NCBI GenBank assembly: GCA_963746775.1
Contig: CAVVCK010000002.1
Location: forward strand, 303,592 to 367,591
DNA length: 64,000 nt
Source of the DNA: an uncultured bacterium
GTDB taxonomy: Bacteria; Patescibacteriota; JABMPQ01; CAVVCK01
Reading direction: 5' to 3'
The notes under the pieces were generated by a model. That model ran no database searches. It was given only the letters and a program-made list of their open reading frames with translations, and was not told the origin of the DNA. The position numbers were made by a program, and so were the translations under genes. This document shows positions 1-64,000 of this stretch, one piece after another (position 1 is the stretch's first letter; the number at the start of each line of letters is the position of its first letter).

Positions 1-775
1 CATTAATATTTGTATAATTTATTCCTAAAATTCTGCCATCAGCATCATATACAATAATATATACATCAACTTTGTCAAACCCGAAGGAACTGTTATTTAC
101 TAATTCCCCACCTACTCTGCTTTTTTGATTATCAATATAATATTTAACATTTTCTTTTTTAAATTGAGTCTGTGGATTTTTAAATGTTTCTAACTTTTGT
201 ACTTCATTAATATTTACTTCTAGCTCTACTTCTGAAGCTTCGGTCATACCTTCCAGACCTATTTCTACTAAATACCTTTCTTGTTGAGGCAAAATATAGC
301 TTGTTCTTTCTTTCTCTCCTATTTTATTTCCTTCATTATCTTTTAATATAAATTTATATTTTAAAGAAGATACTCCCCATTCAGTATTAGAATTTCTAAT
401 CTTACCCAAAACGTCATAAGTTCTTTTTTTATCAGTTTTAACTAAATCTGTCTCTATTACTTCAACTTTAAAATCTTCTGGTGGTTTTTCTTCTTCCGTT
501 GCCACCTCTACTATCGGTGTTTCTTTTTCTTTAAATTTTAAAAAACTCCAAGGCGAGTAATTAAAGATATCACCAAGCAAAGTTACAATAAAATAAATAG
601 AAAAAGGAATGGCAATTAATACTATAGCAGCTAGCTTGGCATATTTAATAATTTCTTCCCTATGCTCCACTATAAAAATTTTTCTCTCAGTATCTTTCTT
701 TATTTGTTCATATTGTTCATTCTTTTTTTCTGCTATTATTCTTTTTATATCTTCTGAGGTTAATCTTTTGGTCAT
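1..775 (-). CDS. hypothetical membrane-anchored protein (truncated by the window start)
   Basis: Minus-strand open frame from the ATG at 773-775 (MTKRLTSEDIKRIIAEKKNEQ...) that runs off the window edge. One TM helix (LAAIVLIAIPFSIYFIVTLLG) is followed by a soluble domain. Absent from the ORF track because it is partial. Confidence 0.45.
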   Translation of the reverse strand, partial: MTKRLTSEDIKRIIAEKKNEQYEQIKKDTERKIFIVEHREEIIKYAKLAAIVLIAIPFSIYFIVTLLGDIFNYSPWSFLKFKEKETPIVEVATEEEKPPEDFKVEVIETDLVKTDKKRTYDVLGKIRNSNTEWGVSSLKYKFILKDNEGNKIGEKERTSYILPQQERYLVEIGLEGMTEASEVELEVNINEVQKLETFKNPQTQFKKENVKYYIDNQKSRVGGELVNNSSFGFDKVDVYIIVYDADGRILGINYTNIN

Positions 776-826
776 ATATTATTAGTTTTTAAACAATTTT
801 TTATATTTTAGCTTATTTTATTAATT

Positions 827-855
827 TTGACAAAAGTATTTATTTTTGCTAAAAT
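827..855 (+). promoter_or_regulatory. sigma70-like promoter (TTGACA, 17-bp spacer, TAAAAT) upstream of the 900..1211 gene
   Basis: TTGACA at 827-832, an exact 17-bp spacer, then TAAAAT at 850-855, about 45 bp upstream of the ATG at 900. Confidence 0.45.
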
Positions 856-899
856 ATAAATAAGATTAATACAATTTATTATATAAAATAAAAACAAAT

Positions 900-1211
900 A
901 TGTTAGAAACAAGCAAAGATATCTTGTACATTGCTATTTCTATCGCAGTACTAGCTGTTTCTGGGTATTTATCTTATTTACTTTATTCTTTAAGTAAATT
1001 AACCCAAGAATCAAAGAAAACTGTGGAAGATGTTAATAAGAAACTAGAAAAGGTAAATCCAGTTCTAGATTCAGCCACAAGCACCATAAAATCACTAACT
1101 GAGACAATACAAGCTATAAATGACGGTATTTTAAAGCCTATTGCCTCAATATCTGAAATTATAAAAAAAGTAAGAACTGTCAAAAATATATTTAATAATA
1201 AAGAAAAATAA
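900..1211 (+). CDS. small membrane protein, hypothetical
   Basis: 103-aa ORF with an N-terminal TM helix (ILYIAISIAVLAVSGYLSYLLY) and a coiled-coil-like C-terminus. Lies downstream of the promoter-like element above. Confidence 0.4.
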   Translation: MLETSKDILYIAISIAVLAVSGYLSYLLYSLSKLTQESKKTVEDVNKKLEKVNPVLDSATSTIKSLTETIQAINDGILKPIASISEIIKKVRTVKNIFNNKEK

Positions 1212-1228
1212 ATTAATAAAACAAAAAT

Positions 1229-1513
1229 ATGTATAACAAATGTGGTAGTGGAAAATTTTTTGCCGGAACTTTTATTGGAGCAGTAATAGGTGCAGTTCTA
1301 GGTTTACTATTCGCTCCTAAATCTGGTAAAGAAACAAGGAAATTGATAAAACAAAAAGCTCAAGAAGCTCAAAAAAAAGCTATGGAATTAAAAGATGAAG
1401 CAATGGTAAAATTTGAAGAAGTAAAAAAAGAAGCACATGATAAAGCAGAAGATTTTAAAGGAAAAGCTCAAAAAGCAGTTAAGGTTTTTAAAGAAGATAA
1501 GAAGAAACAATAA
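1229..1513 (+). CDS. YtxH-like (DUF948) stress-associated protein
   Basis: Carries the YtxH signature GAVIGAVLGLLFAPKSGKETRKLIKQKAQE followed by a charged helical tail. A hairpin terminator follows directly. Confidence 0.6.
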   Translation: MYNKCGSGKFFAGTFIGAVIGAVLGLLFAPKSGKETRKLIKQKAQEAQKKAMELKDEAMVKFEEVKKEAHDKAEDFKGKAQKAVKVFKEDKKKQ

Positions 1514-1537
1514 GCACTGCTCTTAATAATATCTTAA

Positions 1538-1570
1538 GAAAAGCTCTTACATATTAAGAGCTTTTTTTAT
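1538..1570 (+). terminator. rho-independent terminator
   Basis: Inverted repeat AAAGCTCTTA ... TAAGAGCTTT followed by TTTTTTTAT, immediately after the stop at 1513. Confidence 0.55.
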
Positions 1571-1596
1571 ATCTATTTGTTTTACTCGACAATTTA

Positions 1597-2304
1597 TTGT
1601 ATAATAATTACAAAATTATAAAAAAGATGGCAGAAGAAAAATCTTACGAACCAAATCGTGATAAAGAAAAAAAAGACACGAAGAAAGAAGAAAGGTTATC
1701 CTGGGAAAATGTAGAAAAATGTTTAGCTGAAAATTCTACTTCGGGTAATGCTTTGGCTATTATTGAAACTGAGAAAATATTCAGTAAAGTTTTAGATAAA
1801 TCCAATTTTCCTGGCAAAGACACTAATCAAAAAATCTTAAGCTTGAAATCTATTATTTCAAATTACAATGAGCTTTTTAGAGTTAGAAAAATATATGCGA
1901 AATTAATTGAAAGCACCAGCCCGGGTTTTGATTTAGAAAATTTGGATATTAGAAAGATTTTAGCTATTTATTACAAAGCTATCGAGGATATAAACAATTT
2001 CAATCAAGAAGGAACTCTTTTTAAAAAGATTAGAATGTACTTAAGTTCTTATTATTTATCTTTTAAAAATAATATAAAGAACATCGGTATCGGAACGCTA
2101 ATGTTTTTCTTTATCATTTTTATACTTGATAGCACTAAAATTGGAAATAACATTGTAACTCTATTTGTTGCTATCTCTCATTTTATATTCAGCTGGGTTT
2201 TATTCACCATACTACTCATTGGAGGCATTATCATAATTATTGTTGGCAGTTTATTTTACTTTGAAAGCAGAAAAAAGAAAAAACAATTAAGAATTGAAGA
2301 CTAA
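1597..2304 (+). CDS. hypothetical membrane protein
   Basis: 235 aa with a charged N-terminal region and several C-terminal TM helices (GIGTLMFFFIIFILD, LFVAISHFIFSWVLFTILLIGGIIIIIVGSLF). Confidence 0.45.
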   Translation: MYNNYKIIKKMAEEKSYEPNRDKEKKDTKKEERLSWENVEKCLAENSTSGNALAIIETEKIFSKVLDKSNFPGKDTNQKILSLKSIISNYNELFRVRKIYAKLIESTSPGFDLENLDIRKILAIYYKAIEDINNFNQEGTLFKKIRMYLSSYYLSFKNNIKNIGIGTLMFFFIIFILDSTKIGNNIVTLFVAISHFIFSWVLFTILLIGGIIIIIVGSLFYFESRKKKKQLRIED

Positions 2305-2615
2305 ATCACGAGAACACAAGAACAAAATAACATAAAAACAATAATTATACTTCCGACTTCTTTAGCCGGTTTTTTTGTTACATGTTATGTACTCCTTCGC
2401 TTTTAAAATCATAGATTTCTTATTTTTAAACATCCACTTATTATTTAAAACTAGGCTATATTTAAGTTAGAGCTACGGAACATTTTCCATTTTTAAAAGT
2501 AACTGAGTATATATATTTTGTATCACACGACAATATGCTACAATACAAAAATCAATATTATGTTATTTTGTTATATAGTTATCTTGCTACATAGTTATTT
2601 AGTTATCTTAAATTT

Positions 2616-5600
2616 ATGTCTTTTACTCATTTACATGTCCATAGCCACTATTCTCTTTTAGACGGCCTGGCCAAACCAGAACAGCTTCTCCAAAAAACAA
2701 AAGAGCAAAAATTAAATTCATTGGCTATAACTGACCACGGTGTTATGTATGGCTGTATTGAATTTTACCAAAAAGCCAAAGAATACGGCATTAAACCAAT
2801 TATAGGGGTTGAAGCCTACGTTGCTCCAAATGGCATGGAATCAAAAAGACCCAATATTGATATTAAACCTTATCACTTAATACTGCTGGCTAAAAATGAA
2901 GTAGGTTATAAAAATTTAATGAAGCTTGTCACTGAAGCTCATCTGAAAGGATTTTATTACAAGCCTCGTGTAGATTTTGAATTATTAAAAAAACATCACG
3001 AGGGAGTAATTGCACTGTCTGCCTGTCTACAAGGAGAGGTGGCTCGTGAAGTTGTAAATGGTAATTTAGAAAAAGCAGAAAATACAGCCCGTCAATATCA
3101 CGAGTTATTTGGCAAAAATAATTATTATTTAGAATTACAAGATCACCCAAACATTAAAGAACAAGGCATTGCCAATGAAGGTTTAATTAAAATTGCTCGA
3201 AAATTAAATATACCCCTAGTTGCCACCAACGATACTCATTATTTAGAAAAAGAAGATGACAAAATTCAAGACATTCTGGTCTGCATTCAAACTCAGAAAA
3301 AAGTAGATGACACAGATCGTATGTCAATGATGGGTAATGATTTTTCTTTGCGCAGCTTCGAAGATATGGAAAAAGCTTTTCATGATGTGCCAGAAGCATT
3401 AGAGAATACAGAAAAAATTGCTGCAATGTGCAATGTAGAAATTGAATTGGGTAAAATCAAATTGCCTAAATTGGAAATACCTAAAGAATACAATTATTTA
3501 GAATATTTAATAAAATCCAGCCTCGAAGGACTTCAAAAACGCTATCCTGATTTAGAATTTAAATTAGAGGAAATTATTCCTAATGATACTATCGATCCTA
3601 ACGAAAATGGCCAAAATCAAAAAGAAAAAATATTAGAAAGATTAAATTATGAATTAGGTGTTATAGAAAAAACTGGCTTTGCTTCTTATCTTTTAATCGT
3701 AGCTGATTATGTTAATTGGGCTAAATCTAATAAAATAGTAACTGGTCCTGGTCGTGGCAGTGCCGCTGGTTCACTAGTTTGTTATCTTTTAAATATTACT
3801 GAAATAGATCCTATAAAATATGATCTTCTGTTTGAAAGATTTTTGAACCCAGAGAGAATATCTATGCCTGATATTGATATGGATTTTGCTGATGACAGAC
3901 GCGACGAAGTACTGGGATATATTAGAAAAAAATACGGAGATGAAAAGGTAGCTCAAATTATTACTTTTGGTACCATGGCTGCTCGAGCCGCCATTAGAGA
4001 TTGCGGTAGAACACTAGATTATCCTTATGACTATTGTGACAAGGTTGCCAAATTGATTCCTATGTTTTCCGGTCTGGAAGAAGCCCTGGAAAATGTAGCT
4101 GAACTGCAAAGTATGTATAAAACTGATCCCAAGGCTAAGAAGTTGATAGATTATTCTAAAAAATTAGAAGGAGTTGCTCGCCATGCTTCCACTCATGCTT
4201 GTGGCACTATTATCGCTCCTAAAGATATTGTTAATTATACTCCTCAGCAATATGCCACTAGCCATGGTGATCAAAGTATTGTAACCCAATATGAAATGCA
4301 TGCTGTAGAAGATTTAGGACTACTTAAAATGGACTTTCTGGGACTTAAGAATTTAACCATCATCCAAAATGCTATTAAAATTATTAAGAAAACAAAAAAC
4401 GTTGAAATAGATATTGCTAAAATTCCTTTAGGCGACAAAAAGGCTTTTGAACTACTGCAAAAAGGACAAACTACCGGCGTATTTCAGCTGGAATCATCAG
4501 GTATGAAAAGATATTTAAAACAACTAATGCCTACGGAACTAGAAAATATTATCGCTATGGTAGCTTTGTATCGTCCTGGTCCTATGGAATGGATTCCGGA
4601 TTATATCGCTGGTAAAAGAGGTGAAAAAGAACCAACTTATATCCATCCTAAGCTAGAACCTATTTTAAAAAAGACTTACGGAGTAGCCATCTATCAAGAA
4701 CAAATTATGCAAACAGCCCAGAGTTTAGCTGGTTTTACATTAGGTGAAGCAGATATTTTAAGAAAAGCAGTTGGTAAAAAAATTAAAGAGCTGCTCGTCA
4801 AACAAAAGGTAAAATTCGTCCAGGGTTGTATGGATAATAAAATCCCCAGAGAAATTGCTAACCAAGTCTTTGCTTTTATTGAACCTTTTGCTGGTTATGG
4901 TTTTAACAGAAGCCATGCCGCCTGCTATGCTTTAATCGCCTATCAAACAGCTTATTTAAAATCACATTATCCCTGTGAATTTATGGCAGCCCTGCTCACT
5001 TCCGATCAAGGAAATACTGATCGATTAGCTATTGAAATTGCTGAGTCAGAGCAGTTAGATATTAGAGTGCTTTCTCCAGATGTTAATGAAAGTTTTGCTG
5101 ATTTTACAGCTGTTATTAAAAAAGATGGCGAGTCAATACGCTTCGGTCTGCGAGCTATTAAAAATGTTGGTGAAAATATTGTGAACGAAATAATCAATGA
5201 ACGCAAAAAAAACGGAAGATATAAAAGCTTAGAAGATTTAGCCAAAAGAGTAGCTACTAAAGACTTCAACAAAAAATCTTTAGAGGCTCTAGCCAAAAGT
5301 GGGGCTTTAGATTCTATGGCAGAACGTAATCAAATATTAGAAAATACTGAACGAATACTAGGATTTTCTAAATCAGAACAAAAAGCCAAGCTGCAAGGAC
5401 AAAAGGATTTGTTTTCAATATTAACCCCTAAAGATCAAAAAAAGAGTGTACCTAAAATTAAATTAGATGAAGCAGAGCCGGCTACAAAGAAAGAAAGACT
5501 TGCCTGGGAGCGAGAATTATTGGGCCTTTATGTTTCTGATCATCCCCTAAACGAATATAAAAATTATTTAGCCGCTCATACCATCTTATGCAATAAGCTA

Positions 5601-6152
5601 GAAAAAAATTGTCGAGCCAATCAAGTGGTTATAATTGGTGGCATTGTTTCAGAAATTAAAAAAATAATTACCAAAAAGGGCGATCCTATGCTTTTCGTAA
5701 AAATGGAAGATTTAACTTCCAGTGTTGAAATTTTGGTTTTCCCAAGAACTCTGAAAGAAAATCCTCTACTGTGGGAAGAAGATAAAATTTTATTAATAAA
5801 AGGAAAAATATCGGACAAAGATGATGAAGTTAAAATATTAGTAGAAAAAGCTAAAGAGTTGAATTTAGAAAAAGTAAAAGAGTGGGAAAAGCAAGGAGGT
5901 AAAATAAAGACATATAAAAAAGAAAATGCTACTCCTCTAATAATTTCTGTAGCCTCTGGTGCTAATCAAGATTTATTCCAAGAATTAAAGACTATCTTAT
6001 CTAAATATGACGGAAAACAAGATGTAATCTTAAAAATACCCGATAAAAACAATAATTTTAAAGAAATAAAAACAAGCCTCAGCGTAGATTATAACGATAG
6101 TTTAAAGGCTAGTTTATTGAATTTAGTGAATCAGGGAAAAATTTCTATTTGA
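2616..6152 (+). CDS. dnaE: DNA polymerase III alpha subunit
   Basis: N-terminal PHP motif MSFTHLHVHSHYSLLDGL, the polymerase core (GPGRGSAAGSLVCYLLNIT, PDIDMDF), and OB-fold and C-terminal regions. 1178 aa. Confidence 0.95.
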   Translation: MSFTHLHVHSHYSLLDGLAKPEQLLQKTKEQKLNSLAITDHGVMYGCIEFYQKAKEYGIKPIIGVEAYVAPNGMESKRPNIDIKPYHLILLAKNEVGYKNLMKLVTEAHLKGFYYKPRVDFELLKKHHEGVIALSACLQGEVAREVVNGNLEKAENTARQYHELFGKNNYYLELQDHPNIKEQGIANEGLIKIARKLNIPLVATNDTHYLEKEDDKIQDILVCIQTQKKVDDTDRMSMMGNDFSLRSFEDMEKAFHDVPEALENTEKIAAMCNVEIELGKIKLPKLEIPKEYNYLEYLIKSSLEGLQKRYPDLEFKLEEIIPNDTIDPNENGQNQKEKILERLNYELGVIEKTGFASYLLIVADYVNWAKSNKIVTGPGRGSAAGSLVCYLLNITEIDPIKYDLLFERFLNPERISMPDIDMDFADDRRDEVLGYIRKKYGDEKVAQIITFGTMAARAAIRDCGRTLDYPYDYCDKVAKLIPMFSGLEEALENVAELQSMYKTDPKAKKLIDYSKKLEGVARHASTHACGTIIAPKDIVNYTPQQYATSHGDQSIVTQYEMHAVEDLGLLKMDFLGLKNLTIIQNAIKIIKKTKNVEIDIAKIPLGDKKAFELLQKGQTTGVFQLESSGMKRYLKQLMPTELENIIAMVALYRPGPMEWIPDYIAGKRGEKEPTYIHPKLEPILKKTYGVAIYQEQIMQTAQSLAGFTLGEADILRKAVGKKIKELLVKQKVKFVQGCMDNKIPREIANQVFAFIEPFAGYGFNRSHAACYALIAYQTAYLKSHYPCEFMAALLTSDQGNTDRLAIEIAESEQLDIRVLSPDVNESFADFTAVIKKDGESIRFGLRAIKNVGENIVNEIINERKKNGRYKSLEDLAKRVATKDFNKKSLEALAKSGALDSMAERNQILENTERILGFSKSEQKAKLQGQKDLFSILTPKDQKKSVPKIKLDEAEPATKKERLAWERELLGLYVSDHPLNEYKNYLAAHTILCNKLEKNCRANQVVIIGGIVSEIKKIITKKGDPMLFVKMEDLTSSVEILVFPRTLKENPLLWEEDKILLIKGKISDKDDEVKILVEKAKELNLEKVKEWEKQGGKIKTYKKENATPLIISVASGANQDLFQELKTILSKYDGKQDVILKIPDKNNNFKEIKTSLSVDYNDSLKASLLNLVNQGKISI

Positions 6153-6200
6153 CAAATTTATTATAAATCATTACTATAAAAATACTAAGGAGAAAATGTC

Positions 6201-6380
6201 ATGTCTAAAGATAGAATTCCTGCAATAGCTGCTCTAAATATTTTGAGTTTATATAATCATTTTGGCAAAAAAATCTCAAAAAAAAGAATATTGGAAGTTT
6301 GGAAAAAAAATCCCAACGCGAACTATGAGCAACTCAAAGCTCTCCTCGCTCTCCTCCAAAAAGAAGAGGAAGTAGTATGA
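6201..6380 (+). CDS. small hypothetical protein (59 aa)
   Basis: ATG at 6201 preceded by AAGGAGAAAA; translates to MSKDRIPAIAALNILSLYNHFGKKISKKRILEVWKKNPNANYEQLKALLALLQKEEEVV. Absent from the track, presumably below the 60-aa cutoff. Confidence 0.2.
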   Translation: MSKDRIPAIAALNILSLYNHFGKKISKKRILEVWKKNPNANYEQLKALLALLQKEEEVV

Positions 6381-6473
6381 CAACACACATTACAAGGAGC
6401 GCGTTCATTCCCCCATCCTCGAGAGTTTCGCTCCCTCTCTTATTTCTCACATTAATTTTTTATAAATATATTT

Positions 6474-7811
6474 ATGACTCAAGAAACAGAAATCAAACCA
6501 AAAATTGAAAATGATGGAGAAGAACAACCATCTGAAGAAACTGAAAAATTAGAAAACAAAGATAGGCTTTTAAAGTTCTTAAAAGAAAATAAACCCTCTC
6601 GAGAAATAAAAGAAAGATCAGTAGAAGAAGTAGGGTTGATAGAGCCCTTGGCGGTTAAAGTCCGAGATTACAGAAAAGAATTAGAAGATAGCGGAGTTAA
6701 TAAAGAAGCTGTAGATAGCCTCGTACTTAAACATGCCATAGAATTAAAAAAATCCCAACAAGACCCCCGACCTTACGTTGAGCTAGGTAATAGGACTTAT
6801 GCTGTAGGACGATTATCAGAAGAAGTGAATAGAGTTATTCCTGAAGACAGGGAAATCAGTGAAAATGATCTAGAGCGTATCTATAGGCTTGATCATGATT
6901 TAGATGAATTTAAAACCGTAAATGATTATTATGGTCATGCTGCCGGAGATGAAATATTAAAAACTTATTCCAATATATTAAAAAGTGGTGAGTCCGCCGC
7001 TTGGCTCAAAAATTTAGGAGTTTTAGACGAAAGAAATACCAAAAAAGAAATGGATTCTTTCGAAGTTACAATAGAAGGGGGCGAAGAATTTGGCGGAATG
7101 ATGGTTTTTAAGGAAAAATTTACTCCGGTTAAACTGGATGATGGCTCAGAATTATCTACACGGGAAGAAGTAGTCAAAGCATTTATTGCTAAAATACAAG
7201 AAGAAACTACCAAAAAATTCAAGGAAGTTTTAACTAGAAAAAATAATAATGGCACACCAGAATTTCCTATTAAGGCTAAATTACCAGAGGGAGTTACTCT
7301 TCCAGAAAATTTTGTTATTGATTCAGGCTCTAGCTTTGGATATGCCTCATTTAGCGAAGCTATGGATCACGCCGCCATAACCGAAGATGATATATCGGAA
7401 GGAAATGCTTATGCTGTAGTGTTACAAAAAATAAGAGCTAGCCTATTTGAAGTAAGTGATGCTAGAGCGTATCAGAATAAAAATGAAAGAAAAATAGCTA
7501 GAGAAACCAGCGAAGATGAAAATAAAAAAATAACTGCCGAAATATCACCCCGTGGGCGCGCTGAAATGTTAGAAAGACAAGCGCGTGAGTCTTCTAAAGA
7601 ATTAGAATTAAAAAGGAAACAGTTAGAAACAGCGAATAAATTAATCACAACACTCACTGAAAACGTTAACAAATTAAAAGTAATGATAGAAACAATCAAA
7701 GGTTCAGATAGTTATGACTTAATCGCTCCGACACTATCAAAACAAGTAGCAGATATGGAAAAAGAAATAGAAACACATAGAATAGAACAAGAAAAATTAC
7801 TAAATTCCTAA
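6474..7811 (+). CDS. GGDEF-domain (diguanylate cyclase-like) protein with C-terminal coiled coil
   Basis: DHDLDEFKTVNDYYGHAAGDEIL matches the GGDEF-domain consensus DIDHFKxINDTYGHxxGDEVL. A downstream GGEEF motif (TIEGGEEFGGMMVF) follows after an insertion. No TM or sensor domain; a coiled-coil tail. Confidence 0.5.
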   Translation: MTQETEIKPKIENDGEEQPSEETEKLENKDRLLKFLKENKPSREIKERSVEEVGLIEPLAVKVRDYRKELEDSGVNKEAVDSLVLKHAIELKKSQQDPRPYVELGNRTYAVGRLSEEVNRVIPEDREISENDLERIYRLDHDLDEFKTVNDYYGHAAGDEILKTYSNILKSGESAAWLKNLGVLDERNTKKEMDSFEVTIEGGEEFGGMMVFKEKFTPVKLDDGSELSTREEVVKAFIAKIQEETTKKFKEVLTRKNNNGTPEFPIKAKLPEGVTLPENFVIDSGSSFGYASFSEAMDHAAITEDDISEGNAYAVVLQKIRASLFEVSDARAYQNKNERKIARETSEDENKKITAEISPRGRAEMLERQARESSKELELKRKQLETANKLITTLTENVNKLKVMIETIKGSDSYDLIAPTLSKQVADMEKEIETHRIEQEKLLNS

Positions 7812-7824
7812 AAATATATAAAAA

Positions 7825-7858
7825 AAGAAGCTCCACAAAAAGCTTCTTTTTTATTTTT
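7825..7858. terminator. bidirectional rho-independent terminator between convergent genes
   Basis: AAGAAGCT ccacaaaa AGCTTCTT with T-runs on both strands. Confidence 0.5.
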
Positions 7859-7873
7859 TAAAATTTATAAATT

Positions 7874-9400
7874 TTAAGCAGCCTGCCTTACTTCATCGAC
7901 TAATTCTCCCACAAAATCCTTCATAATTTCACTCTCTTCTCTACCATTCTGCTCTTGTAATGCCTTTCTAAGAAAAGCGTTCTTTCTTTCTTTCTTTAAT
8001 CTTAAAACTTTACTCATTTCGCTCGGTCCTATCTTAAATTTTTTTGCTGTTTCCGTAAAATTTTTTTGGTCTCCCAAGGCTTTATTTAATTTTTTATATT
8101 TCTTTTGCGCCTCACTCACAATTTCCATTATCTCAGTTAAATTGTCTATTTTTCTCTTTAAAATATCCGCCTCTTTACCTTCAGCAGGCTTAGCCGCTAA
8201 TAATTTTTCTTTTTCTTTTAAATTATATTCTATTCCTTCTCGCTGCTCCTTGGTCAACTCTAACTTTAAACGTAAACCCCTCATTCTACCCGCTTTGTAT
8301 TTATCCCTTAATAAAGGTAATTCTTCAACAACCGTTGTATCAACTACCTTACCCTCTGAATCAATCACTTCGATCTTTGATCCTCTATCTTTATCAGTTT
8401 TTATAATTCCTTCATAAGCCCTAGAATTTCCAATTGGAGAAACTATTTCCCCATCTTCTAAGGCTTTTTTATAATAATCTATGTCTTTTTGCAAAATCTC
8501 ATTCTTTTGCGCCTCCCTAGGATCCAATTTTATTTCCGCTATATTTCTTTCTACATAAAGAGTTTGGCTTAATTTACTTAGTTCTCTGAATGTGTTTACC
8601 CCCTCATGACACAAGAGAGCTAATGACTTTCTTATATCTTCTTTCCCCTTGTCTGTACTTTCATGCCCACCGCCCTCTCTTATGTTCTCCAGCTTAAGAA
8701 GCTGAGAATCAAGATTTTGTATTTCTTCTTCTAATCTTTTTATCTGTTTAATATCCTCGTTATCCAATTCTTCTTGCGCATTTAGTTTATCTAAAGCATC
8801 CTGATCTGATTCTTGTTGCAGTTTTACATTCTCAATTTGATTAGCGGGTAATTCTCCCTTGAGACTAGTTCCGCCTGCACGCTCTATTAAGGTATCCAGT
8901 ATTTTTCTATAAATTTCCCGACTTGCTTCTGCTTCACTAAAACCACTACCTTCTAATTCTTTTTCATAACTAAATAAACGTTCAAATGAGTCGGCTTGCC
9001 CTTCAGGGACTAAATCATCAGATTTAATTTCTTCTGATTTAATTTCTTTTGGTTTATTTTCTCCTTCAGTCTTAACTCTTTCCACCTTAGTACTCCCTAA
9101 CGTCTCACTGTTATCAGTTAATTCAATTTCTTCCCCTGCCTTTTTTAAAGCTTTATCTGCTTCTTTTTCTACGCCTTCTAATTCTTTTTCCATAGACTCC
9201 CCTTCTGCTTTGGTAAAACCAAACCTTTTAGAAACCCAACCAAATACTTCCTTTCCTCTCTGAACCAAAAAATTTTTTGCTCCCGCTAATTTATCTTTAA
9301 CACTCTTGGGATCCTCAAATTCATCCTCAATATACTCTTCTTCAACGCCTTTTACTTCTGTGGTTTCTCTCTCTGACAAATTTTTTTTAAAATCTGACAT
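7874..9400 (-). CDS. hypothetical acidic coiled-coil protein
   Basis: 508 aa, very E/K-rich with long predicted helices and no TM segment. No recognisable catalytic motif. Confidence 0.5.
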   Translation of the reverse strand: MSDFKKNLSERETTEVKGVEEEYIEDEFEDPKSVKDKLAGAKNFLVQRGKEVFGWVSKRFGFTKAEGESMEKELEGVEKEADKALKKAGEEIELTDNSETLGSTKVERVKTEGENKPKEIKSEEIKSDDLVPEGQADSFERLFSYEKELEGSGFSEAEASREIYRKILDTLIERAGGTSLKGELPANQIENVKLQQESDQDALDKLNAQEELDNEDIKQIKRLEEEIQNLDSQLLKLENIREGGGHESTDKGKEDIRKSLALLCHEGVNTFRELSKLSQTLYVERNIAEIKLDPREAQKNEILQKDIDYYKKALEDGEIVSPIGNSRAYEGIIKTDKDRGSKIEVIDSEGKVVDTTVVEELPLLRDKYKAGRMRGLRLKLELTKEQREGIEYNLKEKEKLLAAKPAEGKEADILKRKIDNLTEIMEIVSEAQKKYKKLNKALGDQKNFTETAKKFKIGPSEMSKVLRLKKERKNAFLRKALQEQNGREESEIMKDFVGELVDEVRQAA

Positions 9401-9418
9401 ATTTTTATAATTAATTTA

Positions 9419-9592
9419 TTACTTTAACTTTTCTCTAATTTTTTCTATTTCCTCATTCTCTTTTTTCTTAATATACTTTTCAATAATTTTATCCTGCTTC
9501 TTTTTTAAGCTATCTAAAATACCAATATATTTTTCATATATCTTTTTATTTCTTTCCGCTCTTTTTATTTTTTTAATATCTTTATCGGTCAT
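9419..9592 (-). CDS. small lysine-rich hypothetical protein (57 aa)
   Basis: ATG at 9590-9592 (reverse complement) to a TAA at 9419-9421: MTDKDIKKIKRAERNKKIYEKYIGILDSLKKKQDKIIEKYIKKKENEEIEKIREKLK. No clear RBS. Confidence 0.2.
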   Translation of the reverse strand: MTDKDIKKIKRAERNKKIYEKYIGILDSLKKKQDKIIEKYIKKKENEEIEKIREKLK

Positions 9593-9714
9593 CTTAAGAT
9601 TTTTTAATATAATTATTATAAACTATTTGTATCATTACGTAAAATCTGCTATTATTTAAATTAGATTTCACATATCTTTATGTTTTTATTTTTTTATAAT
9701 TTTAATTTTTTAAA

Positions 9715-10860
9715 ATGTATATAGGCAAAATAGAAACTGGTCGATCATATAAAAAAATTATTGCCCTCTTTATAATTTTAAGCATTGGCTTAATTGGTTT
9801 TGTAATTTACAATTCTTTTTCCAGTGCCCGTATTACTATCACGCCTAAGCATGAAATAGAAGAAGTTACTTTTGAAATGCCGGTGGGCAACACTGAGGTA
9901 GAAGGACAGCCTAGTCAATTATCATTGCCAGGCAAAGTGCTAACCCGTGAATCAGAATTAAAAGAAACATACAATGGCTTGGAAAATAAATTGGTTGATG
10001 CTCATGCCCACGGCAAAGTAACTATATATAATAATCTAGACACTGCTCAAGCTCTCGTGCCTAAAACACAATTAAGATCAGCTAAGACTGGTTTAATTTT
10101 TCGTCTTAATAGTTATGCTGGAGTACCTGCTCATGGACAAGTAGATGTATCTGTTACATCTGACGATAAAGGAGAGAAAACAAATATCGAAGCAGATAAA
10201 TTTATTATAGTTAAGGTACGCCCAGACTGGCAAGATAATCTTTACGCCGAAAGCACAAGTAAAATGGAAGGTGGCGCTAAACAAGGTAAGGTAGCTACAG
10301 ATGAAGAAATAGAAAAAGCCAAAAGCCAAGTGGCAGAGAGTGCCCATAAAATAAATTTAGAAAGTTTTAAAAATGAGCTTAGTGGTGATGAAAAAATTTT
10401 AGAGCAAGCTACTAAAATTGAAATACTAAATTACAAACCTTTTGTGGAACTTGATCAAGAGGTAGAAAACTTTGATATGTATGTACAAATAAAAAGTGTA
10501 GCCGTGATCTTTGATGAAAAGAAATTATTTGACCAGGCTCAGACAAGATTAGAAAATAATGTTACTGATAACAAAGAATATTTAGGACACATACCAGAAA
10601 GCTTCCATTATGAAGTTACCCACTATGACCAAAATAAAAACTATGCTATACTAAAAACAACTTTACAGGGCAATGTTGTTTATAAGTTAACCACAGAAAA
10701 TTTTGATAAAGAAGAATTGGTAGGCAGAACACATGATGAGACCGTGCAATATTTTCAAAAAGATGGTAATATAGATAGTATCGATGTAAAGCTCTTCCCC
10801 TTCTGGGTACGATCAATACCCAATATGCAAGATAAAATTAAAATAATTATTAATAAATAA
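9715..10860 (+). CDS. hypothetical membrane-anchored extracytoplasmic protein
   Basis: 381 aa with an N-terminal TM helix (IIALFIILSIGLIGFVIY). The rest is soluble and beta-rich with no known motif. Confidence 0.5.
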   Translation: MYIGKIETGRSYKKIIALFIILSIGLIGFVIYNSFSSARITITPKHEIEEVTFEMPVGNTEVEGQPSQLSLPGKVLTRESELKETYNGLENKLVDAHAHGKVTIYNNLDTAQALVPKTQLRSAKTGLIFRLNSYAGVPAHGQVDVSVTSDDKGEKTNIEADKFIIVKVRPDWQDNLYAESTSKMEGGAKQGKVATDEEIEKAKSQVAESAHKINLESFKNELSGDEKILEQATKIEILNYKPFVELDQEVENFDMYVQIKSVAVIFDEKKLFDQAQTRLENNVTDNKEYLGHIPESFHYEVTHYDQNKNYAILKTTLQGNVVYKLTTENFDKEELVGRTHDETVQYFQKDGNIDSIDVKLFPFWVRSIPNMQDKIKIIINK

Positions 10861-10980
10861 TTATTTTTCTGCATCCACCACCAACAAAAATAAATCAATT
10901 TATATATAAAACAAAAATATAATTCTGCCCTTACCCATCCATGGAGGGTTAGAGCAGAAAATGAAAGGAGGTGATATAAA

Positions 10981-11148
10981 ATGGCTAAGAAGAAAAAAAG
11001 AGCAACTAAGAAAAGAAAAAAAACTACTTCAAAGAGAAAACCAGCTAAACAAGTAAAGAGAAAGAAATGTGCTGCTAAGACAAAGTCTGGTAAGGCTTGT
11101 AAGAAGTATGCAGTTGGTAAAGGCAAATATTGTGAATCACATAAATAG
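10981..11148 (+). CDS. small basic zinc-ribbon-like protein (55 aa)
   Basis: Strong RBS AAAGGAGGTG 8 nt upstream of the ATG. Translates to MAKKKKRATKKRKKTTSKRKPAKQVKRKKCAAKTKSGKACKKYAVGKGKYCESHK with C-x9-C-x10-C-x2-H spacing. A hairpin plus T-run terminator follows. Confidence 0.35.
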   Translation: MAKKKKRATKKRKKTTSKRKPAKQVKRKKCAAKTKSGKACKKYAVGKGKYCESHK

Positions 11149-11171
11149 ATTTGATATTCAGATACAAAAAC

Positions 11172-11208
11172 AAAAAACACTGTCAGTCTAGAATGGCGGT
11201 GTTTTTTT
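11172..11208 (+). terminator. rho-independent terminator
   Basis: AAAAACAC tgtcagtctagaatggcg GTGTTTTT, then a T-run. Confidence 0.4.
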
Positions 11209-11271
11209 ATTTATTTGCCTTTAAATAAATGCTTATGCTATACTTTATACATAATTTTATAATTTAAACTT

Positions 11272-13005
11272 ATGAAAAATGATATAGAAACAATCCGCCA
11301 TTCCCTAGCCCACGTTATGGCTCAAGCTGTAAATAGAATTTATAAAGAGGTAAAACAAGGTGTAGGACCAGCTATAGATGACGGTTTTTATCAAGATTTT
11401 GATATTGATAAAAAAATAACACTCAAAAATTTATCAGAAATCGAGTCTGAAATGAAAAAAATAATTTCAGAAAATTTAGAATTTAGGAAAGAAATGATAT
11501 CAAAAGACGAAGCACTTAAATTATATAAAAATGATCCTTATAAAACTGAGTTGATCAATGAAATGAATGATCAAGAAATTTCAGTTTATAAATCTGGTGA
11601 GTACACTGATTTATGTAAAGGACCACATGTTAAATCAACAGGTGAACTAAAAAATATAGCTTTCCAATTGAATAGATTAGCGGGCGCTTACTGGCGCGGT
11701 GATGAAAAGAATAAAATGATGCAGAGAATCTACGGACTAGCTTTCGACAATGCTAAAGAGTTAAGAAAACATTTAGCTAATCTTAAAGAAGCTGAAAAAA
11801 GAGACCATAGGAAGTTAGGCAAAGAATTGGGATTATTTGTTATTAGCGATAATATTGGTAAAGGCTTACCCCTAATAGCACCTAAAGGTGCAGTTATTAG
11901 AAAAGAAATATTAGATTATGAATATGAGCTAGAAAAAGAAGCAGGCTTTGAACATGTCTCTTGTCCTCATATTGCTCGTACCGAAATGTATAAAAAAACT
12001 GGCCATTGGCAGCATTATAAAGATGTTATGTATGCTCCTTTTGGTATAGACAATGAAGAATATGTGCTCAAACCAATGAACTGCCCTCACCATTATATGA
12101 TCTATGCTAGCGAGCCCAGAAGCCATAAAGATTTGCCCTATAGAATAGCTGAACCTGGCACTTGCTATCGTTATGAGAAAAGCGGTGAATTATCAGGATT
12201 ACTTCGAGTTAGATCTCTTACTATTGATGACTCGCATATTTTAATGACTGAAGATCAAGTCGAAAGTGAATTTAAAGCTTGTATTCAAATGATTGATAAA
12301 ATGTTTAAAGCATTTCAACTAAAAGATTATTATGTCAGATTGTCGTTATCTGATCCCCTAGATGCTGTAAAATATATTGCTGATTCTAAAACTTGGGATA
12401 AAGCCGGTAAAAAGTTGGAGAAAATTATTAAAGATAATAAATTAAAATACATAAAAGCTAAGGGTGAAGCTTCTTTTTATGGTCCTAAGATTGATTATAT
12501 TGTTAAAGATTCGTTAGGTCGCGAATGGCAAATGAGTACTCTGCAATTAGATTTATTTATGAGCAAAAGATTGAATCTTACTTACAAAGATGAAAATGGG
12601 AAGGAAAAAAATCCAGTAATTTTACATAGAGGATTAACTGGTTCGATTGAGAGAACTTTAGGTATTTTAATTGAACATTTTGGTGGTGCTTTTCCTTTAT
12701 GGCTCTCTCCCATTCAGGTTAAAATTATCCCCGTGTCTGATAAATTTATTAAAAATGCTCAAAAAATTGAAAAAAAATTAAAAGCAGAAAATATTAGATG
12801 CGACTTAGATGATCGGACTGAGTCCGTAGGTAAGAAAATAGCGGAAAATATTAAAGAAAAAAATCCTTACGCTATTGTTATTGGTGAGAGAGAAGCAAAA
12901 AGTGGTAAATTAGCAGTCCGAACTCGTGATCAAAAAACAATCGAAGAAATAGAGGTTGATAAATTTATTGAAAAATTAAAAGACGAAATTGAAAATAAAA
13001 AGTAA
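11272..13005 (+). CDS. thrS: threonyl-tRNA synthetase (lacks the N-terminal TGS domain)
   Basis: Second additional domain with HSLAHVMAQA and DLCKGPHV. Class II catalytic core (PMNCPHH, RVRSLTIDDSHIL) and anticodon-binding domain. Confidence 0.9.
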   Translation: MKNDIETIRHSLAHVMAQAVNRIYKEVKQGVGPAIDDGFYQDFDIDKKITLKNLSEIESEMKKIISENLEFRKEMISKDEALKLYKNDPYKTELINEMNDQEISVYKSGEYTDLCKGPHVKSTGELKNIAFQLNRLAGAYWRGDEKNKMMQRIYGLAFDNAKELRKHLANLKEAEKRDHRKLGKELGLFVISDNIGKGLPLIAPKGAVIRKEILDYEYELEKEAGFEHVSCPHIARTEMYKKTGHWQHYKDVMYAPFGIDNEEYVLKPMNCPHHYMIYASEPRSHKDLPYRIAEPGTCYRYEKSGELSGLLRVRSLTIDDSHILMTEDQVESEFKACIQMIDKMFKAFQLKDYYVRLSLSDPLDAVKYIADSKTWDKAGKKLEKIIKDNKLKYIKAKGEASFYGPKIDYIVKDSLGREWQMSTLQLDLFMSKRLNLTYKDENGKEKNPVILHRGLTGSIERTLGILIEHFGGAFPLWLSPIQVKIIPVSDKFIKNAQKIEKKLKAENIRCDLDDRTESVGKKIAENIKEKNPYAIVIGEREAKSGKLAVRTRDQKTIEEIEVDKFIEKLKDEIENKK

Positions 13006-13021
13006 CATAGTTTAAACAATT

Positions 13022-13063
13022 AAGGCTCGACCTTTCTAAAGATTTAAGGTCGAGCCTTTTTAT
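13022..13063. terminator. bidirectional terminator between convergent thrS and the FG-GAP/nuclease gene
   Basis: AAGGCTCGACC tttctaaagatttaa GGTCGAGCCTT followed by TTTTTA. Confidence 0.6.
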
Positions 13064-13082
13064 TTACTTATATTTTATACAT

Positions 13083-14495
13083 TTAAAAAAATATCTTAAA
13101 TATATTGAACAAATCCCAAAAGCTAAAACTATCACTTTCTTTTTTATCAATACTCCAAATACCTATTTTTTTTCCCCTAGCTTCATTTTCTTTTTCTTTC
13201 AACAAATCTAAATACTTTTCATTAGGAGGAAATGTTTTAACTTTAGCTAATCCTTCTTCTACGAGCTTAGCATTTACCAATTCACCATCGGCATAAATAA
13301 AAGCTAATACTCTGCCATACGGATCTATTTTCTGTTGATCATACTCTAATTCCACTTCTTTTTCATATAATAACTCTTTATTTCTGTTAGTTGCCTCGGA
13401 ATAATATTCTTCCCCTATTTCGGGTGTATCCATACCAATGTAGCGCACTTCCAAACCATCGTTCAGATATATTGTATCTCCATCATCAACATAAGTAACC
13501 TTGGCTTTATCTTTCTGAGAATCAAAAAATACATCGAAATTTACATTATTAGTACTTCCATTAAATAAACCAAAATTATTTATTATCTCTTCCTTCCCTT
13601 TATATACTTTTATTTTTTGATTAGATAAGTCCTTACTAGAAACAACTATTTCTCCCCGACCATCTCTATCAATATCATCAACAGAAACCACAACTCCAAA
13701 TTCATTATCAAATGTTTGCCATTCATTAAAAATGACCTTTTGTTTATTATATTTATATGTCTTACAAAAACTACCACCATTAGCTTGACAAACTACTATT
13801 TCATCGGTCCCATCTCCTTCAATATCACCAGAAGATATGTTTATACCACCTAAAAAATCATCTATAAAAGGAAAAAATTGAATTGGCAATAAATCACCTT
13901 TATTATTAAAAATTCTTACCTCAGATCTTACTCCTTCACCCGTTGCAGTTATTATTTCTATCAATCCATCACCATTAATATCACCAGTAGTTAATTTTAC
14001 TTCTCCATGATAATTAGAACTAAAAGGATAGAAAGAAATATCTAATTTTTCTCCTTTATAATTATAAACATTAATAGGATTACTGCCTTCTTTAGGAACT
14101 ATGATAATTTCATCTTTTCCATCTGAGTTAATATCACCAAGAGTTATATTCATTCCTTCTTTGTAATTTTCATAGTAAGGCACAAAATCATCATACTTTA
14201 CTTTGCCCTCTTGCGAAAATATTTTAATTTTTGATAAACCTGACTCAAAAGAAGTTACTATTTCATCAATTCCATCACCATCAATATCTCCACAGGCAAT
14301 TTCAACTCCACTATTTTGATCCAAAGAATTTATCCAAAATGTATTTGTTATATTCCCCTGAAAATTTATAACTCTTCCAAAAATATTCTGCTCATAAATA
14401 AACTCTGAAACAACATAAGGAGTTTCAGCTAATATTTGATGCAAGGGCAAAATAATAAAATACGCAATAAAAACAAGCCAGTATGACTTTTTCAT
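13083..14495 (-). CDS. secreted FG-GAP/VCBS-repeat beta-propeller protein fused to a staphylococcal (thermo)nuclease domain
   Basis: Signal/TM at the N-terminus. Repeated GDIDGDGIDEIV, GDINSDGKDEIIIV, GDINGDGLIEII, GDIEGDGTDEIVV and DDIDRDGRGEIVV blades. C-terminal SNase motif VTYVDDGDTIYLNDGLEVRYIGMDTPE...YGRVLAFIY. Confidence 0.75.
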   Translation of the reverse strand: MKKSYWLVFIAYFIILPLHQILAETPYVVSEFIYEQNIFGRVINFQGNITNTFWINSLDQNSGVEIACGDIDGDGIDEIVTSFESGLSKIKIFSQEGKVKYDDFVPYYENYKEGMNITLGDINSDGKDEIIIVPKEGSNPINVYNYKGEKLDISFYPFSSNYHGEVKLTTGDINGDGLIEIITATGEGVRSEVRIFNNKGDLLPIQFFPFIDDFLGGINISSGDIEGDGTDEIVVCQANGGSFCKTYKYNKQKVIFNEWQTFDNEFGVVVSVDDIDRDGRGEIVVSSKDLSNQKIKVYKGKEEIINNFGLFNGSTNNVNFDVFFDSQKDKAKVTYVDDGDTIYLNDGLEVRYIGMDTPEIGEEYYSEATNRNKELLYEKEVELEYDQQKIDPYGRVLAFIYADGELVNAKLVEEGLAKVKTFPPNEKYLDLLKEKENEARGKKIGIWSIDKKESDSFSFWDLFNIFKIFF

Positions 14496-14519
14496 ATTAT
14501 TATAAAATCAAATATTTTA

Positions 14520-15155
14520 TTATTTTTTATTACTAATTGAGTCCATCTTTAATTTTCCAGCTCCATTAGGATTAAAACCATTGCTAACTTCATCTCCATC
14601 TTTAAATCCATCTTTATCTGTATCAGGATTTTGGGGATCTGTTTGATATTTATACTCTTCAATATTAGTTAGCTTATCTTCATCACCATCTTCTAGAGCA
14701 TCGTTATATTCAAGAGGATCAAGATTATACACCACTTCCCATCCATCTGGTATATTATCATAATCCGAATCAGCTTCGTCCGCTTTAGTTCCTAATTCTA
14801 ACTCTTGTAAAGTAGTTAGACCATCTCCATCTTCATCCTGATTTTCATAAATATTTTGGTTAGCATTATTTTCTTGATTATCATTTGCAACCACTTCTAT
14901 TTGTTGTTCTACTTCATCTTGTATTGTAGTCGAACTATTATTTTTGAAAAAGAATAAATAAATTACTAAAAATATTACAATCAATATACTGCATATAACA
15001 AATAGGATTAAACCAAGCTTTAATAAAATATTCTTTTTTTTCTTCCTTAAGGGCAGCTCTTTTTTTTGTTCAAAGTGTTTATTAATATCATTCTTTATTC
15101 CACTCTCAAGTAATTTTCTATTTGGATTTGGATTTAAATTTTTATTTTCATCCAT
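14520..15155 (-). CDS. membrane-anchored protein with acidic TSP3-like Ca-binding repeats
   Basis: N-terminal TM (LLKLGLILFVICSILIVIFLVIYLFFF). D-rich repeats DEDGDGLTTLQELELGT and DPQNPDTDKDGFKDGDEV. Ends with GFNPNGAGKL. Confidence 0.55.
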   Translation of the reverse strand: MDENKNLNPNPNRKLLESGIKNDINKHFEQKKELPLRKKKKNILLKLGLILFVICSILIVIFLVIYLFFFKNNSSTTIQDEVEQQIEVVANDNQENNANQNIYENQDEDGDGLTTLQELELGTKADEADSDYDNIPDGWEVVYNLDPLEYNDALEDGDEDKLTNIEEYKYQTDPQNPDTDKDGFKDGDEVSNGFNPNGAGKLKMDSISNKK

Positions 15156-15156
15156 A

Positions 15157-16089
15157 TTATTTTGTAGCTATTACTGTTAATGTTCCTTTCATATTGTTTT
15201 CTATATCATTTTTATTTTTAGAATAGAAGGTATAAGTTCCTATTTTCTGAGGAGTTAATTCCACTATTTGCTCTTCACCAGATTTTATTTCTTGATCTAT
15301 ATTTAGCTCATCTATTGTAAAAGTGTAATCGTTATCTATACTAGTAAGTTCTATTCTGGTAGCTTGCCCAACATTTATTTCTATTGTGTTAGGGTTAAAA
15401 ACATAGTCTGAAGCAGTAATCTGTACTATATTTTTTTCTTCCGTACTCTCTGCTGTATTATCAACAGCTTGTTGTAATTTTCCATCACCATTAGGATTAA
15501 AACCTTTATCTATTTCTTGCTTATCTGTAAAACCATCTTTATCAGTATCTTTCAAATTTGGATTAGTGTTATATGTTACTATTTCATCATAATCATTCAA
15601 TCCATCACTATCTGTATCAATTTTCTTCAGTATATTTTCTAAATTTGTAATATCTGACTTAGAAGCAAATCCTTCTGTTCCATTAATATCGCTACCAAGA
15701 TCCCCTAGCCTAGATTCAGTTTCACTTTTTAAATCAGCAAAAGCTTTTTCTAAAACTGTAATTTTTTCATTTTGTGCATTTAAATCTGAATCATCTTTCT
15801 GGCTTTGGACATAACTGTCTAATGAGCTAATTTTAGAATTATTTGCATAATATACCAAAGCAATTCCGCCAATTAGTAAAACACTTAAAAATAAGCTTAT
15901 AATTGCTAATAAATTAGATCCCCCACTTCTAGTTGGTTTATTTGGTTTTTGAGGTGTTTCAATTGTTGGATTTTCTTTTATTTTGTTCTCTATTTTTTGC
16001 ACCTTTCTATTGGGTATTTCATTCATTTTTTGTTGAATTACCGCTTGGGGTGAAGGTTTTTGCGGACTTTTAATGTCATAAGTAGCCAT
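15157..16089 (-). CDS. membrane-anchored TSP3-like repeat protein with C-terminal cupredoxin-like domain lacking copper ligands
   Basis: TM (LLAIISLFLSVLLIGGIALVYY). Repeats DTDSDGLNDYDEIV and DTDKDGFTDKQEIDKGFNPNGDGKL. C-terminus TASDYVFNPNTIEINVGQATRIELTS...GTYTFYS...MKGTLTVIA resembles a cupredoxin fold without the His/Cys ligands. Confidence 0.5.
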   Translation of the reverse strand: MATYDIKSPQKPSPQAVIQQKMNEIPNRKVQKIENKIKENPTIETPQKPNKPTRSGGSNLLAIISLFLSVLLIGGIALVYYANNSKISSLDSYVQSQKDDSDLNAQNEKITVLEKAFADLKSETESRLGDLGSDINGTEGFASKSDITNLENILKKIDTDSDGLNDYDEIVTYNTNPNLKDTDKDGFTDKQEIDKGFNPNGDGKLQQAVDNTAESTEEKNIVQITASDYVFNPNTIEINVGQATRIELTSIDNDYTFTIDELNIDQEIKSGEEQIVELTPQKIGTYTFYSKNKNDIENNMKGTLTVIATK

Positions 16090-16166
16090 ACTTTTATTTT
16101 TAATTTATTAATATATTATAAATCTATTTAATACTTGTTTATTTGCTAATTTACGTAATATACTTA

Positions 16167-17375
16167 TTAAAAATCAGCTGTTTTTTTAAGTAAAAAATTA
16201 CCCCGATCTTGTTTTAACCAAAAAATATTAGTTACTGGTTCTAACACCCAAGTTCCAGATATTTCTTTCTGGTTATTTTTTAGTGTACCCATTAAATTCA
16301 GATTAAAATCACCCCTAGTTAAAATTTTCTTTCCTTCCCTATAGCCTGCATTACTATTTATTTTTGAAGTAAAAGCGCTAGTTTCTTTTTTAAAGGTAAA
16401 AACTCCATTAATATCACATTCCAAGCTTCTGCCGTCTGTATTTAAAATATTATATATCAAATTACCTGCAATACTACCATTACTTTGCAGAGTTGCTTCA
16501 AGTGTTTCAGAACTATAAGCTGCTCCAGTCATATTACCCTGCCATTTACCCTTAATGGTTGGATAATAATCTGCCTGACTATTTATATCACTCAACTTCC
16601 CTAAACCATTTGGATTAAAACCACCTTGCACTTCTTCCCCATCTTTAAATCCGTCACCATCAGTATCTGAATTTTTAGGATCAGTTCCATATTCATATTC
16701 TTTTTTATTAGATAGACGATCAAAATCTGGATCTTGATCAGCATCTCTTGCATCATTGGGATTTAGTCCATATTTCTCTTCCCATTCATTTGGCATACCA
16801 TCTTCATCAATATCTTCTTCCACCACAGGCTCTTTTTCTATAACTTCTACTGGTTGGTTATCTTCAGTTACAGGTTTCTTTATCCATTTATTATAAATAA
16901 ATATAATTCCAAAAATAAGAATTATGCCTACTACAACCAATGATATTATTTTTTTAATCAGGTTCTTTCTTTCTAAATTTTCAATACTTGGCCCAATATA
17001 CTTATCTTCTTCTTTGTTATTTATTGTTTTAGTTAAATCACTAGCAAATTGCTGCTCTTTCGGTTTTTCTGTTTCTTGAATATTGGACACTTCACTTTGT
17101 TCCTTACCATCATTTATAATTGGTAAATTTTTAGGTATTAGGTCTTCAGGTTCACCGAATTTGTTAATACCTGGATTAGAAGAAATTTTCTTTGTTGCTA
17201 CTTCAGGAAATTCTCGGCTTTTGATGCTTCTTTCTGGAACATTATTATTATTTTCCACTGATTCCTGAATGATATTAGTTGGATTAATATCATCATCTAT
17301 TCCTGGCAAATTAGCTGGAGGTTGAGCAACACTCGCTTGTTTTTGAGGTTGATTTGATTGTCCTTGTTGGTCCAT
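16167..17375 (-). CDS. membrane-anchored TSP3-like repeat protein, third tandem paralog
   Basis: Long disordered N-terminus and a TM (IISLVVVGIILIFGIIFIY). Repeats DEDGMPNEWEEKYGLNPND and DPKNSDTDGDGFKDGEEVQGGFNPNGLGKL, then a beta-rich C-terminal domain. Confidence 0.5.
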   Translation of the reverse strand: MDQQGQSNQPQKQASVAQPPANLPGIDDDINPTNIIQESVENNNNVPERSIKSREFPEVATKKISSNPGINKFGEPEDLIPKNLPIINDGKEQSEVSNIQETEKPKEQQFASDLTKTINNKEEDKYIGPSIENLERKNLIKKIISLVVVGIILIFGIIFIYNKWIKKPVTEDNQPVEVIEKEPVVEEDIDEDGMPNEWEEKYGLNPNDARDADQDPDFDRLSNKKEYEYGTDPKNSDTDGDGFKDGEEVQGGFNPNGLGKLSDINSQADYYPTIKGKWQGNMTGAAYSSETLEATLQSNGSIAGNLIYNILNTDGRSLECDINGVFTFKKETSAFTSKINSNAGYREGKKILTRGDFNLNLMGTLKNNQKEISGTWVLEPVTNIFWLKQDRGNFLLKKTADF

Positions 17376-17505
17376 TTTTAAAAATATAATAAATAAATAT
17401 ATTAATGTTATTATACTACATTATTATAACTATTCCAAGCAATATTTTAAACTTGTAAAATTATTATTTTTTAGCTATTATTAGCAAACATAAAAAAATA
17501 AATTC

Positions 17506-18873
17506 ATGAAATATTTTATTAAAACATTTGGTTGTCAAATGAATAAATCAGACTCTGAGCGTATTTCTACCGTCTTGGAATATTTAAATTACAAGAAAAC
17601 AGAAAATATTGATAAAGCACAAATGGTTATTTTGAATACTTGTTCAGTTAGAGCTTCTGCTGAAAGCAGGGTTTTAGGATTAATAAAAAATTTAAAAGAA
17701 AAAAAGAAAAAAATAATTATTGGAATAACTGGTTGTATGATTCATATCAGACCAGATAAATTACAATCTGCAGGCGCTAACTTTTTATTTGATATCAAGG
17801 ATTTAAAAAACCTATCTCAAATTTTATCCCCATCGTACAGACAGGTTTCAAACCTGTCTCAACCCATCTCAAACCTGTCTCAACCCATCTCAAACCTATC
17901 TCAACCCATCTCAAACCCGTCTCAACACAATTCATCTCAAAAAAATAATTGCAATTATTTTAAAATTAGCCCCAAACACCAGTCAACTTACCACGCTTAT
18001 ATTCCTATTATGACCGGCTGTAATAACTTCTGTACTTATTGCGTAGTTCCCTATTCACGCCATCGAGAAATAAGCAGGCCATCGCAGGATATCGTAAAAG
18101 AAATAGAAAAATTAATTAAAAATGGATATCGAGCTATCACTCTCTTGGGTCAAAATGTAAATTCTTATGGCAATGACCTAAAAGATGAAATTAAATTTCC
18201 TGAATTACTTCAGAAAATTGCTTCTCTGTCTGGAGATTTTTGGATTTGGTTTGTTACTTCCCATCCCAAAGATATGTCAGATCAATTAATTAAGGTAATC
18301 GCCCAAGAAAAAAAAATATGTCCCTATATACATTTGCCCGTCCAATCTGGTAGCAATACAATATTAAAGGCTATGAACAGAAGCTATACTAGAGAAAAAT
18401 ATTTAGATTTAGTTAAGAAAATAAGAAAAAATATAAAGAATGCTAGTCTTTCTACCGATATTATAGTTGGCTTTCCAGGAGAAACAAAAAAGGATTTTCA
18501 AGATACAGCGGATATTTTTAAAAAATCAAAATTTGATATGGCTTATATCGCTAGATATTCTCCTCGTCCCAAAACTGCTGCTTTCAAGCTGAAGAATGAT
18601 GTTTCTAATTTAGAAAAAAGAAGAAGAGACGAAGCACTTGTTAAAATTTTAAAAAAAATTTCCTTAGAATTCAATAAAAAATTAATTAGTAAAACACTAG
18701 ATGTTTTAATAGAAGCTACATCAAAAAACGGATATTTAATAGGAAAAACTAAAACTTTTAAAACTGTAAAAATTAAACCCTCTAAAGAAAGTATTAATTT
18801 TCAAATTCCCAATATCTATAAGGTTAAAATAAAAAAAGCAGATAATTTTGGCTTGGAAGGAGATTTAATTTAA
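17506..18873 (+). CDS. miaB: MiaB/RimO-family radical-SAM methylthiotransferase with an internal heptad-repeat insertion
   Basis: MTTase N-terminal domain (IKTFGCQMNKSDSERI), radical-SAM CNNFCTYCVVP and a C-terminal TRAM-like region. An SNLSQPI x3.5 insertion is encoded by 21-bp tandem repeats at about 17849-17932. Confidence 0.8.
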   Translation: MKYFIKTFGCQMNKSDSERISTVLEYLNYKKTENIDKAQMVILNTCSVRASAESRVLGLIKNLKEKKKKIIIGITGCMIHIRPDKLQSAGANFLFDIKDLKNLSQILSPSYRQVSNLSQPISNLSQPISNLSQPISNPSQHNSSQKNNCNYFKISPKHQSTYHAYIPIMTGCNNFCTYCVVPYSRHREISRPSQDIVKEIEKLIKNGYRAITLLGQNVNSYGNDLKDEIKFPELLQKIASLSGDFWIWFVTSHPKDMSDQLIKVIAQEKKICPYIHLPVQSGSNTILKAMNRSYTREKYLDLVKKIRKNIKNASLSTDIIVGFPGETKKDFQDTADIFKKSKFDMAYIARYSPRPKTAAFKLKNDVSNLEKRRRDEALVKILKKISLEFNKKLISKTLDVLIEATSKNGYLIGKTKTFKTVKIKPSKESINFQIPNIYKVKIKKADNFGLEGDLI

Positions 18874-18952
18874 ATTAATCTCCACAGTACAGATAAGTTT
18901 CAAACCTGTCTCTCATTCATAAAACCCTCCTCGACAAGAAATATATATAATC

Positions 18953-19672
18953 TCACTGCCCCCTAGCCAATACTAATCCCCAAATCTCTTTTGGATTAAG
19001 TTTATCAATTTCTTTGGCACACTCCTCTAATGTTGAGCTAGTTGTACAAACATCATCTATTATAAATACTAATTTGTTCTCTAAGCTAAAATTATTATTT
19101 ATTTCAAAAGCCCCTTTAATATTTTTTCTTCTGGTTAATGAATCCTGTTTGGCTTGTGACTTGGTATTTTTAACTCTTTTAATAACACTATTTCTGACTT
19201 CTACTCCGATTTTATTACCTAACTCCCTAGCTATTAAACTAGCTTGATTGAAACCTCTTTCCCTTTCTCTTTTTCTGTGCAGGGGAATAGGAATTAAAAT
19301 AATATTTTTTAAGTTTACTTTATTTTCTTTTTGCCAAATTTTAAATCCTTTTTGTAATATAACGGCTAAAGGTTTGCTTAAATCTTGAATAAATTTATAT
19401 TTCATAAGATGAACAGCTTTTTGTAAAAGCTTATCTTCATAAGTACCGGCTATAATTATCCCCTTCATTTTTGAATAAACATTGCATTTATCACAATATG
19501 ATCCATCTATATTTTTAGAAAAACATTTGGGACAAGCTTGGTTCTTTTTAATTTTTATTCTTTCAAAACATTTTTTACAAATCCATTCCCCTTCTTTGTC
19601 GCAACCTATGCATTTTACAGGAAACAAAATGTCTAAAATAAAATTATAAATTTTCCCTAGCGTCTCCTTCAT
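18953..19672 (-). CDS. comF: ComF-family phosphoribosyltransferase-domain protein
   Basis: N-terminal Cys-rich zinc finger (CIGCDKEGEWICKKC ... CPKCFS...CDKC) and the PRTase motif VFIIDDVCTTSSTLEECAKEI. Confidence 0.7.
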   Translation of the reverse strand: MKETLGKIYNFILDILFPVKCIGCDKEGEWICKKCFERIKIKKNQACPKCFSKNIDGSYCDKCNVYSKMKGIIIAGTYEDKLLQKAVHLMKYKFIQDLSKPLAVILQKGFKIWQKENKVNLKNIILIPIPLHRKRERERGFNQASLIARELGNKIGVEVRNSVIKRVKNTKSQAKQDSLTRRKNIKGAFEINNNFSLENKLVFIIDDVCTTSSTLEECAKEIDKLNPKEIWGLVLARGQ

Positions 19673-20249
19673 TGTTTTTTATTTTCTGATCTTCCGACAA
19701 GCTTCTATTAAATTTATATAGCCTTATTAAATAATCACCTAAACTAATACAACCAAAAAACAAAGTAGCATAAGCCATTACGGACCTATATGGCCAGCTA
19801 AAAAGATAAAAAACTCCAGTCGTATATATAAAAATTATAGTAAATTCAGCTACAATTAATTTCTCAGAAAATAATTCTCCTTTAGCAAAATAAATTAATA
19901 AGCAACCTGACAATCCTGTAAATAAAATAGCTAAATATGAATAAAAAGCAATACTAGGAAAGTTATGATAATGAAAAATAAATAATATCGTAAACAGCAC
20001 CAAAAAAGTATCCGCCATTTGTTCTAAAATCAAGCCTAGTTTTGTTTTTTGATTTAATTTACGAGCTAAGAACCCATCTAATTTATCTGATAATACTCCA
20101 CCTACAAACAACCATTTAATTATATGTGTTTTATAGTTTAAAAAAGTAAATATTAAAATCAAGAAAGCAACTAAAATTCTGCCTGTTGTTATTATATTTG
20201 GTATTTTCAAAAAATCCTTATGTTTTATTTCTTCATCTATATTCGTCAT
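19644..20249 (-). CDS. CDP-alcohol phosphatidyltransferase (PgsA-like)
   Basis: DKLDGFLARKLNQKTKLGLILEQMADT fits the D-G-x2-A-R...G-x3-D-x3-D motif. Multiple TM helices. Overlaps the comF start by 29 bp. Confidence 0.7.
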   Translation of the reverse strand: MTNIDEEIKHKDFLKIPNIITTGRILVAFLILIFTFLNYKTHIIKWLFVGGVLSDKLDGFLARKLNQKTKLGLILEQMADTFLVLFTILFIFHYHNFPSIAFYSYLAILFTGLSGCLLIYFAKGELFSEKLIVAEFTIIFIYTTGVFYLFSWPYRSVMAYATLFFGCISLGDYLIRLYKFNRSLSEDQKIKNNEGDARENL

Positions 20250-20701
20250 TTTGACAATTTTTCTTTTACTAATTTACTAACTAAATTCCCATCCGCCTTC
20301 CCCTTCAATTCTGCCATCACCTTCCCCATCACTTTTCCAAAATCAGCTGCACTAGCTGCTCTGGTATCAGCTATCACTTTTCCCACTATTTTACCAACTT
20401 CTTCTTCTGACATTTGTTCTGGCATATAATTTTTTAAAATCTCTAACTCTTTTTCTTCTTTGGCTGCTAGTTCATCCCTGCCGCCAGATTTGAAAGACTC
20501 AATAGAATCATTTCTTTTCTTTGCTTCAGAAGCTACAACTTGTCCTATTTCCTCATCAGACAAACCCTCTCTTTTCTTTAATTCTATTTCTTTATTTTTT
20601 ATAGCTGATTGTAGCATACGTAAAACTGAAACCCTGTTTTCTTCTTTAGCTTTTAGAGATGTTATTAGATCTTTTTTTATTTGGTCTTGTAGATTTGACA
20701 T
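20246..20701 (-). CDS. GatB/YqeY-domain protein
   Basis: 151 aa, alignable end to end with the YqeY family (LKAKEENRVSVLRMLQSAIKNKEIE ... ADFGKVMGKVMAEL). Confidence 0.8.
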   Translation of the reverse strand: MSNLQDQIKKDLITSLKAKEENRVSVLRMLQSAIKNKEIELKKREGLSDEEIGQVVASEAKKRNDSIESFKSGGRDELAAKEEKELEILKNYMPEQMSEEEVGKIVGKVIADTRAASAADFGKVMGKVMAELKGKADGNLVSKLVKEKLSK

Positions 20702-20777
20702 GTTTTATATTATTAAATGTTTAATTTTTATATTAATAAATATATGATATAATATTTCCAAAAATAAATCCAATAAA

Positions 20778-22079
20778 ATGAAAAACCAAACCAAAATTAT
20801 CATAGCTATTGTAGCTATAATAGCAGTTTTAATTATTGCTAGCGGCAGCTACGCAGCTTATTATTTTCTTCTTAGAGACAAAGGAAATAATAATACCCAG
20901 TCAGAAACACTTACTGAGAAACTTGGCCTAACAGAAAAAAATAATGTCAAAGAACCAGAAATAATCACTGTCGAACAAAAACCTGGAGAAGAAATAAAAG
21001 AAGAGAATACTACAAATGAATCTATTGATTCTGAAAAAAGTGATTCAGACAGTAGTATTCAAAATTCCAGTACAACTCCTATAGATGAAAATGATTCAGA
21101 TGGTGATGGCTTAACAGATACTGAGGAAGCTAAATATAAAACTGATCCTAACAAAATTGACACTGATGATGACGGCTATTCTGATTATTTGGAAATAAAA
21201 TCTGGCAATAATCCTCTTAAAGCTCCAGAAAAAAAGGAAGAAACAGAAACTACTCCTCCAGCTATATCAGAAGAAAATACAAACAGTGATACTACTCAAA
21301 CATATACTGATCCTCAAGAAAAAATGTATGTTTTCTTTATGCACCACTCTACCGGCGAGATATACTGGAATAGTGGGCTAAATCAAGCTTTATTTGGTCA
21401 TAATTATGAAGGTTATGCTCCTTGGTGGGATGGCAATACTGATCCTCAGGATTTTTACAATGAGTTTAGTGATGAAAGTAAGTGGAAAATTATTGCCAAT
21501 GACAATATGCCTGATGGAAAAACTAGAAATATTGTGCTTTTTAAATCTTGTTTCCCCGCTAGTAACATAGAAAGTGATGAAATGTTAGAAGAATATAAAA
21601 CTAATTACAAAAAGTTATTTGCTATCTATGCTGCTCATCCTGATATACTATTTGTTCCTATGTCCACTCCTCCCTTGCTGCAAGTAAATACTACAGCTGA
21701 TAATGCCAAGAGAGCACAAGATTTTGAAAATTGGCTGATAGCTGGTTATGTAGCTGACTATACCAAATACTCTCAAAATAATTTAACTTATAATACTAAA
21801 GATTATAATATCGGTGGGTTTAGAATTCCTCGAGGACTATTTTCTATACCTAAAAATAAGCAGATTTCAGACGCTATCACTCAAGCCTCTATTACGAGTA
21901 CTAATTTAGCTCCTTTTCCTCTACACTCCCTCTTAGCCAATTCCAATGGTTATTTAGCCTCAAGCTATCAATCAGATCCAGCAGATGATCATCCCAATGA
22001 TAAATCAGGAGAAGTAGTTGGTGAGGCTATGTGGAAACATTTAAATAAGGCAATTGTTGAAGCTTCCATGGTGGAGTAG
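20778..22079 (+). CDS. membrane-anchored TSP3-like repeat protein with unknown C-terminal globular domain
   Basis: N-terminal TM (IIIAIVAIIAVLIIASGSYAAYYFLL). DENDSDGDGLTDTEEAKYKTDPNKIDTDDDGYSDYLEIKSGNNPL. About 250-aa C-terminal domain of unknown function. Confidence 0.5.
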   Translation: MKNQTKIIIAIVAIIAVLIIASGSYAAYYFLLRDKGNNNTQSETLTEKLGLTEKNNVKEPEIITVEQKPGEEIKEENTTNESIDSEKSDSDSSIQNSSTTPIDENDSDGDGLTDTEEAKYKTDPNKIDTDDDGYSDYLEIKSGNNPLKAPEKKEETETTPPAISEENTNSDTTQTYTDPQEKMYVFFMHHSTGEIYWNSGLNQALFGHNYEGYAPWWDGNTDPQDFYNEFSDESKWKIIANDNMPDGKTRNIVLFKSCFPASNIESDEMLEEYKTNYKKLFAIYAAHPDILFVPMSTPPLLQVNTTADNAKRAQDFENWLIAGYVADYTKYSQNNLTYNTKDYNIGGFRIPRGLFSIPKNKQISDAITQASITSTNLAPFPLHSLLANSNGYLASSYQSDPADDHPNDKSGEVVGEAMWKHLNKAIVEASMVE

Positions 22080-22102
22080 AATTTATTGGTCTTAATATAC
22101 AA

Positions 22103-22130
22103 AAAATCCCACTAGATATAGTGGGATTTT
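22103..22130. terminator. bidirectional terminator (perfect 12-bp stem)
   Basis: AAAATCCCACTA gatata TAGTGGGATTTT between convergent genes. Confidence 0.6.
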
Positions 22131-22151
22131 AAATTTAAGTAAAATAAATAC

Positions 22152-23093
22152 TTAAAATAATTGCAACCATCCTTCCGCTGCACTAGCGCAATAATAATAT
22201 CTATTAGCGCTTCCTTGCCCTCCTATAGCTGTTGTACTAAATATTAAGTCTCCTTTATGATCATCAGTACATGCGTATGGCTGGCCATCTCTTGGTTTAA
22301 TGTTAACAATACTATCCAGTTTTAAAGATGCCGAATCATCTTCTTCACAGCCTAAACGACTTGTATCATTTGTTCCACATATTTCGCCATCCATTTGTAT
22401 TCTATCATGAATAAATACATTGCCATGAAGACTTGTACCATAATTTACATTTAAATTACCCGCATCAATTACTTGGCCTATTATTTGACCTTGTGATGAA
22501 AGAGAGATTGAAGGTGTAGTTGATGAAACGTCTGTATTATATATAAATACACCATTTTCCCACCATCCATCTCCACTATCACGCAGATCACTGTTGCCCC
22601 AAATCTCTATTGCTTTATTGGTTTTTACTGTACCAGTAAAATATCCATTTCTCCACCGATTACTATCCGTACCCAAATCATAAGCTCCATTAACACTGGG
22701 CTGTATGCTATCAGCAAACTTGACTGCGCCATATCCCCTGGAAATTTCACCATCTACTCTTAGGTTATCAGCAATAATAACTGGATCTCCTCCTAATCCC
22801 AGCCTATCTATCCTTCCATTTACTCTTAAATCATCACCTATTGTTACGGGAAAATTTCCTACTCTAGTTCTGGTTGGATCTGTTTCTGTTGCGCTCTGAT
22901 CATTAATAATAGTGCCATTTAAGTAAGAAACTCCTCTAACTTTTAAGTCTGAGGCATATATTGACGAATAAGTAGGACCTAACGCCTCTGCCGGTTGAAG
23001 CACGTTATCTTCACTAGCAGAAACAGAACCCAAGACTAGGAAAACACCAAAAATAATTCCCAAACCTAAAACTATACTTTTCCAATTTTTCAT
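22152..23093 (-). CDS. secreted beta-rich surface protein, hypothetical
   Basis: Signal/TM MKNWKSIVLGLGIIFGVFLVLGSVSA. Gly/Asn-rich repetitive beta-structure. A very strong RBS and leader are shared with the pilin gene (see findings). Confidence 0.5.
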   Translation of the reverse strand: MKNWKSIVLGLGIIFGVFLVLGSVSASEDNVLQPAEALGPTYSSIYASDLKVRGVSYLNGTIINDQSATETDPTRTRVGNFPVTIGDDLRVNGRIDRLGLGGDPVIIADNLRVDGEISRGYGAVKFADSIQPSVNGAYDLGTDSNRWRNGYFTGTVKTNKAIEIWGNSDLRDSGDGWWENGVFIYNTDVSSTTPSISLSSQGQIIGQVIDAGNLNVNYGTSLHGNVFIHDRIQMDGEICGTNDTSRLGCEEDDSASLKLDSIVNIKPRDGQPYACTDDHKGDLIFSTTAIGGQGSANRYYYCASAAEGWLQLF

Positions 23094-23226
23094 TTATTTT
23101 CACCTCCCTTCATATAATTTTACTTTAATTTATACCTTATTCTAACACCCCCCCCTATTTGTCTAGAATTATGTGTGGATAAAAATAGCAGCACCAACCT
23201 CCCAGGTTGGCAATTTAAAAAAAGAC

Positions 23227-23256
23227 CAACCCGGAGGGGTTGGTCCTACAATTTAA
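23227..23256 (-). terminator. rho-independent terminator for the 23271..23960 gene
   Basis: Minus strand reads GACCAACCCCTCCGGGTTGGTC followed by TTTTTTT. A second similar CCAACC...GGTTGG hairpin lies at about 23197-23216. Confidence 0.55.
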
Positions 23257-23270
23257 GTTTTATTTGTTTT

Positions 23271-23960
23271 CTAAGAAAATCTTTTCAAAAACTTCCAAGA
23301 AAAAATATAATTTTTATTCACTTTCAGGCTTCTAATTTTTATATACTGAGTTATCCTATTTAACAAGCTATTTATAACTAAGAAACTAGCCCAAGTACCT
23401 ATGGCAAATAATCCTCTTTCCATCAATACTGTTGGAATTAAACCTGTCCAAACTATTGCTGGCAAATTAAGAGCATATAAAAACGCTACTGATCCAATAG
23501 CATGCGCTGTAAAAGTAGCACCTAGGCTATTTAAAATAAGTCTATCTTTCTTAAATAAGGCTATAATAGGAATTAACCAAAACAAAGCAAAATACCAAGC
23601 CTGCCTTCCTTCTGGATGTGCCCAGAATAAAATCATGCAGATTGTAGGTATAATTGATATTTTTTTAGACTTAGTGCCGAAATACAAAGCGGCCGCTGCC
23701 ATAGGAAAAAAACGAATAATAGTCAACCAATCCAACCCTTTTCCAGTAAATAAAAATTCTGATATTTTTACTAGCACCACTGACAAAGCTGCCGGCCAAG
23801 CGCCCAAAATCATCCCACCAATTGGTCCCATAAAATCAAAAAGGCTAAAAGATTGGCTAGAGCCTATAATATTAGTAAAAGGAATCTTCAAGGCAATGAA
23901 ACCTAAAACAGCGAAGATAGCTATAAATGAAATTTTTCTTAATATTTTATTGTTTTTCAT
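23271..23960 (-). CDS. polytopic membrane protein (possible small-substrate transporter component), hypothetical
   Basis: 229 aa with 5-6 predicted TM helices. No catalytic motif; the resemblance to ECF-type S components is weak. Confidence 0.4.
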   Translation of the reverse strand: MKNNKILRKISFIAIFAVLGFIALKIPFTNIIGSSQSFSLFDFMGPIGGMILGAWPAALSVVLVKISEFLFTGKGLDWLTIIRFFPMAAAALYFGTKSKKISIIPTICMILFWAHPEGRQAWYFALFWLIPIIALFKKDRLILNSLGATFTAHAIGSVAFLYALNLPAIVWTGLIPTVLMERGLFAIGTWASFLVINSLLNRITQYIKIRSLKVNKNYIFSWKFLKRFS

Positions 23961-24054
23961 TAATTAAAGTTAAAAAGTAGATTATTTATGGATTACAATT
24001 TTACATCTTTAATTACAACATAATTTTTTATTCTAAATACTAGATTCTACCTTA

Positions 24055-25386
24055 CTAATTATTATCATTTCTCTTCTCTAACTGTATCGTCATAGTCTTC
24101 TCCTCTCCCTTATGCCATATTTTTAATTCTATTTCTTCTCCAATTTTATGTTTATTAATAAGTTTAACTAACGTGTTTTTACTATCTACTTTCTCTCCTG
24201 CTACTTCTAAAATTATATCATTTTCTACAATACCAGCTTTATCTGCCGGGCTACCAGGAACTACTGCTAATTCATCACTTCCTGTCCCACGAGCAACTAA
24301 AGCACCATAATCATATGACAGATTATTTGATTTTGCAATGCTCTGATCAATCATCTGGTAGCGAACTCCTAAATATGGTGTAGAAATTTCTCCATTCTTC
24401 TGAGCACTCTCTATATCAATTTTAGCATCATTTACTGGCATAGCAAAACCTATTAATTGCCCTGAAGAATCTATAGCTGTATTTATACCAATAACTTGCC
24501 CAGCTATATTAATCAAAGGACCTCCGGAATTGCCTGGATTAATAGCTGCATCTGTCTGAATAATGTTACTTAAATCTTCCGTAGATTGTCCAGTATTATC
24601 ACCAGCTGTAATAGCTCTACCTAAGCCTGAAACAACACCTTTAGTAACCGTATTATGGTACTCACCTAGAGCATAACCTATAGCAATTACAGTTTGTCCT
24701 ATTTGCAGAGAATCAGAATCTCCTAATTCAACTGGAGTTAGATTGGAGGCATCTATTTTTAAGATAGCCATATCATTTACTGGGTCTTTAGCTAAAACCC
24801 TAGCTTCATATTGTTGTTCATCATTAGTGATAACTGTATATTTTACATCGCTGAAGCTTACAACATGCTTATTAGTAAGTATTAAACCGTCAGTCGAAAT
24901 AATAAAGCCCGATCCCCCACCAATCTTTTGTGATTCTGTATCTCCACTGGAATCAGAATTATTATCAGGAGTTTGTTGATTTGGAGTTTGATCATTTAAT
25001 CCAAAACCATTAAAGAAATCATTAAAAAATGGATCATTAAAAGGACTCTGATACTGTTGCTGATATAATTTTTCTACATCTTGAGAAACTACAATACTAA
25101 CTACTGAAGGTTCTACTTTTTTTACAGCCTCAATCGTTTCCGATTCTTCTTGAACTGTAACATTCTGTTGTATAATTGGTTGTTCTTTCTTTATGTATTT
25201 TTGATAGAGAGCAATACCTATACCAGAAAAAGCAAAACCACCGATAGAGCTTACTACGAAACTTATAATTACCGTAATTGTAATTACTCCACAATAGCCA
25301 GGCCTTTTCTTTGATTTTTTGGGCTTTTCTGATTTTATAGTGCTAGGTGCTGTCAGAGGTGTTGGGTTAGATGTGTTATTTTCCAT
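24055..25386 (-). CDS. htrA: HtrA/DegP-family serine protease with PDZ domain
   Basis: N-terminal TM. Trypsin-like catalytic triad context: TNKHVV (His), DMAILKI (Asp), GNSGGPLINIAGQVIGINTA (Ser). C-terminal PDZ domain. Confidence 0.85.
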   Translation of the reverse strand: MENNTSNPTPLTAPSTIKSEKPKKSKKRPGYCGVITITVIISFVVSSIGGFAFSGIGIALYQKYIKKEQPIIQQNVTVQEESETIEAVKKVEPSVVSIVVSQDVEKLYQQQYQSPFNDPFFNDFFNGFGLNDQTPNQQTPDNNSDSSGDTESQKIGGGSGFIISTDGLILTNKHVVSFSDVKYTVITNDEQQYEARVLAKDPVNDMAILKIDASNLTPVELGDSDSLQIGQTVIAIGYALGEYHNTVTKGVVSGLGRAITAGDNTGQSTEDLSNIIQTDAAINPGNSGGPLINIAGQVIGINTAIDSSGQLIGFAMPVNDAKIDIESAQKNGEISTPYLGVRYQMIDQSIAKSNNLSYDYGALVARGTGSDELAVVPGSPADKAGIVENDIILEVAGEKVDSKNTLVKLINKHKIGEEIELKIWHKGEEKTMTIQLEKRNDNN

Positions 25387-25510
25387 ATTTTTTAGAAGTT
25401 ATTTGCTATTTAAAAATTTCTAATTTCCAATTACCAATAAAATGTTAAATATCTAATAAATTTTTAAAAATTTAACATTAAAAATTTTATTAGAAATTAG
25501 GTATTGGAAA

Positions 25511-26998
25511 TTAAGAATTAAGTTTATTATTTTGACTTTTAATCCCTATATTTATCATTGGTTCTTCTTCATGCCATTTAGTATCTGCTTCATATGCTCC
25601 TGCTACTTCTAAAATCATTTTTTCATTATAGTAATTTCCAATTATCTGTAAACCACAAGGTAAATTATTAGAAAATCCACAAGGAATAGATATAGCTGGT
25701 AAGCCAGAAACAGAAGCCGGTACAGTTAATAAATCAGCCATATACATAGCCAAAGGATCATCAAATTTTGCTTCTAAATCAAAAGCTACAGTTGGCGTAG
25801 TCGGACCTACTATAAAATCTACTTTATTAAATACGGATTTAAAGTCATTTATTATTCGCGTTCTGACTTGTAGTGCTTTTTTATAATAAGCATCATAATA
25901 GCCAGAAGATAAAGCAAAAGTACCAATCATTATTCTTCTTTTTACTTCATCCCCAAAACCTTCTCTCCTAGATTTCAAGTAATTCTCAATTAAATTTTCT
26001 GATTTTCGGCTAGTATAGCCATAACGTATCCCATCATATCGAGCTAAATTTGAGCTAGCCTCACAGGGTAGGACTACATAATAGCAAGCTAGAGCATATT
26101 CCGAATGAGGCAAGCTTACTTCTTCTATTTTTGCACCTAAATCTTCTAATTTTTTAATAGCTTCTTCTGTTTTCTTTTTCACATCACTATTTATACCTTT
26201 TCCAAAAAATTCTTTGGGTACTCCACATTTTAAGCCTTTTATTTTAGGATAAAAATTATTGATCAATTCCGGTGAAGCTTCGTTGATACAAGTAGAATCA
26301 TTCTCATCTGGACCAGAAATAATATCAAATACTGTGGCTGCATCTTCTACGCTATTAGCAATAGGTCCAATTTGATCAAAACTAGAACAAAGTGAAGCTA
26401 GACCATAACGAGATACTCGTCCATAAGTAGGCTTAAGTGCTACCAAATTACAAAAAGCTGCTGGTTGTCTAATAGATCCACCTGTATCAGAGCCTAGAGC
26501 AAATACTGCCTCTCCCGAAGAAACTGCTGCTACTGACCCACCAGATGATCCACCAGGCACTTTTTTTAAATCCCAAGGATTTTTTGTTTTTTTAAAGGCT
26601 GAGGTTTCAGTTGAAGCTCCCATAGCAAACTCGTCCATATTGGTTTTGCCCAAGAAAACTGTTCCCTGCTCTTTTAATCTTTTTATAACCGTAGCGTCAT
26701 AAGAAGCAGTATAATTTTCCAACATCTTTGAAGCTGAAGTACATTTTACACCTTCAATTAATATATTATCTTTTATGGCACTAGGAATTCCTTCTAATAT
26801 ATTTATTTCCCCACCTTGAGAAATTTTTCTATCAACGTCTTTGGCTTGATTGATAGCCATATCTTCAGTTATAGTTAAAAATGAATCAACCTTTGGTTCT
26901 AATTTTTTAATACTATCCAAATAAGATTGAGTTAACTCAACTGAAGAAATTTCTTTTTTATTTAATTTTTCGTGTAATTGTTTTATAGATTCTTTCAT
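25511..26998 (-). CDS. gatA: Glu/Asp-tRNA amidotransferase subunit A
   Basis: Amidase signature GGSSGGSVAAVSSGEAVFALGSDTGGSIRQPAAFC. Confidence 0.9.
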   Translation of the reverse strand: MKESIKQLHEKLNKKEISSVELTQSYLDSIKKLEPKVDSFLTITEDMAINQAKDVDRKISQGGEINILEGIPSAIKDNILIEGVKCTSASKMLENYTASYDATVIKRLKEQGTVFLGKTNMDEFAMGASTETSAFKKTKNPWDLKKVPGGSSGGSVAAVSSGEAVFALGSDTGGSIRQPAAFCNLVALKPTYGRVSRYGLASLCSSFDQIGPIANSVEDAATVFDIISGPDENDSTCINEASPELINNFYPKIKGLKCGVPKEFFGKGINSDVKKKTEEAIKKLEDLGAKIEEVSLPHSEYALACYYVVLPCEASSNLARYDGIRYGYTSRKSENLIENYLKSRREGFGDEVKRRIMIGTFALSSGYYDAYYKKALQVRTRIINDFKSVFNKVDFIVGPTTPTVAFDLEAKFDDPLAMYMADLLTVPASVSGLPAISIPCGFSNNLPCGLQIIGNYYNEKMILEVAGAYEADTKWHEEEPMINIGIKSQNNKLNS

Positions 26999-27037
26999 TT
27001 TTTATATTACTAATCTCTATTTACTACTAACTAAACC

Positions 27038-27325
27038 CTAATTCAATACCGCTCTTACCTTCACATACTTTCCATCATTTCCCGGTGCTGCTTTTACTAA
27101 CTTTTCTTCTTTTCCAAATTTCTCCTCATTGTCACTTCTAAAACTATTTATTCTGCCGATAACCTGATAGGTAGGTTCAATGTTTTCCGTGTCTACTTCA
27201 TTTAATTTTTCTACAAAATTTAAAATAGTAGTCAGTTCTTCTGCATATTTTTCTTTATCTTGCTCAGTTAGCTCAATACGAGCTAATTTGGCAATATGTT
27301 CTACTTTTTCTTTTTCTAATTTCAT
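27038..27325 (-). CDS. gatC: Glu/Asp-tRNA amidotransferase subunit C
   Basis: 95 aa; VEHIAKLARIELTEQDKEKYAEELTTILNFVEKLNEVD is typical GatC. Confidence 0.8.
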   Translation of the reverse strand: MKLEKEKVEHIAKLARIELTEQDKEKYAEELTTILNFVEKLNEVDTENIEPTYQVIGRINSFRSDNEEKFGKEEKLVKAAPGNDGKYVKVRAVLN

Positions 27326-27423
27326 TAGTTTCGATGCTAATATACTAATACATACTAATTATACGAATGAATTATTAGTATAATTCACATCAATTCGTAT
27401 ATTAGTATCGATTTATATTATAC

Positions 27424-30372
<2,949 letters not shown>

Positions 30373-30390
30373 AATATTATTTTTAAAAAA

Positions 30391-30519
30391 TTCATCTAAT
30401 TCATCTAATTCATCTAAGGCCTAATTCACCTAATAAAAGGTTGAATAACAAAATATTAAATATTTTTTAAATTTATTAATTTGACTTTTAGTTATTTTAT
30501 TAGGTGAATTAGATGAATT
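30391..30519. repeat. imperfect inverted repeat of about 25-bp arms (with a 3x TTCATCTAA tandem) between convergent genes
   Basis: Left arm ttcatctaattcatctaattcatctaaggcctaattcacctaataaaa, right arm ttttattaggtgaattagatgaatt, about 60 bp apart. Confidence 0.5.
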
Positions 30520-30548
30520 GGAAATTAGCTTTTTTACCTACAGTTCAA

Positions 30549-31343
30549 TCATCCTATCAATCCAAGATACCACCCAAAAATAACCTCTCCAAAAAACATA
30601 CTTATAAACGTTCCAACTACTAAAAAGGTTCCCATAGGAACTTTTTCTTTTAACTTTTTCTTTTTAGAAACTAATAAAATAACCCCAATTATAGCTCCAA
30701 TCACATAGGAAAAAAATAGCATGACTAAGGCCTCTGGCCAGGATAAAATTATGCCTAAAAATATTCCAAATTTTACATCTCCTGCCCCTATCCATTTGCC
30801 TTTTGATAATAAATATAAAATTAAAAAAAATCCAAATACTAAAAATATTGAAAATACGTGAGTTATTATAAATTCTAAAGACTTAGTGTAAAATGATTCA
30901 AAAATTATATCTAAAATACCAATTATTATGCCTGAAAATAAAATTCTATCGAGTATTAAATAATATTTTAAATCATAAATAAAAATCGTAATCAGAATAA
31001 CTGCAAAAATATATCTTACTGATAAATTTATAATTGACACAAGTGAACTATCAATTAAATTATTCTCATTAATAAATTTAATAAATAATAATACAAAAAT
31101 TATTCCTGTAACAAATTCAACTAAAGGATATTGCCAACTAATTTTACTTTTACAATATCTGCATTTTCTCCCCAGAAAGATAAAACTAAAAATAGGTATT
31201 AAATCAAAGAAACCTAATTTATGATGACATTTAGTACACTCAGACCTATCCCACATGCTCATTTCTTCATAAAGTCGATAAACTAGAGCATTTATAAAGC
31301 TCCCCATACACAAACCTATTGTAAATATAAATAAAAACGTCAT
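30549..31343 (-). CDS. pilD: prepilin peptidase (A24 family)
   Basis: N-terminal Zn-binding C-x-x-C...C-x-x-C module (CTKCHHKLGFFDLIPIFSFIFLGRKCRYC). Polytopic core with the GAGDVKF active-site Asp region. Confidence 0.8.
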   Translation of the reverse strand: MTFLFIFTIGLCMGSFINALVYRLYEEMSMWDRSECTKCHHKLGFFDLIPIFSFIFLGRKCRYCKSKISWQYPLVEFVTGIIFVLLFIKFINENNLIDSSLVSIINLSVRYIFAVILITIFIYDLKYYLILDRILFSGIIIGILDIIFESFYTKSLEFIITHVFSIFLVFGFFLILYLLSKGKWIGAGDVKFGIFLGIILSWPEALVMLFFSYVIGAIIGVILLVSKKKKLKEKVPMGTFLVVGTFISMFFGEVIFGWYLGLIG

Positions 31344-31537
31344 ATTAATTCAAAATTTTGATTTTCAAATTTATTTAATTTTATCATAAATAAACTACGT
31401 ATGAAAGATATCACTGTAAGATGACAAATAACCATTTATAAACCAAATACAAATTTCTGTAGTTTTATTATAATTATAATCCATGTATTAAATTCATACG
31501 TGGTAAAATAGATTCTAAACATCCAAGCTTTCATACG

Positions 31538-31577
31538 TAGTAAACAAAAAACGGTAACTAATTAGATTACCGTTTTT
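31538..31577 (-). terminator. rho-independent terminator of the pilin gene
   Basis: Minus strand hairpin AACGGTAATCTAATTAGTTACCGTT followed by TTTTTTGTTT. Confidence 0.55.
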
Positions 31578-31601
31578 ATGTTTTATTATCAAAATTACAG
31601 G

Positions 31602-32021
31602 CTAAGTACAATCTGCCGTAGCACTATCACCACAACCATCTTGATCGCAAGTGAAATAATCACCACCTTCTAAATCTCCAGAAACACAGAAAGTCTGTTG
31701 ATCAGCACTATTATCAGTCCAAGCATAAGCAGCCGCTTGAGGATCAGCAGGAATTGAATCTAAATAAGTAGAAGTAGAACTAGCAATAGATGACCCTGTA
31801 GTGTAAGCACTAGTATCGGGATAAGCAGCATCATCATCATAAGACATTTCCATAGCTAAACCCATTTGTCTAACATCACTTTGTCTGGCTGCATCTCTAG
31901 CTTTTTGTCTAGCACTTCCCAAAGCTACTAATACTAAGGCAGCTAAGATACCAATAATAGCAATTACTACTAAAAGCTCAACTAAAGTAAAACCTTTTTG
32001 TTTCTTAATCATTTGTTTCAC
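31602..32021 (-). CDS. type IV pilin (prepilin N-terminal methylation motif)
   Basis: MKQMIKKQKGFTLVELLVVIAIIGILAALVLVAL is the classic class III signal (G-F-T-L-V-E). Cys-rich C-terminal region. Strong RBS GGGAGGTG. Confidence 0.8.
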   Translation of the reverse strand: MKQMIKKQKGFTLVELLVVIAIIGILAALVLVALGSARQKARDAARQSDVRQMGLAMEMSYDDDAAYPDTSAYTTGSSIASSTSTYLDSIPADPQAAAYAWTDNSADQQTFCVSGDLEGGDYFTCDQDGCGDSATADCT

Positions 32022-32240
32022 CTCCCTTCATATGTTTTTTATTTTAATCTTAAAATTTAGGAATAATCCTAAATTTTATCTGTTTTTCTTTTGTATTATT
32101 TATCAACAGTTAAGGATATTATAGCAGATTATATAAAAAATAACTAATAAATATCCACTTTGTCAGTCTTCGTTCTTTTGCCATCACATTTTTTCAATAT
32201 TTTTCTTTGCGAAATACTCCACCAATGAATATCTTCTTGC

Positions 32241-32921
32241 CTATTCTTTATCAGCGAATATCACTAACCGTTTAGGATAATTTTCGGAAATTTTATTAAA
32301 ATTTCCCGCGCAAGTAATGAGATTAAGGTGTGCTTTTCCGTCGCCTGAATTAAATACACTTGAGGTATTATCATTCTCATTATACATCCGAAATTCTCGC
32401 ACCACAAAAGTAGTAGTCACTCCTTTTTCATCTTCGACATATAAACTATCGCCCTGTCTCAACTTATTTAAATTATCGAACACTGACCCTTCTCCATTCT
32501 TCCAACGACCATAATGTCCAGCGATAACTGCGCTACCAATAGCTCCGGGACGCGGACCAAGCTTAAACCATGCTACATTGTTCGGCTTTTTCGGTACATC
32601 CATTGCTCCATTAGATACAACACCCACATACTCGACAGTAGCATCAACATTTATCCCTGGAATTTTGAGACGCACCGGCAACCCAGAATTTACTTCTTCC
32701 TGTTTTGGGAGAGCAACGCTATTCTCAATAAGCGATGCTGAACTGTTCTGGGTTAACCTTTTGGGAATAAAATATAAAAGAAGCACTAAAAAAAGTACAA
32801 ATCCTATAAGGACAACCACTAATAGTATTCGTTTAGATAAAATTTTCGATTTCATAAATTTTTCAATAGATTCATAACACAAAAGCCCCGACTTGGCGGG
32901 GCCTTTAATATCTCTAGGCAA
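32241..32921 (-). CDS. sortase (class E/F-like transpeptidase)
   Basis: N-terminal TM. Catalytic His in VIAGHYG and Cys in the HLNLITCAG (TLxTC-like) motif. Beta-barrel length is about right. Confidence 0.7.
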   Translation of the reverse strand: MPRDIKGPAKSGLLCYESIEKFMKSKILSKRILLVVVLIGFVLFLVLLLYFIPKRLTQNSSASLIENSVALPKQEEVNSGLPVRLKIPGINVDATVEYVGVVSNGAMDVPKKPNNVAWFKLGPRPGAIGSAVIAGHYGRWKNGEGSVFDNLNKLRQGDSLYVEDEKGVTTTFVVREFRMYNENDNTSSVFNSGDGKAHLNLITCAGNFNKISENYPKRLVIFADKE

Positions 32922-32964
32922 AGCACATTTCCAAGTACATTTATTAATCGTACAAGCGTCTAGG

Positions 32965-34245
32965 CTAAGTCCTACACTTTCTTAAAACTAAGACTATTGA
33001 GGTCGAAACAAACATAATTATACTAACTGGTATAACAATACCAAGCGGATTATTTCTCCCTTCAGGAGAAAGTCCCGTCTCGGGAAAATCAGGAGTAAGT
33101 GTACTGCTAGTATCAGTAGTAGTGCTAGTAGTATCAGTAGTAGTACCAGTAGTGTCGGTAGAGTCGGTAGTATCAGTAGTAGTGCTAGTAGTATCAGTAG
33201 TATCAGTAGTATCAGTAGTGTCAGTAGTGTCGGTAGTAGTATCAGATATATCAGTATTAGTAATTGTGCAAGTTTTATCATCACCAGTTGCAAGCGTTAC
33301 ATTACCACTCGAATCACAATCCCCGCTAATACTTTGTGTATAAGAAGCATTAGCATCTTCGCTTACTACATAGGTACCCGCATTCAACGAATAAGAAGTT
33401 CCGGGCGAAGCAACTCCATCTGCCGGACTTCCTGAAACATCAACACCAGAATGCTTTACATGCATATTGAAGTCAGAAGGAACTGCTGTACCACCATGAC
33501 TATTAACAACACGTTTAATAACATGAAGAGTAGCAGGAATTGGTGAAGCTGCACATGTCGCTACAGTAATATTATTAGTGTCTAAAGTGACTGCAGCATT
33601 TCGTGCTAACACACTACCTTCCACATTGGCACCAGTATTGAGTGTGATAGACGTCAAAGCAAGAATATTCCCCCTGAAAGTGGAATTCGTTCCGAGTGTC
33701 GCAGAACTACCAACTTGCCAAAAGACATGACAAGCCTGAGCACCATTTGCGAGAACCACGTTACTTCCACTCGCTGTGATAAGTGTAGAGGCAGTTTTAA
33801 AAATAAAGACTGCATCAGGATCGCCCTGAGCATCAAGCGTTAGGGTTCCTGTTATCCCAAAATCACCCGCAGCGGAGTTATAGGCACCGGCGGTTTTAGT
33901 TGTTCCACCGAGCTCCGTAGCTACAACAGTAGATGTTTGTCCCGCAGCATCATTATAAGCTGTGGTCAAATCATTTTTAGCCTGCACTGCTGTCGCGTCA
34001 GCTACATGCTGTGTTCCAACAAGTGTGCCTGGCGGGAAACCAGTAACCGCAGAGCCTGGGCTTAAACCCAAATCTCCAGTAACAATACTGGAACCAGTGT
34101 TGGTTACTGTAGAACCAGCCAGAACCGCAAAACTATCGGCTGTACCAAGATTTACCGTAGTCGCAGCTTTGATTATCCAAGCCAGACCAAACGTTATCGT
34201 AACAGCCAATACAGCTACTATTAAAGTTTTATTAAACCTTTTCAT
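32965..34245 (-). CDS. ice-binding-like (DUF3494) surface protein with T/D-repeat stalk and LPXTG-like (FPETG) sorting signal
   Basis: Signal peptide. LGTADSFAVLAGSTVTNTGSSIVTGDLGLSPG is the DUF3494 N-terminal signature. A (TDTTDTT)n stalk is encoded by tandem repeats at about 33102-33250. C-terminal FPETG, then a hydrophobic segment and RKCRT. Confidence 0.65.
   Translation of the reverse strand: MKRFNKTLIVAVLAVTITFGLAWIIKAATTVNLGTADSFAVLAGSTVTNTGSSIVTGDLGLSPGSAVTGFPPGTLVGTQHVADATAVQAKNDLTTAYNDAAGQTSTVVATELGGTTKTAGAYNSAAGDFGITGTLTLDAQGDPDAVFIFKTASTLITASGSNVVLANGAQACHVFWQVGSSATLGTNSTFRGNILALTSITLNTGANVEGSVLARNAAVTLDTNNITVATCAASPIPATLHVIKRVVNSHGGTAVPSDFNMHVKHSGVDVSGSPADGVASPGTSYSLNAGTYVVSEDANASYTQSISGDCDSSGNVTLATGDDKTCTITNTDISDTTTDTTDTTDTTDTTDTTSTTTDTTDSTDTTGTTTDTTSTTTDTSSTLTPDFPETGLSPEGRNNPLGIVIPVSIIMFVSTSIVLVLRKCRT
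33102..33250. repeat. in-frame 6/9-bp tandem repeats encoding a Thr/Asp-rich stalk
   Basis: agtagtatc / agtagtgtc units repeated more than 12 times within the IBP-like CDS. Confidence 0.6.
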
Positions 34246-34922
34246 ATATTTTATTTAATTACTTATAGTCAATTGGTTATGATCGACCAAATTAGAGAAG
34301 ATAAATATCATCTCTAATCCCAGTTAATTTTATTATAACACTTTTACTTCTACTATAGATGTGGATAACTTTATTGCCAGTATAGGAAAAAAATCTACGT
34401 CCACTGTTATTTTCTTGCGGTAGTTCTAAATTATTCTTATCGCAGTGCGTATTAGAAAAGATTCGAACCAATTTCGCTTAAAATTTAGAGTGAGCAGACC
34501 TTGGACCATTGATACCATTTTAAAACTAATTAATTAACAGGATATATCGGAAGCTAAAGATTTTCTCATAGCCAAAAGGGAAATAAACAATTTATCTAAT
34601 AATATTTAATTGACAGCAAATTATTACAATCGCTTCTTAGATATTCTAATAATTGATAGCGAGTACATAAAAAAGATTATAATTAAAAATACCGCTTATC
34701 TACGGTATTGATTATCTAAAACATGATTTTCCTCTAGGCATATTATCTCACTCAAAAAAAGATTTAAATCATTCAAAAACGCTGAAATATTTTTAAACAC
34801 TTATCTAAATACCCCTTAAATTTAACGCTTAAAAAAACAGGCCAATATACCTGAAATTCTTTCTAAATACCAACCCAAAAACAAAACAGTAATAACAATC
34901 TTTTTGTAGTATTTTCTCTAAT

Positions 34923-35012
34923 TGGCGGAAGGGGTGGGATTCGAACCCACGGTACCCGTGAGGGTACAGCAGTTTTCAAGACTGCCCTATTCGGCCACTC
35001 TAGCACCCTTCC
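34923..35012 (-). tRNA. tRNA-Ser (anticodon TGA), CCA encoded
   Basis: Reverse complement GGAAGGGTGCTAGAGTGGCCGAATAGGGCAGTCTTGAAAACTGC...GTGGGTTCGAATCCCACCCCTTCCGCCA folds as a cloverleaf with a long variable arm and anticodon loop CTTGAAA. Confidence 0.8.
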
Positions 35013-35383
35013 AAAATTTAGTTAAAATATTTTTTCATAAAAGCTCGTCCAGAACCAGATTTTAAATATTTATCAAAATTATATGCTATGTATTTATTCT
35101 GAAATAAAAAATAACAATTGAGTTTTAATGGTCTCTTATTTATCGTAGCAGGAACAAAACCTTCATTGTGTCTTTCTACTCTATTTTTTTAGATTGGCTG
35201 TACAACCCGTATATGGTTTACCATCCCTACAATCTAATATATAAACATACCACATAAAAGTTTTCTATTTGATAAAACGGGCTTGTCTGTCGTAGTCCGC
35301 AGTTTATTAATATAATTTGATTATAAACTAATAGCTAGACTATTCTAACAATTCGCCTTCGCTTAAGCTACGGCGGACGAAGA

Positions 35384-35470
35384 CGGAGAGAGAGGGATTC
35401 GAACCCTCGGGCCCCTTGCGGAGCCAACAACTTAGCAGGTTGCTGCTTTCAGCCACTCAGCCATCTCTCC
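35384..35470 (-). tRNA. tRNA-Ser (anticodon GCT)
   Basis: Reverse complement GGAGAGATGGCTGAGTGGCTGAAAGCAGCAACCTGCTAAGTTGT...GAGGGTTCGAATCCCTCTCTCTCCG has a long variable arm and anticodon loop CTGCTAA. No CCA encoded. Confidence 0.8.
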
Positions 35471-35837
35471 ATAGAATTATAAAAACAATATAACACAAGA
35501 ACAAAAAAACAAGTACTAGATTTCCTTCTACACTTGTCCTTATTCTATTCAAAAATTAACAATAAAGCAATAATATTTGTTTTAAAATTAGTAAACCCTG
35601 TTAAAATATAGCATATTAAGATAATTTAAATTATTTTTTATTTATTTGTATAATTAGTATAAATTCGCATATTAGCATTATATAAATTAAATTAGGAAAA
35701 CATAAACACTACAGAGGGAAAGAATAGAAATAAATGGGAAAATGGTTCCTCATTTTAAACTTATTAACAATTAAGTTTCCTAAAAAGTCAAAAATCTGTT
35801 ATTATGAATTTGAAATTATTTTATATAACCTAAAAAT

Positions 35838-36383
35838 ATGCCAGAAAAATCATATCTTACCGATAATCCTCCTAAAAATTTTAATGAGAATGAAAAATAT
35901 ATTGAAATTAAACCGGAAGAAGTGTTAATGCAGTGGAAAGCCCTTGAATTTAAACAATACGATCGCCCCAAAAGTTGGTACATTTCACTTCTGTTAATTG
36001 CCGGAGGATTAATTATCTACTCTTTACTGACAGCCAACTATTTATTAATAATAATCACTATAATACTAGCAGTAATTATAAATTCTCTAACTAGAAAAAA
36101 TCCTGAAACTCTAGATATAGCTATAACCAGTAAGGGTATTAAAGTTAATGAAAAACTTTATACATTTACTGAGGATTTAGAATCTTTCTGGATACTATAT
36201 GATCCACCAGAATTAAAAACTCTAAATTTTAAAAGACAACAAAGGTTTATACCTGAATTATCTATTCAATTAGAAAAACAAAATCCCCTAAAAATTAGAG
36301 AATTTTTATTAGAATATTTAGAAGAAGAAATAGAGAGAGAAGAACATATGGCTGATCAAATTTCTCGAAAATTAGGGTTCTAG
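35838..36383 (+). CDS. hypothetical membrane protein (2 TM)
   Basis: 181 aa; TM helices WYISLLLIAGGLIIYSLL and YLLIIITIILAVIINSL; no known motif. Confidence 0.45.
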   Translation: MPEKSYLTDNPPKNFNENEKYIEIKPEEVLMQWKALEFKQYDRPKSWYISLLLIAGGLIIYSLLTANYLLIIITIILAVIINSLTRKNPETLDIAITSKGIKVNEKLYTFTEDLESFWILYDPPELKTLNFKRQQRFIPELSIQLEKQNPLKIREFLLEYLEEEIEREEHMADQISRKLGF

Positions 36384-36481
36384 TCTAAAAAGACTTTTAA
36401 TATATTTTTATTCTGTCTATAATTCAACCATATAATTTGGTTGAATTTTGGTTATTTCGTTTTTATATTATTTTAATTCAA

Positions 36482-36553
36482 GCCCTCGTCGTTCAATGGA
36501 TAGGACGCAAGATTGCGGTTCTTGCAATACAGGTTCGACTCCTGTCGAGGGCA
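36482..36553 (+). tRNA. tRNA-Arg (anticodon read as GCG)
   Basis: GCCCTCGTCGTTCAATGGATAGGACGCAAGATTGCGGTTCTTGCAATACAGGTTCGACTCCTGTCGAGGGCA. Acceptor GCCCTCG/CGAGGGC, anticodon stem CAAGA/TCTTG, loop TTGCGGT. Confidence 0.7.
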
Positions 36554-36743
36554 TTTGTAAGACTTTATATCTCAAGGCTCAACCCTTAAGTTAAAGGATG
36601 GTTGAGTCTTTTATGTAAATACAAAGACGTGACTCATATATCACGTCTTTTTCTGACTTTCCATATTAGTGCAACAAAATTAATTTATTTAGATATTTAT
36701 GATTGAGCATCTATCTAATATCATATATTCAATTACTTTCTTT

Positions 36744-36772
36744 TTGCCCAAAATGAATAAAATTGATATATT
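36744..36772 (+). promoter_or_regulatory. candidate sigma70-like promoter of recG
   Basis: TTGCCC at 36744-36749, a 17-bp spacer, then TATATT at 36767-36772, about 20 bp upstream of the ATG at 36791. Confidence 0.3.
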
Positions 36773-36790
36773 TAAATAAAATATAAATAA

Positions 36791-38893
36791 ATGATTACTT
36801 TAAATACTCCTCTCACTCAATTCCGCAAACTGGATAAAAAGAAAATAAGCGCTCTTGAGCGCTTAGGTTTAGATACACTTCGAGACCTCTTTTTTTATTT
36901 TCCCCAAAAATATGACGATTTCTCCATTATTTCTAAAATCTCCCAAATAACACTTGGTCAAAATTATACTATAAAAGGCAAAATTATTTCTATTAATAAT
37001 ATTCGCACTCCTCGAAAGAGAATGATTATTACAGAAGCTATTATTTCAGACGAAACGGGTTCTGCTAAAGTTATCTGGTTTAATCAGCCTTATTTAGAAA
37101 ATACCTTCCCGCCTGGAATAGAAGTTATTTTAAATGGCAAGGTGGAGAGAAAATATAATGGTCTGCAAATTACTTCACCAGTTTATGAACGATATAAAGA
37201 AAATAGTCTTCATGCTGGCCGTATTGTCCCGGAATATTCTGAGACTTACAATATCACTTCTAAATGGTTAAGATTTTTTATTAATCCCCTCCTAAAACAT
37301 ATAAATTTAATAAAAGATTTTCTGCCCCCAGGTATTCAAAAATCTCAAAATTTAATTGAATTACAAGAAGCTATAAAGCAAATCCATTTCCCAGTTAATA
37401 AAGAAAAATTAAAAGAAGCCCAAAAGAGATTATCATTTGATGAATTATTTTTAATTCAATTAGATGCACAGATTAAAAAACATAATTGGCAACAAAACAA
37501 ATCAAAGTCATTTAAATTTGATCAAAAACTAATAAAACAATTTGTTAATAATCTCCCTTTTATACTAACTAATGATCAGAAAAAAACTTCTTGGGATATT
37601 TTAAAAGATTTAGGAAAAAATAAACCTATGGGAAGATTACTCGAAGGAGATGTTGGCTCAGGTAAAACAGTAGTCGCTGCCATCGCCGCTCTTCAGGTTG
37701 CCAATTTAGGATCACAAGTAGCCATAATGGCACCAACTGAAATACTAGCCCGTCAACATTATGAAAGTTTTCAAGAATTATTTAAAAACACTAAAATTAA
37801 AATCGGCCTCCTAACAAGATTAGATAATCTCCTTGAATCTAGATTCAAGATTCTAGATTCTAAGACTAAAAATAAGCGCCAAAAATTCTTAAGCTTAATT
37901 AAACAAGGAAAAATAGATATAATAATTGGTACTCACGCTCTAATCCAGAAAGATATAAAATTTAAAAATTTAGGTTTAGTTATTGTAGATGAACAACACA
38001 GGTTTGGTGTTAGCCAGCGAGCAGAACTTAAGAAAGTAAACCAATCCAAATTCACTCCGCATTTACTCTCTATGACCGCCACCCCTATTCCTCGCACTCT
38101 ATCCTTAGCAATTTATGGTGATCTCGATATTTCTCTAATCAAAGAAAAACCAAAAGGTCGCAAAGAAATATTAACTAAAATAGTAGCCCCGGAAAATCGA
38201 CAAAAAGCTTATGCTTTTATAGAAAAAAAGGTAAAAGAAGGCAGACAGGTATTTGTTATTTGCCCCCGCATTGAAATAGAAGAAAAAAAAGGCTCAACTT
38301 GGGATGATGTTAAAGCGGTCAAAGAAGAGTATAAAAAGCTTGATAAAAATATTTTTCCTAATTTAAAAATAGGTTTACTTCATGGCAAATTAAAAAAAGA
38401 GGAAAAAGAAAAAGTAATGTCTGATTTTGCTGCTAATAAAATTAATATATTAGTTTCAACCTCAGTAGTCGAAGTGGGTGTCGATATTCCCAATGCAACA
38501 ATAATAATGATTGAAGATGCCGAGAAATTTGGTCTAGCTCAACTTCATCAGTTTCGAGGACGTGTTGGTCGAGGAGAACATCAATCATTTTGCTTTTTAT
38601 TTTCCGAATCACCTAGTTTTCCTAGTCTACAAAGATTAAGAGCTCTAACTAAAACTAATGATGGTTTTGAATTAGCGGAAATGGATTTAAAGTTACGTGG
38701 TCCCGGCGAAGTATATGGTCAAAAACAATCAGGTCTACCAGATTTAAAAATGGCCTCCTTAACAGATTATGAAAGTCTAAAATTAGCAAAATTAGAAGCT
38801 CAGAAATTATTAAAATCAGATCCTGATTTAGGAAATTATCCCCAATTAAAAAATGAACTGGTCAAATTTAAAAATACAGTTCATTTGGAATAA
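36791..38893 (+). CDS. recG: ATP-dependent DNA helicase RecG
   Basis: N-terminal wedge/OB domain. Helicase motifs GDVGSGKT and DEQHRFGV, with conserved C-terminal motifs (QLHQFRGRVGRG). Confidence 0.9.
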   Translation: MITLNTPLTQFRKLDKKKISALERLGLDTLRDLFFYFPQKYDDFSIISKISQITLGQNYTIKGKIISINNIRTPRKRMIITEAIISDETGSAKVIWFNQPYLENTFPPGIEVILNGKVERKYNGLQITSPVYERYKENSLHAGRIVPEYSETYNITSKWLRFFINPLLKHINLIKDFLPPGIQKSQNLIELQEAIKQIHFPVNKEKLKEAQKRLSFDELFLIQLDAQIKKHNWQQNKSKSFKFDQKLIKQFVNNLPFILTNDQKKTSWDILKDLGKNKPMGRLLEGDVGSGKTVVAAIAALQVANLGSQVAIMAPTEILARQHYESFQELFKNTKIKIGLLTRLDNLLESRFKILDSKTKNKRQKFLSLIKQGKIDIIIGTHALIQKDIKFKNLGLVIVDEQHRFGVSQRAELKKVNQSKFTPHLLSMTATPIPRTLSLAIYGDLDISLIKEKPKGRKEILTKIVAPENRQKAYAFIEKKVKEGRQVFVICPRIEIEEKKGSTWDDVKAVKEEYKKLDKNIFPNLKIGLLHGKLKKEEKEKVMSDFAANKINILVSTSVVEVGVDIPNATIIMIEDAEKFGLAQLHQFRGRVGRGEHQSFCFLFSESPSFPSLQRLRALTKTNDGFELAEMDLKLRGPGEVYGQKQSGLPDLKMASLTDYESLKLAKLEAQKLLKSDPDLGNYPQLKNELVKFKNTVHLE

Positions 38894-38902
38894 ATAATAT
38901 TC

Positions 38903-38943
38903 CTTCTCCCCTCAGCTGAAGGGAGATATCTCCCACTTTTTAA
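38903..38943 (+). terminator. recG terminator (GGGAGATATCTCCC hairpin plus T-run)
   Basis: Overlapping palindromes CTCCCCTCAGCTGAAGGGAG and GGGAGATATCTCCC followed by ACTTTTTT. Confidence 0.55.
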
Positions 38944-39028
38944 TAAAAGTGTGGAGACAGAGGAGTGTTAAGCGTGACTAGTAGTAAAAACAAAATCATT
39001 TCAGTCTAACCACCTTCAACACCACCCC

Positions 39029-39073
39029 GCTCCGATGTACATCGGAGCTTCCCTCCTCAATTGAGGAGGGAAG
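39029..39073. repeat. two adjacent GC-rich perfect palindromes (20 bp and 26 bp)
   Basis: GCTCCGATGTACATCGGAGC (39029-39048) and CTTCCCTCCTCAATTGAGGAGGGAAG (39048-39073) followed by GATTTTCTATTTTTT. Between recG and the mpg 3' end. Confidence 0.6.
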
Positions 39074-39079
39074 GATTTT

Positions 39080-39679
39080 CTATTTTTTCGACACAAACTT
39101 ATTTCCTTTAATATAAAATCTCCACAAATAATCTTTGCAGCTACCTGCATAATCAACTCCGATTCTCTTTGCTTTTACAATATTCTTTTTTGAAACTTTT
39201 AAACCCCTATCTTCTATCCATATTTTATTGCCTAATAAATCTTCTCCGTTCAATCTTTTATCAATTTTAAATTCTCTGCATAATTTTCCAGGTCCATTTG
39301 TAGGGGCAGGACATGTCCTGCCCCTACAAATGGATTCAACTGCTCTTATTAATACTGCTGCTGGATATTTTTCTTTTTCAGTCACAATGTTTAGGCAATG
39401 ATATATGCCATAAATCATATAAATATAAACATAGCCTGGTTTGCCAAACATTACTTTATTTCTCTCCGTCATACCTTTTGAAGCATGAGAAGCCTTATCC
39501 TTAAATCCACAGTAGCTTTCCGTCTCTACAATTTTACCAACATATTTCTTACCTCTATATTTCCTAATTAAAAATTTGCCCAGTAAATCTTGAGCAACTT
39601 TTATTGTTTTTTGGTTGTAGAATTTTCTAGATAATTTCATAGTAATAATATTAAAAATTGACATCCTTATGGATGTCAA
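39080..39679 (-). CDS. mpg: DNA-3-methyladenine glycosylase (Mpg/AAG family)
   Basis: LLGKFLIRKYRGKKYVGKIVETESYCG...ASHASKG.TERNKVMFGKPGYVYIYMIYG.YHCLNIV...AAVLIRAVE...NGPGKL. The track start is a TTG at 39679; the ATG at 39662-39664 is the more likely start. Confidence 0.8.
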   Translation of the reverse strand: MTSIRMSIFNIITMKLSRKFYNQKTIKVAQDLLGKFLIRKYRGKKYVGKIVETESYCGFKDKASHASKGMTERNKVMFGKPGYVYIYMIYGIYHCLNIVTEKEKYPAAVLIRAVESICRGRTCPAPTNGPGKLCREFKIDKRLNGEDLLGNKIWIEDRGLKVSKKNIVKAKRIGVDYAGSCKDYLWRFYIKGNKFVSKK

Positions 39680-39688
39680 TTTTTAATA

Positions 39689-41044
39689 TTATTTTATTAA
39701 CGCCCTATCTATCGCCTCCTTCACAGTTCCAACTTTTATAACTGCGCCCTTATTACTTTTTACATCAATATCTGGCACTAAAACAGATTTAAATCCTAAA
39801 TTAAAAGCCTCCCCTATTCTTTTCTCGATTTGAGAAACTGTTCGCACCTCTCCAGTCAAACCTACTTCACCTATAGCAACTATTCCAGGATCGACTATTT
39901 TATTAAAATAAACAGAAGCTAGAGCCAGCGAGCAGGCTAAATCTGCTCCAGGTTCTTTTATTTTCATACCACCAGCCGCATTAATATAAATATCTTGGTT
40001 ATCTAATTTTAAATTAGCCCGCTTAGATAAAACTGCAGCTAATAATTGTAAACGATTTAGATCAAAACCAGAAACAGTTCTCTTGGGATAACCAAAACTA
40101 GTGAATGATGTTAGGGCCTGTATCTCTATTAGAAATGTTCTACTACCTTCTAACAAAGCGGCCACGCATGTACCTGGTACTTCTAATTTTCTCTCTTTTA
40201 AAAATAGTTCGGAAGGATTTTTTATTTCAGAGAACCCATTTGCTTTCATTTCAAATATGCCAATTTCTGTAGTCGGACCAAACCTATTTTTAGTTGCTCG
40301 CAATATTCTAAAATTATGGAATCTATCCCCTTCAAAATACAATACAGTATCTACCAAGTGTTCTAGTGTTTTTGGTCCTGCCACTTCCCCTCCCTTAGTT
40401 ACATGACCAATTAATATTACTGGAATATTACTCTCCTTGGCGCATCTAATCAATCTATTAGCTGATTCACGAACCTGGACAACACTGCCAGCCGCGCTAT
40501 CAAAATCATTAGAATAAACAGTCTGAATAGAATCTAGGATAATTAATCCAGGGTTAATATCATTGATTGTTGCAATAATATTATCAATGTTAGTTTCTGA
40601 TAAAAATTGTAAGCCCAATGACTTAGTACCTAGGCGATCAGCGCGCATTTTTACTTGAGTCGCTGATTCTTCACCTGAAATATATAAAGAATTATTTTTA
40701 GAAATTTCCGATATTTTATCACTTATCTGCAAAGCCAGAGTTGATTTACCTATACCAGGATCACCGCCTAATAATATTACCGCTCCACTAATAATTCCAC
40801 CGCCTATCACTCTGTCAAATTCACCTATTCCCGATTCTGTTTTACTAAATTTTTTTGCTTTAATACTACTTATGTTTTGAGGCTCTACAACCCTTCCTTC
40901 CGTTTTTATTCTTGCATCTTCATTACCAGCCTTAATTTCTTCAATAACACTATTCCATTCTCCACATCTTTCACATTTACCCATCCATCTTAAATATTCC
41001 GCCCCACATTTCTGACAGATATAAATTTTATTTATTTTAGACAT
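39689..41044 (-). CDS. radA: DNA repair protein RadA/Sms
   Basis: N-terminal Zn ribbon CQKCGAEYLRWMGKCERCGEW. RecA-like ATPase with Walker A GGDPGIGKSTLALQ. Lon-protease-like C-terminal domain. Confidence 0.9.
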   Translation of the reverse strand: MSKINKIYICQKCGAEYLRWMGKCERCGEWNSVIEEIKAGNEDARIKTEGRVVEPQNISSIKAKKFSKTESGIGEFDRVIGGGIISGAVILLGGDPGIGKSTLALQISDKISEISKNNSLYISGEESATQVKMRADRLGTKSLGLQFLSETNIDNIIATINDINPGLIILDSIQTVYSNDFDSAAGSVVQVRESANRLIRCAKESNIPVILIGHVTKGGEVAGPKTLEHLVDTVLYFEGDRFHNFRILRATKNRFGPTTEIGIFEMKANGFSEIKNPSELFLKERKLEVPGTCVAALLEGSRTFLIEIQALTSFTSFGYPKRTVSGFDLNRLQLLAAVLSKRANLKLDNQDIYINAAGGMKIKEPGADLACSLALASVYFNKIVDPGIVAIGEVGLTGEVRTVSQIEKRIGEAFNLGFKSVLVPDIDVKSNKGAVIKVGTVKEAIDRALIK

Positions 41045-41201
41045 ATTGTTAATTCTATTGCGTTATATTAGTATAGCTTCAGATAAATAAGTTGTAAACG
41101 CTAGAAGTAAATTTGTCATAAGCATTAAAATCGTTCGTCTTCAAAGATTTCAACTTTTGTGCTATCTTCTATTTATAATATTATTCTAAATTCCAATAAA
41201 A

Positions 41202-41873
41202 ATGATACTTCCACACTTATTATACCAAATCGGCTACGCTATTTGCCACCAATTACCTGATCGATCTTTTTTTGTTTATGATCATTCTCTTCCTCTCTGC
41301 GCCAGATGCACTGGAATTTATATTGGAATGTTTATTGATTTTTCTCTCTATTTTTTTATAAAATTTTTAAAAAACAAAAAACCTATCCTACCTCCCCCTT
41401 TATGGATAAATATTTTATCTGTATCTTTTACTTTTTTAATGGCTGCACAGGCCATATCCAGTATCTTTATAGATTATTCTTTTGATAAAGAGATAAGATT
41501 TATAACTGGTATATTATTCGGCATTTCCTTACCTTGGTATCTATTAATAACTCTTAATTACTCCCCCAGATTCAAATATGAAAATAAAGAAATTATAAAT
41601 TACAAAGAATATTTAATTTTATTTTTAATAGCCACTTTTTCTACCACAATATTCTTATTTAGAATCCCATTTGTTATGTATCTATCTTCTTATATTTCTA
41701 TAGTTGGACTGCTTATTTTTATTTTTCTAATTAATCTTTCCTTATTAATTTTGATATCTGATATAATTAAATTATTCCAAAAAATATCATTTCTATATCT
41801 TATCATTATTACTACTATACTCTCCGTAATTGAAATAATTACACTCAATTTGTTACATTCTGCAATTTTATAA
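41202..41873 (+). CDS. DUF2085-like polytopic membrane protein
   Basis: N-terminal ICHQLPDRSF...PLCARCTGIYIG motif typical of DUF2085; several TM helices. Confidence 0.45.
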   Translation: MILPHLLYQIGYAICHQLPDRSFFVYDHSLPLCARCTGIYIGMFIDFSLYFFIKFLKNKKPILPPPLWINILSVSFTFLMAAQAISSIFIDYSFDKEIRFITGILFGISLPWYLLITLNYSPRFKYENKEIINYKEYLILFLIATFSTTIFLFRIPFVMYLSSYISIVGLLIFIFLINLSLLILISDIIKLFQKISFLYLIIITTILSVIEIITLNLLHSAIL

Positions 41874-41940
41874 TCGTATATATGTTCGTATATTTGTAAG
41901 TATATACGTACGTATATACTTATTAAATTTTATAAATATA

Positions 41941-41978
41941 AAACGAGGCATATTATATTGCCTCGTTTTATATTTTTA
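41941..41978 (+). terminator. rho-independent terminator
   Basis: AAACGAGGCA tattatat TGCCTCGTTT followed by TATATTTTTATTTT. Confidence 0.6.
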
Positions 41979-42161
41979 TTTTGGTTTGACCACGTATGAA
42001 ATTTCGAATAAATAAATATTAATTTTTTCTTTTCGAATAATTTTATTAATCAGAAAAAATTAAACTTGTCAGCGTTAAAATTTCATACGTGGTTGACTAT
42101 ATTTTATTTTTGTTTGTCAAAAGTAATTGTATCAGTCTACCGTAATCTGTTTATCTGTATT

Positions 42162-42482
42162 CTAATAGGTTGAATACTCTGCTCCACCACCTAATATTGA
42201 ACTACCCACGCCAAAGACCATCATGATTATCCAGCATAAACAAGCAATTGCAGTCGGTACAATACCTAATATTAAACACATTTTACCAAATTTTTTATTC
42301 TCTTCTCCACCCTTCTTCATGTAAATAATACCCAGGATTATACCTAAAATACTGATGAAAAACGATAATACGTAATAAAGAGATTTTGGCTCTGGAGGCA
42401 TTTCACCACTGTTTGGTGTCTGAGATTGCTGTTTTTCCGGCTGTGGTGTCTCCTTTTGCATTTGTGTGTTTGTTTCTTCCAT
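42162..42482 (-). CDS. small membrane protein, hypothetical
   Basis: 106 aa with a Q/P-rich N-terminus and two TM helices. First gene of the long minus-strand block. Confidence 0.4.
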   Translation of the reverse strand: MEETNTQMQKETPQPEKQQSQTPNSGEMPPEPKSLYYVLSFFISILGIILGIIYMKKGGEENKKFGKMCLILGIVPTAIACLCWIIMMVFGVGSSILGGGAEYSTY

Positions 42483-42571
42483 TTATTTTTATTAAAATTT
42501 ATAAGTTACTTATTATTTGTATTATAGCATATTTTAGCTAATTTTTCTATATTTCTCTGTGGATAAATTAT

Positions 42572-43747
42572 TTATTCAATATCTACCATGTATAGTTTAT
42601 TATCGTATCTGTTTATAAAATAAATTTTTTTATTGTCAGAAAATGGCATTATATTACAAATATCAAATATTGTATCCTTGTTAAATGCAGTAATTTGAGT
42701 GTGTTGTTTTGTATTAAAATCATACTCCCATAAAGTTGTATTAAAATAATTATCTCTATTTTCTTCTACCTTAGCATAAACCAAGCTAGAATTATTAATA
42801 AATTCAACTTTATTTAAATATGTTCCTAAATTTATGACTGTTTCACTAGCTTTTTCTAAATCATAAATTGATATTATTGGATATGGAGTAGAGCTTGATT
42901 TTGATAATAATATTTGTTTACTATTAGGACTAAATTTTCCTCTATCAATATTTTCATTTTGCAATATATTACTTTTTTTATCTAAATTAAATAAAACAAA
43001 GAAATTCTTTACAGTAGCCTCAGGTTCTGCATCATATTCTATGCCAGTATTTTCTTCTTTATAAAAAAATGCTGGCTCTGTTCTAGTATATAATAAATTT
43101 TTACCGTTCGGTGAAATCTCTATTAAAAATCCACTATTTACAAACAAATCTAAGAGTTCCTCTCTATTATCATTATTAACATTATAAGTATTAATATTAT
43201 TTTTATTAGAAACAAAATAAGTTTCAATAATTTTATCTTTTTCTAAAGGATGCCATAGAGCTGTTTTTATATTTTTGTTTAATTCTTTTTTTGTATTTGT
43301 ATTAAGATCATAAATAAAATAACTATCTTGATTATAGTCTTTATATAATAATTTTTCTTGAAAAGGTGACAATTGCACTTCACTTAAAACAGGTAAATCT
43401 TTTATTAATATTTCTACTTTATTGTTATTTTCTTTAATATTTAAACGACCATAAATATTTTCTTGCTTTGAATAAAAATATATATAATCACCTATTAATT
43501 GTGCTTCATCTATATCCAAATCAATTATTTGATTATTTTCACCTACATTACTTTTATTTTCATCAATATTAATAGTTTCAGAATTACTTTCGTCTTCTAG
43601 GTTTAATTTGTTAATCTCATAATATTTTTTTTCTTCAATAACATCTGGTTTTTTATTAACAACTAATAAAACATAAATAATTATTATAATTATGATTATA
43701 ATAATCATTAATGTAACATATAATAATATTTTGTATTTTTTACTCAT
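42572..43747 (-). CDS. membrane-anchored PD40/TolB-like beta-propeller protein
   Basis: N-terminal TM with a poly-Ile run. PD40-like blades (ISPNGKNLLYT, FSPNSKQILLSK). Paralogous in architecture to 46517..47767. Confidence 0.45.
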   Translation of the reverse strand: MSKKYKILLYVTLMIIIIIIIIIIYVLLVVNKKPDVIEEKKYYEINKLNLEDESNSETINIDENKSNVGENNQIIDLDIDEAQLIGDYIYFYSKQENIYGRLNIKENNNKVEILIKDLPVLSEVQLSPFQEKLLYKDYNQDSYFIYDLNTNTKKELNKNIKTALWHPLEKDKIIETYFVSNKNNINTYNVNNDNREELLDLFVNSGFLIEISPNGKNLLYTRTEPAFFYKEENTGIEYDAEPEATVKNFFVLFNLDKKSNILQNENIDRGKFSPNSKQILLSKSSSTPYPIISIYDLEKASETVINLGTYLNKVEFINNSSLVYAKVEENRDNYFNTTLWEYDFNTKQHTQITAFNKDTIFDICNIMPFSDNKKIYFINRYDNKLYMVDIE

Positions 43748-43796
43748 AAACTTGTTTCAATTTTAACGTAACCCACTTATGGTTTTTTATTAATAA

Positions 43797-45206
43797 TCAA
43801 TCTAACATTCTGTGTACATAAATAGGGCAATTTCTATTACTATACCAGCTACTTGTTAAATGGCTTTGTAAGCTTGCAGTAATATGGACAGAACTAGATC
43901 TATGTCCATTAGTTGTAATAGCGCCGCCGCCGCCGCCCATCTCAATAACTTCTGCTCCTGAAACACCGGTATAATTAATTGCATGTCCACAATCTCCTCC
44001 AATCCAGATGAAACTACCAGGAGTCATTTCTGCAGTACCATTCTGTAAAGCACTGGCAAATTCTCTAGCGTTATTAAAATAATATGTAGAAGAACTTCTA
44101 TTAGCACTTATCGCTATAACATTACTGGTTACTCCTGCACATTGATATAGTGTACGTGTAAAAGTCAAACAATCTCCACAATAAGTACCACCTAAGCTTT
44201 GTGCCCAAGTTCTATAGTTGCTCATAGCTTGATTCATATCACCACTGACTGGATCAACCCACTGGCTTCTGTAACCTGCACTGGATTGTAATTTTCTACT
44301 TAAATAGGTATCTGAACTACTTGCATTACAAGTTCCTCCGTGCATAGTTCCTCCTCCTACATAAACAGCTCTTCCTGGGAGTATACTTCGCCAACCATTT
44401 ATAATATTATTATAATTTTCTAATTGATTTCCCGAATTACTGTCAGAAGAACAAAAACTCATCATTTGCCTATATAAATCCGAACTATTAGATATACAAC
44501 ACCACTGATTAGTTTGATTATTAGATACATCTGTACCAGTACTAGTATCCGTACTAGTATCCGTACTAGTGTCAGTAGTAGGACTAGTGACATTTACTTG
44601 TTGTTCAATACAACTTCCTCCGCATCTACTATTATTTGTTCCGCCATGAGCCGCACATTCACTTTGCTCGTCAAATAAATCATCTTCATGCAGCCCAGCA
44701 CAAGGGCTAGAAGACACTCCTGAACCACCACCTGAACCACTATCTGAACTACTATCTGAACAAGTACCGTAATTACAAAACTGACCACTCGAACAGTCGC
44801 TATCACTATGGCACCTCACCACATCTGGCAAAGTTACTTCCGGTATATCAAGCTGACATTGCAAAAGAGAAGGCGATATAACTTGAAAAATTAAATAAGA
44901 AAATAAGGCTAAAAAAAATCCAGCCATAGCTCCAGTCATCATCTTCTTAGCATTCCCTAATCTCTCCTCTTGTCCCAGTGATACCATATAATAAAATCCA
45001 CCTAAAACCAACATAATTAGAGTCAAAATGCCAGCAGCCGACATAGAAAAATCAAAAACATCTTTCCAGTATGCACAAGGAGTACTAGTATCAAAACCTA
45101 AAACGCTAGCTCTAACAAAGCCAACCATACTAAATATTGATATAAATACAAATAAAAAAATAAATAATATTCTTTTCGATTTCATTTTAAAAGTATTAAA
45201 TAACAT
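43797..45206 (-). CDS. VirB2/TrbC-like pilin module fused to a large Cys/Ser/Gly-rich ectodomain
   Basis: Signal peptide, then a two-helix hairpin (AAGILTLIMLVLGGFYYMV - short charged loop - AMAGFFLALFSYLIF) in the T4SS-pilin topology. Followed by the motif VRCHSDSDCSSGQFCNYGTCSD and about 330 aa rich in Cys. Confidence 0.5.
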   Translation of the reverse strand: MLFNTFKMKSKRILFIFLFVFISIFSMVGFVRASVLGFDTSTPCAYWKDVFDFSMSAAGILTLIMLVLGGFYYMVSLGQEERLGNAKKMMTGAMAGFFLALFSYLIFQVISPSLLQCQLDIPEVTLPDVVRCHSDSDCSSGQFCNYGTCSDSSSDSGSGGGSGVSSSPCAGLHEDDLFDEQSECAAHGGTNNSRCGGSCIEQQVNVTSPTTDTSTDTSTDTSTGTDVSNNQTNQWCCISNSSDLYRQMMSFCSSDSNSGNQLENYNNIINGWRSILPGRAVYVGGGTMHGGTCNASSSDTYLSRKLQSSAGYRSQWVDPVSGDMNQAMSNYRTWAQSLGGTYCGDCLTFTRTLYQCAGVTSNVIAISANRSSSTYYFNNAREFASALQNGTAEMTPGSFIWIGGDCGHAINYTGVSGAEVIEMGGGGGAITTNGHRSSSVHITASLQSHLTSSWYSNRNCPIYVHRMLD

Positions 45207-45282
45207 ATATCAGATAGCAGGCACCAAGTGTCTAATATTTAATATTCATTATTTTAATATTATACCAAAATCCATAACAAAC

Positions 45283-45310
45283 AAAAAGGGTAATTTAATT
45301 ACCCTTTTTG
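45283..45310 (-). terminator. strong rho-independent terminator between the two pilin-fusion genes
   Basis: AAAAAGGGTAAT ttaa ATTACCCTTTTT; on the minus strand it is followed by GTTTGTT. Confidence 0.6.
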
Positions 45311-45426
45311 TTTCAATATTAAACTATCTTATTTGCTATTAAACATCATAATAGCACTCTAATTCATTTTCCCATATTCTATGTGTTTTTTTAAATTTTA
45401 TTAAAATTATTATAAAATTTAATTAT

Positions 45427-46455
45427 TTATTCCCATCCTTCATCTGTACAATGTCCACCTGTACATGTTCCTGAAAAACACTGCCTATTCCTTTCACATA
45501 AACCATTCACAAGACTTTCTTGACAACGCCATCCAGCCCGAGCACCTGACATATTACAAAAATATGAGTTAAAACAATCATTATCACTATCACAACTACT
45601 ATTAGTACCATTTACACATGTTCTTGGGCTACGATTACTACAAATTTCTGACTGACAATCCTGATTACTAGTACAAGGATTCCCATTAGCTATAGCTCCT
45701 CCACCAGCAGCAGGTTGACATGTTCCCGCTACATCACAATTTCTACTCGTACAGTCTGTATTATTTCCACAAGGAGATCCATTATTATGATCTGTGCATC
45801 GGTGCTGGCTGCCTACGGCCACACAAGCTAATCCTGTATTACACCTAGTATTATCAATACAACCTCTCCCATTTTGACCTAACTGGGTATCTGTACATAT
45901 AGGCTGTCCCCCACCAGTAGGATTAATACATATTGAACCTGCCCCATTCCTATCTTCACAAACCGTTCTATCATGATCAGCAGCATCAGGATCACATGAA
46001 GTTGAGCTTCTGGGATTATCTCTATCAGCACAAGCACCAAAATTACAAATCTGGCCATTTGAACAATCACTATCACTACGACACACTCCTGTATTTAACG
46101 AATCTGTCTCTGGTATTGATAATCTTAATTCTACTAGCCTTGGATCAAGTTGTTTTAATATCATATGTGAAAAAAGCATAATAACCAAACCAGATAGAGC
46201 AGCAAAAATAGCTTGCTTACCTGAAGTTACTGCTTCCTCATTGCCAGCTGAAGTTAAATATCTAAAACCTCCATATACAAGACCACCTAGAGCTAAAAGA
46301 GCCCCTAGACTTATTCCATATCGATAAATAGAATTTATCCAAGCCTGAGGGGAAGAAGTATCAAAACCAAAAAAGCTGGGGATATCAGCTAGAGCAAAAC
46401 TAGGAAATGTTATTAAAATTGTGAAGATAATTAGAAATGTTTTTTTGAAAAACAT
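45427..46455 (-). CDS. VirB2/TrbC-like pilin module fused to a Cys-rich ectodomain (paralog of 43797..45206)
   Basis: Signal peptide (cleavage after FALA). Two-helix hairpin GISLGALLALGGLVYGGFRYL - loop - AIFAALSGLVIMLFSHMIL. Motif CRSDSDCSNGQICNFGACAD, then about 220 aa with more than 35 Cys. Confidence 0.5.
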   Translation of the reverse strand: MFFKKTFLIIFTILITFPSFALADIPSFFGFDTSSPQAWINSIYRYGISLGALLALGGLVYGGFRYLTSAGNEEAVTSGKQAIFAALSGLVIMLFSHMILKQLDPRLVELRLSIPETDSLNTGVCRSDSDCSNGQICNFGACADRDNPRSSTSCDPDAADHDRTVCEDRNGAGSICINPTGGGQPICTDTQLGQNGRGCIDNTRCNTGLACVAVGSQHRCTDHNNGSPCGNNTDCTSRNCDVAGTCQPAAGGGAIANGNPCTSNQDCQSEICSNRSPRTCVNGTNSSCDSDNDCFNSYFCNMSGARAGWRCQESLVNGLCERNRQCFSGTCTGGHCTDEGWE

Positions 46456-46516
46456 ATTTTTTTAAGATACAAGGACACAAGAAACAAATTACAAACAATA
46501 TTTCAATAACTCAATC

Positions 46517-47767
46517 CTATGGCATAATCAATCCATAGAATTTTCCATCGTGTTTTCTAGTAAAATACATACTCTTCTGATCTCCAGAAATTAAAGGCTG
46601 ATAGACATCATAATCTTTATTAAATTGAGAAAAATCAGCTAATTTTTCCTGTTCACCACTATCTACGTTTATTTTGTAAAATGAATCTTTGGAAACAAAT
46701 TTAGTATTATAATAATCATCTGGCTGAACAAAAAAGTTGCTATAATTTTCAGGCACTCCGCAAAAAACACTAACACTATCTTGGGCCCAAGCACATTTTT
46801 CTACTAAAGTAGCAATTTGTAATTTTTTTGGCTCTATTTTTTTATTTACTTCTGCCTCCCAAAGTACAGGAAATCTAGCATTTTTAGTCTCATTATCATT
46901 ATATATTACTTTTTTTCCATCTGGAGAAAATAAAGGATTAAGTCCCCATCTCTTAGATAAAAAAGTATAATGATCTATTCCTTCTCCTACATTGTATATT
47001 TCTAGTTGTCCTTCTTTGAAGGCTGTTGCAGTATTATAAACAGCTAAATCATTATTAGAAAACCATTTAGTCTCAATTTCTTCTTGGTCTATCTCTTTAA
47101 TTTTCCTCCAAGAAGATAAATCTGGTTTAGCTACTGATAGATTATACTCATCATTAGCCAAATCATGAAATACATAAGCAATATTTTCACCATTATATGA
47201 CATGGTAACATCTTGATATCTATCTTCATATTTAATATCCTCTTGCATATTTAAATTAAAGAAGTGATAATTTTTTGTCATTCCTTTATCTTGAGAAAAT
47301 GTTAAAACAATCTTTTCTCGATCAGGCGACCAGCTCACATTATATAAATTTTCAAATTTAGCATTTGTTAAAACCTGTTCCCCAGTTCCATCAATGTTTG
47401 CTTGGTAAAATTCTTTACCATTAGGATCAAAATATATAAACTTACTTTTATCAGCTGAAAAAACAACAAATTTTACTTCTTTGTCAATAATCTTTTTAAT
47501 TTGCAAAGCTTTAACTTCTTCTGTTGACTGATTATTGTTTAATTTATTAGCCTCTTCCTGCCTTAATTGCTCTTCTTTTTGTGCTAAGGTTAATCCATTC
47601 TTTCTTTCTTCATCTGTTAACTGTAAATTAGACCGCTGATCTTCTGGCAGAATAACTTCTTCTGGTTTTTGCTCTTTATTAGAAGTTGAAGTTAAATAGT
47701 AAAAAACACCTAATCCTATTAATATGATAATTAATATAGCAGCTAATATTATGTACTTTTTTTTCAT
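46517..47767 (-). CDS. membrane-anchored TolB-like PD40 beta-propeller protein
   Basis: N-terminal TM. PD40 repeats (VSWSPDREKIVLTF, FSPDGKKVIYND). Confidence 0.55.
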   Translation of the reverse strand: MKKKYIILAAILIIILIGLGVFYYLTSTSNKEQKPEEVILPEDQRSNLQLTDEERKNGLTLAQKEEQLRQEEANKLNNNQSTEEVKALQIKKIIDKEVKFVVFSADKSKFIYFDPNGKEFYQANIDGTGEQVLTNAKFENLYNVSWSPDREKIVLTFSQDKGMTKNYHFFNLNMQEDIKYEDRYQDVTMSYNGENIAYVFHDLANDEYNLSVAKPDLSSWRKIKEIDQEEIETKWFSNNDLAVYNTATAFKEGQLEIYNVGEGIDHYTFLSKRWGLNPLFSPDGKKVIYNDNETKNARFPVLWEAEVNKKIEPKKLQIATLVEKCAWAQDSVSVFCGVPENYSNFFVQPDDYYNTKFVSKDSFYKINVDSGEQEKLADFSQFNKDYDVYQPLISGDQKSMYFTRKHDGKFYGLIMP

Positions 47768-47833
47768 GATTTATAGATTAAAATGCTAAAGATTAGATAT
47801 TAGTAATTTTCTTAATTTCTATTATTTTCCTTA

Positions 47834-50527
47834 TTATTTTCTCCCTGAAGCTTTATACATAAATCCTATTATAAACAATGTAACTAACCCCGTTAAACCA
47901 AATACAAAAAATAAGTTAAACACATTTTTATAATATTGCGGAATGAATTTACTTAGAGCTCCAGCCACACCTAAATTCTCTCGATCTACTTCTGGATTAG
48001 ATAAATTGATTTCCCTTGTCTTTGAAGCTGTTTCTGTAAGAGGATTGCCATTGTTTTCCACATAATTAATTTTACTCTCTACTTCTAAAGTAATGATTTC
48101 TTTATTAAGCCCATTCGGTTGCCCATTTATATCTACACCAGGTTTAAATGTATAAGAAGATTCTGTTGTATTCCAATCTCCTCTCCTAGTATCAACTGCC
48201 TCTCCATTCCTTTTCCATGTATAAGTAAATTCTCTAGATGGTCTCCAATAATTAAGACTGGCATGAATAGTTACATTGCTATCTCCGGCATAATAAGTTG
48301 ATTGGTTACTATCCTCGGGAGAGGTTCCTATTTCAACTCCCTCGGGATCATCGAACTCAATACTAGGAGGTTTAATTTCAAAATTCCTATCATTTCGTGC
48401 AATAATATCTTTTTTATCATCTAAAACTTCCAAAGTCACAGCCTCACTGCTAGTATTAGCCAGACTATTAGCTTCTTCCCCTGTGGGTTCCCCAATACTA
48501 CGTGGATCATCTCTCAGAATAAAATAAGCTGTCTCGAAATTAGGACCCTTACCACTTTGCAATTGTTGTTCTTTTCCTTTAAAATTCCACTTAAAATTAA
48601 AGTTCTGTACTGCTAACTCAAAGGGGTCATCACAATTTTCAATACCATATTTAGTTTCACACTCCTTTTTAACTTTTTCATCTTCAACCTTATATTTATT
48701 TTTACATTCATCCCCAAATCCATCTTTAATCTTATTAACTGTAGCCTTTACTAAATCTCCAGTACGAAAACCTTGATCTTCTGTTATCTTACCCTTAAAA
48801 GCATCCTGATCCAAAATATAACTCTTTTTCAAAATATAATTTTCACTATTCGGATCATCAAAATTTATATCATTAAAATCTATTCCTTTCCGCTCATTAA
48901 ATTTTTTTACTTCCTCATTTTTTAAATCAACATTACCAATAACATCCATATCTAAACTAGAATCAAACCCGATAGGAATTTCAAATTCTTGAAAATTCAA
49001 TCGATTGGTGTTTTTTTCTAATATTTCCAGCCCTATCGTATCTCTATCACAAGCTTGTTTTTCAGTATTATATTGATAAATTTTCTTACCGTAACCTTCC
49101 TCTACTACATCTTCATCTTTATGCCCATTTAAAAACCATTTAAATTCCAAATCAAGCCCGGCATTTTCTTCTAATTTTGAGGTTTCAGCAATAACTGTAA
49201 TTGGTATTGGATCACCCGGTATAGGAGGCGCTGGATTATAACTCCAACCTACTTTAAGTGCAAGCCCTAAGCCAACTTCAATTTCATTTTCTCCTTTTGG
49301 AGTCGCCTCAAATCCACAGCTTGTATCTTCTGGAGCAGGATAAGTAAATAAGGTATATTTATCTCCTGAATTCTCGTTTCTATATTTATCATTTACTCCA
49401 AAAACTCTCAGCATTACGTTGTATTTTTCTCCATATTCTTTTTTAACTATAAGATGAACATTATCTTGTTTTATCCCAATATAATCTAGACCATCTTCAA
49501 CTCCATCATTGTCTGTATCCGAAGTTGTAGGATTTGTACCTTCTATATATTCTCTTAATATATCAAAGGATTTTTGACCTGGATTTACTTCTTGACCAAC
49601 AGAACTTCTTAAATATGGTACACCAAGCATCCAGGGTGCACTATAATTATTACCTTCATCTTTAAAAAAATACTCCCAAGCATCTCCGTCCGGATCATTG
49701 ACAAATACACTCGGATCATCTGGTGAAACAATTTTATCTGGTTGCACTAATGGCAATAAGGCTTCATCATTATCGGGCATATAAAAAAATCCTTTCTCCG
49801 TACTGCCATCTTCATTTTCTGTTGTGTAATTAATTAGCTTGCCTTTAAAATATCTTATTTCCCAATTATCATCCAAACCATCTCCATCAGTATCATTACC
49901 TATTGTAGGCTGCCTGGTTACATAAAATTCAGGCGGAGCAGAATTCTTAACATAATTTTCATAAGATATATTTCCTATCCTTCTAAATGGTAATGTTTCA
50001 TTATCACCTTCTTGAAATATTGTAATTCTGTCTCCAAGTATAATATGTCCAGTACCAATATATTTAACTAAATTTTCTGCATTACAATATAATTTGTTAT
50101 CATTTCTTAGACAGTATGCTTCATCATCACCAATTTTATACATTTTTTGCGAAGTAAAACCTCCTGCTAACGCTGCTCCAGGATTACAAATTTTATCAAG
50201 ATTATCTTTTCCAATATCCCCATATTCACTTTGCAGATAATAACCATCCACCTCATTGCCAGCAATTTTATCTGAAGAACCTGCATTTAATGTATTTAAA
50301 GGAACTTTATCAATACACCACATATAATTCATTCTATCCTGATCTTCTCCGTCAGCACTATAACCTTCTGATTGCGCCTGAAGAGTAATATTAGCTCCTG
50401 GCTGTATTATACCTGGAATTACACCAAGATTTACTCGAGGACAATCCGCAGCCAAAACATTCATGGAAAAAAGCAACATAAATAACATTGTGCCTATTCC
50501 TATACTTATTTTATTTATTTTATGCAT
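47834..50527 (-). CDS. large (897 aa) surface protein with signal peptide, TSP3-like Ca-binding repeats and C-terminal TM anchor
   Basis: Signal MHKINKISIGIGTMLFMLLFSMNVLA. DTDGDGLDDNWEIRYF and DTDNDGVEDGLDY repeats. C-terminal LFFVFGLTGLVTLFIIGFMY followed by KASGRK. Confidence 0.5.
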   Translation of the reverse strand: MHKINKISIGIGTMLFMLLFSMNVLAADCPRVNLGVIPGIIQPGANITLQAQSEGYSADGEDQDRMNYMWCIDKVPLNTLNAGSSDKIAGNEVDGYYLQSEYGDIGKDNLDKICNPGAALAGGFTSQKMYKIGDDEAYCLRNDNKLYCNAENLVKYIGTGHIILGDRITIFQEGDNETLPFRRIGNISYENYVKNSAPPEFYVTRQPTIGNDTDGDGLDDNWEIRYFKGKLINYTTENEDGSTEKGFFYMPDNDEALLPLVQPDKIVSPDDPSVFVNDPDGDAWEYFFKDEGNNYSAPWMLGVPYLRSSVGQEVNPGQKSFDILREYIEGTNPTTSDTDNDGVEDGLDYIGIKQDNVHLIVKKEYGEKYNVMLRVFGVNDKYRNENSGDKYTLFTYPAPEDTSCGFEATPKGENEIEVGLGLALKVGWSYNPAPPIPGDPIPITVIAETSKLEENAGLDLEFKWFLNGHKDEDVVEEGYGKKIYQYNTEKQACDRDTIGLEILEKNTNRLNFQEFEIPIGFDSSLDMDVIGNVDLKNEEVKKFNERKGIDFNDINFDDPNSENYILKKSYILDQDAFKGKITEDQGFRTGDLVKATVNKIKDGFGDECKNKYKVEDEKVKKECETKYGIENCDDPFELAVQNFNFKWNFKGKEQQLQSGKGPNFETAYFILRDDPRSIGEPTGEEANSLANTSSEAVTLEVLDDKKDIIARNDRNFEIKPPSIEFDDPEGVEIGTSPEDSNQSTYYAGDSNVTIHASLNYWRPSREFTYTWKRNGEAVDTRRGDWNTTESSYTFKPGVDINGQPNGLNKEIITLEVESKINYVENNGNPLTETASKTREINLSNPEVDRENLGVAGALSKFIPQYYKNVFNLFFVFGLTGLVTLFIIGFMYKASGRK

Positions 50528-50582
50528 AATTTAGGATAAATTATTAATATGAATTTAGTGGTTATTTTTTAATTTCTGATTA

Positions 50583-51659
50583 TTAGCTACCTATTACATG
50601 ATTTAATATTTCTATTACAAACGAAGAAGAACCCATAACAAATGTCTTAAGAAAAGCAATCACTAAACTGAATACATATGCATCTACATACATAAATACT
50701 ATTAAAATTATAATAGGGATTGCTTGAACGATTGTTCCGGGTCCTACTAAAAATCCAAAACCAATCCAATCCAACTTACTCATTCTAGGAATATATTTAC
50801 TTTTTATAAGATGAGCTCCAATAATTTGAACCCACCAAATAATAATTGTTACAATTAAACTTATAAATATTGTTTCCGCAGCTGCTCCTAAAGTTGCTAC
50901 TTTTGTTACATTAAAAACTGTTTTAACTGTTTTAAGTGTTTTAGCTAATTTTGTCGCTTTGGCTGCTTCGGCGCCTGTTTTGGCAACCTTGGCTGCTTCG
51001 ACGCCTGTTTTGGCAACCTTGGCTGCTTCGGCGCCTTTTTTACTTTCTTTATATTTCTCTAATCCTTTTTCAATTTTTTTCCTTACTTCTTTTCTGGTTT
51101 TATCAAGATCTAATTGTGTTTGATTTTCCTCTCCAGGACCAACATAATCATTCATACCAGCTAATCTAGATATTTGATCATCTCCTATTGCCTTCAACTC
51201 ATCTGGCTGATCTTCGCCTACCATGTTTAAAAATGGTGATTCTAACTTTTCAACATCCGATCTAATTTTTTTTATTTTTTGTTTTATTCCCTTAGGCTTT
51301 GCAGGACTATAAAACTCACCTGGGGATCTGTATGGATGTTTACCAACAGCAGCAACACCTCCGTCCAGCTCATACCTATTTTCATCTCGCAATTTATACG
51401 CTAAATTATTTTTTGGCAAACTAGATTTATTTACCCAGGCAGTATAGGCATTACTTATTCTTTCTTTAGTAGCAAAGATTCCTTTTTTATTTTTTAAAGT
51501 TCTCTGATTTTTTAAATTCACTATTTTTTCTATTTCTCTTTCTTCCTCCTTTTCGATCAATTTTTCCTTTTCTAAAACTTTTCTTTTGTATTTTAAAAGC
51601 ATTATCTGATAAAAATCTTCCCGAGCAGATTCTTCAACTGGCTGTAAATATTCATTCAT
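50583..51659 (-). CDS. membrane protein with coiled-coil N-domain, internal K/A repeat and 3 C-terminal TM helices (T4SS-operon component, function unknown)
   Basis: KGAEAAKVAKTGVEAAKVAKTGAEAAK repeat encoded by 30-bp tandem DNA repeats at about 50958-51035. C-terminal TM helices. Confidence 0.45.
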   Translation of the reverse strand: MNEYLQPVEESAREDFYQIMLLKYKRKVLEKEKLIEKEEEREIEKIVNLKNQRTLKNKKGIFATKERISNAYTAWVNKSSLPKNNLAYKLRDENRYELDGGVAAVGKHPYRSPGEFYSPAKPKGIKQKIKKIRSDVEKLESPFLNMVGEDQPDELKAIGDDQISRLAGMNDYVGPGEENQTQLDLDKTRKEVRKKIEKGLEKYKESKKGAEAAKVAKTGVEAAKVAKTGAEAAKATKLAKTLKTVKTVFNVTKVATLGAAAETIFISLIVTIIIWWVQIIGAHLIKSKYIPRMSKLDWIGFGFLVGPGTIVQAIPIIILIVFMYVDAYVFSLVIAFLKTFVMGSSSFVIEILNHVIGS

Positions 51660-51725
51660 CTTTAGTATACATTAAAACAATAAAACATGAAAACAAACGC
51701 ATTTAATATCTTTTTTTTAATAATT

Positions 51726-52352
51726 TCAATCCTGCCAATATATACCACTTAATTTCCAATCTTCTCCTGATTTTTCAAATGTTGTTAATATTATTTTATA
51801 GCTAACTTTAGGCGTATTACTACTAGCTGTTATTTCTTCCCTTTTTACTGTTACTAATATTTTACTTTTTGAACTATCTTGACTAATAAAGACTGATGAT
51901 AGGGCTGAAGTTGTCATACCATAAAAAGGAGTACTACTATCTATTGGCATCTTACTTTTATCATCAATCCATTTTACTAATTTGTCATTAGAATACTGCT
52001 TTAAGTCTTTTAAATTTTTATAAGCTTCTTTGTCTTTATTAGTAAAAGTCCCAAATATTTCAGCTAACTTTTCAGCTTTTTCTAAAAATAATGTATCTTC
52101 ATTGTTTTGTATAGAATTATCTTGGTTTCCAGTATTATCAGCATTACTATCAGTTATTTGACTATTCTCTGTTGCTACAGTGTTGTCTGGCTCAATTTGA
52201 TTATAGGTTATTTGCTCTGTTGAATCAACGCTAGTTTGTGAATCACTACTACCAGTTGAGTCTTCTTGCTTCTTACAACCAAAAGCAGTCAATAATACTA
52301 AAATCATCAAACTGAAAATAATTGTTATAGAATATTTTAAGTATTTAAACAT
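51726..52352 (-). CDS. lipoprotein with C-terminal NTF2-like domain (possible VirB8/PrgL-like)
   Basis: Signal with a lipobox-like LLTAFGC. Disordered S/T/N/D-rich linker. About 110-aa C-terminal alpha+beta domain ending in KLSGIYWQD. The VirB8 assignment is speculative. Confidence 0.35.
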   Translation of the reverse strand: MFKYLKYSITIIFSLMILVLLTAFGCKKQEDSTGSSDSQTSVDSTEQITYNQIEPDNTVATENSQITDSNADNTGNQDNSIQNNEDTLFLEKAEKLAEIFGTFTNKDKEAYKNLKDLKQYSNDKLVKWIDDKSKMPIDSSTPFYGMTTSALSSVFISQDSSKSKILVTVKREEITASSNTPKVSYKIILTTFEKSGEDWKLSGIYWQD

Positions 52353-52440
52353 ATTAAAACCATGTTAATATAATTAGAACTTCTAACATACAATGCTAAA
52401 TAATTATTTCCTGGCATTATATACTAGACTTTGGTAATTT

Positions 52441-54336
52441 CTAGGTTGCTATAGCCCTTCTATCATTTTCAGGTGATCTTGATTCTTCTTCTAGTTCCTT
52501 TTTTGATTGTTCGATTTCTAATAATTGTTTAGGGTCAGTAGTAATTAATTGATCTTCCATATAAGAAGCAACAATTTTAATAGCTACATGCTTTGGACCA
52601 GCAAAAAATATTCCTTCACCAACATCTGATTCTAGTAGTAAAAATTTTTCCTCTTCTGTTAAATAAAATGTTTTCTTTAATAGGTCAATGTTGGCTGGAG
52701 ATTGTTTTAATAAAATCATCATGGAAGAATTAGTAACTACCGCTTTCCCATGATCAGAATTTAAAAAATCTGATACATCTTGACTGATAGTGGTCATACC
52801 TAGATAATATTTTCTGCCACGTTTCGCCATGGCGTACATAAATCTAGCCGAATCTTCATACTGCATCATCCACCAAGCCTCATCAATAACTAGTACCCGT
52901 CTTTTCAATTCAGCCCTGACTACATTCCAAATATAATTAAGAACAACATACATAGCTATTGGCCTTAATTCTTCTTCAACATCTCGAATACTAAATACTA
53001 CGAACTTTGCTTTCATTTCAACGTTTGTGGGTTGATTAAATATCCCAGAAAATGTTCCTTCGGTATATTTTTTAATCCTGGATACTAAACTTTCTGCCCC
53101 CTCCATTGTTTCTAATATTTCCTGAAAATCCTGCATTGTTGGTGAGGTAATTTTATTTAAATCTGATTCTGCTGTAATATCTTTCTTGGCATAAGTTTCC
53201 AGCAAAGCATTGTCAACTAAAGCATCTTCTTCCTTGGTCATACGTCCCAACATCAATCGCATTAATCCTTTTAAATTAATTACCGCCGATCTAATAATAT
53301 CTTCAGCTGACATACCTGTAATTTTGGGGGGTAAATCAAAAGGGTTAAGTCTATAATCAGAATCCAGTGATATCCGCAAAAAAGTACCCCCAACTGCATC
53401 ACATAAATGTTTATATTCATTTTCTGGATCTACTACAATCACATCAGCCCCAAACATTAAGCTTCGTAATATTTCTAGCTTCACCGCATAACTCTTACCT
53501 GCACCAGGTATAGCAAAAACTACGCTATTAGCGTTCGGCAATGTAAATCGATCAAAAATTATTAAACTATTGTTATGACGATTAATACCATATAATATCC
53601 CTTCATCCGATGTAAGTTCAGAAGAAACAAAAGGGAAAACAGTTGAAAGTGGTGAAGTATTCATACTATTAACCACTCCTATGTCATCATTACCAAGAGG
53701 CATAGTAGAATTGAATCCTTCTTCCATTTGATAAATTGTTCTTTTAGAATAAATTAATTTATGCCCTAACAAGCCTTCTAGCTCTTTTGTCTTTTCTTCT
53801 AATTCCTTTTTTGTTTCTGTATATAATGTTAGATAAAGACCAAAATGGAAGAATCTTTCTGTCCCCTGAACCAACCTATCACGAAGTTCTTCTACGTCTC
53901 CTAAGGCAGTTTCTAACATAGGATCTCTAACCATTCCCTTTTCCTCCTGAGCTGAAATTGTTGATCTAATTTGACCTACTTTATTTTTTAAAGTTTTTAA
54001 AATCTTTTCTGAACTCACCGGAGTAATATAGAAAGCAATGTCCAATTCTTCATTTAAATTAACAATAGGAGAAAGCCAACCTACATTTAAATAACGGGGG
54101 TAAGTAAATACAAATAATGTCCTAACAAATTTATTGTTAAGCTTTAAATGATCAGGATTAATCTGCATCGCTGATGGAGCTATAATATCTTTGATTGACA
54201 CTAAACCCATCTTATATATTTCTTCTGCTTTCAGAATATCCTCTTTTTCTTTTATTGATAAATTATCAAAATTCTGCTTGCCGTAGGGCAGCTGTTCATC
54301 TTGTACTTCATCTTGATTAGTAAGTGATCTTGGCAT
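52441..54336 (-). CDS. VirB4/TrbE/CagE-family T4SS ATPase
   Basis: Walker A FAIPGAGKSYAVKLE. Walker B/D-E VLVIDEAWWMM. Conserved VirB4 blocks (VVDPENEY, RKYYLGMTTISQ). Confidence 0.8.
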   Translation of the reverse strand: MPRSLTNQDEVQDEQLPYGKQNFDNLSIKEKEDILKAEEIYKMGLVSIKDIIAPSAMQINPDHLKLNNKFVRTLFVFTYPRYLNVGWLSPIVNLNEELDIAFYITPVSSEKILKTLKNKVGQIRSTISAQEEKGMVRDPMLETALGDVEELRDRLVQGTERFFHFGLYLTLYTETKKELEEKTKELEGLLGHKLIYSKRTIYQMEEGFNSTMPLGNDDIGVVNSMNTSPLSTVFPFVSSELTSDEGILYGINRHNNSLIIFDRFTLPNANSVVFAIPGAGKSYAVKLEILRSLMFGADVIVVDPENEYKHLCDAVGGTFLRISLDSDYRLNPFDLPPKITGMSAEDIIRSAVINLKGLMRLMLGRMTKEEDALVDNALLETYAKKDITAESDLNKITSPTMQDFQEILETMEGAESLVSRIKKYTEGTFSGIFNQPTNVEMKAKFVVFSIRDVEEELRPIAMYVVLNYIWNVVRAELKRRVLVIDEAWWMMQYEDSARFMYAMAKRGRKYYLGMTTISQDVSDFLNSDHGKAVVTNSSMMILLKQSPANIDLLKKTFYLTEEEKFLLLESDVGEGIFFAGPKHVAIKIVASYMEDQLITTDPKQLLEIEQSKKELEEESRSPENDRRAIAT

Positions 54337-54500
54337 TTCTTTAAAACGTTAAAACTTTAAAACATAAAAACAAAAATTTTCTAATATCTTGTGCTTTATT
54401 TTCAATGAAACATCTAATTTTAAAAACCACAAATTTCTAATTAGTCATTTTAAAATTTTATTAGAAATTAGAAATTAGTAATTGGTAATTAGAAATTATT

Positions 54501-55268
54501 CTAATATCCTCCCCGCTCCACCTTTAGTTCATCTAAATCCACCAAAACTTGATTAGTAGACACTTCTGGATTATACCAATTATATAATAATTCAACTATT
54601 TCCTGAGTATCTAGGGCTGCTGATCTAATACCCATTCCAGATAAACCACCAACAACATGATTTACTCTAAGATGTAATTCTTCCTTACTTTTATCAAATG
54701 CTTCAGTTTTCATTTTCACTTCTGTAGCCGGTTGCAAAATACTTTTTATTTTATCTATAGGACCGCTCATACTCTGCCCTGGCGAAGGAGAATAAGGAAC
54801 AACTACATAAAAATTATTAGTTGTAATATTAGCTAACTCCACTAGAGACAAAATATATTCGCCATACCCAGCAATTTGCATTCTTAACAACTCATTCTCT
54901 TGAATCCTACCTGCTTCTTTTATTTTTTCGGCATATTTAAGAATATTTAGTTTTCTAGTCTGAGCAACAATTTGTATAGGAAATTCTAAAGAATTCAGAA
55001 AATCCTGAAAAGCATATATCTTACCTATCTGTTCATCTTCAGACATTAAAGAAAAATTAATACTAGACGCTAGGATTATAGAACGAAATCCCCCGCTTTT
55101 TAAAATAGCCGCACCATCTCTAATTCCTTCAACATTCAAAAATTTTTGGGTAGATACAGATTTTTTATTAGTTACTTTTTTAGAAAATAATGTTTCGAAT
55201 ATATTTCCTTTTTTGTTGGATTTATCAACTTGCTGATTTTTGTCTTTCAATTTATTTAGATTAAACAC
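54501..55268 (-). CDS. hypothetical protein in the T4SS-like operon
   Basis: 255 aa, soluble, with no nucleotide-binding motif. Lies between the PrgI-like and VirB4 genes. Confidence 0.4.
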   Translation of the reverse strand: MFNLNKLKDKNQQVDKSNKKGNIFETLFSKKVTNKKSVSTQKFLNVEGIRDGAAILKSGGFRSIILASSINFSLMSEDEQIGKIYAFQDFLNSLEFPIQIVAQTRKLNILKYAEKIKEAGRIQENELLRMQIAGYGEYILSLVELANITTNNFYVVVPYSPSPGQSMSGPIDKIKSILQPATEVKMKTEAFDKSKEELHLRVNHVVGGLSGMGIRSAALDTQEIVELLYNWYNPEVSTNQVLVDLDELKVERGGY

Positions 55269-55413
55269 AATAATTAATGATTATGTGATTCTTAAGCATC
55301 CTCACTAGTTCTGTACTACTAATCACATGCTCTTTAAAACAATACGTAAGTATGGAAATTATTAAATATTAACAATCTTTTAACTTTCTTTTTATATTAA
55401 TCTTTTTTATTTT

Positions 55414-55863
55414 TTACTTTGGTATTTCTTCAGTGCTTTTTATCACTCCACCCATATCTAGTATTTGAGAAAGTTCTTGAATTCTACTCCTATTAAAACT
55501 TTTATCTCCAATCTCTTGTGTTTGCGCTTTAGAAATTATTCTCCCCCTTTTATTACTGTCACTTATATTAATATGAGATGTTTTTACATCACGTAACCAA
55601 AGCCGTAGTTTAGGAGAGGTGAAAAACTTTACAGCCGCCTTTAAATAAATTTCAAAAGGCCGGCCATTAATCTTTATAAAAGCAAAAGGAATAACTACTG
55701 CGCCAGCCAAAACTGCTAATAGAATAAATAAGGTAAGATCAGCTAGTGCCCAAACAATAAGTAAAAAAACTCCTCCAACTACTAAATATAAAAATTGCTT
55801 GGTAGTAAGCGGACCAATTACTTTGTCTTCAACTTCAATAAATTGAGGAACGGCGTATTGCAT
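55414..55863 (-). CDS. PrgI/VirB3-like small 2-TM protein
   Basis: MQYAVPQFIEVEDKVIGPLTTKQFLYLVVGGVFLLIVWAL...FILLAVLAGAVVIPFAFIKINGRPFE has the PrgI-family N-terminus and topology. Upstream of VirB4 as in Gram-positive T4SS. Confidence 0.4.
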   Translation of the reverse strand: MQYAVPQFIEVEDKVIGPLTTKQFLYLVVGGVFLLIVWALADLTLFILLAVLAGAVVIPFAFIKINGRPFEIYLKAAVKFFTSPKLRLWLRDVKTSHINISDSNKRGRIISKAQTQEIGDKSFNRSRIQELSQILDMGGVIKSTEEIPK

Positions 55864-55942
55864 AAATTTAATTATTGAAACATATTGAAACTCATAGAAA
55901 TAGATAGAAATACATTGCTGTTAATCATCTTTTAATTTGTTT

Positions 55943-55995
55943 CCAATGCATTTCTATATATTTCAACTGTATCTCAATTATATTTCTATTTATAC
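55943..55995. repeat. left copy of about 55-bp imperfect direct repeat flanking the four-helix-bundle gene
   Basis: ccaatgcatttctatatatttcaactgtatctcaattatatttctatttatac versus the right copy at 56445-56497 (about 80% identity). Confidence 0.55.
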
Positions 55996-56366
55996 TTCGA
56001 TCTATACGTTGAACTAATAAAATTATTTAGTTTTACTGACAATTCTTTAGTAACTTTCTTGAATTCTATATATTTATCTTCTTTTAAAACTTCCCTTTCA
56101 AATAACAATTCCAACCAATAATCGCTGCGTTCACTTAATGAAGCTCTGCTGTTATAATAAAATTTTATTTTATCCAAATAGTGATATCTGCTATAGCCTT
56201 CAGTAATATTAGCTCCAACTGAATCTGTAGATCTAATAAATTGATCGCCAATCACTTTTTTATTTTGCCAACCTAAACTACTATATATTTCCCAACTTAT
56301 TTTAGATAATTGTCGAGCTAACTTATAAACATCTAAATCTTGTAAAAGAATGTATTTATTATTCAT
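55986..56366 (-). CDS. four-helix-bundle protein (23S rRNA intervening-sequence / Avd-like family)
   Basis: DLDVYKLARQLSKISWEIYSSLGWQNKKVIGDQFIRSTDSVGANITEGYSRYHYLDKIKFYYNSRASLSERSDYWLELL matches the PF05635-type pattern (L.VyqkA..L...iy.....fP......l..Ql.Rsa.Si..NIAEG..R....e...F...A.GS..E....L.l). Confidence 0.65.
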   Translation of the reverse strand: MNNKYILLQDLDVYKLARQLSKISWEIYSSLGWQNKKVIGDQFIRSTDSVGANITEGYSRYHYLDKIKFYYNSRASLSERSDYWLELLFEREVLKEDKYIEFKKVTKELSVKLNNFISSTYRSKYK

Positions 56367-56444
56367 AAAAGTGGTAACCTCCTATTACTCACTTAATAAT
56401 TTATAATTAATATTATCAAATCTCTATTTATTTCTACTATATCT

Positions 56445-56497
56445 CAATTGCATTTCCATGTATTTCAACTATATTCCAACTGTATTTCTATTTATCT
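56445..56497. repeat. right copy of about 55-bp direct repeat, embedded in a degenerate roughly 21-bp periodic array
   Basis: caattgcatttccatgtatttcaactatattccaactgtatttctatttatctc. Confidence 0.55.
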
Positions 56498-56526
56498 CAA
56501 TCATATTTCTATTGTATTTCAAAAAT

Positions 56527-57831
56527 TTAAATAGATTTTAATACCTTCCTCATCTCCTCAAATTCATCCTTACTCAAATACTTCTCCCCTCTTCCTTTCC
56601 TTTCTTCGGCAATTTTACCTATATCTTTTTTGGAATCCAAACTTTCCTTGCCTTGCAATAAATATATTTTATAAAGTTCACTTCTTCTTAAATAATATTT
56701 TACAGCTTCTTTGCTTTCAGATGATTCAACTAATAATTTTTTAATTTTTGCAGACATAAATGCGCCAGCAGCTTCAGCCTCCTTGCCATAACTTCTAAAA
56801 TCTTCTATGTTTAATTTTTCTAAAGATTGAACTGTGGCTAATTTTGCTAAAGAAATTTTAGGAATAGGATTCAAATTAGCAAACTTTTTTTCTTTAATTA
56901 AATCATAATCACTTCTTGGTTTAGATAGTGTTTGCGGAACATTTTTTTCATCATTTCGTAACAAACTTCCCTTCACTCCTAGCAAATTACTATCTTCTCT
57001 CATCTCTCCTCTAATTATTTTCTTTTTTTCTTCTCTAGCTTTCTTTCTCTTTTCTATTTCTTTTTTGTATTCTTCTGGATCAAGAGGCATGTATTTTTTA
57101 TCTAAACCAGTACCCACTTCTCTTATACCAAATACAGAAAGCGGATAAGTAGCAATGCCATTAGGATGGGCCATATCTAATTTTAGTTTTTCATATAATC
57201 TTAATATTTTTTTTAATATCATCTTATCTTCAAAACTCAATATTCTAACATTTTTACTTTTAAATAAATAATTAGAGATATCTAATTCTCCGTGTTCACC
57301 TGCACCAATTAGATTATCATAATCAGCCAGCCAATTACGTACAGATGGCTCTTTAGGTTTATTATTAGATCCAATTATTATCTGACTATCCCCTAATATT
57401 TCTATATTTTCTTTTAGCGCTTCTCTAATATTTTTTAAAAAAGGATCTCTTTTCCATATATTAGAGATACCAAAAACTTTAGCTCTTAGTTTATTTTCCA
57501 AATTAATTTCCCATTTAATACTAGTTTTAATTATTACTAAAAAGTGTTTTCTAAATAAATCTATCGCTTTTTCATCGCTTAATAATGATAACTGTACAAA
57601 ACCAATTTTTACTAAAAATTCTAAGTACTTTTTAGCTAAATCTTGATTAAGCCCTGACCCAAATTTTCGTAAGGACTCTTCTAAATTTAATCTTAAAATA
57701 TTATATTCCACTACTTCCTCGCCTGTTATCCCATTATCATACCGCAAAAGATAATCAACTTTTTTAGTGATTTCCCTTAATACTTCTTGATCTTCTAATT
57801 GTCCTTTTGTAAAAGCTTGTATTTTTTTCAT
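56527..57831 (-). CDS. hypothetical cytoplasmic protein in the T4SS-like operon
   Basis: 434 aa with no TM, K/E-rich central region and no recognised motif. Confidence 0.45.
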   Translation of the reverse strand: MKKIQAFTKGQLEDQEVLREITKKVDYLLRYDNGITGEEVVEYNILRLNLEESLRKFGSGLNQDLAKKYLEFLVKIGFVQLSLLSDEKAIDLFRKHFLVIIKTSIKWEINLENKLRAKVFGISNIWKRDPFLKNIREALKENIEILGDSQIIIGSNNKPKEPSVRNWLADYDNLIGAGEHGELDISNYLFKSKNVRILSFEDKMILKKILRLYEKLKLDMAHPNGIATYPLSVFGIREVGTGLDKKYMPLDPEEYKKEIEKRKKAREEKKKIIRGEMREDSNLLGVKGSLLRNDEKNVPQTLSKPRSDYDLIKEKKFANLNPIPKISLAKLATVQSLEKLNIEDFRSYGKEAEAAGAFMSAKIKKLLVESSESKEAVKYYLRRSELYKIYLLQGKESLDSKKDIGKIAEERKGRGEKYLSKDEFEEMRKVLKSI

Positions 57832-57942
57832 TCTTTATTTTTTATCCAGATAAAAACATAAAATTTCTACTGCATATTTAAAACTAGCCTATATTCCGCC
57901 TCTCACAACATTATCCATGTTATTTTCTTATTCACTGCCACT

Positions 57943-60165
57943 TTAGGTCCTTCTTGCAGCTCTTCCTTCTGGAGTTGAAACTCTATCATCACCATATTTT
58001 CTTAAATGTCCATAACTAGTAGATCCACGTCCAGGAGGTTCTAATACAACTTGGAAATCATCCACTAGATCTTCTATAGCCCTTTGTGTTTCTGCTGGCA
58101 TAGTAACATCTTCACCTATTTCATAATAAATTTGCAAAGTATTTTTTGCTTTTTTAGCTTCTTCTCCCCCTGCCGCAAATTGATCTCTTAACACATCAGC
58201 AACTCCTCTGGTTACTTTTTCACCATTTTTATTCAACCCTGCAAAATGCCCTGGTTCTACTAAATGTCCTTTAATGGCTGGCGTCATAGACGGTATCCCA
58301 CGATAGCCATCTTTACTATTAAATCCTTTTGCTCTAAGATTTTCTTCATATCCAGGAGTCATGCCTAATCGTATTTCTTCTCCTGTCTCTTTATCCCAAG
58401 TCATATTCATAAAATCTCCTCGATAAGCACCCATACGATCCCTAAAATCTCTTTTAGCAAATTCTCCTGCCCAATTTTCTTTGTATTGTTGTTCAGAATA
58501 TCCTTCCTCACCAGCCGCTACTAGCCTGCCAGAGTCTGGATCACGTTTTAAAAATTCCTTGAATTGCCAGTTACCTATCCCTACTGCTTGCTCACTCATA
58601 TCGAGAAACATTGACCGGCCATTTTCTTTCCCAAACAGATTTTCATACATTGCCAAGGCTGCTTTCGGAGTATATTCACCTTTATTTTCATCAGCTGCTT
58701 CTTTGCTTCCAAATAATTTTATAGCTAAATCTTCGTCCTTAGTAGCTGCTGAAAGTAATTCGTTAATATTTTTAGTATTACAAAGCTCTTGTATCGCTGC
58801 TTCAACATCAGCTTCTTCACCAACCACGCCTGCTGATTCTTTTAATCTATTAACATAATACTGCCAAGCTTGACCCTTATTCTCAATATTAAACCTATGT
58901 TTAGCTTCATCAACGAACTGCTTATGAGCAGCATATTCATATTGATTTTTGTCCTTAGTACTACCAGGAATTTTACCAAGATAATTATTTATCTGATCTC
59001 TAGCCCAACCAGTAGCCAAACCACCTACTTCTGATTCCTCTTTTTCTTTTTGTGCTTTCCATGCCTGAGGAAGATAAGTTAGTTTGGCCATATTATGCAC
59101 CCCCCCTAAGGCTTTACCAGCAAGCCATCCAGCTTTACCTTTACTTGTTAATCCCTTAGCAGTCTTCCCTAATCTATCACTAGCTAATTTCCTACGACCC
59201 CAACCTCCAACCAATTTAGCTCCACCCGTCATTCCCTTCTTAGCAAAATCCATGGCAATCTGAGCTCCATAACCTCCGCCTTCTTTTATCATAGCAATTC
59301 CCAGAAAAAGCAACCCAACAACCAAAGCATACCCCCAAACAAATTCTGTCTGTGTTAACTGAGTAGCTGGCAAAGTGGGTGAAGAATGATTTAATGCACT
59401 ATCCCACGCCTCAGCCCTAAATCCAGAAGTATCATGATCTCTCATCTCGGCAGCAACAATAGCTGACAAATAAATACAAAAAGCAGCTATGGGTCCATAA
59501 AATAAGTATTTTATAAACTCATCCCACCATTTTTTAAAATATGTGCTGGTCACCGGCAGTATATTCATACCAAAAGCTATTGGAGATAAAACAATTAAAA
59601 CTAGCAAAGCTATAGTTCTAGTTATCATCATGCCGGTTAACCCGGCAAAAGCAATCGCCAACCCACCCATATATATCGTTATTAAAGCCATTGATATACA
59701 CATAGTTAAATTGGTAATATCCAATGCACCAATTCCAGAATCAATATCCCATACAGAACTAATTCCCATTAAAGCAGCAATGCCCGCAGCTGTCTCCTGG
59801 CCTGGAGCAAAATTTAAAAAGGCGCTGGTTAAAACATTAGAAAATTCTATTAAAACAGCACAGATAGTACGGCTAAAATTAACCAGTAATATACCCAATA
59901 TTAATTTTGGCAATAATTGCTTATACTGATAAGCTTCTATACGTAAAATAGTAGTAAAGGCAATAACTAAAAGAAAAATAACAAAAAACATATTAATTGT
60001 ATCTCTGGCAATACTCCAACCGACATTAACTGAATCCATATCTTGAACAGCTAGAGCGCCACTTAAGACAACACCTAAAAGAGCATCACTCATCCAAATT
60101 ATAAGTGCAAATAAAGCAGTGGTTATTTTTAGTATGCCTCCGATTAAAAGATATAAGGCTGCCAT
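57943..60165 (-). CDS. VirB6/TrbL-like polytopic membrane protein with C-terminal soluble domain
   Basis: N-terminal half has 6-8 TM helices. About 400-aa hydrophilic C-terminal extension. Position and size are consistent with PrgH/ConG-type VirB6 analogs. Confidence 0.4.
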   Translation of the reverse strand: MAALYLLIGGILKITTALFALIIWMSDALLGVVLSGALAVQDMDSVNVGWSIARDTINMFFVIFLLVIAFTTILRIEAYQYKQLLPKLILGILLVNFSRTICAVLIEFSNVLTSAFLNFAPGQETAAGIAALMGISSVWDIDSGIGALDITNLTMCISMALITIYMGGLAIAFAGLTGMMITRTIALLVLIVLSPIAFGMNILPVTSTYFKKWWDEFIKYLFYGPIAAFCIYLSAIVAAEMRDHDTSGFRAEAWDSALNHSSPTLPATQLTQTEFVWGYALVVGLLFLGIAMIKEGGGYGAQIAMDFAKKGMTGGAKLVGGWGRRKLASDRLGKTAKGLTSKGKAGWLAGKALGGVHNMAKLTYLPQAWKAQKEKEESEVGGLATGWARDQINNYLGKIPGSTKDKNQYEYAAHKQFVDEAKHRFNIENKGQAWQYYVNRLKESAGVVGEEADVEAAIQELCNTKNINELLSAATKDEDLAIKLFGSKEAADENKGEYTPKAALAMYENLFGKENGRSMFLDMSEQAVGIGNWQFKEFLKRDPDSGRLVAAGEEGYSEQQYKENWAGEFAKRDFRDRMGAYRGDFMNMTWDKETGEEIRLGMTPGYEENLRAKGFNSKDGYRGIPSMTPAIKGHLVEPGHFAGLNKNGEKVTRGVADVLRDQFAAGGEEAKKAKNTLQIYYEIGEDVTMPAETQRAIEDLVDDFQVVLEPPGRGSTSYGHLRKYGDDRVSTPEGRAARRT

Positions 60166-60416
60166 TTACGTTTTTGTTTTATTTATAAATAATCATAATA
60201 CAGATTCACAAAGTTATACTACAAATCAACGAATAAATACTAATTTAGCAAATACACAAAATATAAAATACTTTACTAATTTAACTTGTTTAACCAATCT
60301 AATTAATTTAAACATAAGTTATTTAGAAATTTTCACCCAATCCGCCTTACCTGCTTTATCTCACCTCTATCGGCGAGTTGCCGTAAGAGGCAACCGCATA
60401 ATTCATGTTCCAACAA

Positions 60417-61436
60417 TTAGTGTTCAAATGCTCTATTGGCCCCTACCCCTTGTGTGGCTGTTTCTATTGCTTGTTTATATTCTGTAGCTGCGCTTCTTTT
60501 TTGTTTTGATCCTCCGGTAATAGCAGATATACCAGCAGATACAGCTTTATTTATTAATAAATCTACTATTTGACCTAAAAATCCTAATAAATCAGCAAAA
60601 ACCTCTGACCCTACACTTCCTTGCTCTAATGTATTATATGATTCCAGTGCTCCAGCTATAGTTTCTCCCGTAGTCTGTACGGGACATTCATTTTCCTGCA
60701 TCTCTCCATCATGATTTGTATCATTTGATTCTGCTGTCCATTGAGAACAATCTCTTGTGCCCAAAAATCCTCTGTTAGCTGATGCTTCATCTCTTAAATC
60801 ATTAGCAGTTCGTGTAGATTGAGTAGCAAATCTTTCTTGCGCATCTATATATGCTCCATATTGATTATTTGATCCTAAACTTGTTTGAAATAAACCAGAT
60901 AAGTAGTTATGGTTTATTTCATCCCATAACGCTTCTCCTCCTCCTCCCGTATCCTGTTCTGCTGTAATAACCCTTTCCAACATCTGAGCTAAATTACTTT
61001 GATCATAAGTACAATCCGGTTGATCGCTACCATCCCCGGTATTTAGAGCCGTTTCATTGCCTAAAGCTATTCTAACATTCATAGAAAAATCAGCACACAA
61101 TGAAAAATTACTAAACTGACCCACAACTGATTCTAGGGTCTGGAAAAGCAAATCCTCATAGAGCCAAGTTTTAAATGAGTCCATGTCCATGGGAAATTCA
61201 CCAGTAGTAATATAACCAATAACTATTTTCTTTATTAAGGGAAAAATCACTGATTTCCAAATGGACACCAATAAATTATTCAATATTTGTTTAATATCAA
61301 AAACAGGACCGATAGCTTTTGCTTTTTTGGGCATTGCTAGAACTCCTAATCCGCTAGCTACAAAACAAACAATACCTATTAAACTTATTAATAATAGTTT
61401 TTTAAATATATGATGTTTCTTAAAAATTAAGATCAT
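60417..61436 (-). CDS. membrane-anchored extracytoplasmic protein, hypothetical
   Basis: N-terminal TM (LLLISLIGIVCFVASGLGVLA), then a 300-aa soluble domain with 4 Cys. Confidence 0.45.
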   Translation of the reverse strand: MILIFKKHHIFKKLLLISLIGIVCFVASGLGVLAMPKKAKAIGPVFDIKQILNNLLVSIWKSVIFPLIKKIVIGYITTGEFPMDMDSFKTWLYEDLLFQTLESVVGQFSNFSLCADFSMNVRIALGNETALNTGDGSDQPDCTYDQSNLAQMLERVITAEQDTGGGGEALWDEINHNYLSGLFQTSLGSNNQYGAYIDAQERFATQSTRTANDLRDEASANRGFLGTRDCSQWTAESNDTNHDGEMQENECPVQTTGETIAGALESYNTLEQGSVGSEVFADLLGFLGQIVDLLINKAVSAGISAITGGSKQKRSAATEYKQAIETATQGVGANRAFEH

Positions 61437-61479
61437 CTTTATTAAATTATATTTTTTATTTTAAATAAATTATAAAATC

Positions 61480-62589
61480 CTACTGATGTTGTTCCAAAAA
61501 AGCCTTACTGGGCAATTCTACCCCATTCTCTTCAGCTAATTCTTGTGCTCTAGGATAAACTTTATCAAAAATGTAATCATTAAGACTACTGAATTGGGGT
61601 AATAAATTCATTACTTCATAAAAAGCATTATTTCCCTGGAAATCCATATTTTCAAGTGAATTAAACAAACCTTGCAAGGTAATCGCTGAAGTTAAAACCT
61701 GCTTGTGAAATTCTATAAATTCTGGCTTATTGGGCACTTCTGTTTCTATAAATTCGCCTTTTATTTCTAAAACAATATCTTCTAATTCTTTTATTTGAGA
61801 AGAATTAGCTATATCTACAGTTTCAGCATAACTTTCTGCTTCATCCATACTATGAATAGGAGAATTACTATATAATATAATACCTATTATATTAAAATAA
61901 TCCTGAATGAATTCTTGAGAAGTATTATCTGATACTTTTACATCTTCTTCTGGCACTTCAGGAAAATCAATTTCTTTTTCGAGATCAATTTTTGAGGTAT
62001 CTAATCCAATAGAGGCTAGTGAATCTGGAGTTACCTCTGAAAAATTCTTAACATTTAAAATTTTTTCTATACTACTTGAAGTTGTATCACTTGTTGAAGA
62101 ATTATCACTTTCTGTTTTTTTAATAATTGGCTCCAAAAAAGAAAAATCTGCTTGTAAAGGATCATGCCCAGTTAATATTTCAAAACCATCAGAATAACCA
62201 TCATAATCTGTATCAGCTTTATTGGGATCAGTTTTGTATTTTCGTTCATCTTCCCCTGTCAATCCATCTTCATCCTTATCTACTAAATTATTTCCCTCTT
62301 GTTTTAGTGGATCAAAGCCTGCCTTAACTTCTTCTCCATCTGTATAACCATCATCATCACTATCATAGTTATATGGATTTGTTCCTAGTTCATATTCTTT
62401 TTTGTCAGATACGCCGTCAGAATCAGAATCCAAACCAGATATATCAAAAATAGATTTTTCTTCGTTTTTATCTTTAGCAGAAAACATATCCTGCCAAAAA
62501 AAAGCCTTAACATTTAGGGCACTGGTAATAGAAAAAAATGATATCACTATCACAACTAATCCGATTATTTTTTCTCGGTATAATTTCAT
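61480..62589 (-). CDS. membrane-anchored TSP3-like Ca-binding repeat protein
   Basis: N-terminal TM. DSDSDGVSDKKEYELGTNPYNYDSDDDGYTDGEEVKAGFDPL and DKDEDGLTGEDERKYKTDPNKADTDYDGYSDGFEILTGHDPL. Confidence 0.5.
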   Translation of the reverse strand: MKLYREKIIGLVVIVISFFSITSALNVKAFFWQDMFSAKDKNEEKSIFDISGLDSDSDGVSDKKEYELGTNPYNYDSDDDGYTDGEEVKAGFDPLKQEGNNLVDKDEDGLTGEDERKYKTDPNKADTDYDGYSDGFEILTGHDPLQADFSFLEPIIKKTESDNSSTSDTTSSSIEKILNVKNFSEVTPDSLASIGLDTSKIDLEKEIDFPEVPEEDVKVSDNTSQEFIQDYFNIIGIILYSNSPIHSMDEAESYAETVDIANSSQIKELEDIVLEIKGEFIETEVPNKPEFIEFHKQVLTSAITLQGLFNSLENMDFQGNNAFYEVMNLLPQFSSLNDYIFDKVYPRAQELAEENGVELPSKAFLEQHQ

Positions 62590-62748
62590 ATTAAATTTAT
62601 TTTTAACTCATGCAAATTATAACACACATTTGATTATGTTTCCAAAGCATTGGGTGTGAATAACTCAAATCACGAGAACATAAAAACAATTTAAACTTAT
62701 ACATTTTTTTAAACATTGTGTATCAGGAATCCGAAATTATATTTTGTT

Positions 62749-63579
62749 TTAATATTTTAATGTTTTTAGAATTTTATATAGTTCCATCCATTCCCTTAAA
62801 TCCAAAGTCTGCGCTCTTCTGGCTGGATCAATTTTAGCTTTTTTTAATATACTTTTAGCATTATCACCTGAAATTAGTAAACCGTTTGAAATATTATTAT
62901 GTATTTGTTTTCTTCTCGCAGAAAATCCAGCTTTCACAATTCTAAAAAATGAATTTATATCATCAATTTTATACTTTGGTTTATTATAAACTTCAAACTT
63001 AATAACAGCACAATCTACGTCTGGTTTAGGATAAAATGACCTGTTCGATACTTGCCTAATTATTTTAGAATTACTATATAATTCACAAGCGATAGACAAA
63101 ATACTTCTGTTTTTATCTGTTGCCACAATTCGATCAGCTACTTCCTTTTGCATTAATAAAACCATTATACTGGGCTTATTATCCATTTCTAAAAATATTC
63201 TTAAAAATCTCGAAGTTAAATAAAATGGTAAATTAGCAATAACCTTATAGTTTGGAAATTGGAAATTAGAAATTGGAAATTTTAATATATCCTCATTAAT
63301 TATTTTTAAATTTTTATTGCTTTTAAATTTTTTTTCTAGGTATGGAATTAGATTCTTATCTTTCTCAATAGCTAATACTTGGCAATTTTTCTTAATAATT
63401 TCTTCAGTCAAGATTCCCAATCCCGGCCCTACTTCTAAAACAGTATCATTACTCATCAGATCAGCTGCCTCAACCATATCATGTACCACACTTTCACTAT
63501 ACAAAAAATTTTGCCCTAATACTTTATTAGCTTTTAAACCAAAATTATTTAATTCTTTTTTTAATTGATCTCTATTCAT
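62749..63579 (-). CDS. rsmA: 16S rRNA (adenine1518/1519-N6)-dimethyltransferase RsmA/KsgA
   Basis: LGQNFLYSESVVHDMVEAADLMSNDTVLEVGPGLGILTEEI (SAM-binding motif I) and ANLPFY. Confidence 0.85.
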   Translation of the reverse strand: MNRDQLKKELNNFGLKANKVLGQNFLYSESVVHDMVEAADLMSNDTVLEVGPGLGILTEEIIKKNCQVLAIEKDKNLIPYLEKKFKSNKNLKIINEDILKFPISNFQFPNYKVIANLPFYLTSRFLRIFLEMDNKPSIMVLLMQKEVADRIVATDKNRSILSIACELYSNSKIIRQVSNRSFYPKPDVDCAVIKFEVYNKPKYKIDDINSFFRIVKAGFSARRKQIHNNISNGLLISGDNAKSILKKAKIDPARRAQTLDLREWMELYKILKTLKY

Positions 63580-63699
63580 TTATTTATAACTTTATAATTA
63601 TATATATTACTACATTAAATTATTTTTGGAATTTGTCCGCCTCTAACAACGGATCCGCCGTTAGAGGCGAAATATTTATTTGGAAATGGAAATTGGTTA

Positions 63700-63736
63700 T
63701 TCAAATAAAAACACGCGGTATAAGCACCGCGTGTTT
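63700..63736 (-). terminator. rho-independent terminator of the CHAP-domain gene
   Basis: Minus strand hairpin AACACGCGGTGCTTATACCGCGTGTT followed by TTTATTTG. Confidence 0.5.
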
Positions 63737-63758
63737 AATTTTATCAAAATTAATATCT

Positions 63759-64000
63759 TTAATAAATATATCCTTTAATAACTCCACTCTTGTTAGAAAC
63801 AGCTCGAGTACTTTCAATGGCAAATCCACGATAATTCATCTCACTTACATAGACAGTATCACCTTTTACTCCAGTAACAATAGCTACATGTCCCCACCAG
63901 CTTTCGCTAGTAACCATTATTGATCCTACAGCCGGTACTCTACCAGTAGCTCTACCTTGAGCTCTAGCATTTGTAAGCCATTGACCAGCGTTACCACGCC
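63759..64000 (-). CDS. CHAP-domain peptidoglycan hydrolase (N-terminus beyond window)
   Basis: C-terminal ...WWGHVAIVTGVKGDTVYVSEMNYRGFAIESTRAVSNKSGVIKGYIY* carries the conserved CHAP His block. Stop codon at 63759-63761. Confidence 0.55.
   Translation of the reverse strand, partial: RGNAGQWLTNARAQGRATGRVPAVGSIMVTSESWWGHVAIVTGVKGDTVYVSEMNYRGFAIESTRAVSNKSGVIKGYIY

Follow-up and report, generated by a model that had tools for sequence, protein, structure and literature searches.

A DUF3494 surface protein and the adjacent class-F-like sortase as a putative cell-wall display pair in Patescibacteria

The present study examines a gene pair in a 64,000-nucleotide stretch of a patescibacterial contig (the window) and asks whether a protein with an ice-binding-like head is the particular cargo of the sortase encoded beside it, and how the phenylalanine that opens its sorting motif should be understood. 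An earlier note, made from the sequence alone, had read the protein as an adhesin of the DUF3494 family sorted to the cell wall and dedicated to that sortase. The features on which the argument rests, with residue numbers (aa) of the encoded proteins, are these:

32965 to 34245, minus strand: gene for the DUF3494 surface protein, the putative sortase substrate (open reading frame, 426 aa; PF11999 E 1e-62; mean pLDDT 85.8)
34165 to 34245, minus strand: signal peptide, aa 1-27, MKRFNKTLIVAVLAVTITFGLAWIIKA (basic N-terminus, and hydrophobic helix aa 7-23 in the model)
33562 to 34164, minus strand: DUF3494 or ice-binding-like beta-solenoid head, aa 28-228 (pLDDT 97-98, AlphaFold2)
33247 to 33537, minus strand: SpaA_2 or CnaB-like Ig-fold domain, aa 237-333 (pLDDT ~97, all-beta)
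33088 to 33246, minus strand: disordered Thr/Asp-rich stalk, aa 334-386 (pLDDT 41-53)
33073 to 33087, minus strand: sorting pentapeptide FPETG, aa 387-391 (FPETG also in the relative L089)
32968 to 33072, minus strand: linker LSPEGRNNP, hydrophobic helix and basic tail RKCRT, aa 392-426 (model helix aa 401-425)
32881 to 32906, minus strand: terminator-like hairpin between the substrate and sortase genes, AAAGGCCCCG-CCAAGT-CGGGGCTTTT (A-tract, GC stem, T-tract)
32241 to 32855, minus strand: class-F-like sortase, 204 aa, next gene downstream of the substrate gene (PF04203 E 5e-24)

The substrate and the sortase

The 426-residue product consists of a signal peptide, a DUF3494 head, an Ig-like domain, a Thr/Asp stalk and a C-terminal region of FPETG, helix and RKCRT, and the elements read earlier from the letters alone were all found, including the N-terminal signature (LGTADSFAVLAGSTVTNTG...GDLGLSPG, aa 33-64), the stalk, the pentapeptide, and a hydrophobic segment (PLGIVIPVSIIMFVSTSIVLVL) followed by RKCRT at the extreme C-terminus. 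The signal peptide would be cleaved after A27, a site judged by eye, and the mature start ATTVNLGTA is common to substrate homologues. Membership of the head in DUF3494 is borne out by the Ice_binding profile PF11999, matched over its full length (1-208) by residues 41-227 with 211.9 bits versus a cut-off of 28.7, while the IBP_CFB equivalog of NCBIfam gave 99.6 bits, far under its cut-off of 400. The beta-solenoid that had been expected was recovered by structure prediction: the head is modeled as a right-handed, triangular DUF3494 solenoid with a long helix (aa 84-101) packed against it, superimposes in Foldseek on the ice-binding protein EfcIBP (6eio) with TM 0.90, rmsd 0.8 A and 49% identity (phmmer of the substrate against 6eio_A, E 6e-56), and is matched by 31 IBP structures at E <= 1e-10. 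The fold is shared with secreted EfcIBP and with SfIBP_1 of Shewanella frigidimarina (6bg8), at TM 0.79-0.90. The layout is comparable to that of SfIBP_1 as well, in which beta-sandwich extenders keep the head at the cell surface; unlike in SfIBP_1, the extender here comprises one CnaB-like domain and a Thr/Asp spacer, anchoring would proceed through a sortase signal in a Gram-positive-type envelope, and the habitat is not known to be an icy one.

For the Ig-like domain, PF19403 (SpaA_2) is recorded in substrate homologues; on the window's own protein the Pfam SpaA_2 profile did not reach E 0.01, and Foldseek matches to the pilins Spy0128 and Spy0125 were weak (E ~0.01-0.05). Residues K244, E296 and N330, a candidate isopeptide triad, are kept in practically every alignment row with this domain and sit on model strands 238-247, 290-296 and 323-332. 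A Lys-Asn isopeptide bond would probably lock the domain, and the candidate triad resembles the Lys/Glu/Asn triad that Gram-positive pilins and MSCRAMMs (Spy0128, Spy0125) have in the Ig-like domains of their stalks. The stalk that follows is encoded by a degenerate 9-nt tandem repeat at 33108-33261 (TRF: period 9, 13.6 copies), and in L089, a relative with ~90% identity, it is 31 aa longer. Against the same relative dN/dS is 0.20 for the substrate gene and 0.20 for the sortase gene, and both are under purifying selection. GC content rises at the cassette to 0.40-0.49 versus ~0.30, for which horizontal transfer was considered as a cause and set aside: the excess in the substrate gene lies at codon position 2 (0.555) and follows from amino-acid composition, with GC3 at 0.26 (z = 1.7), and the GC3 of the sortase gene, at 0.306 the highest in the window (z = 3.1), is a weak hint only.

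The claim that the window's only sortase is the next gene downstream agrees with the searches, in which PF04203 gave 84.8 bits versus a gathering score of 26.6 and a relaxed hmmsearch gave 370 bits to this protein and 9 bits to the next ORF. The sortase is identical in sequence to P0121, encoded on a contig of 547,535 bp, and the exact substrate protein does not occur in the protein collection searched. The start of the sortase gene is most likely the ATG at 32855 rather than the TTG at 32921 with which the longest ORF opens, because homologues begin MxSKILSK and the TTG extension would cross the conserved hairpin. Judged from its sequence the enzyme is class-F-like with an intact His-Cys-Arg triad: H114, C182 (in LITC) and R196 do not vary among 39 homologues, and the class F model NF033748 gave 116.9 bits, the best of the NCBIfam classes by >80 bits (others <=36 bits) and still below the curated cut-off of 166, as are five homologues named "class F sortase" by NCBI (112-128 bits). 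The class C model gave 27.6 bits versus a cut-off of 160. Among solved sortases, the nearest in both sequence and fold are class C enzymes (8t28 at E 2e-8, 2xwg and others), with classes A, D and E scoring nearly as well in Foldseek. In the model a helix at 5-29, read as a membrane anchor, is followed by a disordered linker and a barrel at 57-205 (205-residue query, numbered one higher than from the Met), and neither model nor sequence has a C-terminal anchor. A DP[WFY] lid motif was not found in the sortase, nor a YPK(N) pilin motif in the substrate. With class F (NF033748; P. acnes SrtF, PMC8225981) the enzyme has in common its N-terminal anchor, its His-Cys-Arg triad and substrates of the LPxTG type, but SrtF is described as a housekeeping enzyme whereas the sortase of the window is paired with one cargo and scores below the class cut-off.

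Linkage across genomes and the sorting signal

Relatives of the sortase occur in at least 577 places among one-genome-per-species assemblies, and linkage was assessed in a sample of 80 species-level Patescibacteria loci fetched via the sortase. A sorting-signal protein lay directly upstream on the same strand in 66 of them, and 58 of these proteins were DUF3494 by an HMM made in this analysis. Among the other eight, several end at a contig edge or carry a frameshift split, and the four that were scanned showed the same stalk domains or nothing recognizable. The 14 loci with no intact signal protein directly upstream comprised eight cut by a contig end, one with a broken sortase, three with an upstream DUF3494 protein whose signal is damaged, one with the substrate downstream and one with the substrate 2.3 kb upstream. 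In all, the cassette was found in at least 70 related species. Approached from the substrate side, a sortase follows immediately downstream in P0031 (FPATG), P0096 (FPKTG) and P0002 (LPKTA), the last a Syntrophomonadaceae genome and thus a relative in the Firmicutes with the same pairing; one close homologue, P0036 (LPTTG), has no adjoining sortase. At locus L088, whose genome translates UGA as glycine, the two are a single ORF running from DUF3494 through FPKTG to the sortase domain. In eleven loci, sorting-signal DUF3494 genes stand in tandem, two or three of them ahead of one sortase (L011, L028, L032, L038, L048, L063, L070 and L076 among them), and at the two-sortase loci, L038 and L054, additional sorting-signal proteins lie alongside. 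Neighbors other than the cassette genes vary among loci; downstream of the window's sortase lie a type IV pilin and a prepilin peptidase, and a functional link with them was considered and dropped, since no pilin occurred at up to 6 kb from the sortase in any of the 80 loci.

The upstream sorting-signal proteins in 66 of 80 loci, the pairing in Firmicutes and the fusion argue together that the pairing is not due to chance, and on comparative sequence grounds the DUF3494 protein and the sortase are a conserved pair. The earlier proposal of a sortase-substrate pair gains further from the linker described below and from the flanks of the 80 loci, where 679,858 bp held no further xPxTG signal. In the stricter sense, with this protein as the sole substrate in the genome, the pair may be dedicated as well, the stretch read being 64 kb of a contig of at least 547 kb.

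Within the window, a signal of pentapeptide, transmembrane segment and basic tail is present in one of 97 ORFs of at least 60 aa, namely the substrate, and every element of a sortase signal is present there, in keeping with the earlier reading of the C-terminus. Compared with LPXTG, FPETG retains P, T and G and replaces L with F, and cleavage would be expected between T390 and G391. The 85 signals of the cassette family follow the consensus [L/F]P[N..]TG-phi-x-P-[DE]-E-x-x-I-P-W-N, with a linker behind the pentapeptide of phi-x-P-[DE]-E-[KN]-[SN]-I-P-W-N, to which LSPEGRNNP conforms. The F had been called unusual. That holds for sorting signals at large; in the present family it does not, position 1 being L in 73 signals and F in 12. 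Partners with F are spread over the sortase clade, and the nearest neighbors of F-partnered sortases are L-partnered; by its scatter over the aligned sequences, F at this position appears to have arisen repeatedly. An FPxTG-specific sortase subclade was sought by aligning 74 sortases with their partner motifs and rejected, the best column out of thousands of tests reaching a Fisher p of 0.009 before correction, and no sortase residue in these 74 covaries with F versus L. F is a recurrent minority variant, and this absence and the scatter in the clade suggest that it is probably tolerated and marks no separate specificity. Group B Streptococcus naturally uses FPKTG as a pilin signal (PMC6314413), and Gram-positive pilins and MSCRAMM-type adhesins resemble the present protein both in a sortase signal that can begin with F and in their plan of head, stalk and anchor.

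A proposed mechanism and its alternatives

The locus is very probably a two-gene cell-wall display cassette in which the sortase anchors the DUF3494 protein. The signal peptide would export the substrate, and the C-terminal helix and RKCRT would hold it in the membrane, where the membrane-anchored sortase may read FPETG plus the conserved linker behind it. Cys182, with His114 and Arg196, would cleave Thr390-Gly391, and the sortase would then hand the substrate to an amine of a peptidoglycan precursor as the presumed acceptor, giving a DUF3494 head spaced from the wall by the Ig-like domain and a spacer of ~50 Thr/Asp-rich residues. An adhesin function, as the earlier note proposed, is plausible, the head most likely attaching to another cell or surface and, less likely, binding ice.

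Expression of the two genes may be set by the intergenic hairpin, which is conserved across homologous loci. A stem of at least 8 bp is present in 40 of 52 homologous spacers versus 18% of shuffles, the hairpin is identical in L089, which also retains FPETG, and compensatory changes occur in 11 of 12 stem pairs among sequences anchored on their own best hairpin and chosen for having one. The spacer as a whole folds no better than shuffles (z = -1.5), Rfam on 31400-35600 returned two tRNA-Ser genes only and no family matching the hairpin, and promoter-like sites in the region are at chance level. Most likely the hairpin would end or stabilize most transcripts after the substrate gene, and its effect may be to provide much substrate and little enzyme.

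Dedicated sortase-target pairs are known, such as SrtB with IsdC (NPQTN) and the "marine" or class GN sortase (TIGR03784) with a single neighboring target. As in those pairs, the sortase adjoins the gene of its cargo, and the signal on the cargo is a variant peculiar to that pair. Here, however, the pentapeptide remains LPxTG-like and specificity lies in the 11-residue linker that follows, the cargo is a DUF3494 beta-solenoid, and the host belongs to the Patescibacteria; the enzyme also departs from the TIGR03784 system in being class-F-like, with only 29 bits to that model. An alternative explanation, which we consider quite unlikely, could be that the sortase does general housekeeping, anchoring several wall proteins encoded elsewhere in the genome, and that the DUF3494 protein is just the substrate next to it. 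This would be consistent with the description of the class F sortase studied so far, from P. acnes, as housekeeping on LPXTG (PMC8225981), with a window covering ~12% of its source contig, and with a clade that takes either L or F as the first motif residue, which suggests a loose pocket; but it would not account for a pairing that persists while other neighbors change, a linker conserved within the cassette family, the fusion protein, flanks with no unlinked signal, or the finding of extra sorting-signal proteins at loci that have two sortases.

The Ig-like domain, a SpaA_2/CnaB pilin-type fold, includes a segment TYVVSEDxxxxY that we take to be E-box-like, and with the eleven tandem loci this could suggest that the sortase polymerizes DUF3494 proteins into a covalent pilus-like fiber, in the manner of class C enzymes acting on pilins, instead of or before anchoring single copies to the wall. 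Residues F, I, V or Y at motif position 1 are typical of pilins (PMC6314413), and the closest solved sortases are pilin enzymes of class C (8t28, 2xwg). Such a fiber is nonetheless very improbable, with 27 bits to class C versus 117 to class F, Foldseek scores of class A, D and E enzymes close behind those of class C, and one substrate gene in the window. A C-terminal anchor, common in class C sortases, is missing from this one, as is the lid, and the substrate has no YPK; in these respects the system is unlike Gram-positive pilins, with their pilin motif and lid-bearing class C sortase, and its head is a beta-solenoid, not the thioester, vWA or lectin domain of pilins and MSCRAMMs. Genuine ice binding by the head, with the cassette displaying an antifreeze or ice-adhesion protein for survival in freezing habitats, is also unlikely, because many different sampling projects have yielded Patescibacteria assemblies with the cassette, a Syntrophomonadaceae bacterium has it too, and several of the project labels are presumably those of aquifers, a geyser and a temperate lake. 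Moreover, DUF3494 is also treated as a surface-adhesion domain (PMC12337378) and the substrate has a weak match to PF20597, against which stand the close resemblance of the head to 6eio, deposited as a real ice-binding protein, and surface-tethered DUF3494 "ice adhesins" with beta-sandwich extenders, e.g. SfIBP_1 (6bg8; cited in PMC11645318). A broader reading of the wall-display cassette, possible although doubtful, is that with its extended signal and hairpin it constitutes the main, ancient wall-display module of Patescibacteria, with the head a host-cell adhesin of episymbionts and no antifreeze.

Significance for Patescibacteria

A large part of bacterial diversity belongs to the Patescibacteria (CPR), for which a life attached to other cells is assumed, and to our knowledge the surface molecules behind this attachment are mostly unknown. 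A survey placed a sortase family in more than half of CPR genomes and named no cargo (PMC6744442). Full-text searches of a literature collection with few subscription journals returned no paper joining DUF3494 and sortase, nothing on ice-binding with Candidate Phyla Radiation, and nothing relevant on ice-binding with Patescibacteria or Saccharibacteria. The mechanism is a known one with a new cargo, and the distribution is wide and apparently unreported; the unit seems not to have been described as such. For the window itself this amounts to a sound annotation with an unsurprising mechanism. Specificity for FPxTG had to be engineered for protein ligation (PMC8248031), and a natural sortase clade serving both LPxTG and FPxTG would be of some interest in that field as a possible enzyme source. 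If the reading is true, the cassette would be a clear case of an "ice-binding" fold used outside icy habitats, and if the DUF3494 protein is a regular cargo of this sortase, it would be a concrete candidate for host attachment, testable in the few cultivable Saccharibacteria.

The substrate and sortase of the window

The ORF at 32965–34245 on the minus strand encodes a protein of 426 aa, and all of the strings quoted from it in the earlier note were found in the translation. That note had annotated it as a DUF3494 ice-binding-like protein carrying a sorting signal, correctly: it matched Pfam Ice_binding (PF11999) at E 1e-62, and the proposed beta-solenoid was recovered by AlphaFold2 (mean pLDDT 85.8 for the whole model). 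The nearest solved structure was the ice-binding protein EfcIBP (6eio), with a sequence match at E 6e-56 and, by fold, a TM of 0.90, rmsd of 0.8 A and 49% identity.

Organization of the substrate protein
aa 1–27: signal peptide (helix at 7–23 in the model)
aa 28–228: DUF3494 beta-solenoid (pLDDT 97–98)
aa 237–333: Ig-like all-beta domain (pLDDT about 97)
aa 334–386: disordered Thr/Asp-rich stalk (pLDDT 41–53)
aa 387–391: sorting pentapeptide FPETG
aa 392–400: short linker after FPETG
aa 401–425: helix, then the RKCRT tail

Its C-terminal sorting signal was the only one among 97 ORFs of at least 60 aa in the window, which has a G+C of ~0.31 and genes mostly on the minus strand. The gene directly downstream (32241–32855, minus strand) encodes a sortase (PF04203, E 5e-24) and, as the earlier note had claimed, a search of the window ORFs found no other. 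Its start is likely ATG 32855, which would give 204 aa, because homologues begin MxSKILSK and because the longer ORF from TTG 32921 crosses a conserved hairpin. His114, Cys182 (in LITC) and Arg196 were invariant across 39 homologues, and the model had a helix at the N terminus, then a disordered linker and the sortase barrel. Among NCBIfam class models the best was class F at 116.9 bits, below the curated cut-off of 166 and with the others at 36 or less; five homologues named 'class F sortase' by NCBI also scored below this cut-off. Sequence and fold searches found no solved structure close to the sortase, and both matched class C sortases best, classes A, D and E scoring nearly as well.

Pairing across genomes

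The alignment of the 39 sortase homologues was used to fetch loci from one-genome-per-species assemblies. Relatives were encoded at at least 577 places, of which the best 80 were analyzed by scanning all ORFs with purpose-built HMMs and a sorting-signal pattern. By record title, 76 of these best 80 were Patescibacteria lineages (Campbell-, Morani-, Nomura-, Berkel-, Yanofsky-, Falkow-, Uhr-, Wolfe-, Peregrini-, Kaiser-, Magasanik-, Komeili- and Buchananbacteria, Saccharimonadales and Paceibacterota) or unclassified bacteria, and the other four were labelled 'uncultured Gammaproteobacteria'. In 66 of the best 80, the gene immediately preceding the sortase in the same orientation encoded a protein with [L/F]PxTG, a TM segment and a basic tail, at a gap of 0–760 nt, mostly less than 130, and the DUF3494 HMM recognized 58 of these 66. 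Contig ends or frameshifts interrupted several of the remaining eight; four were scanned with Pfam, three having SpaA_2 and DUF7507 stalk domains and one no match. The 14 loci without the standard upstream signal comprised three in which the upstream DUF3494 gene had a truncated or unusual tail, one with the substrate downstream of the sortase, one with it 2.3 kb upstream, eight in which the sortase lay ~0.7 kb or less from a contig end, and one broken sortase. From the substrate side, a sortase was immediately downstream of the homologues P0031 (FPATG) and P0096 (FPKTG) and of a Syntrophomonadaceae protein (LPKTA); none was immediately downstream at the locus of a further homologue, P0036.

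At one locus (L088:5001–6986, JGI 3300056825, 1.29-Mb contig) a single ORF joined DUF3494, DUF7507, FPKTG and, directly after FPKTG with no membrane segment between, the sortase catalytic domain; 20 in-frame TGA codons in the region fell at expected glycines under genetic code 25. Either a self-processing fusion or an error of assembly could account for this ORF. Neighbours other than the substrate were not conserved in the best 80 loci. The earlier reading, of features consistent with a dedicated sortase-substrate pair, is supported by the 66 loci, the single ORF and the otherwise unconserved surroundings. A relative ~90% identical (L089) had the same cassette, with FPETG kept and the hairpin identical, and dN/dS between it and the window was 0.20 for each gene; therefore both are under purifying selection.

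Features around the cassette
30549–31343, minus: prepilin peptidase, downstream of the sortase
31602–32021, minus: type IV pilin with N_methyl motif, downstream of the sortase
34923–35012 and 35382–35471, minus: two tRNA-Ser genes (anticodons tga, gct), immediately upstream of the cassette
36482–36553, plus: tRNA-Arg (gcg), beyond the tRNA-Ser genes

A promoter-like site and a terminator-like hairpin (31547–31577) belong to the pilin itself. The pilin and peptidase neighbourhood was kept in L089 and absent from all 80 others (the best 80 of at least 577), with neither gene adjoining the sortase in any, and is specific to the lineage of the window. The tRNA genes, the ~680 nt of AT-rich non-coding DNA separating the substrate gene from the first of them, and the GC3 of the sortase (0.306, z = 3.1, the highest in the window) hint weakly at an insertion of the cassette here.

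There were second DUF3494 paralogues in L031, L033, L043, L044, L050, L054, L061, L066, L067, L078 and L083, positioned immediately upstream of the sortase-linked one in 10 (e.g. L033:2697–4043) and immediately downstream of the sortase in L067. These ended with a PG_binding_1 peptidoglycan-binding domain rather than a sorting signal, and the same head would therefore be wall-attached via two routes. A sortase in L038 (4832–5983) was joined to a PG_binding_1 domain. Two sortase genes, together with additional sorting-signal proteins, were present at several loci; second sortases also occurred in L047, L050 and L054, the last of these at 8939–10039, adjoining an LPDTG protein (8025–8939). A DUF5670 small membrane protein of 47–50 aa was encoded a short way upstream of DUF3494 in unrelated genomes, the Syntrophomonadaceae one among them (L001:5451–5597, L002:903–1049, L086:3730–3873 and the locus of P0036). 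Read by eye, a small ORF of this kind may also be present in the long DUF3494-sortase spacers of L020, L055 and L065.

Sorting motif, stalk and spacer

Residues of the sorting pentapeptide in 85 signals from cassettes
Position 1: L in 73, F in 12
Position 2: P always
Position 3: N mostly (52), E in 2 only
Position 4: T in 78, A in 7
Position 5: G always

The linker between the pentapeptide and the hydrophobic segment was conserved as phi-[AGP]-P-[DE]-E-[KN]-[SN]-I-P-W-N, which the window linker LSPEGRNNPLG matches apart from having L where W is expected. Sortases partnered with F were spread among those partnered with L, and no column of the sortase alignment covaried with F or L at position 1. 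The simplest reading of these sequences is that the pocket of this sortase clade would take either large hydrophobic residue, and that, given such a pocket, L-to-F switches would have occurred many times and been near neutral. Of the earlier description, FPETG stood; its F, unusual in general, recurs as a minority variant among cassette signals, and pilins of group B Streptococcus naturally have FPKTG (PMC6314413). Engineering of sortase A has also aimed at F in this position (PMC8248031).

SpaA_2 was present in homologues of the substrate; in the window substrate no SpaA_2 match reached E 0.01 in the Pfam search. In the model, K244 lies on the first strand of the Ig-like domain, E296 on a middle one and N330 on the last, and in the alignment they were kept wherever this domain occurs. 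This layout is that of CnaB-type isopeptide domains, and TYVVSEDxxxxY around E296 is similar to the pilin E-box; we hypothesize that an isopeptide bond might form in the stalk domain. Structural matches to streptococcal pilins were weak only. The stalk DNA is a degenerate tandem repeat with a 9-nt unit, and the stalk had 53 residues in the window (33088–33246) versus about 84 in L089:292–1665, where it is (TD)n and 31 aa longer. Between these two, the stalk spacer evolves via repeat expansion and contraction while head, signal and hairpin stay fixed.

The 109-nt spacer between the genes contains AAAGGCCCCG-CCAAGT-CGGGGCTTTT (32906–32881, minus strand). Of 52 homologous spacers, 40 contained a stem of 8 bp or more without interruption (usually 11–17 bp), versus 18% of shuffles. 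Stem sequences vary, with compensatory changes at 11 of 12 pairs in a 27-spacer alignment, a measure inflated by anchoring on each sequence's own best hairpin. Rfam had no match to the hairpin; its form, A-tract, GC-stem and T-tract, suggests an intrinsic terminator or 3'-end stabilizer, which would set the substrate-to-enzyme ratio high. Between hairpin and sortase ATG (32856–32880, minus strand) is GGTTATGAAC-TTTTTG-AAAA(TTT), conserved in distant Patescibacteria lineages, which may serve the sortase gene as promoter or in ribosome binding. Gene callers often translate across the GGTTATGAAC stretch, producing spurious N-terminal extensions (MPDKGLSGICGYELFxKF...).

Probable wall display and its alternatives

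Substrate and sortase probably form a sortase-dependent wall-display cassette, the mechanism of which would be the classical sortase pathway. A housekeeping enzyme that also serves substrates encoded in other parts of the genome is an unlikely alternative; flanking DNA outside the cassettes, 679,858 bp in all, contained no further xPxTG-type signal. Pilus-like polymerization of the substrate is highly unlikely. It would be in keeping with the fold of the stalk, the resemblance of the sortase to class C and the occurrence of two or three substrate genes in tandem at some loci, but the sortase has no lid and the substrate no pilin motif.

Dedicated sortase-target pairs are already known. To our knowledge, there is no precedent in the searchable literature for DUF3494 as a cargo family of a sortase, for a class-F-like Patescibacteria sortase clade with an extended signal, or for a conserved hairpin in the substrate-sortase spacer. 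A survey of CPR genomes recorded a sortase family in over half and reported no more on sortases (PMC6744442). That the head genuinely binds ice, which is compatible with its anchoring to the wall, is unlikely. The wide occurrence of the cassette, in Patescibacteria assemblies from many sampling projects and in a Syntrophomonadaceae bacterium, argues for a general surface-binding role of the head.

What the first reader, a model, noticed from the sequence alone, without database searches (positions are those of the whole stretch)
39294..39333. Perfect 40-bp palindrome embedded in the mpg coding sequence
CCATTTGTAGGGGCAGGACA|TGTCCTGCCCCTACAAATGG is exactly self-complementary. It is in frame and encodes ICRGRTCPAPTNG in the loop preceding the conserved NGPGKL of the glycosylase. 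The segment length is normal for Mpg proteins, so it is not a simple insertion. A perfect 40-bp palindrome in a CDS is very improbable by chance. It may be a protein-binding or cleavage site (for example for a restriction-like or homing-type enzyme), a recombination hotspot, or a remnant of a palindromic element whose sequence happens to encode a tolerated loop.
Basis: seen in the sequence. Interest (0 to 1): 0.55.

Follow-up and report, generated by a model that had tools for sequence, protein, structure and literature searches.

The report
REP hairpin element inside mpg
The perfect palindrome inside this DNA-repair gene is a copy of a known kind of small mobile hairpin element (a "double-foot" REP, handled by RAYT transposases) that landed in frame in a tolerant surface loop of the enzyme, so it is a clear example of a known phenomenon, not a new system.

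Summary
The palindrome is 42 bp (39293-39334). It makes up exactly 14 codons (SICRGRTCPAPTNG) of mpg in a 31 % GC Patescibacteria genome, and chance cannot explain it.

Its 28-bp core, GTAG-GGGCAGGACATGTCCTGCCC-CTAC (39300-39327), is a "double-foot" GTAG REP. Quentin et al. 2018 described this type for subclass 2.4 REP-associated tyrosine transposases (RAYT/TnpA_REP). The free stem positions covary, and RAYT-like genes lie next to copies or contain them.

A sister lineage has a RAYT gene with GTAG hairpins directly beside mpg. Orthologous mpg genes carry a different perfect palindrome at the same site, with three compensated pair changes. Others carry a near-perfect one, decayed ones, or none.

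The encoded peptide lies in the lowest-confidence surface loop of the Mpg model.

In-frame REPs inside replication and repair genes were reported by Di Nocera et al. 2013. This is therefore a new member of a known kind.

Three things remain open: what keeps the palindrome perfect, why it was lengthened at the cost of a conserved proline, and whether this loop is a REP hot spot.

The parts
39293..39334 (.). Perfect 42-bp palindrome TCCATTTGTAGGGGCAGGACATGTCCTGCCCCTACAAATGGA, equal to codons 103-116 (SICRGRTCPAPTNG) of mpg
   Evidence: As a single strand it folds into a 19-bp stem with a 4-nt loop: RNA -38.2 kcal/mol in an 88-nt context (z -6.6), DNA -22.4 kcal/mol (z -10.5).
39300..39327 (.). 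28-bp double-foot REP core: GTAG foot, a 10-bp GC-rich arm starting with three G-C pairs on each side of the central CATG, and a CTAC foot. Because it is a palindrome it reads the same on both strands.
   Evidence: REP rule scan. Family members found in genome, metagenome and viral collections. The same 28-mer occurs in the unrelated contig L181. Definition of 'double foot' from PMC6006769.
39293..39299 (.). Left flank TCCATTT, which extends the palindrome beyond the REP core. It encodes Ser103-Ile104 and the first base of Cys105. Ser103 replaces a near-invariant Pro.
   Evidence: Orthologues have CCT (Pro) here. TCC is the exact complement of Gly116 GGA.
39328..39334 (.). Right flank AAATGGA (as read on the mpg sense strand it lies at 39299-39293). 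It carries the conserved Asn115-Gly116 codons of the NGPGKL motif.
   Evidence: N-G is also present in the palindrome-free orthologues.
39080..39640 (-). Host gene mpg (3-methyladenine / methylpurine DNA glycosylase), 186 aa. The database copy P0001, at 194 aa, starts 8 codons upstream, which would be 39664.
   Evidence: AlphaFold model with mean pLDDT 91: residues 104-116 form a coil between strand 94-103 and helix 117-123 and fall in the block with the lowest confidence.

Best explanation
The palindrome is a copy of a repetitive 'extragenic' palindrome (REP) of the double-foot GTAG type that became fixed in frame inside mpg.

Shown here:
- The 28-bp core has the defining anatomy: 5' GTAG, a stem whose base is three G-C pairs, and 3' CTAC.
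- It belongs to a very large cross-phylum family of 28-nt palindromes. Their variable stem positions covary, and they are found beside and inside RAYT-like genes.
- A sister lineage carries a bona fide RAYT gene with GTAG hairpins directly next to mpg.

Established knowledge: RAYT/TnpA_REP enzymes are HUH-Y1 single-strand DNA nucleases. They bind the REP hairpin and use the GTAG tetranucleotide at its foot for cleavage (PMC3479197, PMC3333891, PMC6006769).

Inferred:
- In an ancestor with a REP/RAYT system, a REP copy landed in the DNA that encodes a permissive surface loop of Mpg.
- Only an in-frame, stop-free outcome survived. The reading frame xGT-AGG gives C-R-G-x-x-C-x-x-P-T.
- The arms have since changed only in concert. 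The cause could be hairpin-templated correction, selection on the hairpin, or exchange of the 28-nt cassette.
- In this genome the palindrome grew by 3 bp on each side, at the cost of Pro103.
- For Mpg itself the element is most likely a tolerated passenger. It remains a strong hairpin in single-stranded DNA and in the mRNA.
For: Anatomy: GTAG + GGG... / ...CCC + CTAC, 28 nt, matches the 'double foot' definition quoted.

Family:
- The pattern GTAGNGNCANGNCATGNCNTGNCNCTAC was expected about once by chance in 596 Gb.
- At the four pattern positions left free on both arms, 121-125 of 129 copies are Watson-Crick, with several pair types at each position.
- 28 nt is the dominant length of the other double-foot palindromes in those loci, 19 of 24.
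- Copies are mostly extragenic: 36 of 118 lie in long ORFs, against 82 % of random positions.

Link to RAYT:
- The gene between radA and mpg in L002-L005 scores 135 bits on NCBIfam NF047646, REP-associated tyrosine transposase, cut-off 80. It is flanked by GTAG+hairpin and hairpin+CTAC.
- RAYT-like ORFs occur in 9 of 120 genome loci, and 7 of them contain the palindrome in frame just after the HUH motif. This is the arrangement Quentin et al. describe for subclass 2.4.

Orthologues:
- L001 has a different perfect 38-bp palindrome at the same site, with three compensated pair changes.
- L002-5 and L177 have one mismatch.
- L251 has a perfect 28-mer of another subtype. L254 and L255 have 29-nt versions.
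- L007 and L010 have decayed versions. L006 and L009 have none.
- Across 7 mpg copies the core helix is 94 % paired and 6 of 12 pairs changed on both sides. Slid controls give 34-48 % paired.

Tolerance:
- The peptide lies in the lowest-pLDDT coil of the model, in a loop that varies from 8 to 46 residues.
- In-frame copies also sit in real genes elsewhere: a histidine kinase, HsdM, an AAA ATPase, YfhO and a spermidine-synthase-like protein.

Precedent: intragenic in-frame REPs, many of them in replication and repair genes (PMC3733652).
Against: - Only one copy exists in the 64-kb window, so 'repetitive' is not shown for this genome.
- No RAYT gene is in the window (tblastn). A word-based search with the sister-lineage RAYT found only three proteins, none linked to this genome.
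- The element is intragenic, whereas the family is mainly extragenic.
- The RAYT next to mpg in L002 has HUH and Y motifs (EHLH, YIYYNP) that do not fit subclass 2.4 cleanly, and its own flanking REPs are single-foot.
- A 28-nt unit cannot insert in frame on its own, and the insertion junction cannot be reconstructed cleanly against the empty-site orthologues.
- The persistence of perfect symmetry at about 18 % gene divergence is not explained by passive carriage.
Confidence: 0.85

Rival explanations
1. The hairpin is a cis-acting element selected at this place. It could be an RNA stem-loop in the mpg message that sets mRNA stability or slows translation, or a DNA hairpin or cruciform that binds a factor. 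On this reading its REP ancestry is incidental. This is compatible with REP origin and differs only on present function.
For: - Pairing is conserved while the sequence changes. Three compensated pairs separate the window from L001. 6 of 12 core pairs changed on both sides across 7 orthologues, with 94 % paired.
- REP-type palindromes sit in the same loop in Mpg proteins only 61-62 % identical.
- A near-invariant Pro was given up for a longer stem.
- The RNA fold is very stable, -38 kcal/mol, z -6.6.
- Di Nocera et al. doubted that REPs in repair genes are fortuitous.
Against: - The same 28-mers occur in hundreds of unrelated contexts, mostly extragenic.
- Close orthologues do without it (L006, L009) or let it decay (L007, L010).
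- Mismatches in sense orientation show no preference for G-U over A-C (L002 G-T; L254 G-T and A-C; L255 A-C).
- Complementarity runs through the centre, where an RNA loop needs none.
- No T-run follows the hairpin on either strand, so it is not an intrinsic terminator.
Confidence: 0.1
2. The palindrome arose on the spot by a replication template switch, in which one arm was copied from the other. It only resembles REPs by coincidence.
For: - The right-hand end of the palindrome (ACAAATGGA) is ancestral coding sequence for T-N-G, and the left end is its complement.
- CCT to TCC at codon 103 looks like a templated multi-base change.
- 18 of 222 family copies sit inside longer palindromes, against 0.87 expected.
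Against: - The 28-bp core is identical to an element in an unrelated organism (L181) and has the full double-foot anatomy.
- GC is about 61 % in a 31 % GC genome.
- Several mpg lineages carry different family subtypes, all with GTAG/CTAC feet.
- Template switching may explain growth and upkeep of the palindrome but not its origin.
Confidence: 0.03
3. The palindrome is a recognition or cleavage site for a restriction-like, homing-type or site-specific recombination enzyme.
For: Perfect two-fold symmetry, extending to the centre.
Against: - No endonuclease or recombinase gene is at or near the site. The neighbours are radA and recG.
- The sequence varies by compensated changes, which a sequence-specific enzyme would not readily tolerate.
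- The family is tied to RAYT genes instead.
Confidence: 0.02
4. The palindrome is an assembly or sequencing artefact, such as a fold-back chimera.
For: None specific. Perfect palindromes can be created by some library preparations.
Against: It is in frame and codon-aligned. The same site carries palindromes in independent assemblies from ENA, Logan, JGI and NCBI samples.
Confidence: 0.01

Closest known systems
'Double foot' REP sequences associated with TnpA_REP/RAYT subclass 2.4 (Quentin, Siguier, Chandler, Fichant 2018, PMC6006769)
   Same: 5' GT[AG]G and 3' C[TC]AC at the two ends of a long GC-rich hairpin. The base of the stem is three G-C pairs. [quoted passage not shown] The host range is wide.
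   Different: - Here the copy is in a housekeeping repair gene of a Patescibacteria genome.
- It is a single copy in 64 kb, with no RAYT in view.
- The palindrome extends 7 bp beyond each foot.
- The paper calls REPs species-specific, whereas identical 28-mers turned up here across phyla.
Intragenic GTAG/CGTC REPs in replication and repair genes (Di Nocera, De Gregorio, Rocco 2013, PMC3733652)
   Same: Short REPs are located entirely within ORFs, in frame, and encode extra residues. Many hosts are DNA synthesis or repair genes, and in some species these are the only REP-tagged genes. REPs lie at about the same site in recB of two Xanthomonas species.
   Different: - Their list names uvrA/B/D, recBCD, polA, dnaE2, ligase and photolyase. 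mpg and Patescibacteria are not mentioned in the text I read.
- Their GTAG tag is an unpaired motif at one end. Here it is paired with CTAC at the other end.
Rickettsia palindromic elements (RPE), as summarised in PMC3733652
   Same: Palindromic repeats inserted in frame in genes that stay functional, in a small AT-rich genome.
   Different: From my own knowledge, RPE-1 type elements are roughly 100-150 bp and encode tens of residues. They have no GTAG...CTAC feet and no RAYT link is known. The rickettsial short repeats belong to the CGTC class.
Subterminal hairpins of IS200/IS605 elements
   Same: Hairpins of 20-25 nt with an adjacent tetranucleotide, recognised as single-stranded DNA by a Y1 HUH transposase.
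   Different: No transposase gene lies between two such ends here. The element is a lone 28-nt palindrome.

Membership tests
Double-foot GTAG REP (RAYT/TnpA_REP subclass 2.4 type) | 5' GT[AG]G tetranucleotide at the foot of the hairpin | tested here: met
   GTAG at 39300-39303 on the + strand and at 39327-39324 on the - strand, directly abutting the stem.
Double-foot GTAG REP (RAYT/TnpA_REP subclass 2.4 type) | Reverse complement C[TC]AC at the 3' end ('double foot') | tested here: met
   CTAC at 39324-39327. Definition quoted.
Double-foot GTAG REP (RAYT/TnpA_REP subclass 2.4 type) | Long GC-rich stem whose base is three consecutive G-C pairs | tested here: met
   GGGGCAGGAC / GTCCTGCCCC; the first three pairs after the foot are G-C. 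L001 has A-T, G-C, G-C at these positions.
Double-foot GTAG REP (RAYT/TnpA_REP subclass 2.4 type) | Member of a repeated family, with many copies in the host genome | tested here: inconclusive
   One copy in the 64-kb window, and the rest of the roughly 547-kb contig (longest contig listed for P0001) could not be fetched. Across other genomes the family is abundant.
Double-foot GTAG REP (RAYT/TnpA_REP subclass 2.4 type) | Stem positions covary among family members | tested here: met
   121-125 of 129 copies are Watson-Crick at each of four unconstrained pairs, with several pair types. Among mpg copies the core is 94 % paired, with 6 of 12 pairs changed on both sides.
Double-foot GTAG REP (RAYT/TnpA_REP subclass 2.4 type) | Cognate RAYT gene in the genome, typically flanked by REPs (a REPtron) | tested here: inconclusive
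   None in the window. Present immediately beside mpg in sister lineage L002-L005, with GTAG hairpins on both sides. RAYT-like genes are next to or around family copies in 9 of 120 loci.
Double-foot GTAG REP (RAYT/TnpA_REP subclass 2.4 type) | Bound and cleaved as single-stranded DNA by the RAYT | not testable with these tools
   Needs biochemistry.
REP in the literal sense (extragenic) | Located between genes | tested here: not met
   Lies wholly inside the mpg CDS. Intragenic exceptions are documented.
Intrinsic transcription terminator | GC-rich hairpin followed by a run of T on the transcribed strand | tested here: not met
   The hairpin is followed by CCTGGAAAATTATG on the mpg strand and by TTCAACTGCTCTTATT on the + strand.
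Rickettsia palindromic element / MITE | Element of about 70-300 bp with terminal inverted repeats, and for MITEs a direct target duplication | tested here: not met
   The element is 28-42 bp and one continuous palindrome. The flanks are inverted, not direct.

The most novel reading that the evidence does not exclude
The hairpin is not a passive passenger. On this reading, REP-type palindromes in the Mpg loop are actively kept perfect across Patescibacteria whose Mpg proteins are only about 61 % identical. One possible reason is that the hairpin is a working cis-element of a DNA-repair gene. Another is that a RAYT cutting at the two feet can swap the 28-nt cassette for another family member without changing length or reading frame. 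Cassette exchange of that kind inside a coding sequence has not been described.
Probability: 0.15. Interest if true: 0.6.

Novelty: new member of a known kind. Interest (0 to 1): 0.33.

Why it matters
It explains an odd-looking sequence in ordinary terms: a REP/RAYT-type mobile hairpin that a DNA glycosylase tolerates in a surface loop.

It adds a case from the candidate phyla radiation, in mpg, to the published observation that intragenic REPs often sit in replication and repair genes. It also offers something the earlier surveys did not have: a set of orthologues in which the same in-frame hairpin is perfect, near-perfect, decayed or absent. That set could be used to ask whether such hairpins are selected, self-correcting or replaced.

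For annotation, peptides such as CRGxxCxxPT, VGARHAVPL and VETRHALSL inside otherwise conserved proteins are translated REPs. They are not functional motifs.

Tried and rejected
- Half-site search in the window: no further exact copy, and near-matches are at chance level.
- Rfam at gathering thresholds over the whole window: only three tRNAs, nothing at or near mpg.
- tblastn of the sister-lineage RAYT against the window: nothing.
- Homologue search with that RAYT: only three proteins, none from this genome. The search is word-based, so this is a weak negative.
- Look-up of the window's own Mpg (P0001) to reach the source contig: not on record.
- Literal search of the 22-28-mers in 8 million papers: no hit.
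- Neighbour-joining tree of mpg without the loop, to decide between one insertion and several: unresolved, with bootstrap 3-52 %.
- G-T versus A-C mismatch orientation, to tell RNA-level from DNA-level constraint: too few cases and no trend. In the extragenic family the palindrome has no orientation, so the test is void there.
- The variable positions of the family coincide with the positions that differ between the window and L001. This is not evidence, because I designed the scan pattern from those differences. Only the covariation at those positions is informative.
- The other GC-rich palindromes next to mpg (39029-39073) and the 50-bp hairpin at 39644-39693 have no GTAG foot, so I do not count them as REPs.
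- Terminator, MITE/RPE, restriction or homing site and assembly artefact were considered and rejected (see the membership tests and rival explanations).

Full report
**1. The observation**

The perfect palindrome extends one base further on each side, to 39293-39334. That makes 42 bp with 21-bp arms, at 52 % GC in a window of 31.4 % GC.

It lies in mpg, on the minus strand at 39080-39640 (Pfam Pur_DNA_glyco, E 3.8e-59; human AAG structures match at E 3e-31). It begins and ends on codon boundaries. The codons are TCC ATT TGT AGG GGC AGG ACA TGT CCT GCC CCT ACA AAT GGA, which encode S103 I C R G R T C P A P T N G116.

In 100 first-order Markov simulations of the window, the longest perfect palindrome arm was 7-12 bp. 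Chance is therefore excluded. The half-site has no second exact copy in the window.

**2. What the orthologues show**

The genome is a Patescibacteria/Parcubacteria genome, judging from the source names of its homologues. I fetched the DNA of related mpg genes.

- Same site, palindrome present:
  - L001 is 82 % identical in DNA across the gene. It carries CATTTGTAGAGGCAAGGCATGCCTTGCCTCTACAAATG, a different perfect 38-bp palindrome. All six differences from the window fall into three complementary pairs.
  - L002-L005 and L177 come from five samples. They carry the window's sequence with one mismatch, GCC to GTC.
- Palindrome absent: L006 and L009 have a plain ten-residue loop, PVSNKNLKTN.
- Palindrome decayed:
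  - L007 has a 28-nt version, GTAAAGACGCAAAATTTTACGTCTCTAA.
  - L010 keeps only AGGCAG...CTGCCT.
- More distant Mpg proteins, 61-62 % identical, carry further versions in the same loop:
  - L251 has GTAGAGACGCGATTAATCGCGTCTCTAC, a perfect 28-mer. I predicted this from its peptide RRDAINRVST before fetching the DNA.
  - L254 has a 29-nt version with 12 of 14 pairs, and L255 one with 13 of 14.

On an alignment of seven mpg copies, the 12-pair core helix is 94 % paired. Six of its pairs changed on both sides. Sliding the partner columns drops pairing to 34-48 %. What is conserved is the pairing, not the sequence and not the peptide.

**3. What it is**

The inner 28 bp (39300-39327) read GTAG-GGGCAGGACATGTCCTGCCC-CTAC.

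I scanned one genome per species (596 Gb) with the degenerate pattern GTAGNGNCANGNCATGNCNTGNCNCTAC. About one chance match was expected. The loci came from Bacteroidota, Chloroflexota, Acidobacteriota, Cyanobacteria, Planctomycetota, Proteobacteria, Deinococcales, Saccharimonadales and others.

One 28-mer, GTAGGGGCAAGGCATGCCTTGCCCCTAC, was seen 98 times in contigs of 29-71 % GC. The window's exact 28-mer appeared in an unrelated 57 % GC contig, L181.

Further properties of the family:

- At the four positions left free on both arms of the pattern, 121-125 of 129 copies are Watson-Crick, with several pair types at each position.
- Other double-foot palindromes in the same loci are also mostly 28 nt long, 19 of 24.
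- Copies are mainly between genes. 36 of 118 lie in stop-to-stop ORFs of at least 150 aa, against 82 % of random positions.

**4. The link to a transposase**

In L002-L005 a 169-aa gene sits between radA and mpg. It scores 135 bits on NCBIfam NF047646, REP-associated tyrosine transposase, where the cut-off is 80. It is flanked by GTAG+hairpin and hairpin+CTAC. One of these stems begins GGCAAG, as the L001 mpg palindrome does.

A profile built locally from that protein found RAYT-like ORFs in 9 of the 120 genome loci. In seven of them the palindrome lies inside the ORF, in frame, just after the HUH motif (MPNHVHGII). There it is read as VGARHAVPL or VETRHALSL in one frame and CRGTACRAPT in the other. 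These ORFs match NF047646 at E 1e-11 to 1e-16, which is below the family cut-off.

**5. Comparison with what is published**

Two papers cover this ground.

- Di Nocera et al. 2013 (PMC3733652) sorted REPs into GTAG- and CGTC-tagged superfamilies. [quoted passage not shown]
- Quentin et al. 2018 (PMC6006769) described TnpA_REP subclass 2.4, with motifs NH[IFV]H, WQ and YIxNNP, in Cyanobacteria, Bacteroidetes and various phyla. It has long REPs whose stem base is three G-C pairs, and 'double foot' REPs with 5' GT[AG]G and 3' C[TC]AC. Its 'unique feature' is REPs inserted in frame inside the tnpA_REP gene between HuH and Y.

The element in mpg fits that description feature by feature. It fails only the literal 'extragenic' criterion. 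Copy number and a cognate RAYT could not be checked for this genome.

**6. Why the protein tolerates it**

An AlphaFold model has mean pLDDT 91 and pTM 0.89. It places residues 104-116 in a coil between strand 94-103 and helix 117-123. This is the lowest-confidence block of the chain, with a mean of 72 for residues 101-110. The loop ranges from 8 to 46 residues among 120 homologues.

In-frame copies of the same family also sit in genuine genes of other phyla: the HATPase domain of a histidine kinase, HsdM, an AAA ATPase, YfhO and a spermidine-synthase-like protein.

**7. How it most likely works**

Shown here: the anatomy, the family membership, the covariation, the association with RAYT genes, and the loop location.

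Established elsewhere: RAYTs are HUH-Y1 nucleases. They bind the REP hairpin in single-stranded DNA and use the GTAG at its foot for cleavage (background passages of PMC6006769; PMC3479197 and PMC3333891 are listed).

Inferred:

- A REP from a REP/RAYT system, possibly the one still next to mpg in L002, landed in the loop-coding DNA.
- Only an in-frame, stop-free result in a permissive loop survived.
- The copy is now a passenger for Mpg. It can still form a 19-bp hairpin in single-stranded DNA (-22 kcal/mol) and in the mRNA (-38 kcal/mol).

I put 0.85 on REP origin and about 0.6 on 'no present function for mpg'.

**8. What remains unexplained**

1. The arms change only together, although the gene has diverged by about 18 %. 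Selection on the hairpin, hairpin-templated correction and replacement of the 28-nt cassette would all give this result.
2. Complementarity runs through the very centre (CATG, TTAA, AAAATTTT). A hairpin loop would not require this.
3. In this genome the near-invariant Pro103 codon CCT has become TCC. That is the exact complement of Gly116 GGA, and it lengthens the palindrome from 36 to 42 bp. It looks like a templated change. In the family at large, 18 of 222 copies sit inside a longer palindrome, against 0.87 expected. Several of these look like terminator hairpins split at the apex.
4. A 28-nt unit is not a multiple of three, and the junction cannot be derived cleanly from the empty-site alleles.
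5. Whether the loop holds one ancient REP or is a recurrent target is open. The mpg tree is unresolved. The element abuts the N-G codons in the window's clade but lies three codons before them in L251, L254 and L255.

**9. Verdict**

The restriction or homing idea is not supported. This is a new member of a known kind: a double-foot GTAG REP, in frame, in a DNA-repair gene, here in a Patescibacteria genome. Interest is modest. Its value lies mainly in the orthologue series, which could be used to test how such hairpins are kept perfect inside coding sequence.

Noticed in passing
window 39644-39693: A 50-bp AT-rich hairpin (23-bp perfect arms, 4-nt loop) sits exactly between the radA stop and the mpg ATG. 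L001 has a related GACATCC...GGATGTC hairpin at that place. L002-L005 instead have a RAYT gene with GTAG hairpins in the same gap. The hairpin has no GTAG foot, and its relation to the REP/RAYT system is unknown.
   Followed up: partly
window 38905-38950 and 39029-39073: GC-rich palindromes cluster in the gap between the convergent recG and mpg genes. Two abutting perfect ones (20 bp GCTCCGATGTACATCGGAGC and 26 bp CTTCCCTCCTCAATTGAGGAGGGAAG) are followed by a T-run on the + strand, about 130 nt beyond the recG stop and its own hairpins. This could be a bidirectional terminator block or the end of a small unannotated transcript. Rfam found nothing there.
   Followed up: partly
window 41897-41922, 41934-41975, 45279-45313: Further long inverted repeats lie in intergenic gaps: a perfect 26-bp AT-rich palindrome TAAGTATATACGTACGTATATACTTA, a hairpin with 17-bp arms right after it, and another hairpin with 17-bp arms and a 1-nt loop.
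   Followed up: no
window 23220-23249 (- strand): GTAG followed directly by a 9-bp GC-rich stem, a 4-nt loop and TTTT, in an intergenic gap. It is either a single-foot REP-like element or a plain terminator that happens to follow GTAG.
   Followed up: no
L011-L250 (genome and metagenome scans): Identical 28-mers such as GTAGGGGCAAGGCATGCCTTGCCCCTAC and GTAGAGACAAGGCATGCCTTGTCTCTAC occur in contigs of 29-71 % GC from many phyla. The REP literature I read calls REP sequences species-specific. This suggests either a very constrained recognition hairpin or frequent horizontal spread of this REP/RAYT type.
   Followed up: partly
L209:5911, L239:8349, L056:1549, L115:4980, L028:6847, L163:1232: About 8 % of family copies (18 of 222, against 0.87 expected) lie at the centre of a longer palindrome. 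Several flanks look like A-run/stem ... stem/T-run terminators split at the apex, as if the element inserts into hairpin loops or makes palindromes grow.
   Followed up: partly
L058:5542-5725; L109:52: L058 has three REP copies in a 78-bp tandem repeat, inside an ORF next to a RAYT-like gene. L109 has a nested palindrome that extends 51 bp on each side of the core. L069 and L099 have partial tandem copies.
   Followed up: no
L256-L284 (IMG/VR): The same pattern occurs in 29 stretches of viral or proviral contigs. These could be vehicles for transfer, or host DNA in predicted proviruses.
   Followed up: no
Mpg homologues P0049, P0051, P0061, P0030, P0057, P0082, P0088 (loop between IRAxE and GPGK): Many other Patescibacterial Mpg loops read like translated palindromic repeats (PLLKGA..., GTVPAGTVP, CRQGFHALPA, VEIRHCLVPT, VETQQCCVST). 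The loop seems to collect such elements.
   Followed up: partly
window, whole: GC skew is negative in almost every 2-kb bin (cumulative -5.7 over 64 kb), and most genes are on the minus strand. The window therefore probably lies within one replichore, with no origin or terminus in it.
   Followed up: no

Follow-up and report, generated by a model that had tools for sequence, protein, structure and literature searches.

Does a cluster of T4SS genes with no coupling protein or relaxase belong to a conjugative element, or does it build a machine with another role? We addressed this question by analyzing the window, a 64-kb stretch of a 547-kb contig from an uncultivated Patescibacteria (CPR) MAG, and comparing it with 80 Patescibacteria MAG loci that contain VirB4. 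According to the initial annotation, a CPR genome here carries a chromosomal T4SS-related machine of Gram-positive type that is non-conjugative and probably serves host interaction. The VirB4 type, component assignments, and synteny described below support the testable parts of that proposal. We consider it very probable that positions 42572-62589 encode a chromosomal, vertically inherited Patescibacteria T4SS, a lineage-specific system descended from monoderm (MPF_FATA) conjugation machines whose DNA-processing parts were lost.

Extent and boundaries of the cluster

Between 42162 and 63579, every one of the 17 ORFs that reach 100 aa is on the minus strand, as is a truncated gene at 63762-64000, and the intergenic gaps across this run (42162-64000) are 43-251 nt. 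This agrees with the initial count of about 20 consecutive minus-strand genes, except that an IVP gene and ksgA interrupt the series. As had been claimed, profile searches across the 64-kb window turned up no ORF matching a VirD4/T4CP, relaxase, integrase, or transposase family, and VirB4 is the window's only T4SS-type P-loop ORF. A VirD4-like gene may lie elsewhere on the contig; according to a recent survey (PMC12102498), most Patescibacteria genomes have VirD4-like genes far from virB4.

Within the window, the cluster is bounded by ksgA on one side and by radA, MPG, and recG on the other. ksgA/rsmA (62749..63579, minus strand) codes for a 16S rRNA dimethyltransferase (Pfam RrnaAD, 185 bits) and is a housekeeping boundary marker outside the T4SS cluster; it marks the boundary also in the related loci L002, L004, L005, L010, and L011. 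radA lies at 39689-41044 and recG at 36791-38893, the latter on the opposite strand to the cluster. The survey also notes KsgA, or in class ABY1 recG/radA, close to Patescibacteria virB4 (PMC12102498). Having radA and recG as neighbors may hint at a role in handling DNA.

L002, L004, L005, and L008 share the window's arrangement ksgA-TSP3-g339-VirB6-g434-PrgI-TrsD-like-VirB4-VirB8-like-g358-g897-pilin-PD40-pilin-(propeller)-radA-recG, and L085 retains the order on the radA side. In the synteny comparison that the initial annotation called for, the cluster kept its place between ksgA and radA/recG across several Patescibacteria MAGs. The same bounds recur in several genomes with VirB4 identities of 57-76% to the window protein. 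Housekeeping neighbors were less conserved than VirB4 within the same genome pairs: L002 shares 74% identity with the window for VirB4, 59% for RadA, and 48% for KsgA, and L008 shares 69% for VirB4, 60% for RadA, and 59% for RecG. There was no compositional or GC break across the cluster, and there were no att-like repeats or flanking direct repeats of at least 20 nt around it. Because the gene order between ksgA and radA-recG recurs in related Patescibacteria genomes, we conclude that the cluster is not an ICE.

Three genes in the run require separate comment. The gene at 42162..42482 (minus strand) codes for a 106-aa protein with two TM segments and a DUF4064 match below cutoff; it had no homolog in the 80 VirB4 loci, a closer relative (L085) has a 102-aa ORF in its place, and its membership in the T4SS is uncertain. 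The IVP gene (55986..56366, minus strand) codes for a 126-aa four-helix-bundle protein (23S_rRNA_IVP, Pfam PF05635, 79.4 bits). L004, L005, and L008 lack it here, and L002 has three IVP copies at other intergenic positions. Flanked by GAAATA hexamer arrays with an 11-nt period, the gene is an inserted repeat-flanked cassette inside the operon and is probably not a T4SS part. Beyond ksgA, the 3' end of a CHAP-domain gene (63762..64000, minus strand; Pfam CHAP, 46.3 bits for the fragment 63762-63998) runs off the window. A terminator with a 12-bp stem (63736-63709) follows its stop codon, and the gene has no homolog in the 80 related loci; in relatives, a divergent UbiA gene lies upstream of ksgA, beyond the cluster boundary. 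The CHAP gene is probably a separate transcription unit from the T4SS cluster. The domain call of the initial annotation was correct, but its reading as a CwlT/PrgK analog is unsupported by synteny or operon structure.

The energizing module and membrane components

The VirB4 ATPase (631 aa; 52441..54336, minus strand) matched Pfam P-loop_TraG (92.8 bits) and CagE_TrbE_VirB (26.8 bits; GA 21) and scored 375.6 bits against NCBIfam conju_CD1110, above the cutoff of 325. Its Walker A (GAGKS) and Walker B (VLVIDEAW, within VLVIDEAWWMM) motifs are intact. The best PDB relative was Thermoanaerobacter VirB4 (4AG5, E 2e-45), and TrwK matched with E 4e-6. The protein is 57-76% identical to VirB4 of the 80 Patescibacteria MAG loci and 30-35% identical to plasmid VirB4 of Firmicutes and Actinobacteria. 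These matches place it in the monoderm (MPF_FATA, CD1110) type.

Upstream of virB4 is a gene for a 255-aa TrsD-like protein (54501..55268, minus strand). It matched positions 86-236 of the 894-position NCBIfam VirB4_plasma model (E 3.4e-11), TrsD (E 3.2e-4), and positions 11-83 of the CD1110 model, while the 631-aa VirB4 spans the complementary positions 272-893 and 177-733 of the VirB4_plasma and CD1110 models, respectively. We read the two proteins as a putative split VirB4. The PrgI/VirB3-like protein (149 aa; 55414..55863, minus strand; Pfam PrgI, 43 bits, GA 27) has TM segments at residues 19-37 and 45-63. Orthologs of the TrsD-like protein and PrgI occur in 79 and 77 of the 80 loci, respectively. 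PrgI/VirB3, the TrsD-like protein (covering the VirB4 N-domain), and the VirB4 ATPase make up the inner-membrane energizing module.

Further parts are a polytopic protein resembling VirB6, a protein of VirB8 fold anchored in the membrane, and two proteins that each carry a VirB2-like pilin domain and a large extracellular tail. The VirB6/TrbL-like protein (740 aa; 57943..60165, minus strand) has about seven TM segments (residues 1-293) followed by a hydrophilic C-terminal tail of about 440 aa. Its own Pfam TrbL match is sub-threshold (E 0.0011, 19.2 bits, GA 25.9), and precomputed data contain a weak TrbL_3 match. Orthologs are present in 49 of the 80 loci, and the N-terminal regions of 14 of 45 orthologs matched TrbL (best E 3.6e-8). 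The VirB8-like protein (208 aa; 51726..52352, minus strand) has an N-terminal hydrophobic helix with an invariant G-C-K (a putative lipobox), a disordered linker, and a C-terminal NTF2-like domain; its assignment is supported by fold evidence. Between the VirB6 and PrgI genes, 56527..57831 (minus strand) codes for a soluble, all-helical 434-aa protein of no known family with the motif NWLxDY...G. Found in 71 of the 80 loci, it is a conserved cytoplasmic component.

The HMM searches suggested in the initial annotation upheld its VirB4, PrgI, VirB6, and VirB8-like assignments. VirB4 passed both the Pfam and NCBIfam cutoffs, the long-tailed VirB6/TrbL-like call was borne out by its TM segments and ortholog matches, and the NTF2-like lipoprotein withstood HMM and fold tests as a VirB8 analog. 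The two-TM PrgI-like protein was also correctly identified, but it does not adjoin VirB4; the 255-aa gene lies between them.

Pilin fusions and surface proteins

The 342-aa pilin fusion (45427..46455, minus strand) joins a T4SS pilin domain (residues 34-101; Pfam T4SS_pilin, 30.8 bits, GA 26.6) to a Cys-rich repeat tail, as read from the sequence. Its pilin domain is homologous to a Pontibacillus "Mbov_0395 family pilin-like conjugal transfer protein" (E 2e-5). The 469-aa fusion (43797..45206, minus strand) scored 24.6 bits for T4SS_pilin, slightly under GA (26.6). Beyond its pilin domain (47-110) come a Cys knot, a linker rich in Ser/Thr, and a rare C-terminal Cys-His-Glu domain of about 230 aa with the invariant residues C-G-D-C, H, and E-M-G-G. 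This domain had 12 representatives among 1.84 billion sequences, and 8 of 10 scanned representatives carry T4SS_pilin; the domain appears to occur almost only in fusion with T4SS pilin domains. Two of the 12 members had weak NLPC_P60 matches, and the domain aligned to the window's CHAP fragment with an hhalign E of 0.056, making it a possible CHAP/NlpC-P60-like hydrolase. With tails of 230-360 aa on the pilin domains, polymerization may differ from that of VirB2.

The conserved surface set comprises PD40 propellers, a protein with TSP3 repeats, and the anchored 897-aa protein. The pilin fusions, propellers, and large anchored proteins recognized at the outset are borne out by T4SS_pilin and PD40 matches and by the 897-aa protein. 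Located between the two pilin genes, 46517..47767 (minus strand) codes for a 416-aa TolB-like PD40 beta-propeller with an N-terminal TM segment as anchor (29.3 bits, GA 20.9), and the gene has the same place in L002, L003, L004, L005, and L008. The membrane-anchored 391-aa protein (42572..43747, minus strand; PD40, E 0.036) is a paralog of the PD40 protein and probably a beta-propeller. Its gene is the last of the cluster before radA in some relatives, and homologs adjoin RadA in L008 and L004. The TSP3-repeat protein (369 aa; 61480..62589, minus strand) is secreted or anchored, with an N-terminal hydrophobic segment and four stretches of bacterial thrombospondin type 3 (Ca-binding) repeats (Pfam TSP3_bac, 63 bits). 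Its gene is the first of the cluster after ksgA, as in L002, L004, L005, and L011. The 897-aa protein (47834..50527, minus strand) has a signal-like N-terminal segment (7-25) and a C-terminal TM anchor (872-890) and no Pfam or PDB match; relatives' T4SS loci hold homologs, at times as three tandem paralogs.

Two further proteins have no family assignment. The 339-aa protein (60417..61436, minus strand) has an N-terminal TM or signal segment and no match in Pfam, NCBIfam, or PDB sequences. With orthologs in its place in L002, L004, and L005, and in eight loci by iterative HMM search, it is conserved in the closest relatives only. The 358-aa protein (50583..51659, minus strand) has a repetitive Lys/Ala/Glu-rich N-terminal region, three C-terminal TM segments (within 264-349), and no Pfam or NCBIfam match; its gene contains a 30-nt tandem repeat (50959-51041). 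ORFs in L002, L004, L005, and L008 keep its position, and the sequence is poorly conserved.

Known relatives and likely role

The initial annotation treated the system as novel, but the locus is a well-conserved copy of a relaxase-less, pilin-bearing T4SS already described across Patescibacteria, as three reports document: Wang et al. 2023 (Cell; PMC10633639), Quinonero-Coronel et al. 2025 (Microb Genom; PMC12102498), and a 2025 FEMS review (PMC12857230). It is therefore biologically relevant yet not a new discovery. In the survey, VirB4 of 2,407 Patescibacteria assemblies groups as a single clade within MPF_FATA; TrsD, PrgI, VirB6, and VirB2-like genes lie nearby, and relaxases are almost absent (PMC12102498). 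Judging from its nearest relatives, our VirB4 probably belongs to this clade. The surveyed loci resemble the window in these neighbors, in lacking a relaxase, and in having KsgA near virB4; those of class ABY1 are closest, with a recG/radA (and comF) context and detectable VirB8 homologs. In the part of the survey covered here, there is no mention of IVP cassettes, of the 434-aa family, or of pilins fused to large C-terminal domains. Our analysis adds the VirB8 fold evidence, the 434-aa helical protein, the pilin-fused Cys-His-Glu domain, and the repeat-flanked IVP cassette.

The T4SS of Candidatus Southlakia epibionticum ML1 (SEML1_0006-0019) is likewise chromosomal and Gram-positive-like, with the core order PrgI, hypothetical protein (TrsD position), VirB4, together with VirB6/TrbL-like, NTF2-like, and PF18895 pilin genes. 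Epibiotic growth requires this homologous cluster and the pilin array within it, and no coupling or relaxase proteins are recognizable there (PMC10633639); such essentiality has been shown for Southlakia only. ML1 belongs to class Saccharimonadia, whereas the window is from an ABY1-like or Parcubacteria-like MAG, and where the window has two long pilin fusions with a PD40 propeller gene between them, ML1 has six short pilins in tandem, encoded on the opposite strand.

Conjugative MPF_FATA systems (pCF10 Prg/Pcf, pGO1 Trs, CTn2 CD1110, ICEBs1) share the CD1110-family VirB4, a PrgI-family VirB3, a TrsD-like protein with VirB4 (as in pGO1 TrsD/TrsE), a VirB6-like polytopic protein, and a VirB8-fold protein (PrgL, TcpC, TraM). 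Unlike these mobile systems, the window cluster is chromosomal and vertically inherited, with no T4CP (PcfC/VirD4), relaxase, or oriT detected in the window and no dedicated PrgK/CwlT-type hydrolase in the operon, and it has VirB2-like pilins, which MPF_FATA systems generally lack. The closest non-CPR VirB4 (35% identity) is from a relaxase-less cluster on the 898-kb plasmid of Pontibacillus sp. ALD_SL1 (L082). Directly upstream is a TrsD-like homolog (E 2e-26), the pilin-like gene noted above is present, and no T4CP or relaxase is annotated within 12 kb. This free-living Firmicute has a large M23 peptidoglycan endopeptidase after VirB4, where the window has the VirB8-like lipoprotein, and no propeller or TSP3 proteins.

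We weighed two alternatives. The cluster could belong to an intact or decayed integrative conjugative element whose relaxase, coupling protein, and integrase lie just beyond the analyzed sequence, which ends at 64000; the CD1110 family is typical of conjugative elements, and the closest non-CPR VirB4 relatives are plasmid-borne. The recurrent housekeeping bounds, the UbiA gene beyond ksgA in relatives, the even GC content, the missing att-like repeats, and the stronger conservation of VirB4 than of its neighbors make this highly improbable. In addition, a true conjugative relative, the Embleya plasmid, has T4CP and relaxase-like genes directly after virB4, a place filled here by the VirB8-like gene. 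A DNA-uptake (competence-type) T4SS resembling Helicobacter ComB or archaeal Ced, with imported host or environmental DNA handled by RadA and RecG, is unlikely but less so. ComB-type systems are T4SS-derived and, like the window cluster, work without a coupling protein or relaxase. radA and recG flank the cluster and lie within 10 kb of VirB4 in 22 and 34 related loci, respectively, and the window also codes for a ComFC-like protein (18953-19672) and for an SNase nuclease that is secreted (13083-14495). Co-localization of comF, recG, and radA in class ABY1 is reported in the survey (PMC12102498). However, radA and recG are ordinary housekeeping neighbors, the latter on the opposite strand, and the cluster has no ComEC or ComEA genes. 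H. pylori ComB is a diderm MPF_T-type system (VirB2-4 and VirB6-10) that works with ComEC, whereas monoderms lack the outer membrane at which a ComB-like system takes its first step. Southlakia competence relies on type IV pili and ComEC; deleting comEC stops transformation but not viability, while the T4SS is essential, so competence does not account for T4SS essentiality in Saccharibacteria (PMC12857230).

For the preferred reading, a vertically inherited and non-conjugative T4SS, the R388 model suggests by analogy that a VirB4 hexamer would dock on VirB3 and VirB6 and drive pilin subunits out of the membrane. VirB8-like subunits would scaffold passage through the wall, and the product could be a short pilus, or a conduit spanning the envelope, that displays Cys-rich and possibly enzymatic domains toward the host cell. 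As the source is an uncultivated MAG, its epibiotic lifestyle is assumed. Function, substrate, and pilus are hypothetical for every Patescibacteria T4SS, and a host-contact role is predicted here: since the locus has no coupling ATPase or relaxase, the machine would most likely serve contact with the host and the passage of proteins or other molecules at the epibiont-host interface rather than conjugation.

VirB4, its partner subunits and the pilins

The initial annotation described a row of about 20 minus-strand genes. Our ORF analysis bore this out: from 42162 to the end of the window, every ORF of at least 100 aa is a minus-strand one, and 43-251 nt separate neighboring ORFs. The row includes the gene for a 631-aa VirB4 ATPase (52441-54336, minus strand, as are all features in this section). 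This protein matches the Pfam models P-loop_TraG (92.8 bits) and CagE_TrbE_VirB (26.8 bits, GA 21) and the NCBIfam model conju_CD1110 (375.6 bits, cutoff 325). It also matches the Thermoanaerobacter VirB4 structure (PDB 4AG5, E = 2e-45), with TrwK far more distant. Reading of the sequence located the GAGKS and DEAW motifs and an intact P-loop. Judged on these matches and motifs, the protein is the VirB4-family ATPase that is expected in a T4SS of any class.

A 255-aa TrsD-like ORF (54501-55268) sits between the genes for PrgI and VirB4. In NCBIfam searches it aligns to the 894-position Mycoplasma VirB4 model at 86-236 (E = 3.4e-11) and to the CD1110 model at 11-83, and it matches the TrsD model with an E-value of about 3e-4. 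The 631-aa VirB4 aligns to positions 272-893 and 177-733 of the Mycoplasma and CD1110 models, respectively. The two proteins are complementary because they cover different positions of the same models, and we read them as a putative split VirB4, a layout like that of TrsD/TrsE from pGO1. BLASTP and local hhalign comparisons of the 255-aa family with the N-terminal 260 aa of VirB4 found no similarity, as expected for non-overlapping parts; this is more in keeping with a complementary split than with duplication.

The PrgI/VirB3-like protein (55414-55863) has two TM segments and scores 43 bits (GA 27). The TrsD-like and PrgI/VirB3-like genes adjoin virB4, as in T4SSs of the Patescibacteria clade. 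The VirB6/TrbL-like polytopic protein (57943-60165) has about 7 TM segments and, after them, a hydrophilic tail of 440 aa. On its own it falls below threshold for TrbL (19.2 bits, GA 25.9), and its profile matched no PDB sequence. When the first 400 residues of its orthologs were scanned singly, 14 of 45 matched Pfam TrbL (best E = 3.6e-8), which indicates that the family is TrbL/VirB6-related; transitive homology at the family level suggests that the window protein is a VirB6/TrbL subunit. Directly after VirB4, the cluster encodes a 208-aa membrane-anchored protein with a VirB8-type NTF2-like domain (51726-52352). Fold-level evidence for a VirB8-like subunit at this position is one of the small additions that this locus makes for the lineage.

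Two VirB2-like pilin genes are present, again as expected for the Patescibacteria clade. The first (45427-46455) matches T4SS_pilin (PF18895) at 30.8 bits (GA 26.6). The second (43797-45206, 469 aa) scores 24.6 bits, slightly under GA, and its homologs score 33-37 bits. Pilin-domain ORFs in related loci range from 102 to 646 aa, and 19 of 22 are at least 200 aa long. Fusions of pilin domains to large extracellular modules (pilin-cargo fusions) are another of the small additions from this locus.

The 469-aa fusion ends in a domain of ~230 aa (43797-44519) that has 12 cluster representatives among 1.84 billion. Eight of 10 scanned proteins carrying this domain also contain T4SS_pilin. The domain has invariant CGDC...GH...E-M-G-G residues and several conserved cysteines, and the invariant residues resemble those of a papain-fold hydrolase. 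Pfam gave weak signals only, to NLPC_P60 and CHAP; hhalign against the CHAP fragment in the window returned an E-value of 0.056; and neither the single sequence nor its profile matched PDB sequences. We regard a papain-fold CHAP/NlpC-P60-like peptidoglycan hydrolase as a tentative and rather doubtful candidate for this domain. Should the domain prove to be a hydrolase joined to a VirB2-like pilin, the machine would have an enzyme of its own, on the pilus or membrane anchor, for cutting the wall. Such an enzyme could stand in for the absent VirB1/PrgK, or open the host wall at the contact between epibiont and host.

Conservation and limits of the cluster

A scan of one genome per species yielded 408 VirB4 relatives, of which we analyzed the best 80. 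These are 57-76% identical to the window protein and come mostly from MAGs labeled Patescibacteria/CPR (unnamed Parcubacteria or Patescibacteria group, Falkowbacteria, Doudnabacteria, Kerfeldbacteria and Andersenbacteria). A few are labeled Gammaproteobacteria, Verrucomicrobiia or "bacterium", and these non-CPR labels are probably wrong. The nearest relatives of VirB4 are consistent with its placement in the monophyletic Patescibacteria clade nested in MPF_FATA.

Within these best 80 of 408 loci, homologs of the TrsD-like protein were found in 79, PrgI in 77, the g434 family in 71, VirB6 in 49 and the VirB8-like protein in 41, and the order PrgI-TrsD-like-VirB4 is retained in 77-79. The 434-aa protein g434 belongs to no known family; structure prediction gave a confident, entirely helical model for which no specific structural match emerged. 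Widely conserved, this cytoplasmic helical protein may represent a new core subunit, and the g434 family is one of the small additions to knowledge that this locus provides.

Four related loci (L002, L004, L005 and L008) share the order ksgA, TSP3 protein, g339, VirB6, g434, PrgI, TrsD-like, VirB4, VirB8-like, g358, g897, pilin, PD40, pilin, (propeller), radA, recG, where g339, g358 and g897 are proteins of those lengths without a known family. L085, from a closer relative, retains the side with the propeller, pilin fusion, small TM protein, DUF2085, radA, MPG and recG. The housekeeping boundaries ksgA and radA/recG are thus kept in relatives, and there is no break in G+C across the cluster. 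VirB4 is more conserved than its housekeeping neighbors in the same genome pairs; in L002, for example, identities to the window are 74% for VirB4, 59% for RadA and 48% for KsgA.

Profile searches also placed surface proteins in the cluster: a PD40 propeller (46517-47767), a weaker PD40 match (42572-43747) and a TSP3-repeat protein (61480-62589), all on the minus strand. The 897-aa and 339-aa proteins matched no PDB sequence. The gene for the 358-aa membrane protein contains a near-perfect 30-nt tandem repeat (50959-51041, 2.8 copies) encoding AKVAKTG(V/A)EAAK units, a region that may be length-variable or serve contingency.

The C-terminal end of a CHAP domain is encoded at the window edge (63762-63998, in a gene fragment spanning 63762-64000, minus strand), and the initial annotation took it for the hydrolase of the cluster, analogous to CwlT/PrgK. 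This assignment is not supported. The CHAP gene is set apart by ksgA and by its own strong terminator, which lies before ksgA and was the one exception in a promoter and terminator scan whose counts did not exceed shuffled expectation. CHAP is also absent from the loci of relatives, which have a divergent UbiA gene beyond ksgA instead. Because of this replacement and the terminator, we place the T4SS cluster proper at 42572-62589, with ksgA as its boundary and CHAP membership unsupported.

Relation to conjugative and Patescibacteria systems

We searched the window for the parts of a conjugative element. Pfam and NCBIfam scans of ORFs across the 64 kb matched no T4CP, relaxase, integrase or transposase, in agreement with the initial annotation, and rescanning the no-hit ORFs at E-values up to 1 added no match to a coupling protein, relaxase, integrase or transposase. 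The relaxase search (MOB family) covered window ORFs of at least 90 aa, including that rescan, and found none; the T4SS-DNA_transf and TraG-D profiles likewise had no match in window ORFs. Apart from a low-complexity match in the tail of VirB6, Walker-A motifs occur only in the GatA, RecG, RadA and VirB4 ORFs, leaving VirB4 as the sole T4SS-type P-loop protein in the window. No high-identity direct repeats of at least 20 nt that could represent att sites flank the cluster. The locus is common to many related genomes, not patchy as an ICE would require. We rejected a conjugative T4SS or ICE, since neither a relaxase with oriT, nor a VirD4/TcpA-type ATPase, nor an integrase with att repeats was found within the window. 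The cluster is chromosomal, with no relaxase or T4CP near virB4, as in the Patescibacteria clade.

The best matches to VirB4 from outside the CPR are CD1110-family proteins on plasmids of Firmicutes and Actinobacteria (30-35% identity). An Embleya plasmid has a conjugative layout, with PrgI, VirB4, a T4CP, a relaxase-like gene and NlpC/P60. Outside the CPR, the VirB4 nearest to ours (35% identity) is encoded on the 898-kb plasmid of Pontibacillus sp. ALD_SL1, in a cluster at 7498-17051 of locus L082. There, a pilin-like gene is homologous to the pilin domain in the window (E = 2e-5), a TrsD-like gene is homologous to ours (E = 2e-26), and an M23 peptidoglycan hydrolase lies near VirB4; the annotation within 12 kb lists neither a T4CP nor a relaxase. 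Monoderm T4SS clusters that have pilins but no relaxase therefore occur outside the CPR as well. This layout suggests that borrowing from diderm systems is not needed to explain the pilin gene.

Published descriptions match the locus well. Southlakia epibionticum has an apparent T4SS closest to Gram-positive conjugative systems, essential in Tn-seq, with essential pilin genes and no recognizable coupling or relaxase proteins (Wang et al. 2023, PMC10633639). Its cluster has the order PrgI, hypothetical, VirB4, together with an NTF2-like protein, a TrbL-like protein and PF18895 pilins (PMC10633639 supplement); the window has the same PrgI-hypothetical-VirB4 order. A recent survey reports VirB4 in 2,417 of 3,035 Patescibacteria genomes, forming a monophyletic clade nested in MPF_FATA, with TrsD, PrgI/VirB3, VirB6 and VirB2-like genes nearby (Quinonero-Coronel et al. 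2025, PMC12102498). The survey also describes VirB8 homologs as almost confined to class ABY1, relaxases as nearly absent, VirD4-like genes as common yet distant from virB4, and KsgA as a neighbor of virB4, joined in ABY1 by comF, recG and radA (PMC12102498). The window agrees with this description of ABY1 and also has a ComFC-like gene (18953-19672). A 2025 review calls the Patescibacteria systems newcomers to the T4SS superfamily (PMC12857230). The proposal of a chromosomal, non-conjugative, Gram-positive-type T4SS in a CPR genome is thus supported by its match to all three sources (PMC10633639, PMC12102498, PMC12857230). Relaxase-less systems of this type in CPR genomes are already published, and our locus confirms them rather than discovering them. 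The Patescibacteria T4SS is among the few machines whose essentiality in an epibiotic CPR bacterium has been demonstrated, and each well-annotated locus helps define its conserved core.

We derived a possible mechanism from established T4SS models (R388 structure, PMC9259494); the component set and its conservation are the observed part. VirB4 hexamers would attach to a VirB6 platform via the TrsD-like N-domain and PrgI/VirB3, and would pull pilin-domain subunits from the membrane. VirB8-like subunits may scaffold passage across the wall, and the propeller, TSP3 and 897-aa proteins would make up the exposed surface together with the tails of the pilins. As the locus has no T4CP or relaxase, it is unlikely to export DNA in the canonical way. 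The cluster could alternatively be a DNA-uptake system, as its radA/recG/comF neighborhood would suggest, but this reading is weakened by Southlakia genetics, in which comEC is dispensable whereas the T4SS is essential (PMC12857230). The best-supported putative role is host contact, in which proteins or other molecules would also be transferred at the epibiont-host interface.

IVP cassettes and the remaining window

A 126-aa "23S rRNA intervening sequence protein" gene (IVP, PF05635; 55986-56366, minus strand) lies between g434 and PrgI. The cassette spans 55865-56535, and both flanks carry GAAATA arrays with an 11-nt period: on the coding strand, about 10 hexamers at 11-nt spacing upstream, and 5 direct followed by 4 inverted copies downstream. 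RNA folding predicts that the two flanks pair and enclose the ORF (z = -3.9). L004, L005 and L008 lack the cassette at the g434/PrgI site. In L002, three IVP genes occupy other intergenic sites (7545-7889, 8394-8768 and 9687-9941), and one of these has inverted 7-nt arrays on its two sides, (TGTATTA)x4 and the reverse complement. Together, the IVP gene and its flanks resemble a small cassette that is mobile or processed. We also considered a diversity-generating retroelement, given the resemblance of PF05635 proteins to Avd, and rejected it: there was no reverse transcriptase match in the window and no long TR/VR-like repeat in 34-64 kb.

Between the TrsD-like gene and VirB4, a spacer of 164 nt (54337-54500) is full of short tandem repeats, including ATTAGAA x5.6 at 54460-54498 and TTAAAACA x4 at 54341-54372. 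The equivalent spacer in L002 contains an IVP-like ORF fragment, so the repeats in the window may be the scar of an IVP-type cassette.

The remaining window is ordinary chromosome, with dnaE, thrS, miaB, ligA, gatA/gatC, htrA, recG, radA, an MPG glycosylase and three tRNAs. ORFs at 7874-9400 (508 aa) and 9715-10860 (381 aa) had no family match at E-values up to 1. The strongest strand-composition swing of the window is at 8001-10000 (GC skew -0.35, AT skew -0.25). A second surface-structure neighborhood (30549-34245) encodes a type IV prepilin peptidase (30549-31343), an N-methyl type IV pilin (31602-32021), a sortase (32241-32921) and a 426-aa ice-binding-like protein with Ser/Thr-rich tandem repeats (33108-33261). 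Further surface proteins run through 13083-17375 and 20778-22079. They include a 470-aa FG-GAP propeller fused to a staphylococcal-nuclease domain, possibly a secreted nuclease for nucleotide scavenging, and several paralogous TSP3-repeat or binary-toxin Ca-binding-domain proteins, one of which has a cupredoxin-like domain.

Follow-up and report, generated by a model that had tools for sequence, protein, structure and literature searches.

VirB2-like pilins with large C-terminal domains, one of them a predicted cysteine peptidase, in a Patescibacteria T4SS operon

VirB2-like pilins and pilin arrays have been reported in 1,948 Patescibacteria assemblies, and VirB1 was not recognized in most of the Patescibacteria genomes that encode VirB2 homologs (PMC12102498). 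In Southlakia epibionticum, the sole Patescibacteria epibiont that has been genetically tested, VirB2-like pilins and the T4SS are essential (PMC10633639). The role of the T4SS and the VirB2-like pilins in this phylum has nonetheless been called completely unknown (PMC11665869), and polymerization into an extracellular pilus has not yet been shown for any of its T4SS pilins (PMC12857230). The first-pass annotation of the present locus assumed that VirB2 is normally absent from Gram-positive-type T4SSs, which no longer holds for this phylum (PMC12102498, PMC10633639). VirB2-like pilins of Patescibacteria are hence already published, whereas the literature searched contains no mention of fusions of such pilins to enzymes or to other domains.

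Peptidoglycan hydrolases are known from several T4SSs, namely VirB1 (SLT), PrgK of pCF10, TraG of pIP501 (SLT plus CHAP), and the NlpC/P60 enzymes of the Tn916 Orf14/CwlT type, which make use of a plain signal peptide, a TM helix or a lipobox. Pilin modules with a bulky extra domain are found in the minor pilins of type IV pili and the T2SS, such as TcpB/CofB and GspK, where they are limited to the pilus tip or to the initiation of assembly. The proteins described here resemble these minor pilins in design only, as an analogy, because TcpB/CofB and GspK belong to an unrelated superfamily of type IV prepilins with an N-terminal alpha-1 helix and PilD processing.

The window that was analyzed is a stretch of 64,000 nt on contig CAVVCK010000002.1 of a tiny, symbiotic member of the Patescibacteria, and all positions are given in window numbering. 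Both ORFs described earlier, encoding protein A (342 aa) and protein B (469 aa), are present on the minus strand (Table 1). Their location inside a monoderm (Gram-positive-type) T4SS operon was confirmed by Pfam matches to VirB6, PrgI/VirB3, TraC-like and VirB4 genes, which lie upstream of A and B on the same strand. The gene order of this operon is repeated in related Patescibacteria loci, with the succession of an 897-aa protein (unk897), an A-type pilin, a propeller and a B-type pilin recurring in L002, L007, L008, L009 and L010 and being kept without unk897 in L013. Homologs of the propeller gene interleave with the pilin-fusion genes at related loci and represent a conserved neighbor. A second propeller-like gene follows the B-type pilin in L002 and L009; the 391-aa gene 3' of B is also kept in L002, whose enzyme type differs, and its place is taken by a propeller-416-like gene in L009 and L013. 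The hairpin 3' of gene A folds with a dG of -18.7 kcal/mol (z -5.0; 1 of 200 shuffles folds equally well), in agreement with the earlier claim that A has its own strong terminator. Upstream of B, a promoter scan additionally gives TTGTTA-18-TAAAAT, in an AT-rich region where promoter-like sites are not enriched (36 found vs. 33 expected from shuffles).

Table 1. Features of the A/B locus (positions in window numbering)
Feature	Position	Strand	Details and basis
Protein A ORF, 342 aa	45427-46455	-	ORF list and sequence
Protein A signal peptide, residues 1-23	46387..46455	-	MFFKKTFLIIFTILITFPSFALA; A-x-A type cleavage site, inferred; hydrophobic window residues 1-11
Protein A VirB2-like pilin module, residues 24-115	46111..46386	-	FGFDTSSP motif, helix 1, charged loop TSAGNEEAVTSGKQ, helix 2
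Protein A ectodomain, residues 116-342	45427..46110	-	28 Cys as seven 4-Cys modules; Cys positions and spacings
Intrinsic-terminator-like hairpin after gene A	45279..45313	-	16 perfect pairs, then U tract; RNA fold
Promoter-like region upstream of B	45251..45280	-	TGGTATAAT; extended -10 (TGnTATAAT-like) at 45259-45267; consensus match
Protein B ORF, 469 aa	43797-45206	-	ORF list and sequence
Protein B signal peptide, residues 1-33	45108..45206	-	VRA at end; cleavage site inferred
Protein B VirB2-like pilin module, residues 34-126	44829..45107	-	Conserved Cys44 and Cys117
18-aa 4-Cys module in B	44760..44813	-	CHSDSDCSSGQFCNYGTC; common to A, not in B orthologs
B-type neck	44496..44714	-	4-Cys mini-domain PCAG..ED.LF..Q.EC...C.G.C, TDTS-rich linker, (K/R)WCC junction
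Protein B C-terminal domain, residues 240-469	43800..44489	-	Divergent NlpC/P60/CHAP-like papain fold (predicted)
Candidate catalytic residues of B	Cys346 44169-44171; His408 43983-43985; Glu422 43941-43943	-	
N-terminally anchored TolB/PD40-like beta-propeller protein	46517..47767	-	PD40 E 7.8e-7; TolB TIGR02800 E 2e-9
Second N-terminally anchored protein, weakly propeller-like, 391 aa, downstream of B	42572..43747	-	Weak PD40 match only
Remaining T4SS operon, part 1	within 47834..62589	-	TSP3-repeat protein, 339-aa ORF, VirB6/TrbL-like 740 aa, 434-aa ORF; Pfam
Remaining T4SS operon, part 2	within 47834..62589	-	23S rRNA IVP protein, PrgI/VirB3-like, TraC-like 255 aa, VirB4 631 aa; Pfam
Remaining T4SS operon, part 3	within 47834..62589	-	Membrane protein 208 aa, 358-aa ORF, 897-aa ORF

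Homology between A and B is confined to the N-terminal ~144 residues (38% identity, E 2e-30), beyond which the two are unrelated. The profile PF18895 (T4SS_pilin, cut-off 26.6 bits) covers residues 34-101 of A with 30.8 bits, gives a score slightly under the cut-off for B (24.6 bits) and reaches 29-35 bits in B orthologs (29.5 in P0013, 34.5 in P0005 and 34.3 in P0010); altogether, it matches A and B as well as each of the 20 related long ORFs that were tested. The identity of the N-terminal module as a T4SS pilin, as proposed in the first-pass annotation, is hence supported by profile search, although the profile named there, TrbC/VirB2 (PF04956), produced weak matches in some orthologs of B and the firm match came from PF18895 instead. 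Hydropathy analysis reveals a signal peptide, a Gly-rich, moderately hydrophobic helix 1 and a strongly hydrophobic helix 2 in A, and a signal peptide followed by two more hydrophobic segments in B. The AlphaFold model of B contains two long helices (43-75 and 80-110), and a match to a solved conjugative pilin was obtained. These data agree with the earlier description of a signal peptide and a hydrophobic hairpin with a short charged loop, for which the quoted sequence is indeed present; the cleavage sites listed in Table 1 follow from sequence reading and hydropathy.

Like the Patescibacteria VirB2-like pilins of PF18895, both proteins thus combine a putative cleavable signal peptide with two hydrophobic helices that are separated by a short charged loop, and both genes have VirB4, VirB3 (PrgI) and VirB6 as neighbors within a chromosomal T4SS operon of the monoderm type. 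As divergent paralogs (38% identical) located close together, they also resemble the reported pilin arrays. Unlike PF18895 (71 positions) and the classical VirB2/TrbC pilins (~100 aa), however, A and B carry C-terminal domains of 220-350 aa, so that neither has the small single-domain size of about 100-150 aa, and the median length of pilin-module ORFs across 17 related loci is 383 aa. Neither a third pilin gene nor a small canonical pilin was detected in the window by a local HMM scan, which would mean that a filament is built from bulky subunits or that the major pilin is encoded elsewhere in the genome. A 106-aa ORF at 42162-42482 was rejected as a pilin, as the encoded protein has two TM segments but no signal peptide.

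In B, the additional domain is a predicted enzyme, which sets this protein apart from the known VirB2-like pilins. At the sequence level, the domain has no Pfam match even at E <= 10, does not reach the curated cut-offs of PF00877 and PF05257 and returned nothing significant in NCBIfam or PDB sequence searches, while matches to vicilin were rejected as a chance match of a GDV..GH motif. The structure model of residues 240-469 (pLDDT 93.3), on the other hand, displays a papain-like alpha+beta fold, and the sole Foldseek match of appreciable probability was the NlpC/P60 endopeptidase 3m1u_A. Cys346, His408 and Glu422 do not vary among the 24 family sequences. In the secondary structure of the fragment model, they fall on helix 107-117 and on strands 169-176 and 179-184, respectively, as expected for a catalytic Cys at the N-terminus of a helix, a His on a beta-strand and another polar residue on the strand that follows. 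The odd number of Cys residues in B (19) is compatible with one free catalytic thiol. Sub-threshold Pfam matches to NLPC_P60 were obtained for three of the 24 family members (best E 0.0028). An hhalign comparison with a MepS sequence reached a probability of only 1%, although with GDC opposite IDC and GH opposite RH in the expected register. Judging from the model, the large domain of B is hence predicted to be a divergent cysteine peptidase of the NlpC/P60/CHAP type with Cys346/His408/Glu422 as its triad, and the earlier interpretation as a Cys-rich adhesin ectodomain was not borne out for this protein. In contrast to the T4SS-associated hydrolases listed above, the domain has diverged beyond the reach of Pfam NLPC_P60 and includes an extra helical subdomain of ~110 residues.

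This divergent, NlpC/P60-like family is very rare. An exhaustive HMM search gave 19 matches among 1.84 billion representative proteins, a word-indexed homolog search with the B-domain alignment recovered one protein only, and a scan of GTDB genomes with B-domain motifs found no relative. The T4SS pilin module is also present in 11 of 16 distant relatives and in nearly all close homologs.

Among B-type proteins, the enzyme domain is preceded by the neck, and both its 4-Cys mini-domain and the (K/R)WCC junction are conserved in an alignment of 13 members with differing C-terminal domains. The pilin modules of P0011-P0014 are 76-87% identical to that of B, but the proteins are unrelated past the WCC junction. 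At the position of the B domain, SLT plus GDSL follows the pilin module and neck in L008, L010 and L012, SLT is found in P0013, Amidase_2 in L013 (E 2e-15) and Peptidase_C39_2 in L007 (E 2.7e-13). In P0011, P0012 and P0014, the slot is occupied by a domain with SHWHG..D and HxH metallopeptidase-like motifs; since this domain has no Pfam and no PDB sequence match, we treat its resemblance to LAS/M15 zinc peptidases, which is one of motifs, as a lead only. A more distant pilin fusion (L067) shows a sub-threshold match to VanY. A constant N-terminal part joined to unrelated C-terminal domains among close relatives is a feature of polymorphic effectors, and since the same module and neck are combined with other wall-degrading domains, the enzyme domain acts like an interchangeable cassette. 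The SLT and Amidase_2 domains in the orthologous slot also lend indirect support to the predicted hydrolysis of peptidoglycan peptide stems by B.

In protein A, all 28 Cys residues are located in the ectodomain, and their pattern is kept in 12 homologs. The dozens of Cys that had been ascribed to both proteins are consequently found in A but not in B, which has 17 of its 19 after the hairpin. The ectodomain resembles Dickkopf_N, Draxin and a Myxococcales Cys-rich repeat only below threshold (Dickkopf_N 14.8-15.1 bits and TIGR04201 15.7 bits, cut-off 25 for each), profile matches in the PDB were to Draxin and Dkk4 (E 0.2-1.3), and neither profile nor PDB searches gave a significant match. Within the same 12 homologs, mean identity is 76% for the pilin module vs. 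36% for the ectodomain, and the loop and helices of the A-type module contain >40 invariant positions. This difference points to a constraint beyond what a plain anchor would need.

From our point of view, A and B are probably extended VirB2-like pilins, with B being a pilin-anchored, VirB1-like wall hydrolase and A its non-enzymatic, Cys-rich partner. Both proteins would be exported by Sec and relieved of their signal peptides, and the pilin hairpin would span the membrane such that its short charged loop faces inward and both termini face outward. The C-terminal domains would then lie outside the membrane, on or at the T4SS. If the outside domain of B acts on peptidoglycan as a peptide-stem hydrolase, B would be a VirB1-like, wall-opening component of the T4SS that is delivered or anchored by its VirB2-like hairpin rather than by a plain membrane anchor, unlike VirB1, PrgK, TraG, Orf14 and CwlT. 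A could serve as a conserved partner, the stalk of which, with its seven putatively disulfide-knotted and fast-evolving 4-Cys modules, would most likely act as a spacer or binding surface. The wall in question may be that of the cell itself or that of a host, and A and B might either polymerize into a pilus or cap it. Pilin modules with interchangeable wall-degrading domains would account for the "missing" VirB1 of Patescibacteria. The fusions further suggest how ultrasmall cells could breach an envelope, be it their own or that of a host, and they point to candidate catalytic residues to mutate.

Three other explanations can be imagined. The first-pass annotation regarded A and B as pilin-adhesin fusions, with A as the main, highly abundant building block of a T4SS pilus and attachment as the task of the Cys-rich ectodomains. 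In favor of this, the N-terminal module is indeed that of a pilin, gene A is followed by a terminator of its own, the search of the window yielded no small pilin, and the ectodomain of A is non-enzymatic, Cys-rich and fast-evolving, as is often the case for host-contact surfaces. However, the fold predicted for the domain of B is that of a hydrolase, the residues of its catalytic triad are conserved, peptidoglycan enzymes occupy the orthologous slot, and A matches no adhesin family at any threshold. A terminator by itself also does not establish that A is an abundant major subunit. With the geometry of F- and T-pili in mind, 220-350 aa on every VirB2-type subunit would moreover crowd the filament. 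We consider this explanation unlikely.

It is possible, though in our opinion somewhat doubtful, that the hairpin is a pilin-derived membrane anchor only, and that A and B stay tethered to the membrane where B opens the cell's own wall like PrgK, TraG (pIP501) and CwlT. The pilin module is, however, the most conserved part of the A-type proteins, with more invariant positions than one would usually expect of a passive anchor, and the shift of enzyme type among close relatives makes the cell's own conserved wall harder to explain as the substrate, even though conjugative systems differ in their VirB1-type enzymes as well. A further explanation, conceivable but likewise somewhat doubtful, is that B-type proteins are polymorphic effectors with the pilin module and neck as a delivery handle for an exchangeable hydrolase that hits the wall of a host or competitor at the contact site. 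The modular architecture described above fits this idea, but no cognate immunity gene, nor anything like a small variable one, was recognized beside B in an unsystematic look, its neighbors being propeller proteins, and in contrast to polymorphic toxins such as the T6SS Tae amidases, the delivery module is a T4SS pilin. The effector explanation overlaps with that of B as a pilin-anchored wall hydrolase.

One could speculate, with considerable reservation, that the T4SS forms a pilus-like structure with exchangeable enzymes for cutting peptidoglycan (NlpC/P60-like, SLT, amidase or metallopeptidase) and the Cys-rich partner on its subunits or at its tip, and that this structure bores through the wall of the host with a cassette matched to the wall chemistry. 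Such an armed VirB2-type pilus, if it exists, would provide a feeding or transfer conduit through the wall of the host bacterium, and the match between cassette and host wall would help to set the host range.

Lastly, the 4-Cys motif shared by the two proteins (CRSDSDCSNGQICNFGAC in A and CHSDSDCSSGQFCNYGTC in B) and the TDTSTDTSTDTS stretch in B were found in the sequences as described earlier. The 18-aa motif is missing from P0001 and other orthologs of B and is hence not a feature of the B family. Its copies in A and B are identical at 43 of 54 nt, whereas the flanking pilin modules are just 40-50% identical, so that the motif in B looks like a recent transfer from A.

Proteins A and B, encoded by tandem genes, align with 38% identity from the N-terminus to about residue 144 (E 2e-30) and show no relationship thereafter. 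Both ORFs lie where the first-pass annotation had placed them, every sequence string it quoted is found in the window, and its reading of the N-terminal hairpin as a type IV secretion system (T4SS) pilin module was borne out by profile search. Pfam PF18895 (T4SS_pilin; cut-off 26.6 bits) matched A with 30.8 bits, B with 24.6 bits and orthologues of B with 29-35 bits, and the TrbC/VirB2 profile PF04956 gave weak matches in some relatives. The proposed T4SS context likewise held: upstream, in the same orientation, lie genes for VirB6/TrbL-like, PrgI (VirB3-like), TraC-like and VirB4 proteins, along with several of unknown function. An anchored protein flanks the pilin-gene pair on each side, the upstream one being clearly TolB/PD40-like and the downstream one showing a weak PD40 match and nothing else. 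The window has ~31% GC, and its closest VirB4 relatives (identity <=74%) all belong to Patescibacteria MAGs (Parcubacteria group, Falkow-, Doudna-, Kerfeldbacteria), which places its origin in a Patescibacteria (CPR) genome. A sequence identical to A has been deposited on a 547-kb contig. The operon order, conserved across the related loci, is TSP3 protein, 339-aa protein, VirB6, 434-aa protein, PrgI, TraC-like protein, VirB4, TM208, 897-aa protein, A-type (Cys-rich) pilin, propeller, B-type (enzyme) pilin, propeller.

Coordinates of the genes and modules discussed (window positions unless a related locus is named)
Feature	Position	Strand	Remark
A	45427-46455	minus	ORF, 342 aa
B	43797-45206	minus	ORF, 469 aa
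18-aa 4-Cys module, A	46030-46083		
18-aa 4-Cys module, B	44760-44813		
Propeller	46517-47767	minus	TolB/PD40-like, N-terminally anchored
Propeller	42572-43747	minus	weakly PD40-like, N-terminally anchored
106-aa ORF	42162-42482	minus	
897-aa protein	47834-50527	minus	T4SS operon; Pfam: no match
358-aa protein	50583-51659		T4SS operon; Pfam: no match
434-aa protein	56527-57831		T4SS operon; Pfam: no match
339-aa protein	60417-61436		T4SS operon; Pfam: no match
23S rRNA intervening-sequence protein	55986-56366	minus	PF05635, E 2.7e-22
A24 peptidase, sortase, ice-binding-like genes	30549-34245	minus	
GDSL/SGNH-hairpin-SLT	L010:19014-20954		
GDSL/SGNH-hairpin-SLT	L008:13447-15357		
GDSL/SGNH-hairpin-SLT	L012:5901-7412		

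The "dozens of Cys" attributed to both proteins apply to A, whose 28 Cys all lie past residue 124 with the spacing of seven 4-Cys modules, but not to B, which has 19. Profile and database searches with the ectodomain of A returned no significant match, only a sub-threshold Dickkopf/Draxin-like Cys-repeat similarity. Among A-type proteins the pilin module is conserved at 76% versus 36% for the ectodomain, which argues for a role of the hairpin beyond anchoring. The terminator described after A is indeed present (perfect 16-bp hairpin plus U tract, dG -18.7 kcal/mol, z -5.0), and a TGnTATAAT-like element lies upstream of B. An 18-aa 4-Cys module common to both genes is identical at 43/54 nt, whereas the adjoining pilin modules are just 40-50% identical and the orthologues of B lack the module, a pattern that points to gene conversion or transfer from A to B, recently and inside this genome.

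For B, the adhesin originally proposed gives way to a predicted wall-hydrolase fusion. A word-indexed search found just 15 homologues, 10 of which retain the last 230 residues of B, including the motifs YCGDCLTF(S/T)R and CGHAINYTG..E(I/V)IEMGG. An HMM search run exhaustively over 1.84 billion representative proteins gave a domain family of 19 members in total; PF18895 is found in 11 of the 16 distant members and a weak NLPC_P60 match in one. Sequence searches of PDB and Pfam with this domain gave no match. Foldseek results were weak, the sole match of appreciable probability being the NlpC/P60 endopeptidase 3m1u_A (E 0.016). Domain comparison scored 8.9 for endolysin Lys2972, 8.8 for MepS, 8.7 for BCE_2878 (23% identity) and CwlO, 8.2 for RipB, 7.4 for the Tn916-like conjugative cell wall hydrolases 4hpe_A and 9ubf_B (21% identity) and 7.2 for LytE. 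Cys346, His408 and Glu422 are invariant in 24/24 sequences and are placed as in a papain-like triad in the model, where the Cys begins a helix and two successive strands carry the His and the Glu. With hhalign, GDC/IDC and GH/RH of B and E. coli MepS fall in register, at negligible probability. While sequence does not place the domain in the NlpC/P60 Pfam family, fold and triad do, and we conclude that it is a predicted divergent cysteine hydrolase of the NlpC/P60/CHAP fold. Many family members (P0005-P0010, P0038, P0041, P0042) carry an extra Cys-rich domain (e.g., C.HCWC.RPD..CEHH) between signal peptide and hairpin, so that extracellular domains are possible at both hairpin ends.

When ORFs of 80 loci around close VirB4 relatives were scanned using a local HMM built for the pilin module of A and B, 24 pilin-module ORFs (median 383 aa) were detected in 17 loci, and PF18895 was confirmed in 20/20 of those checked with Pfam. 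The fused domains include Amidase_2 (L013, E 2e-15), Peptidase_C39_2 (L007, E 2.7e-13), sub-threshold VanY (L067), SLT (P0013) and an unassigned domain with LAS-like motifs (P0011/12/14). In B-type proteins the variable domain follows a shared series of signal peptide, pilin hairpin, 4-Cys "neck", acidic or Ser/Thr-rich linker and (K/R)WCC junction. In the homologues P0011-P0014 the pilin module is 76-87% identical to that of B and the sequence past the junction is unrelated; P0005-P0010 show the reverse, with NlpC/P60-like domains 47-48% and pilin modules just 27-30% identical to those of B. These opposite patterns mark the enzyme as a shuffled cassette. In L008, L010 and L012, a GDSL/SGNH hydrolase precedes the hairpin and an SLT lytic transglycosylase follows it, which would put two different enzymes outside on one pilin module; one could speculate that the SGNH domain is a peptidoglycan de-O-acetylase.

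In the likeliest reading, A and B would be exported by Sec, the signal peptide removed and the hairpin inserted with both ends outside the membrane, thereby positioning the C-terminal domain at the T4SS. This is the known topology of VirB2/TraA, and it fits the disulfide-rich C-terminal domains. B would then supply a VirB1-like wall-cutting activity, and A would serve as a non-enzymatic stalk or binding partner. The two proteins may stay in the membrane, or may cap or decorate a pilus. As the enzyme varies between close relatives, we lean toward a host-directed role for it over one at the producer's own wall, although conjugative VirB1-type enzymes vary too.

That T4SS operons of Patescibacteria encode VirB2-like pilins and pilin arrays has already been published (PMC10633639, PMC12102498, PMC12857230), and a pilin in a monoderm T4SS is thus not new in itself. 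The text and available supplementary tables of this work make no mention of pilin-enzyme fusions, and we found no other paper describing them in an incomplete coverage of the literature; entries for such combinations may exist in domain-architecture databases already. What appears new is the combination of a VirB2-like pilin with a predicted T4SS wall hydrolase, both kinds being known singly.

Regarding the neighbouring genes, propeller and pilin-fusion genes alternate in every well-resolved related operon (L002, L007-L010, L013), where the propellers might act as scaffold, inhibitor or partner, and homologues of the 897-, 434- and 339-aa proteins occupy equivalent operon positions in related loci. 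The product of the 106-aa ORF is Q/P-rich at its N-terminus, contains a hairpin of two TM segments and lacks a signal peptide, and a 108-aa gene takes the equivalent position in L002. The 23S rRNA intervening-sequence protein gene lies within the T4SS operon between the 434-aa protein and PrgI, a position where none was seen among the related loci listed. About 10 kb from the T4SS operon, a prepilin peptidase (A24), a sortase and an ice-binding-like/adhesive-domain protein are encoded in what may be a separate surface-structure locus.
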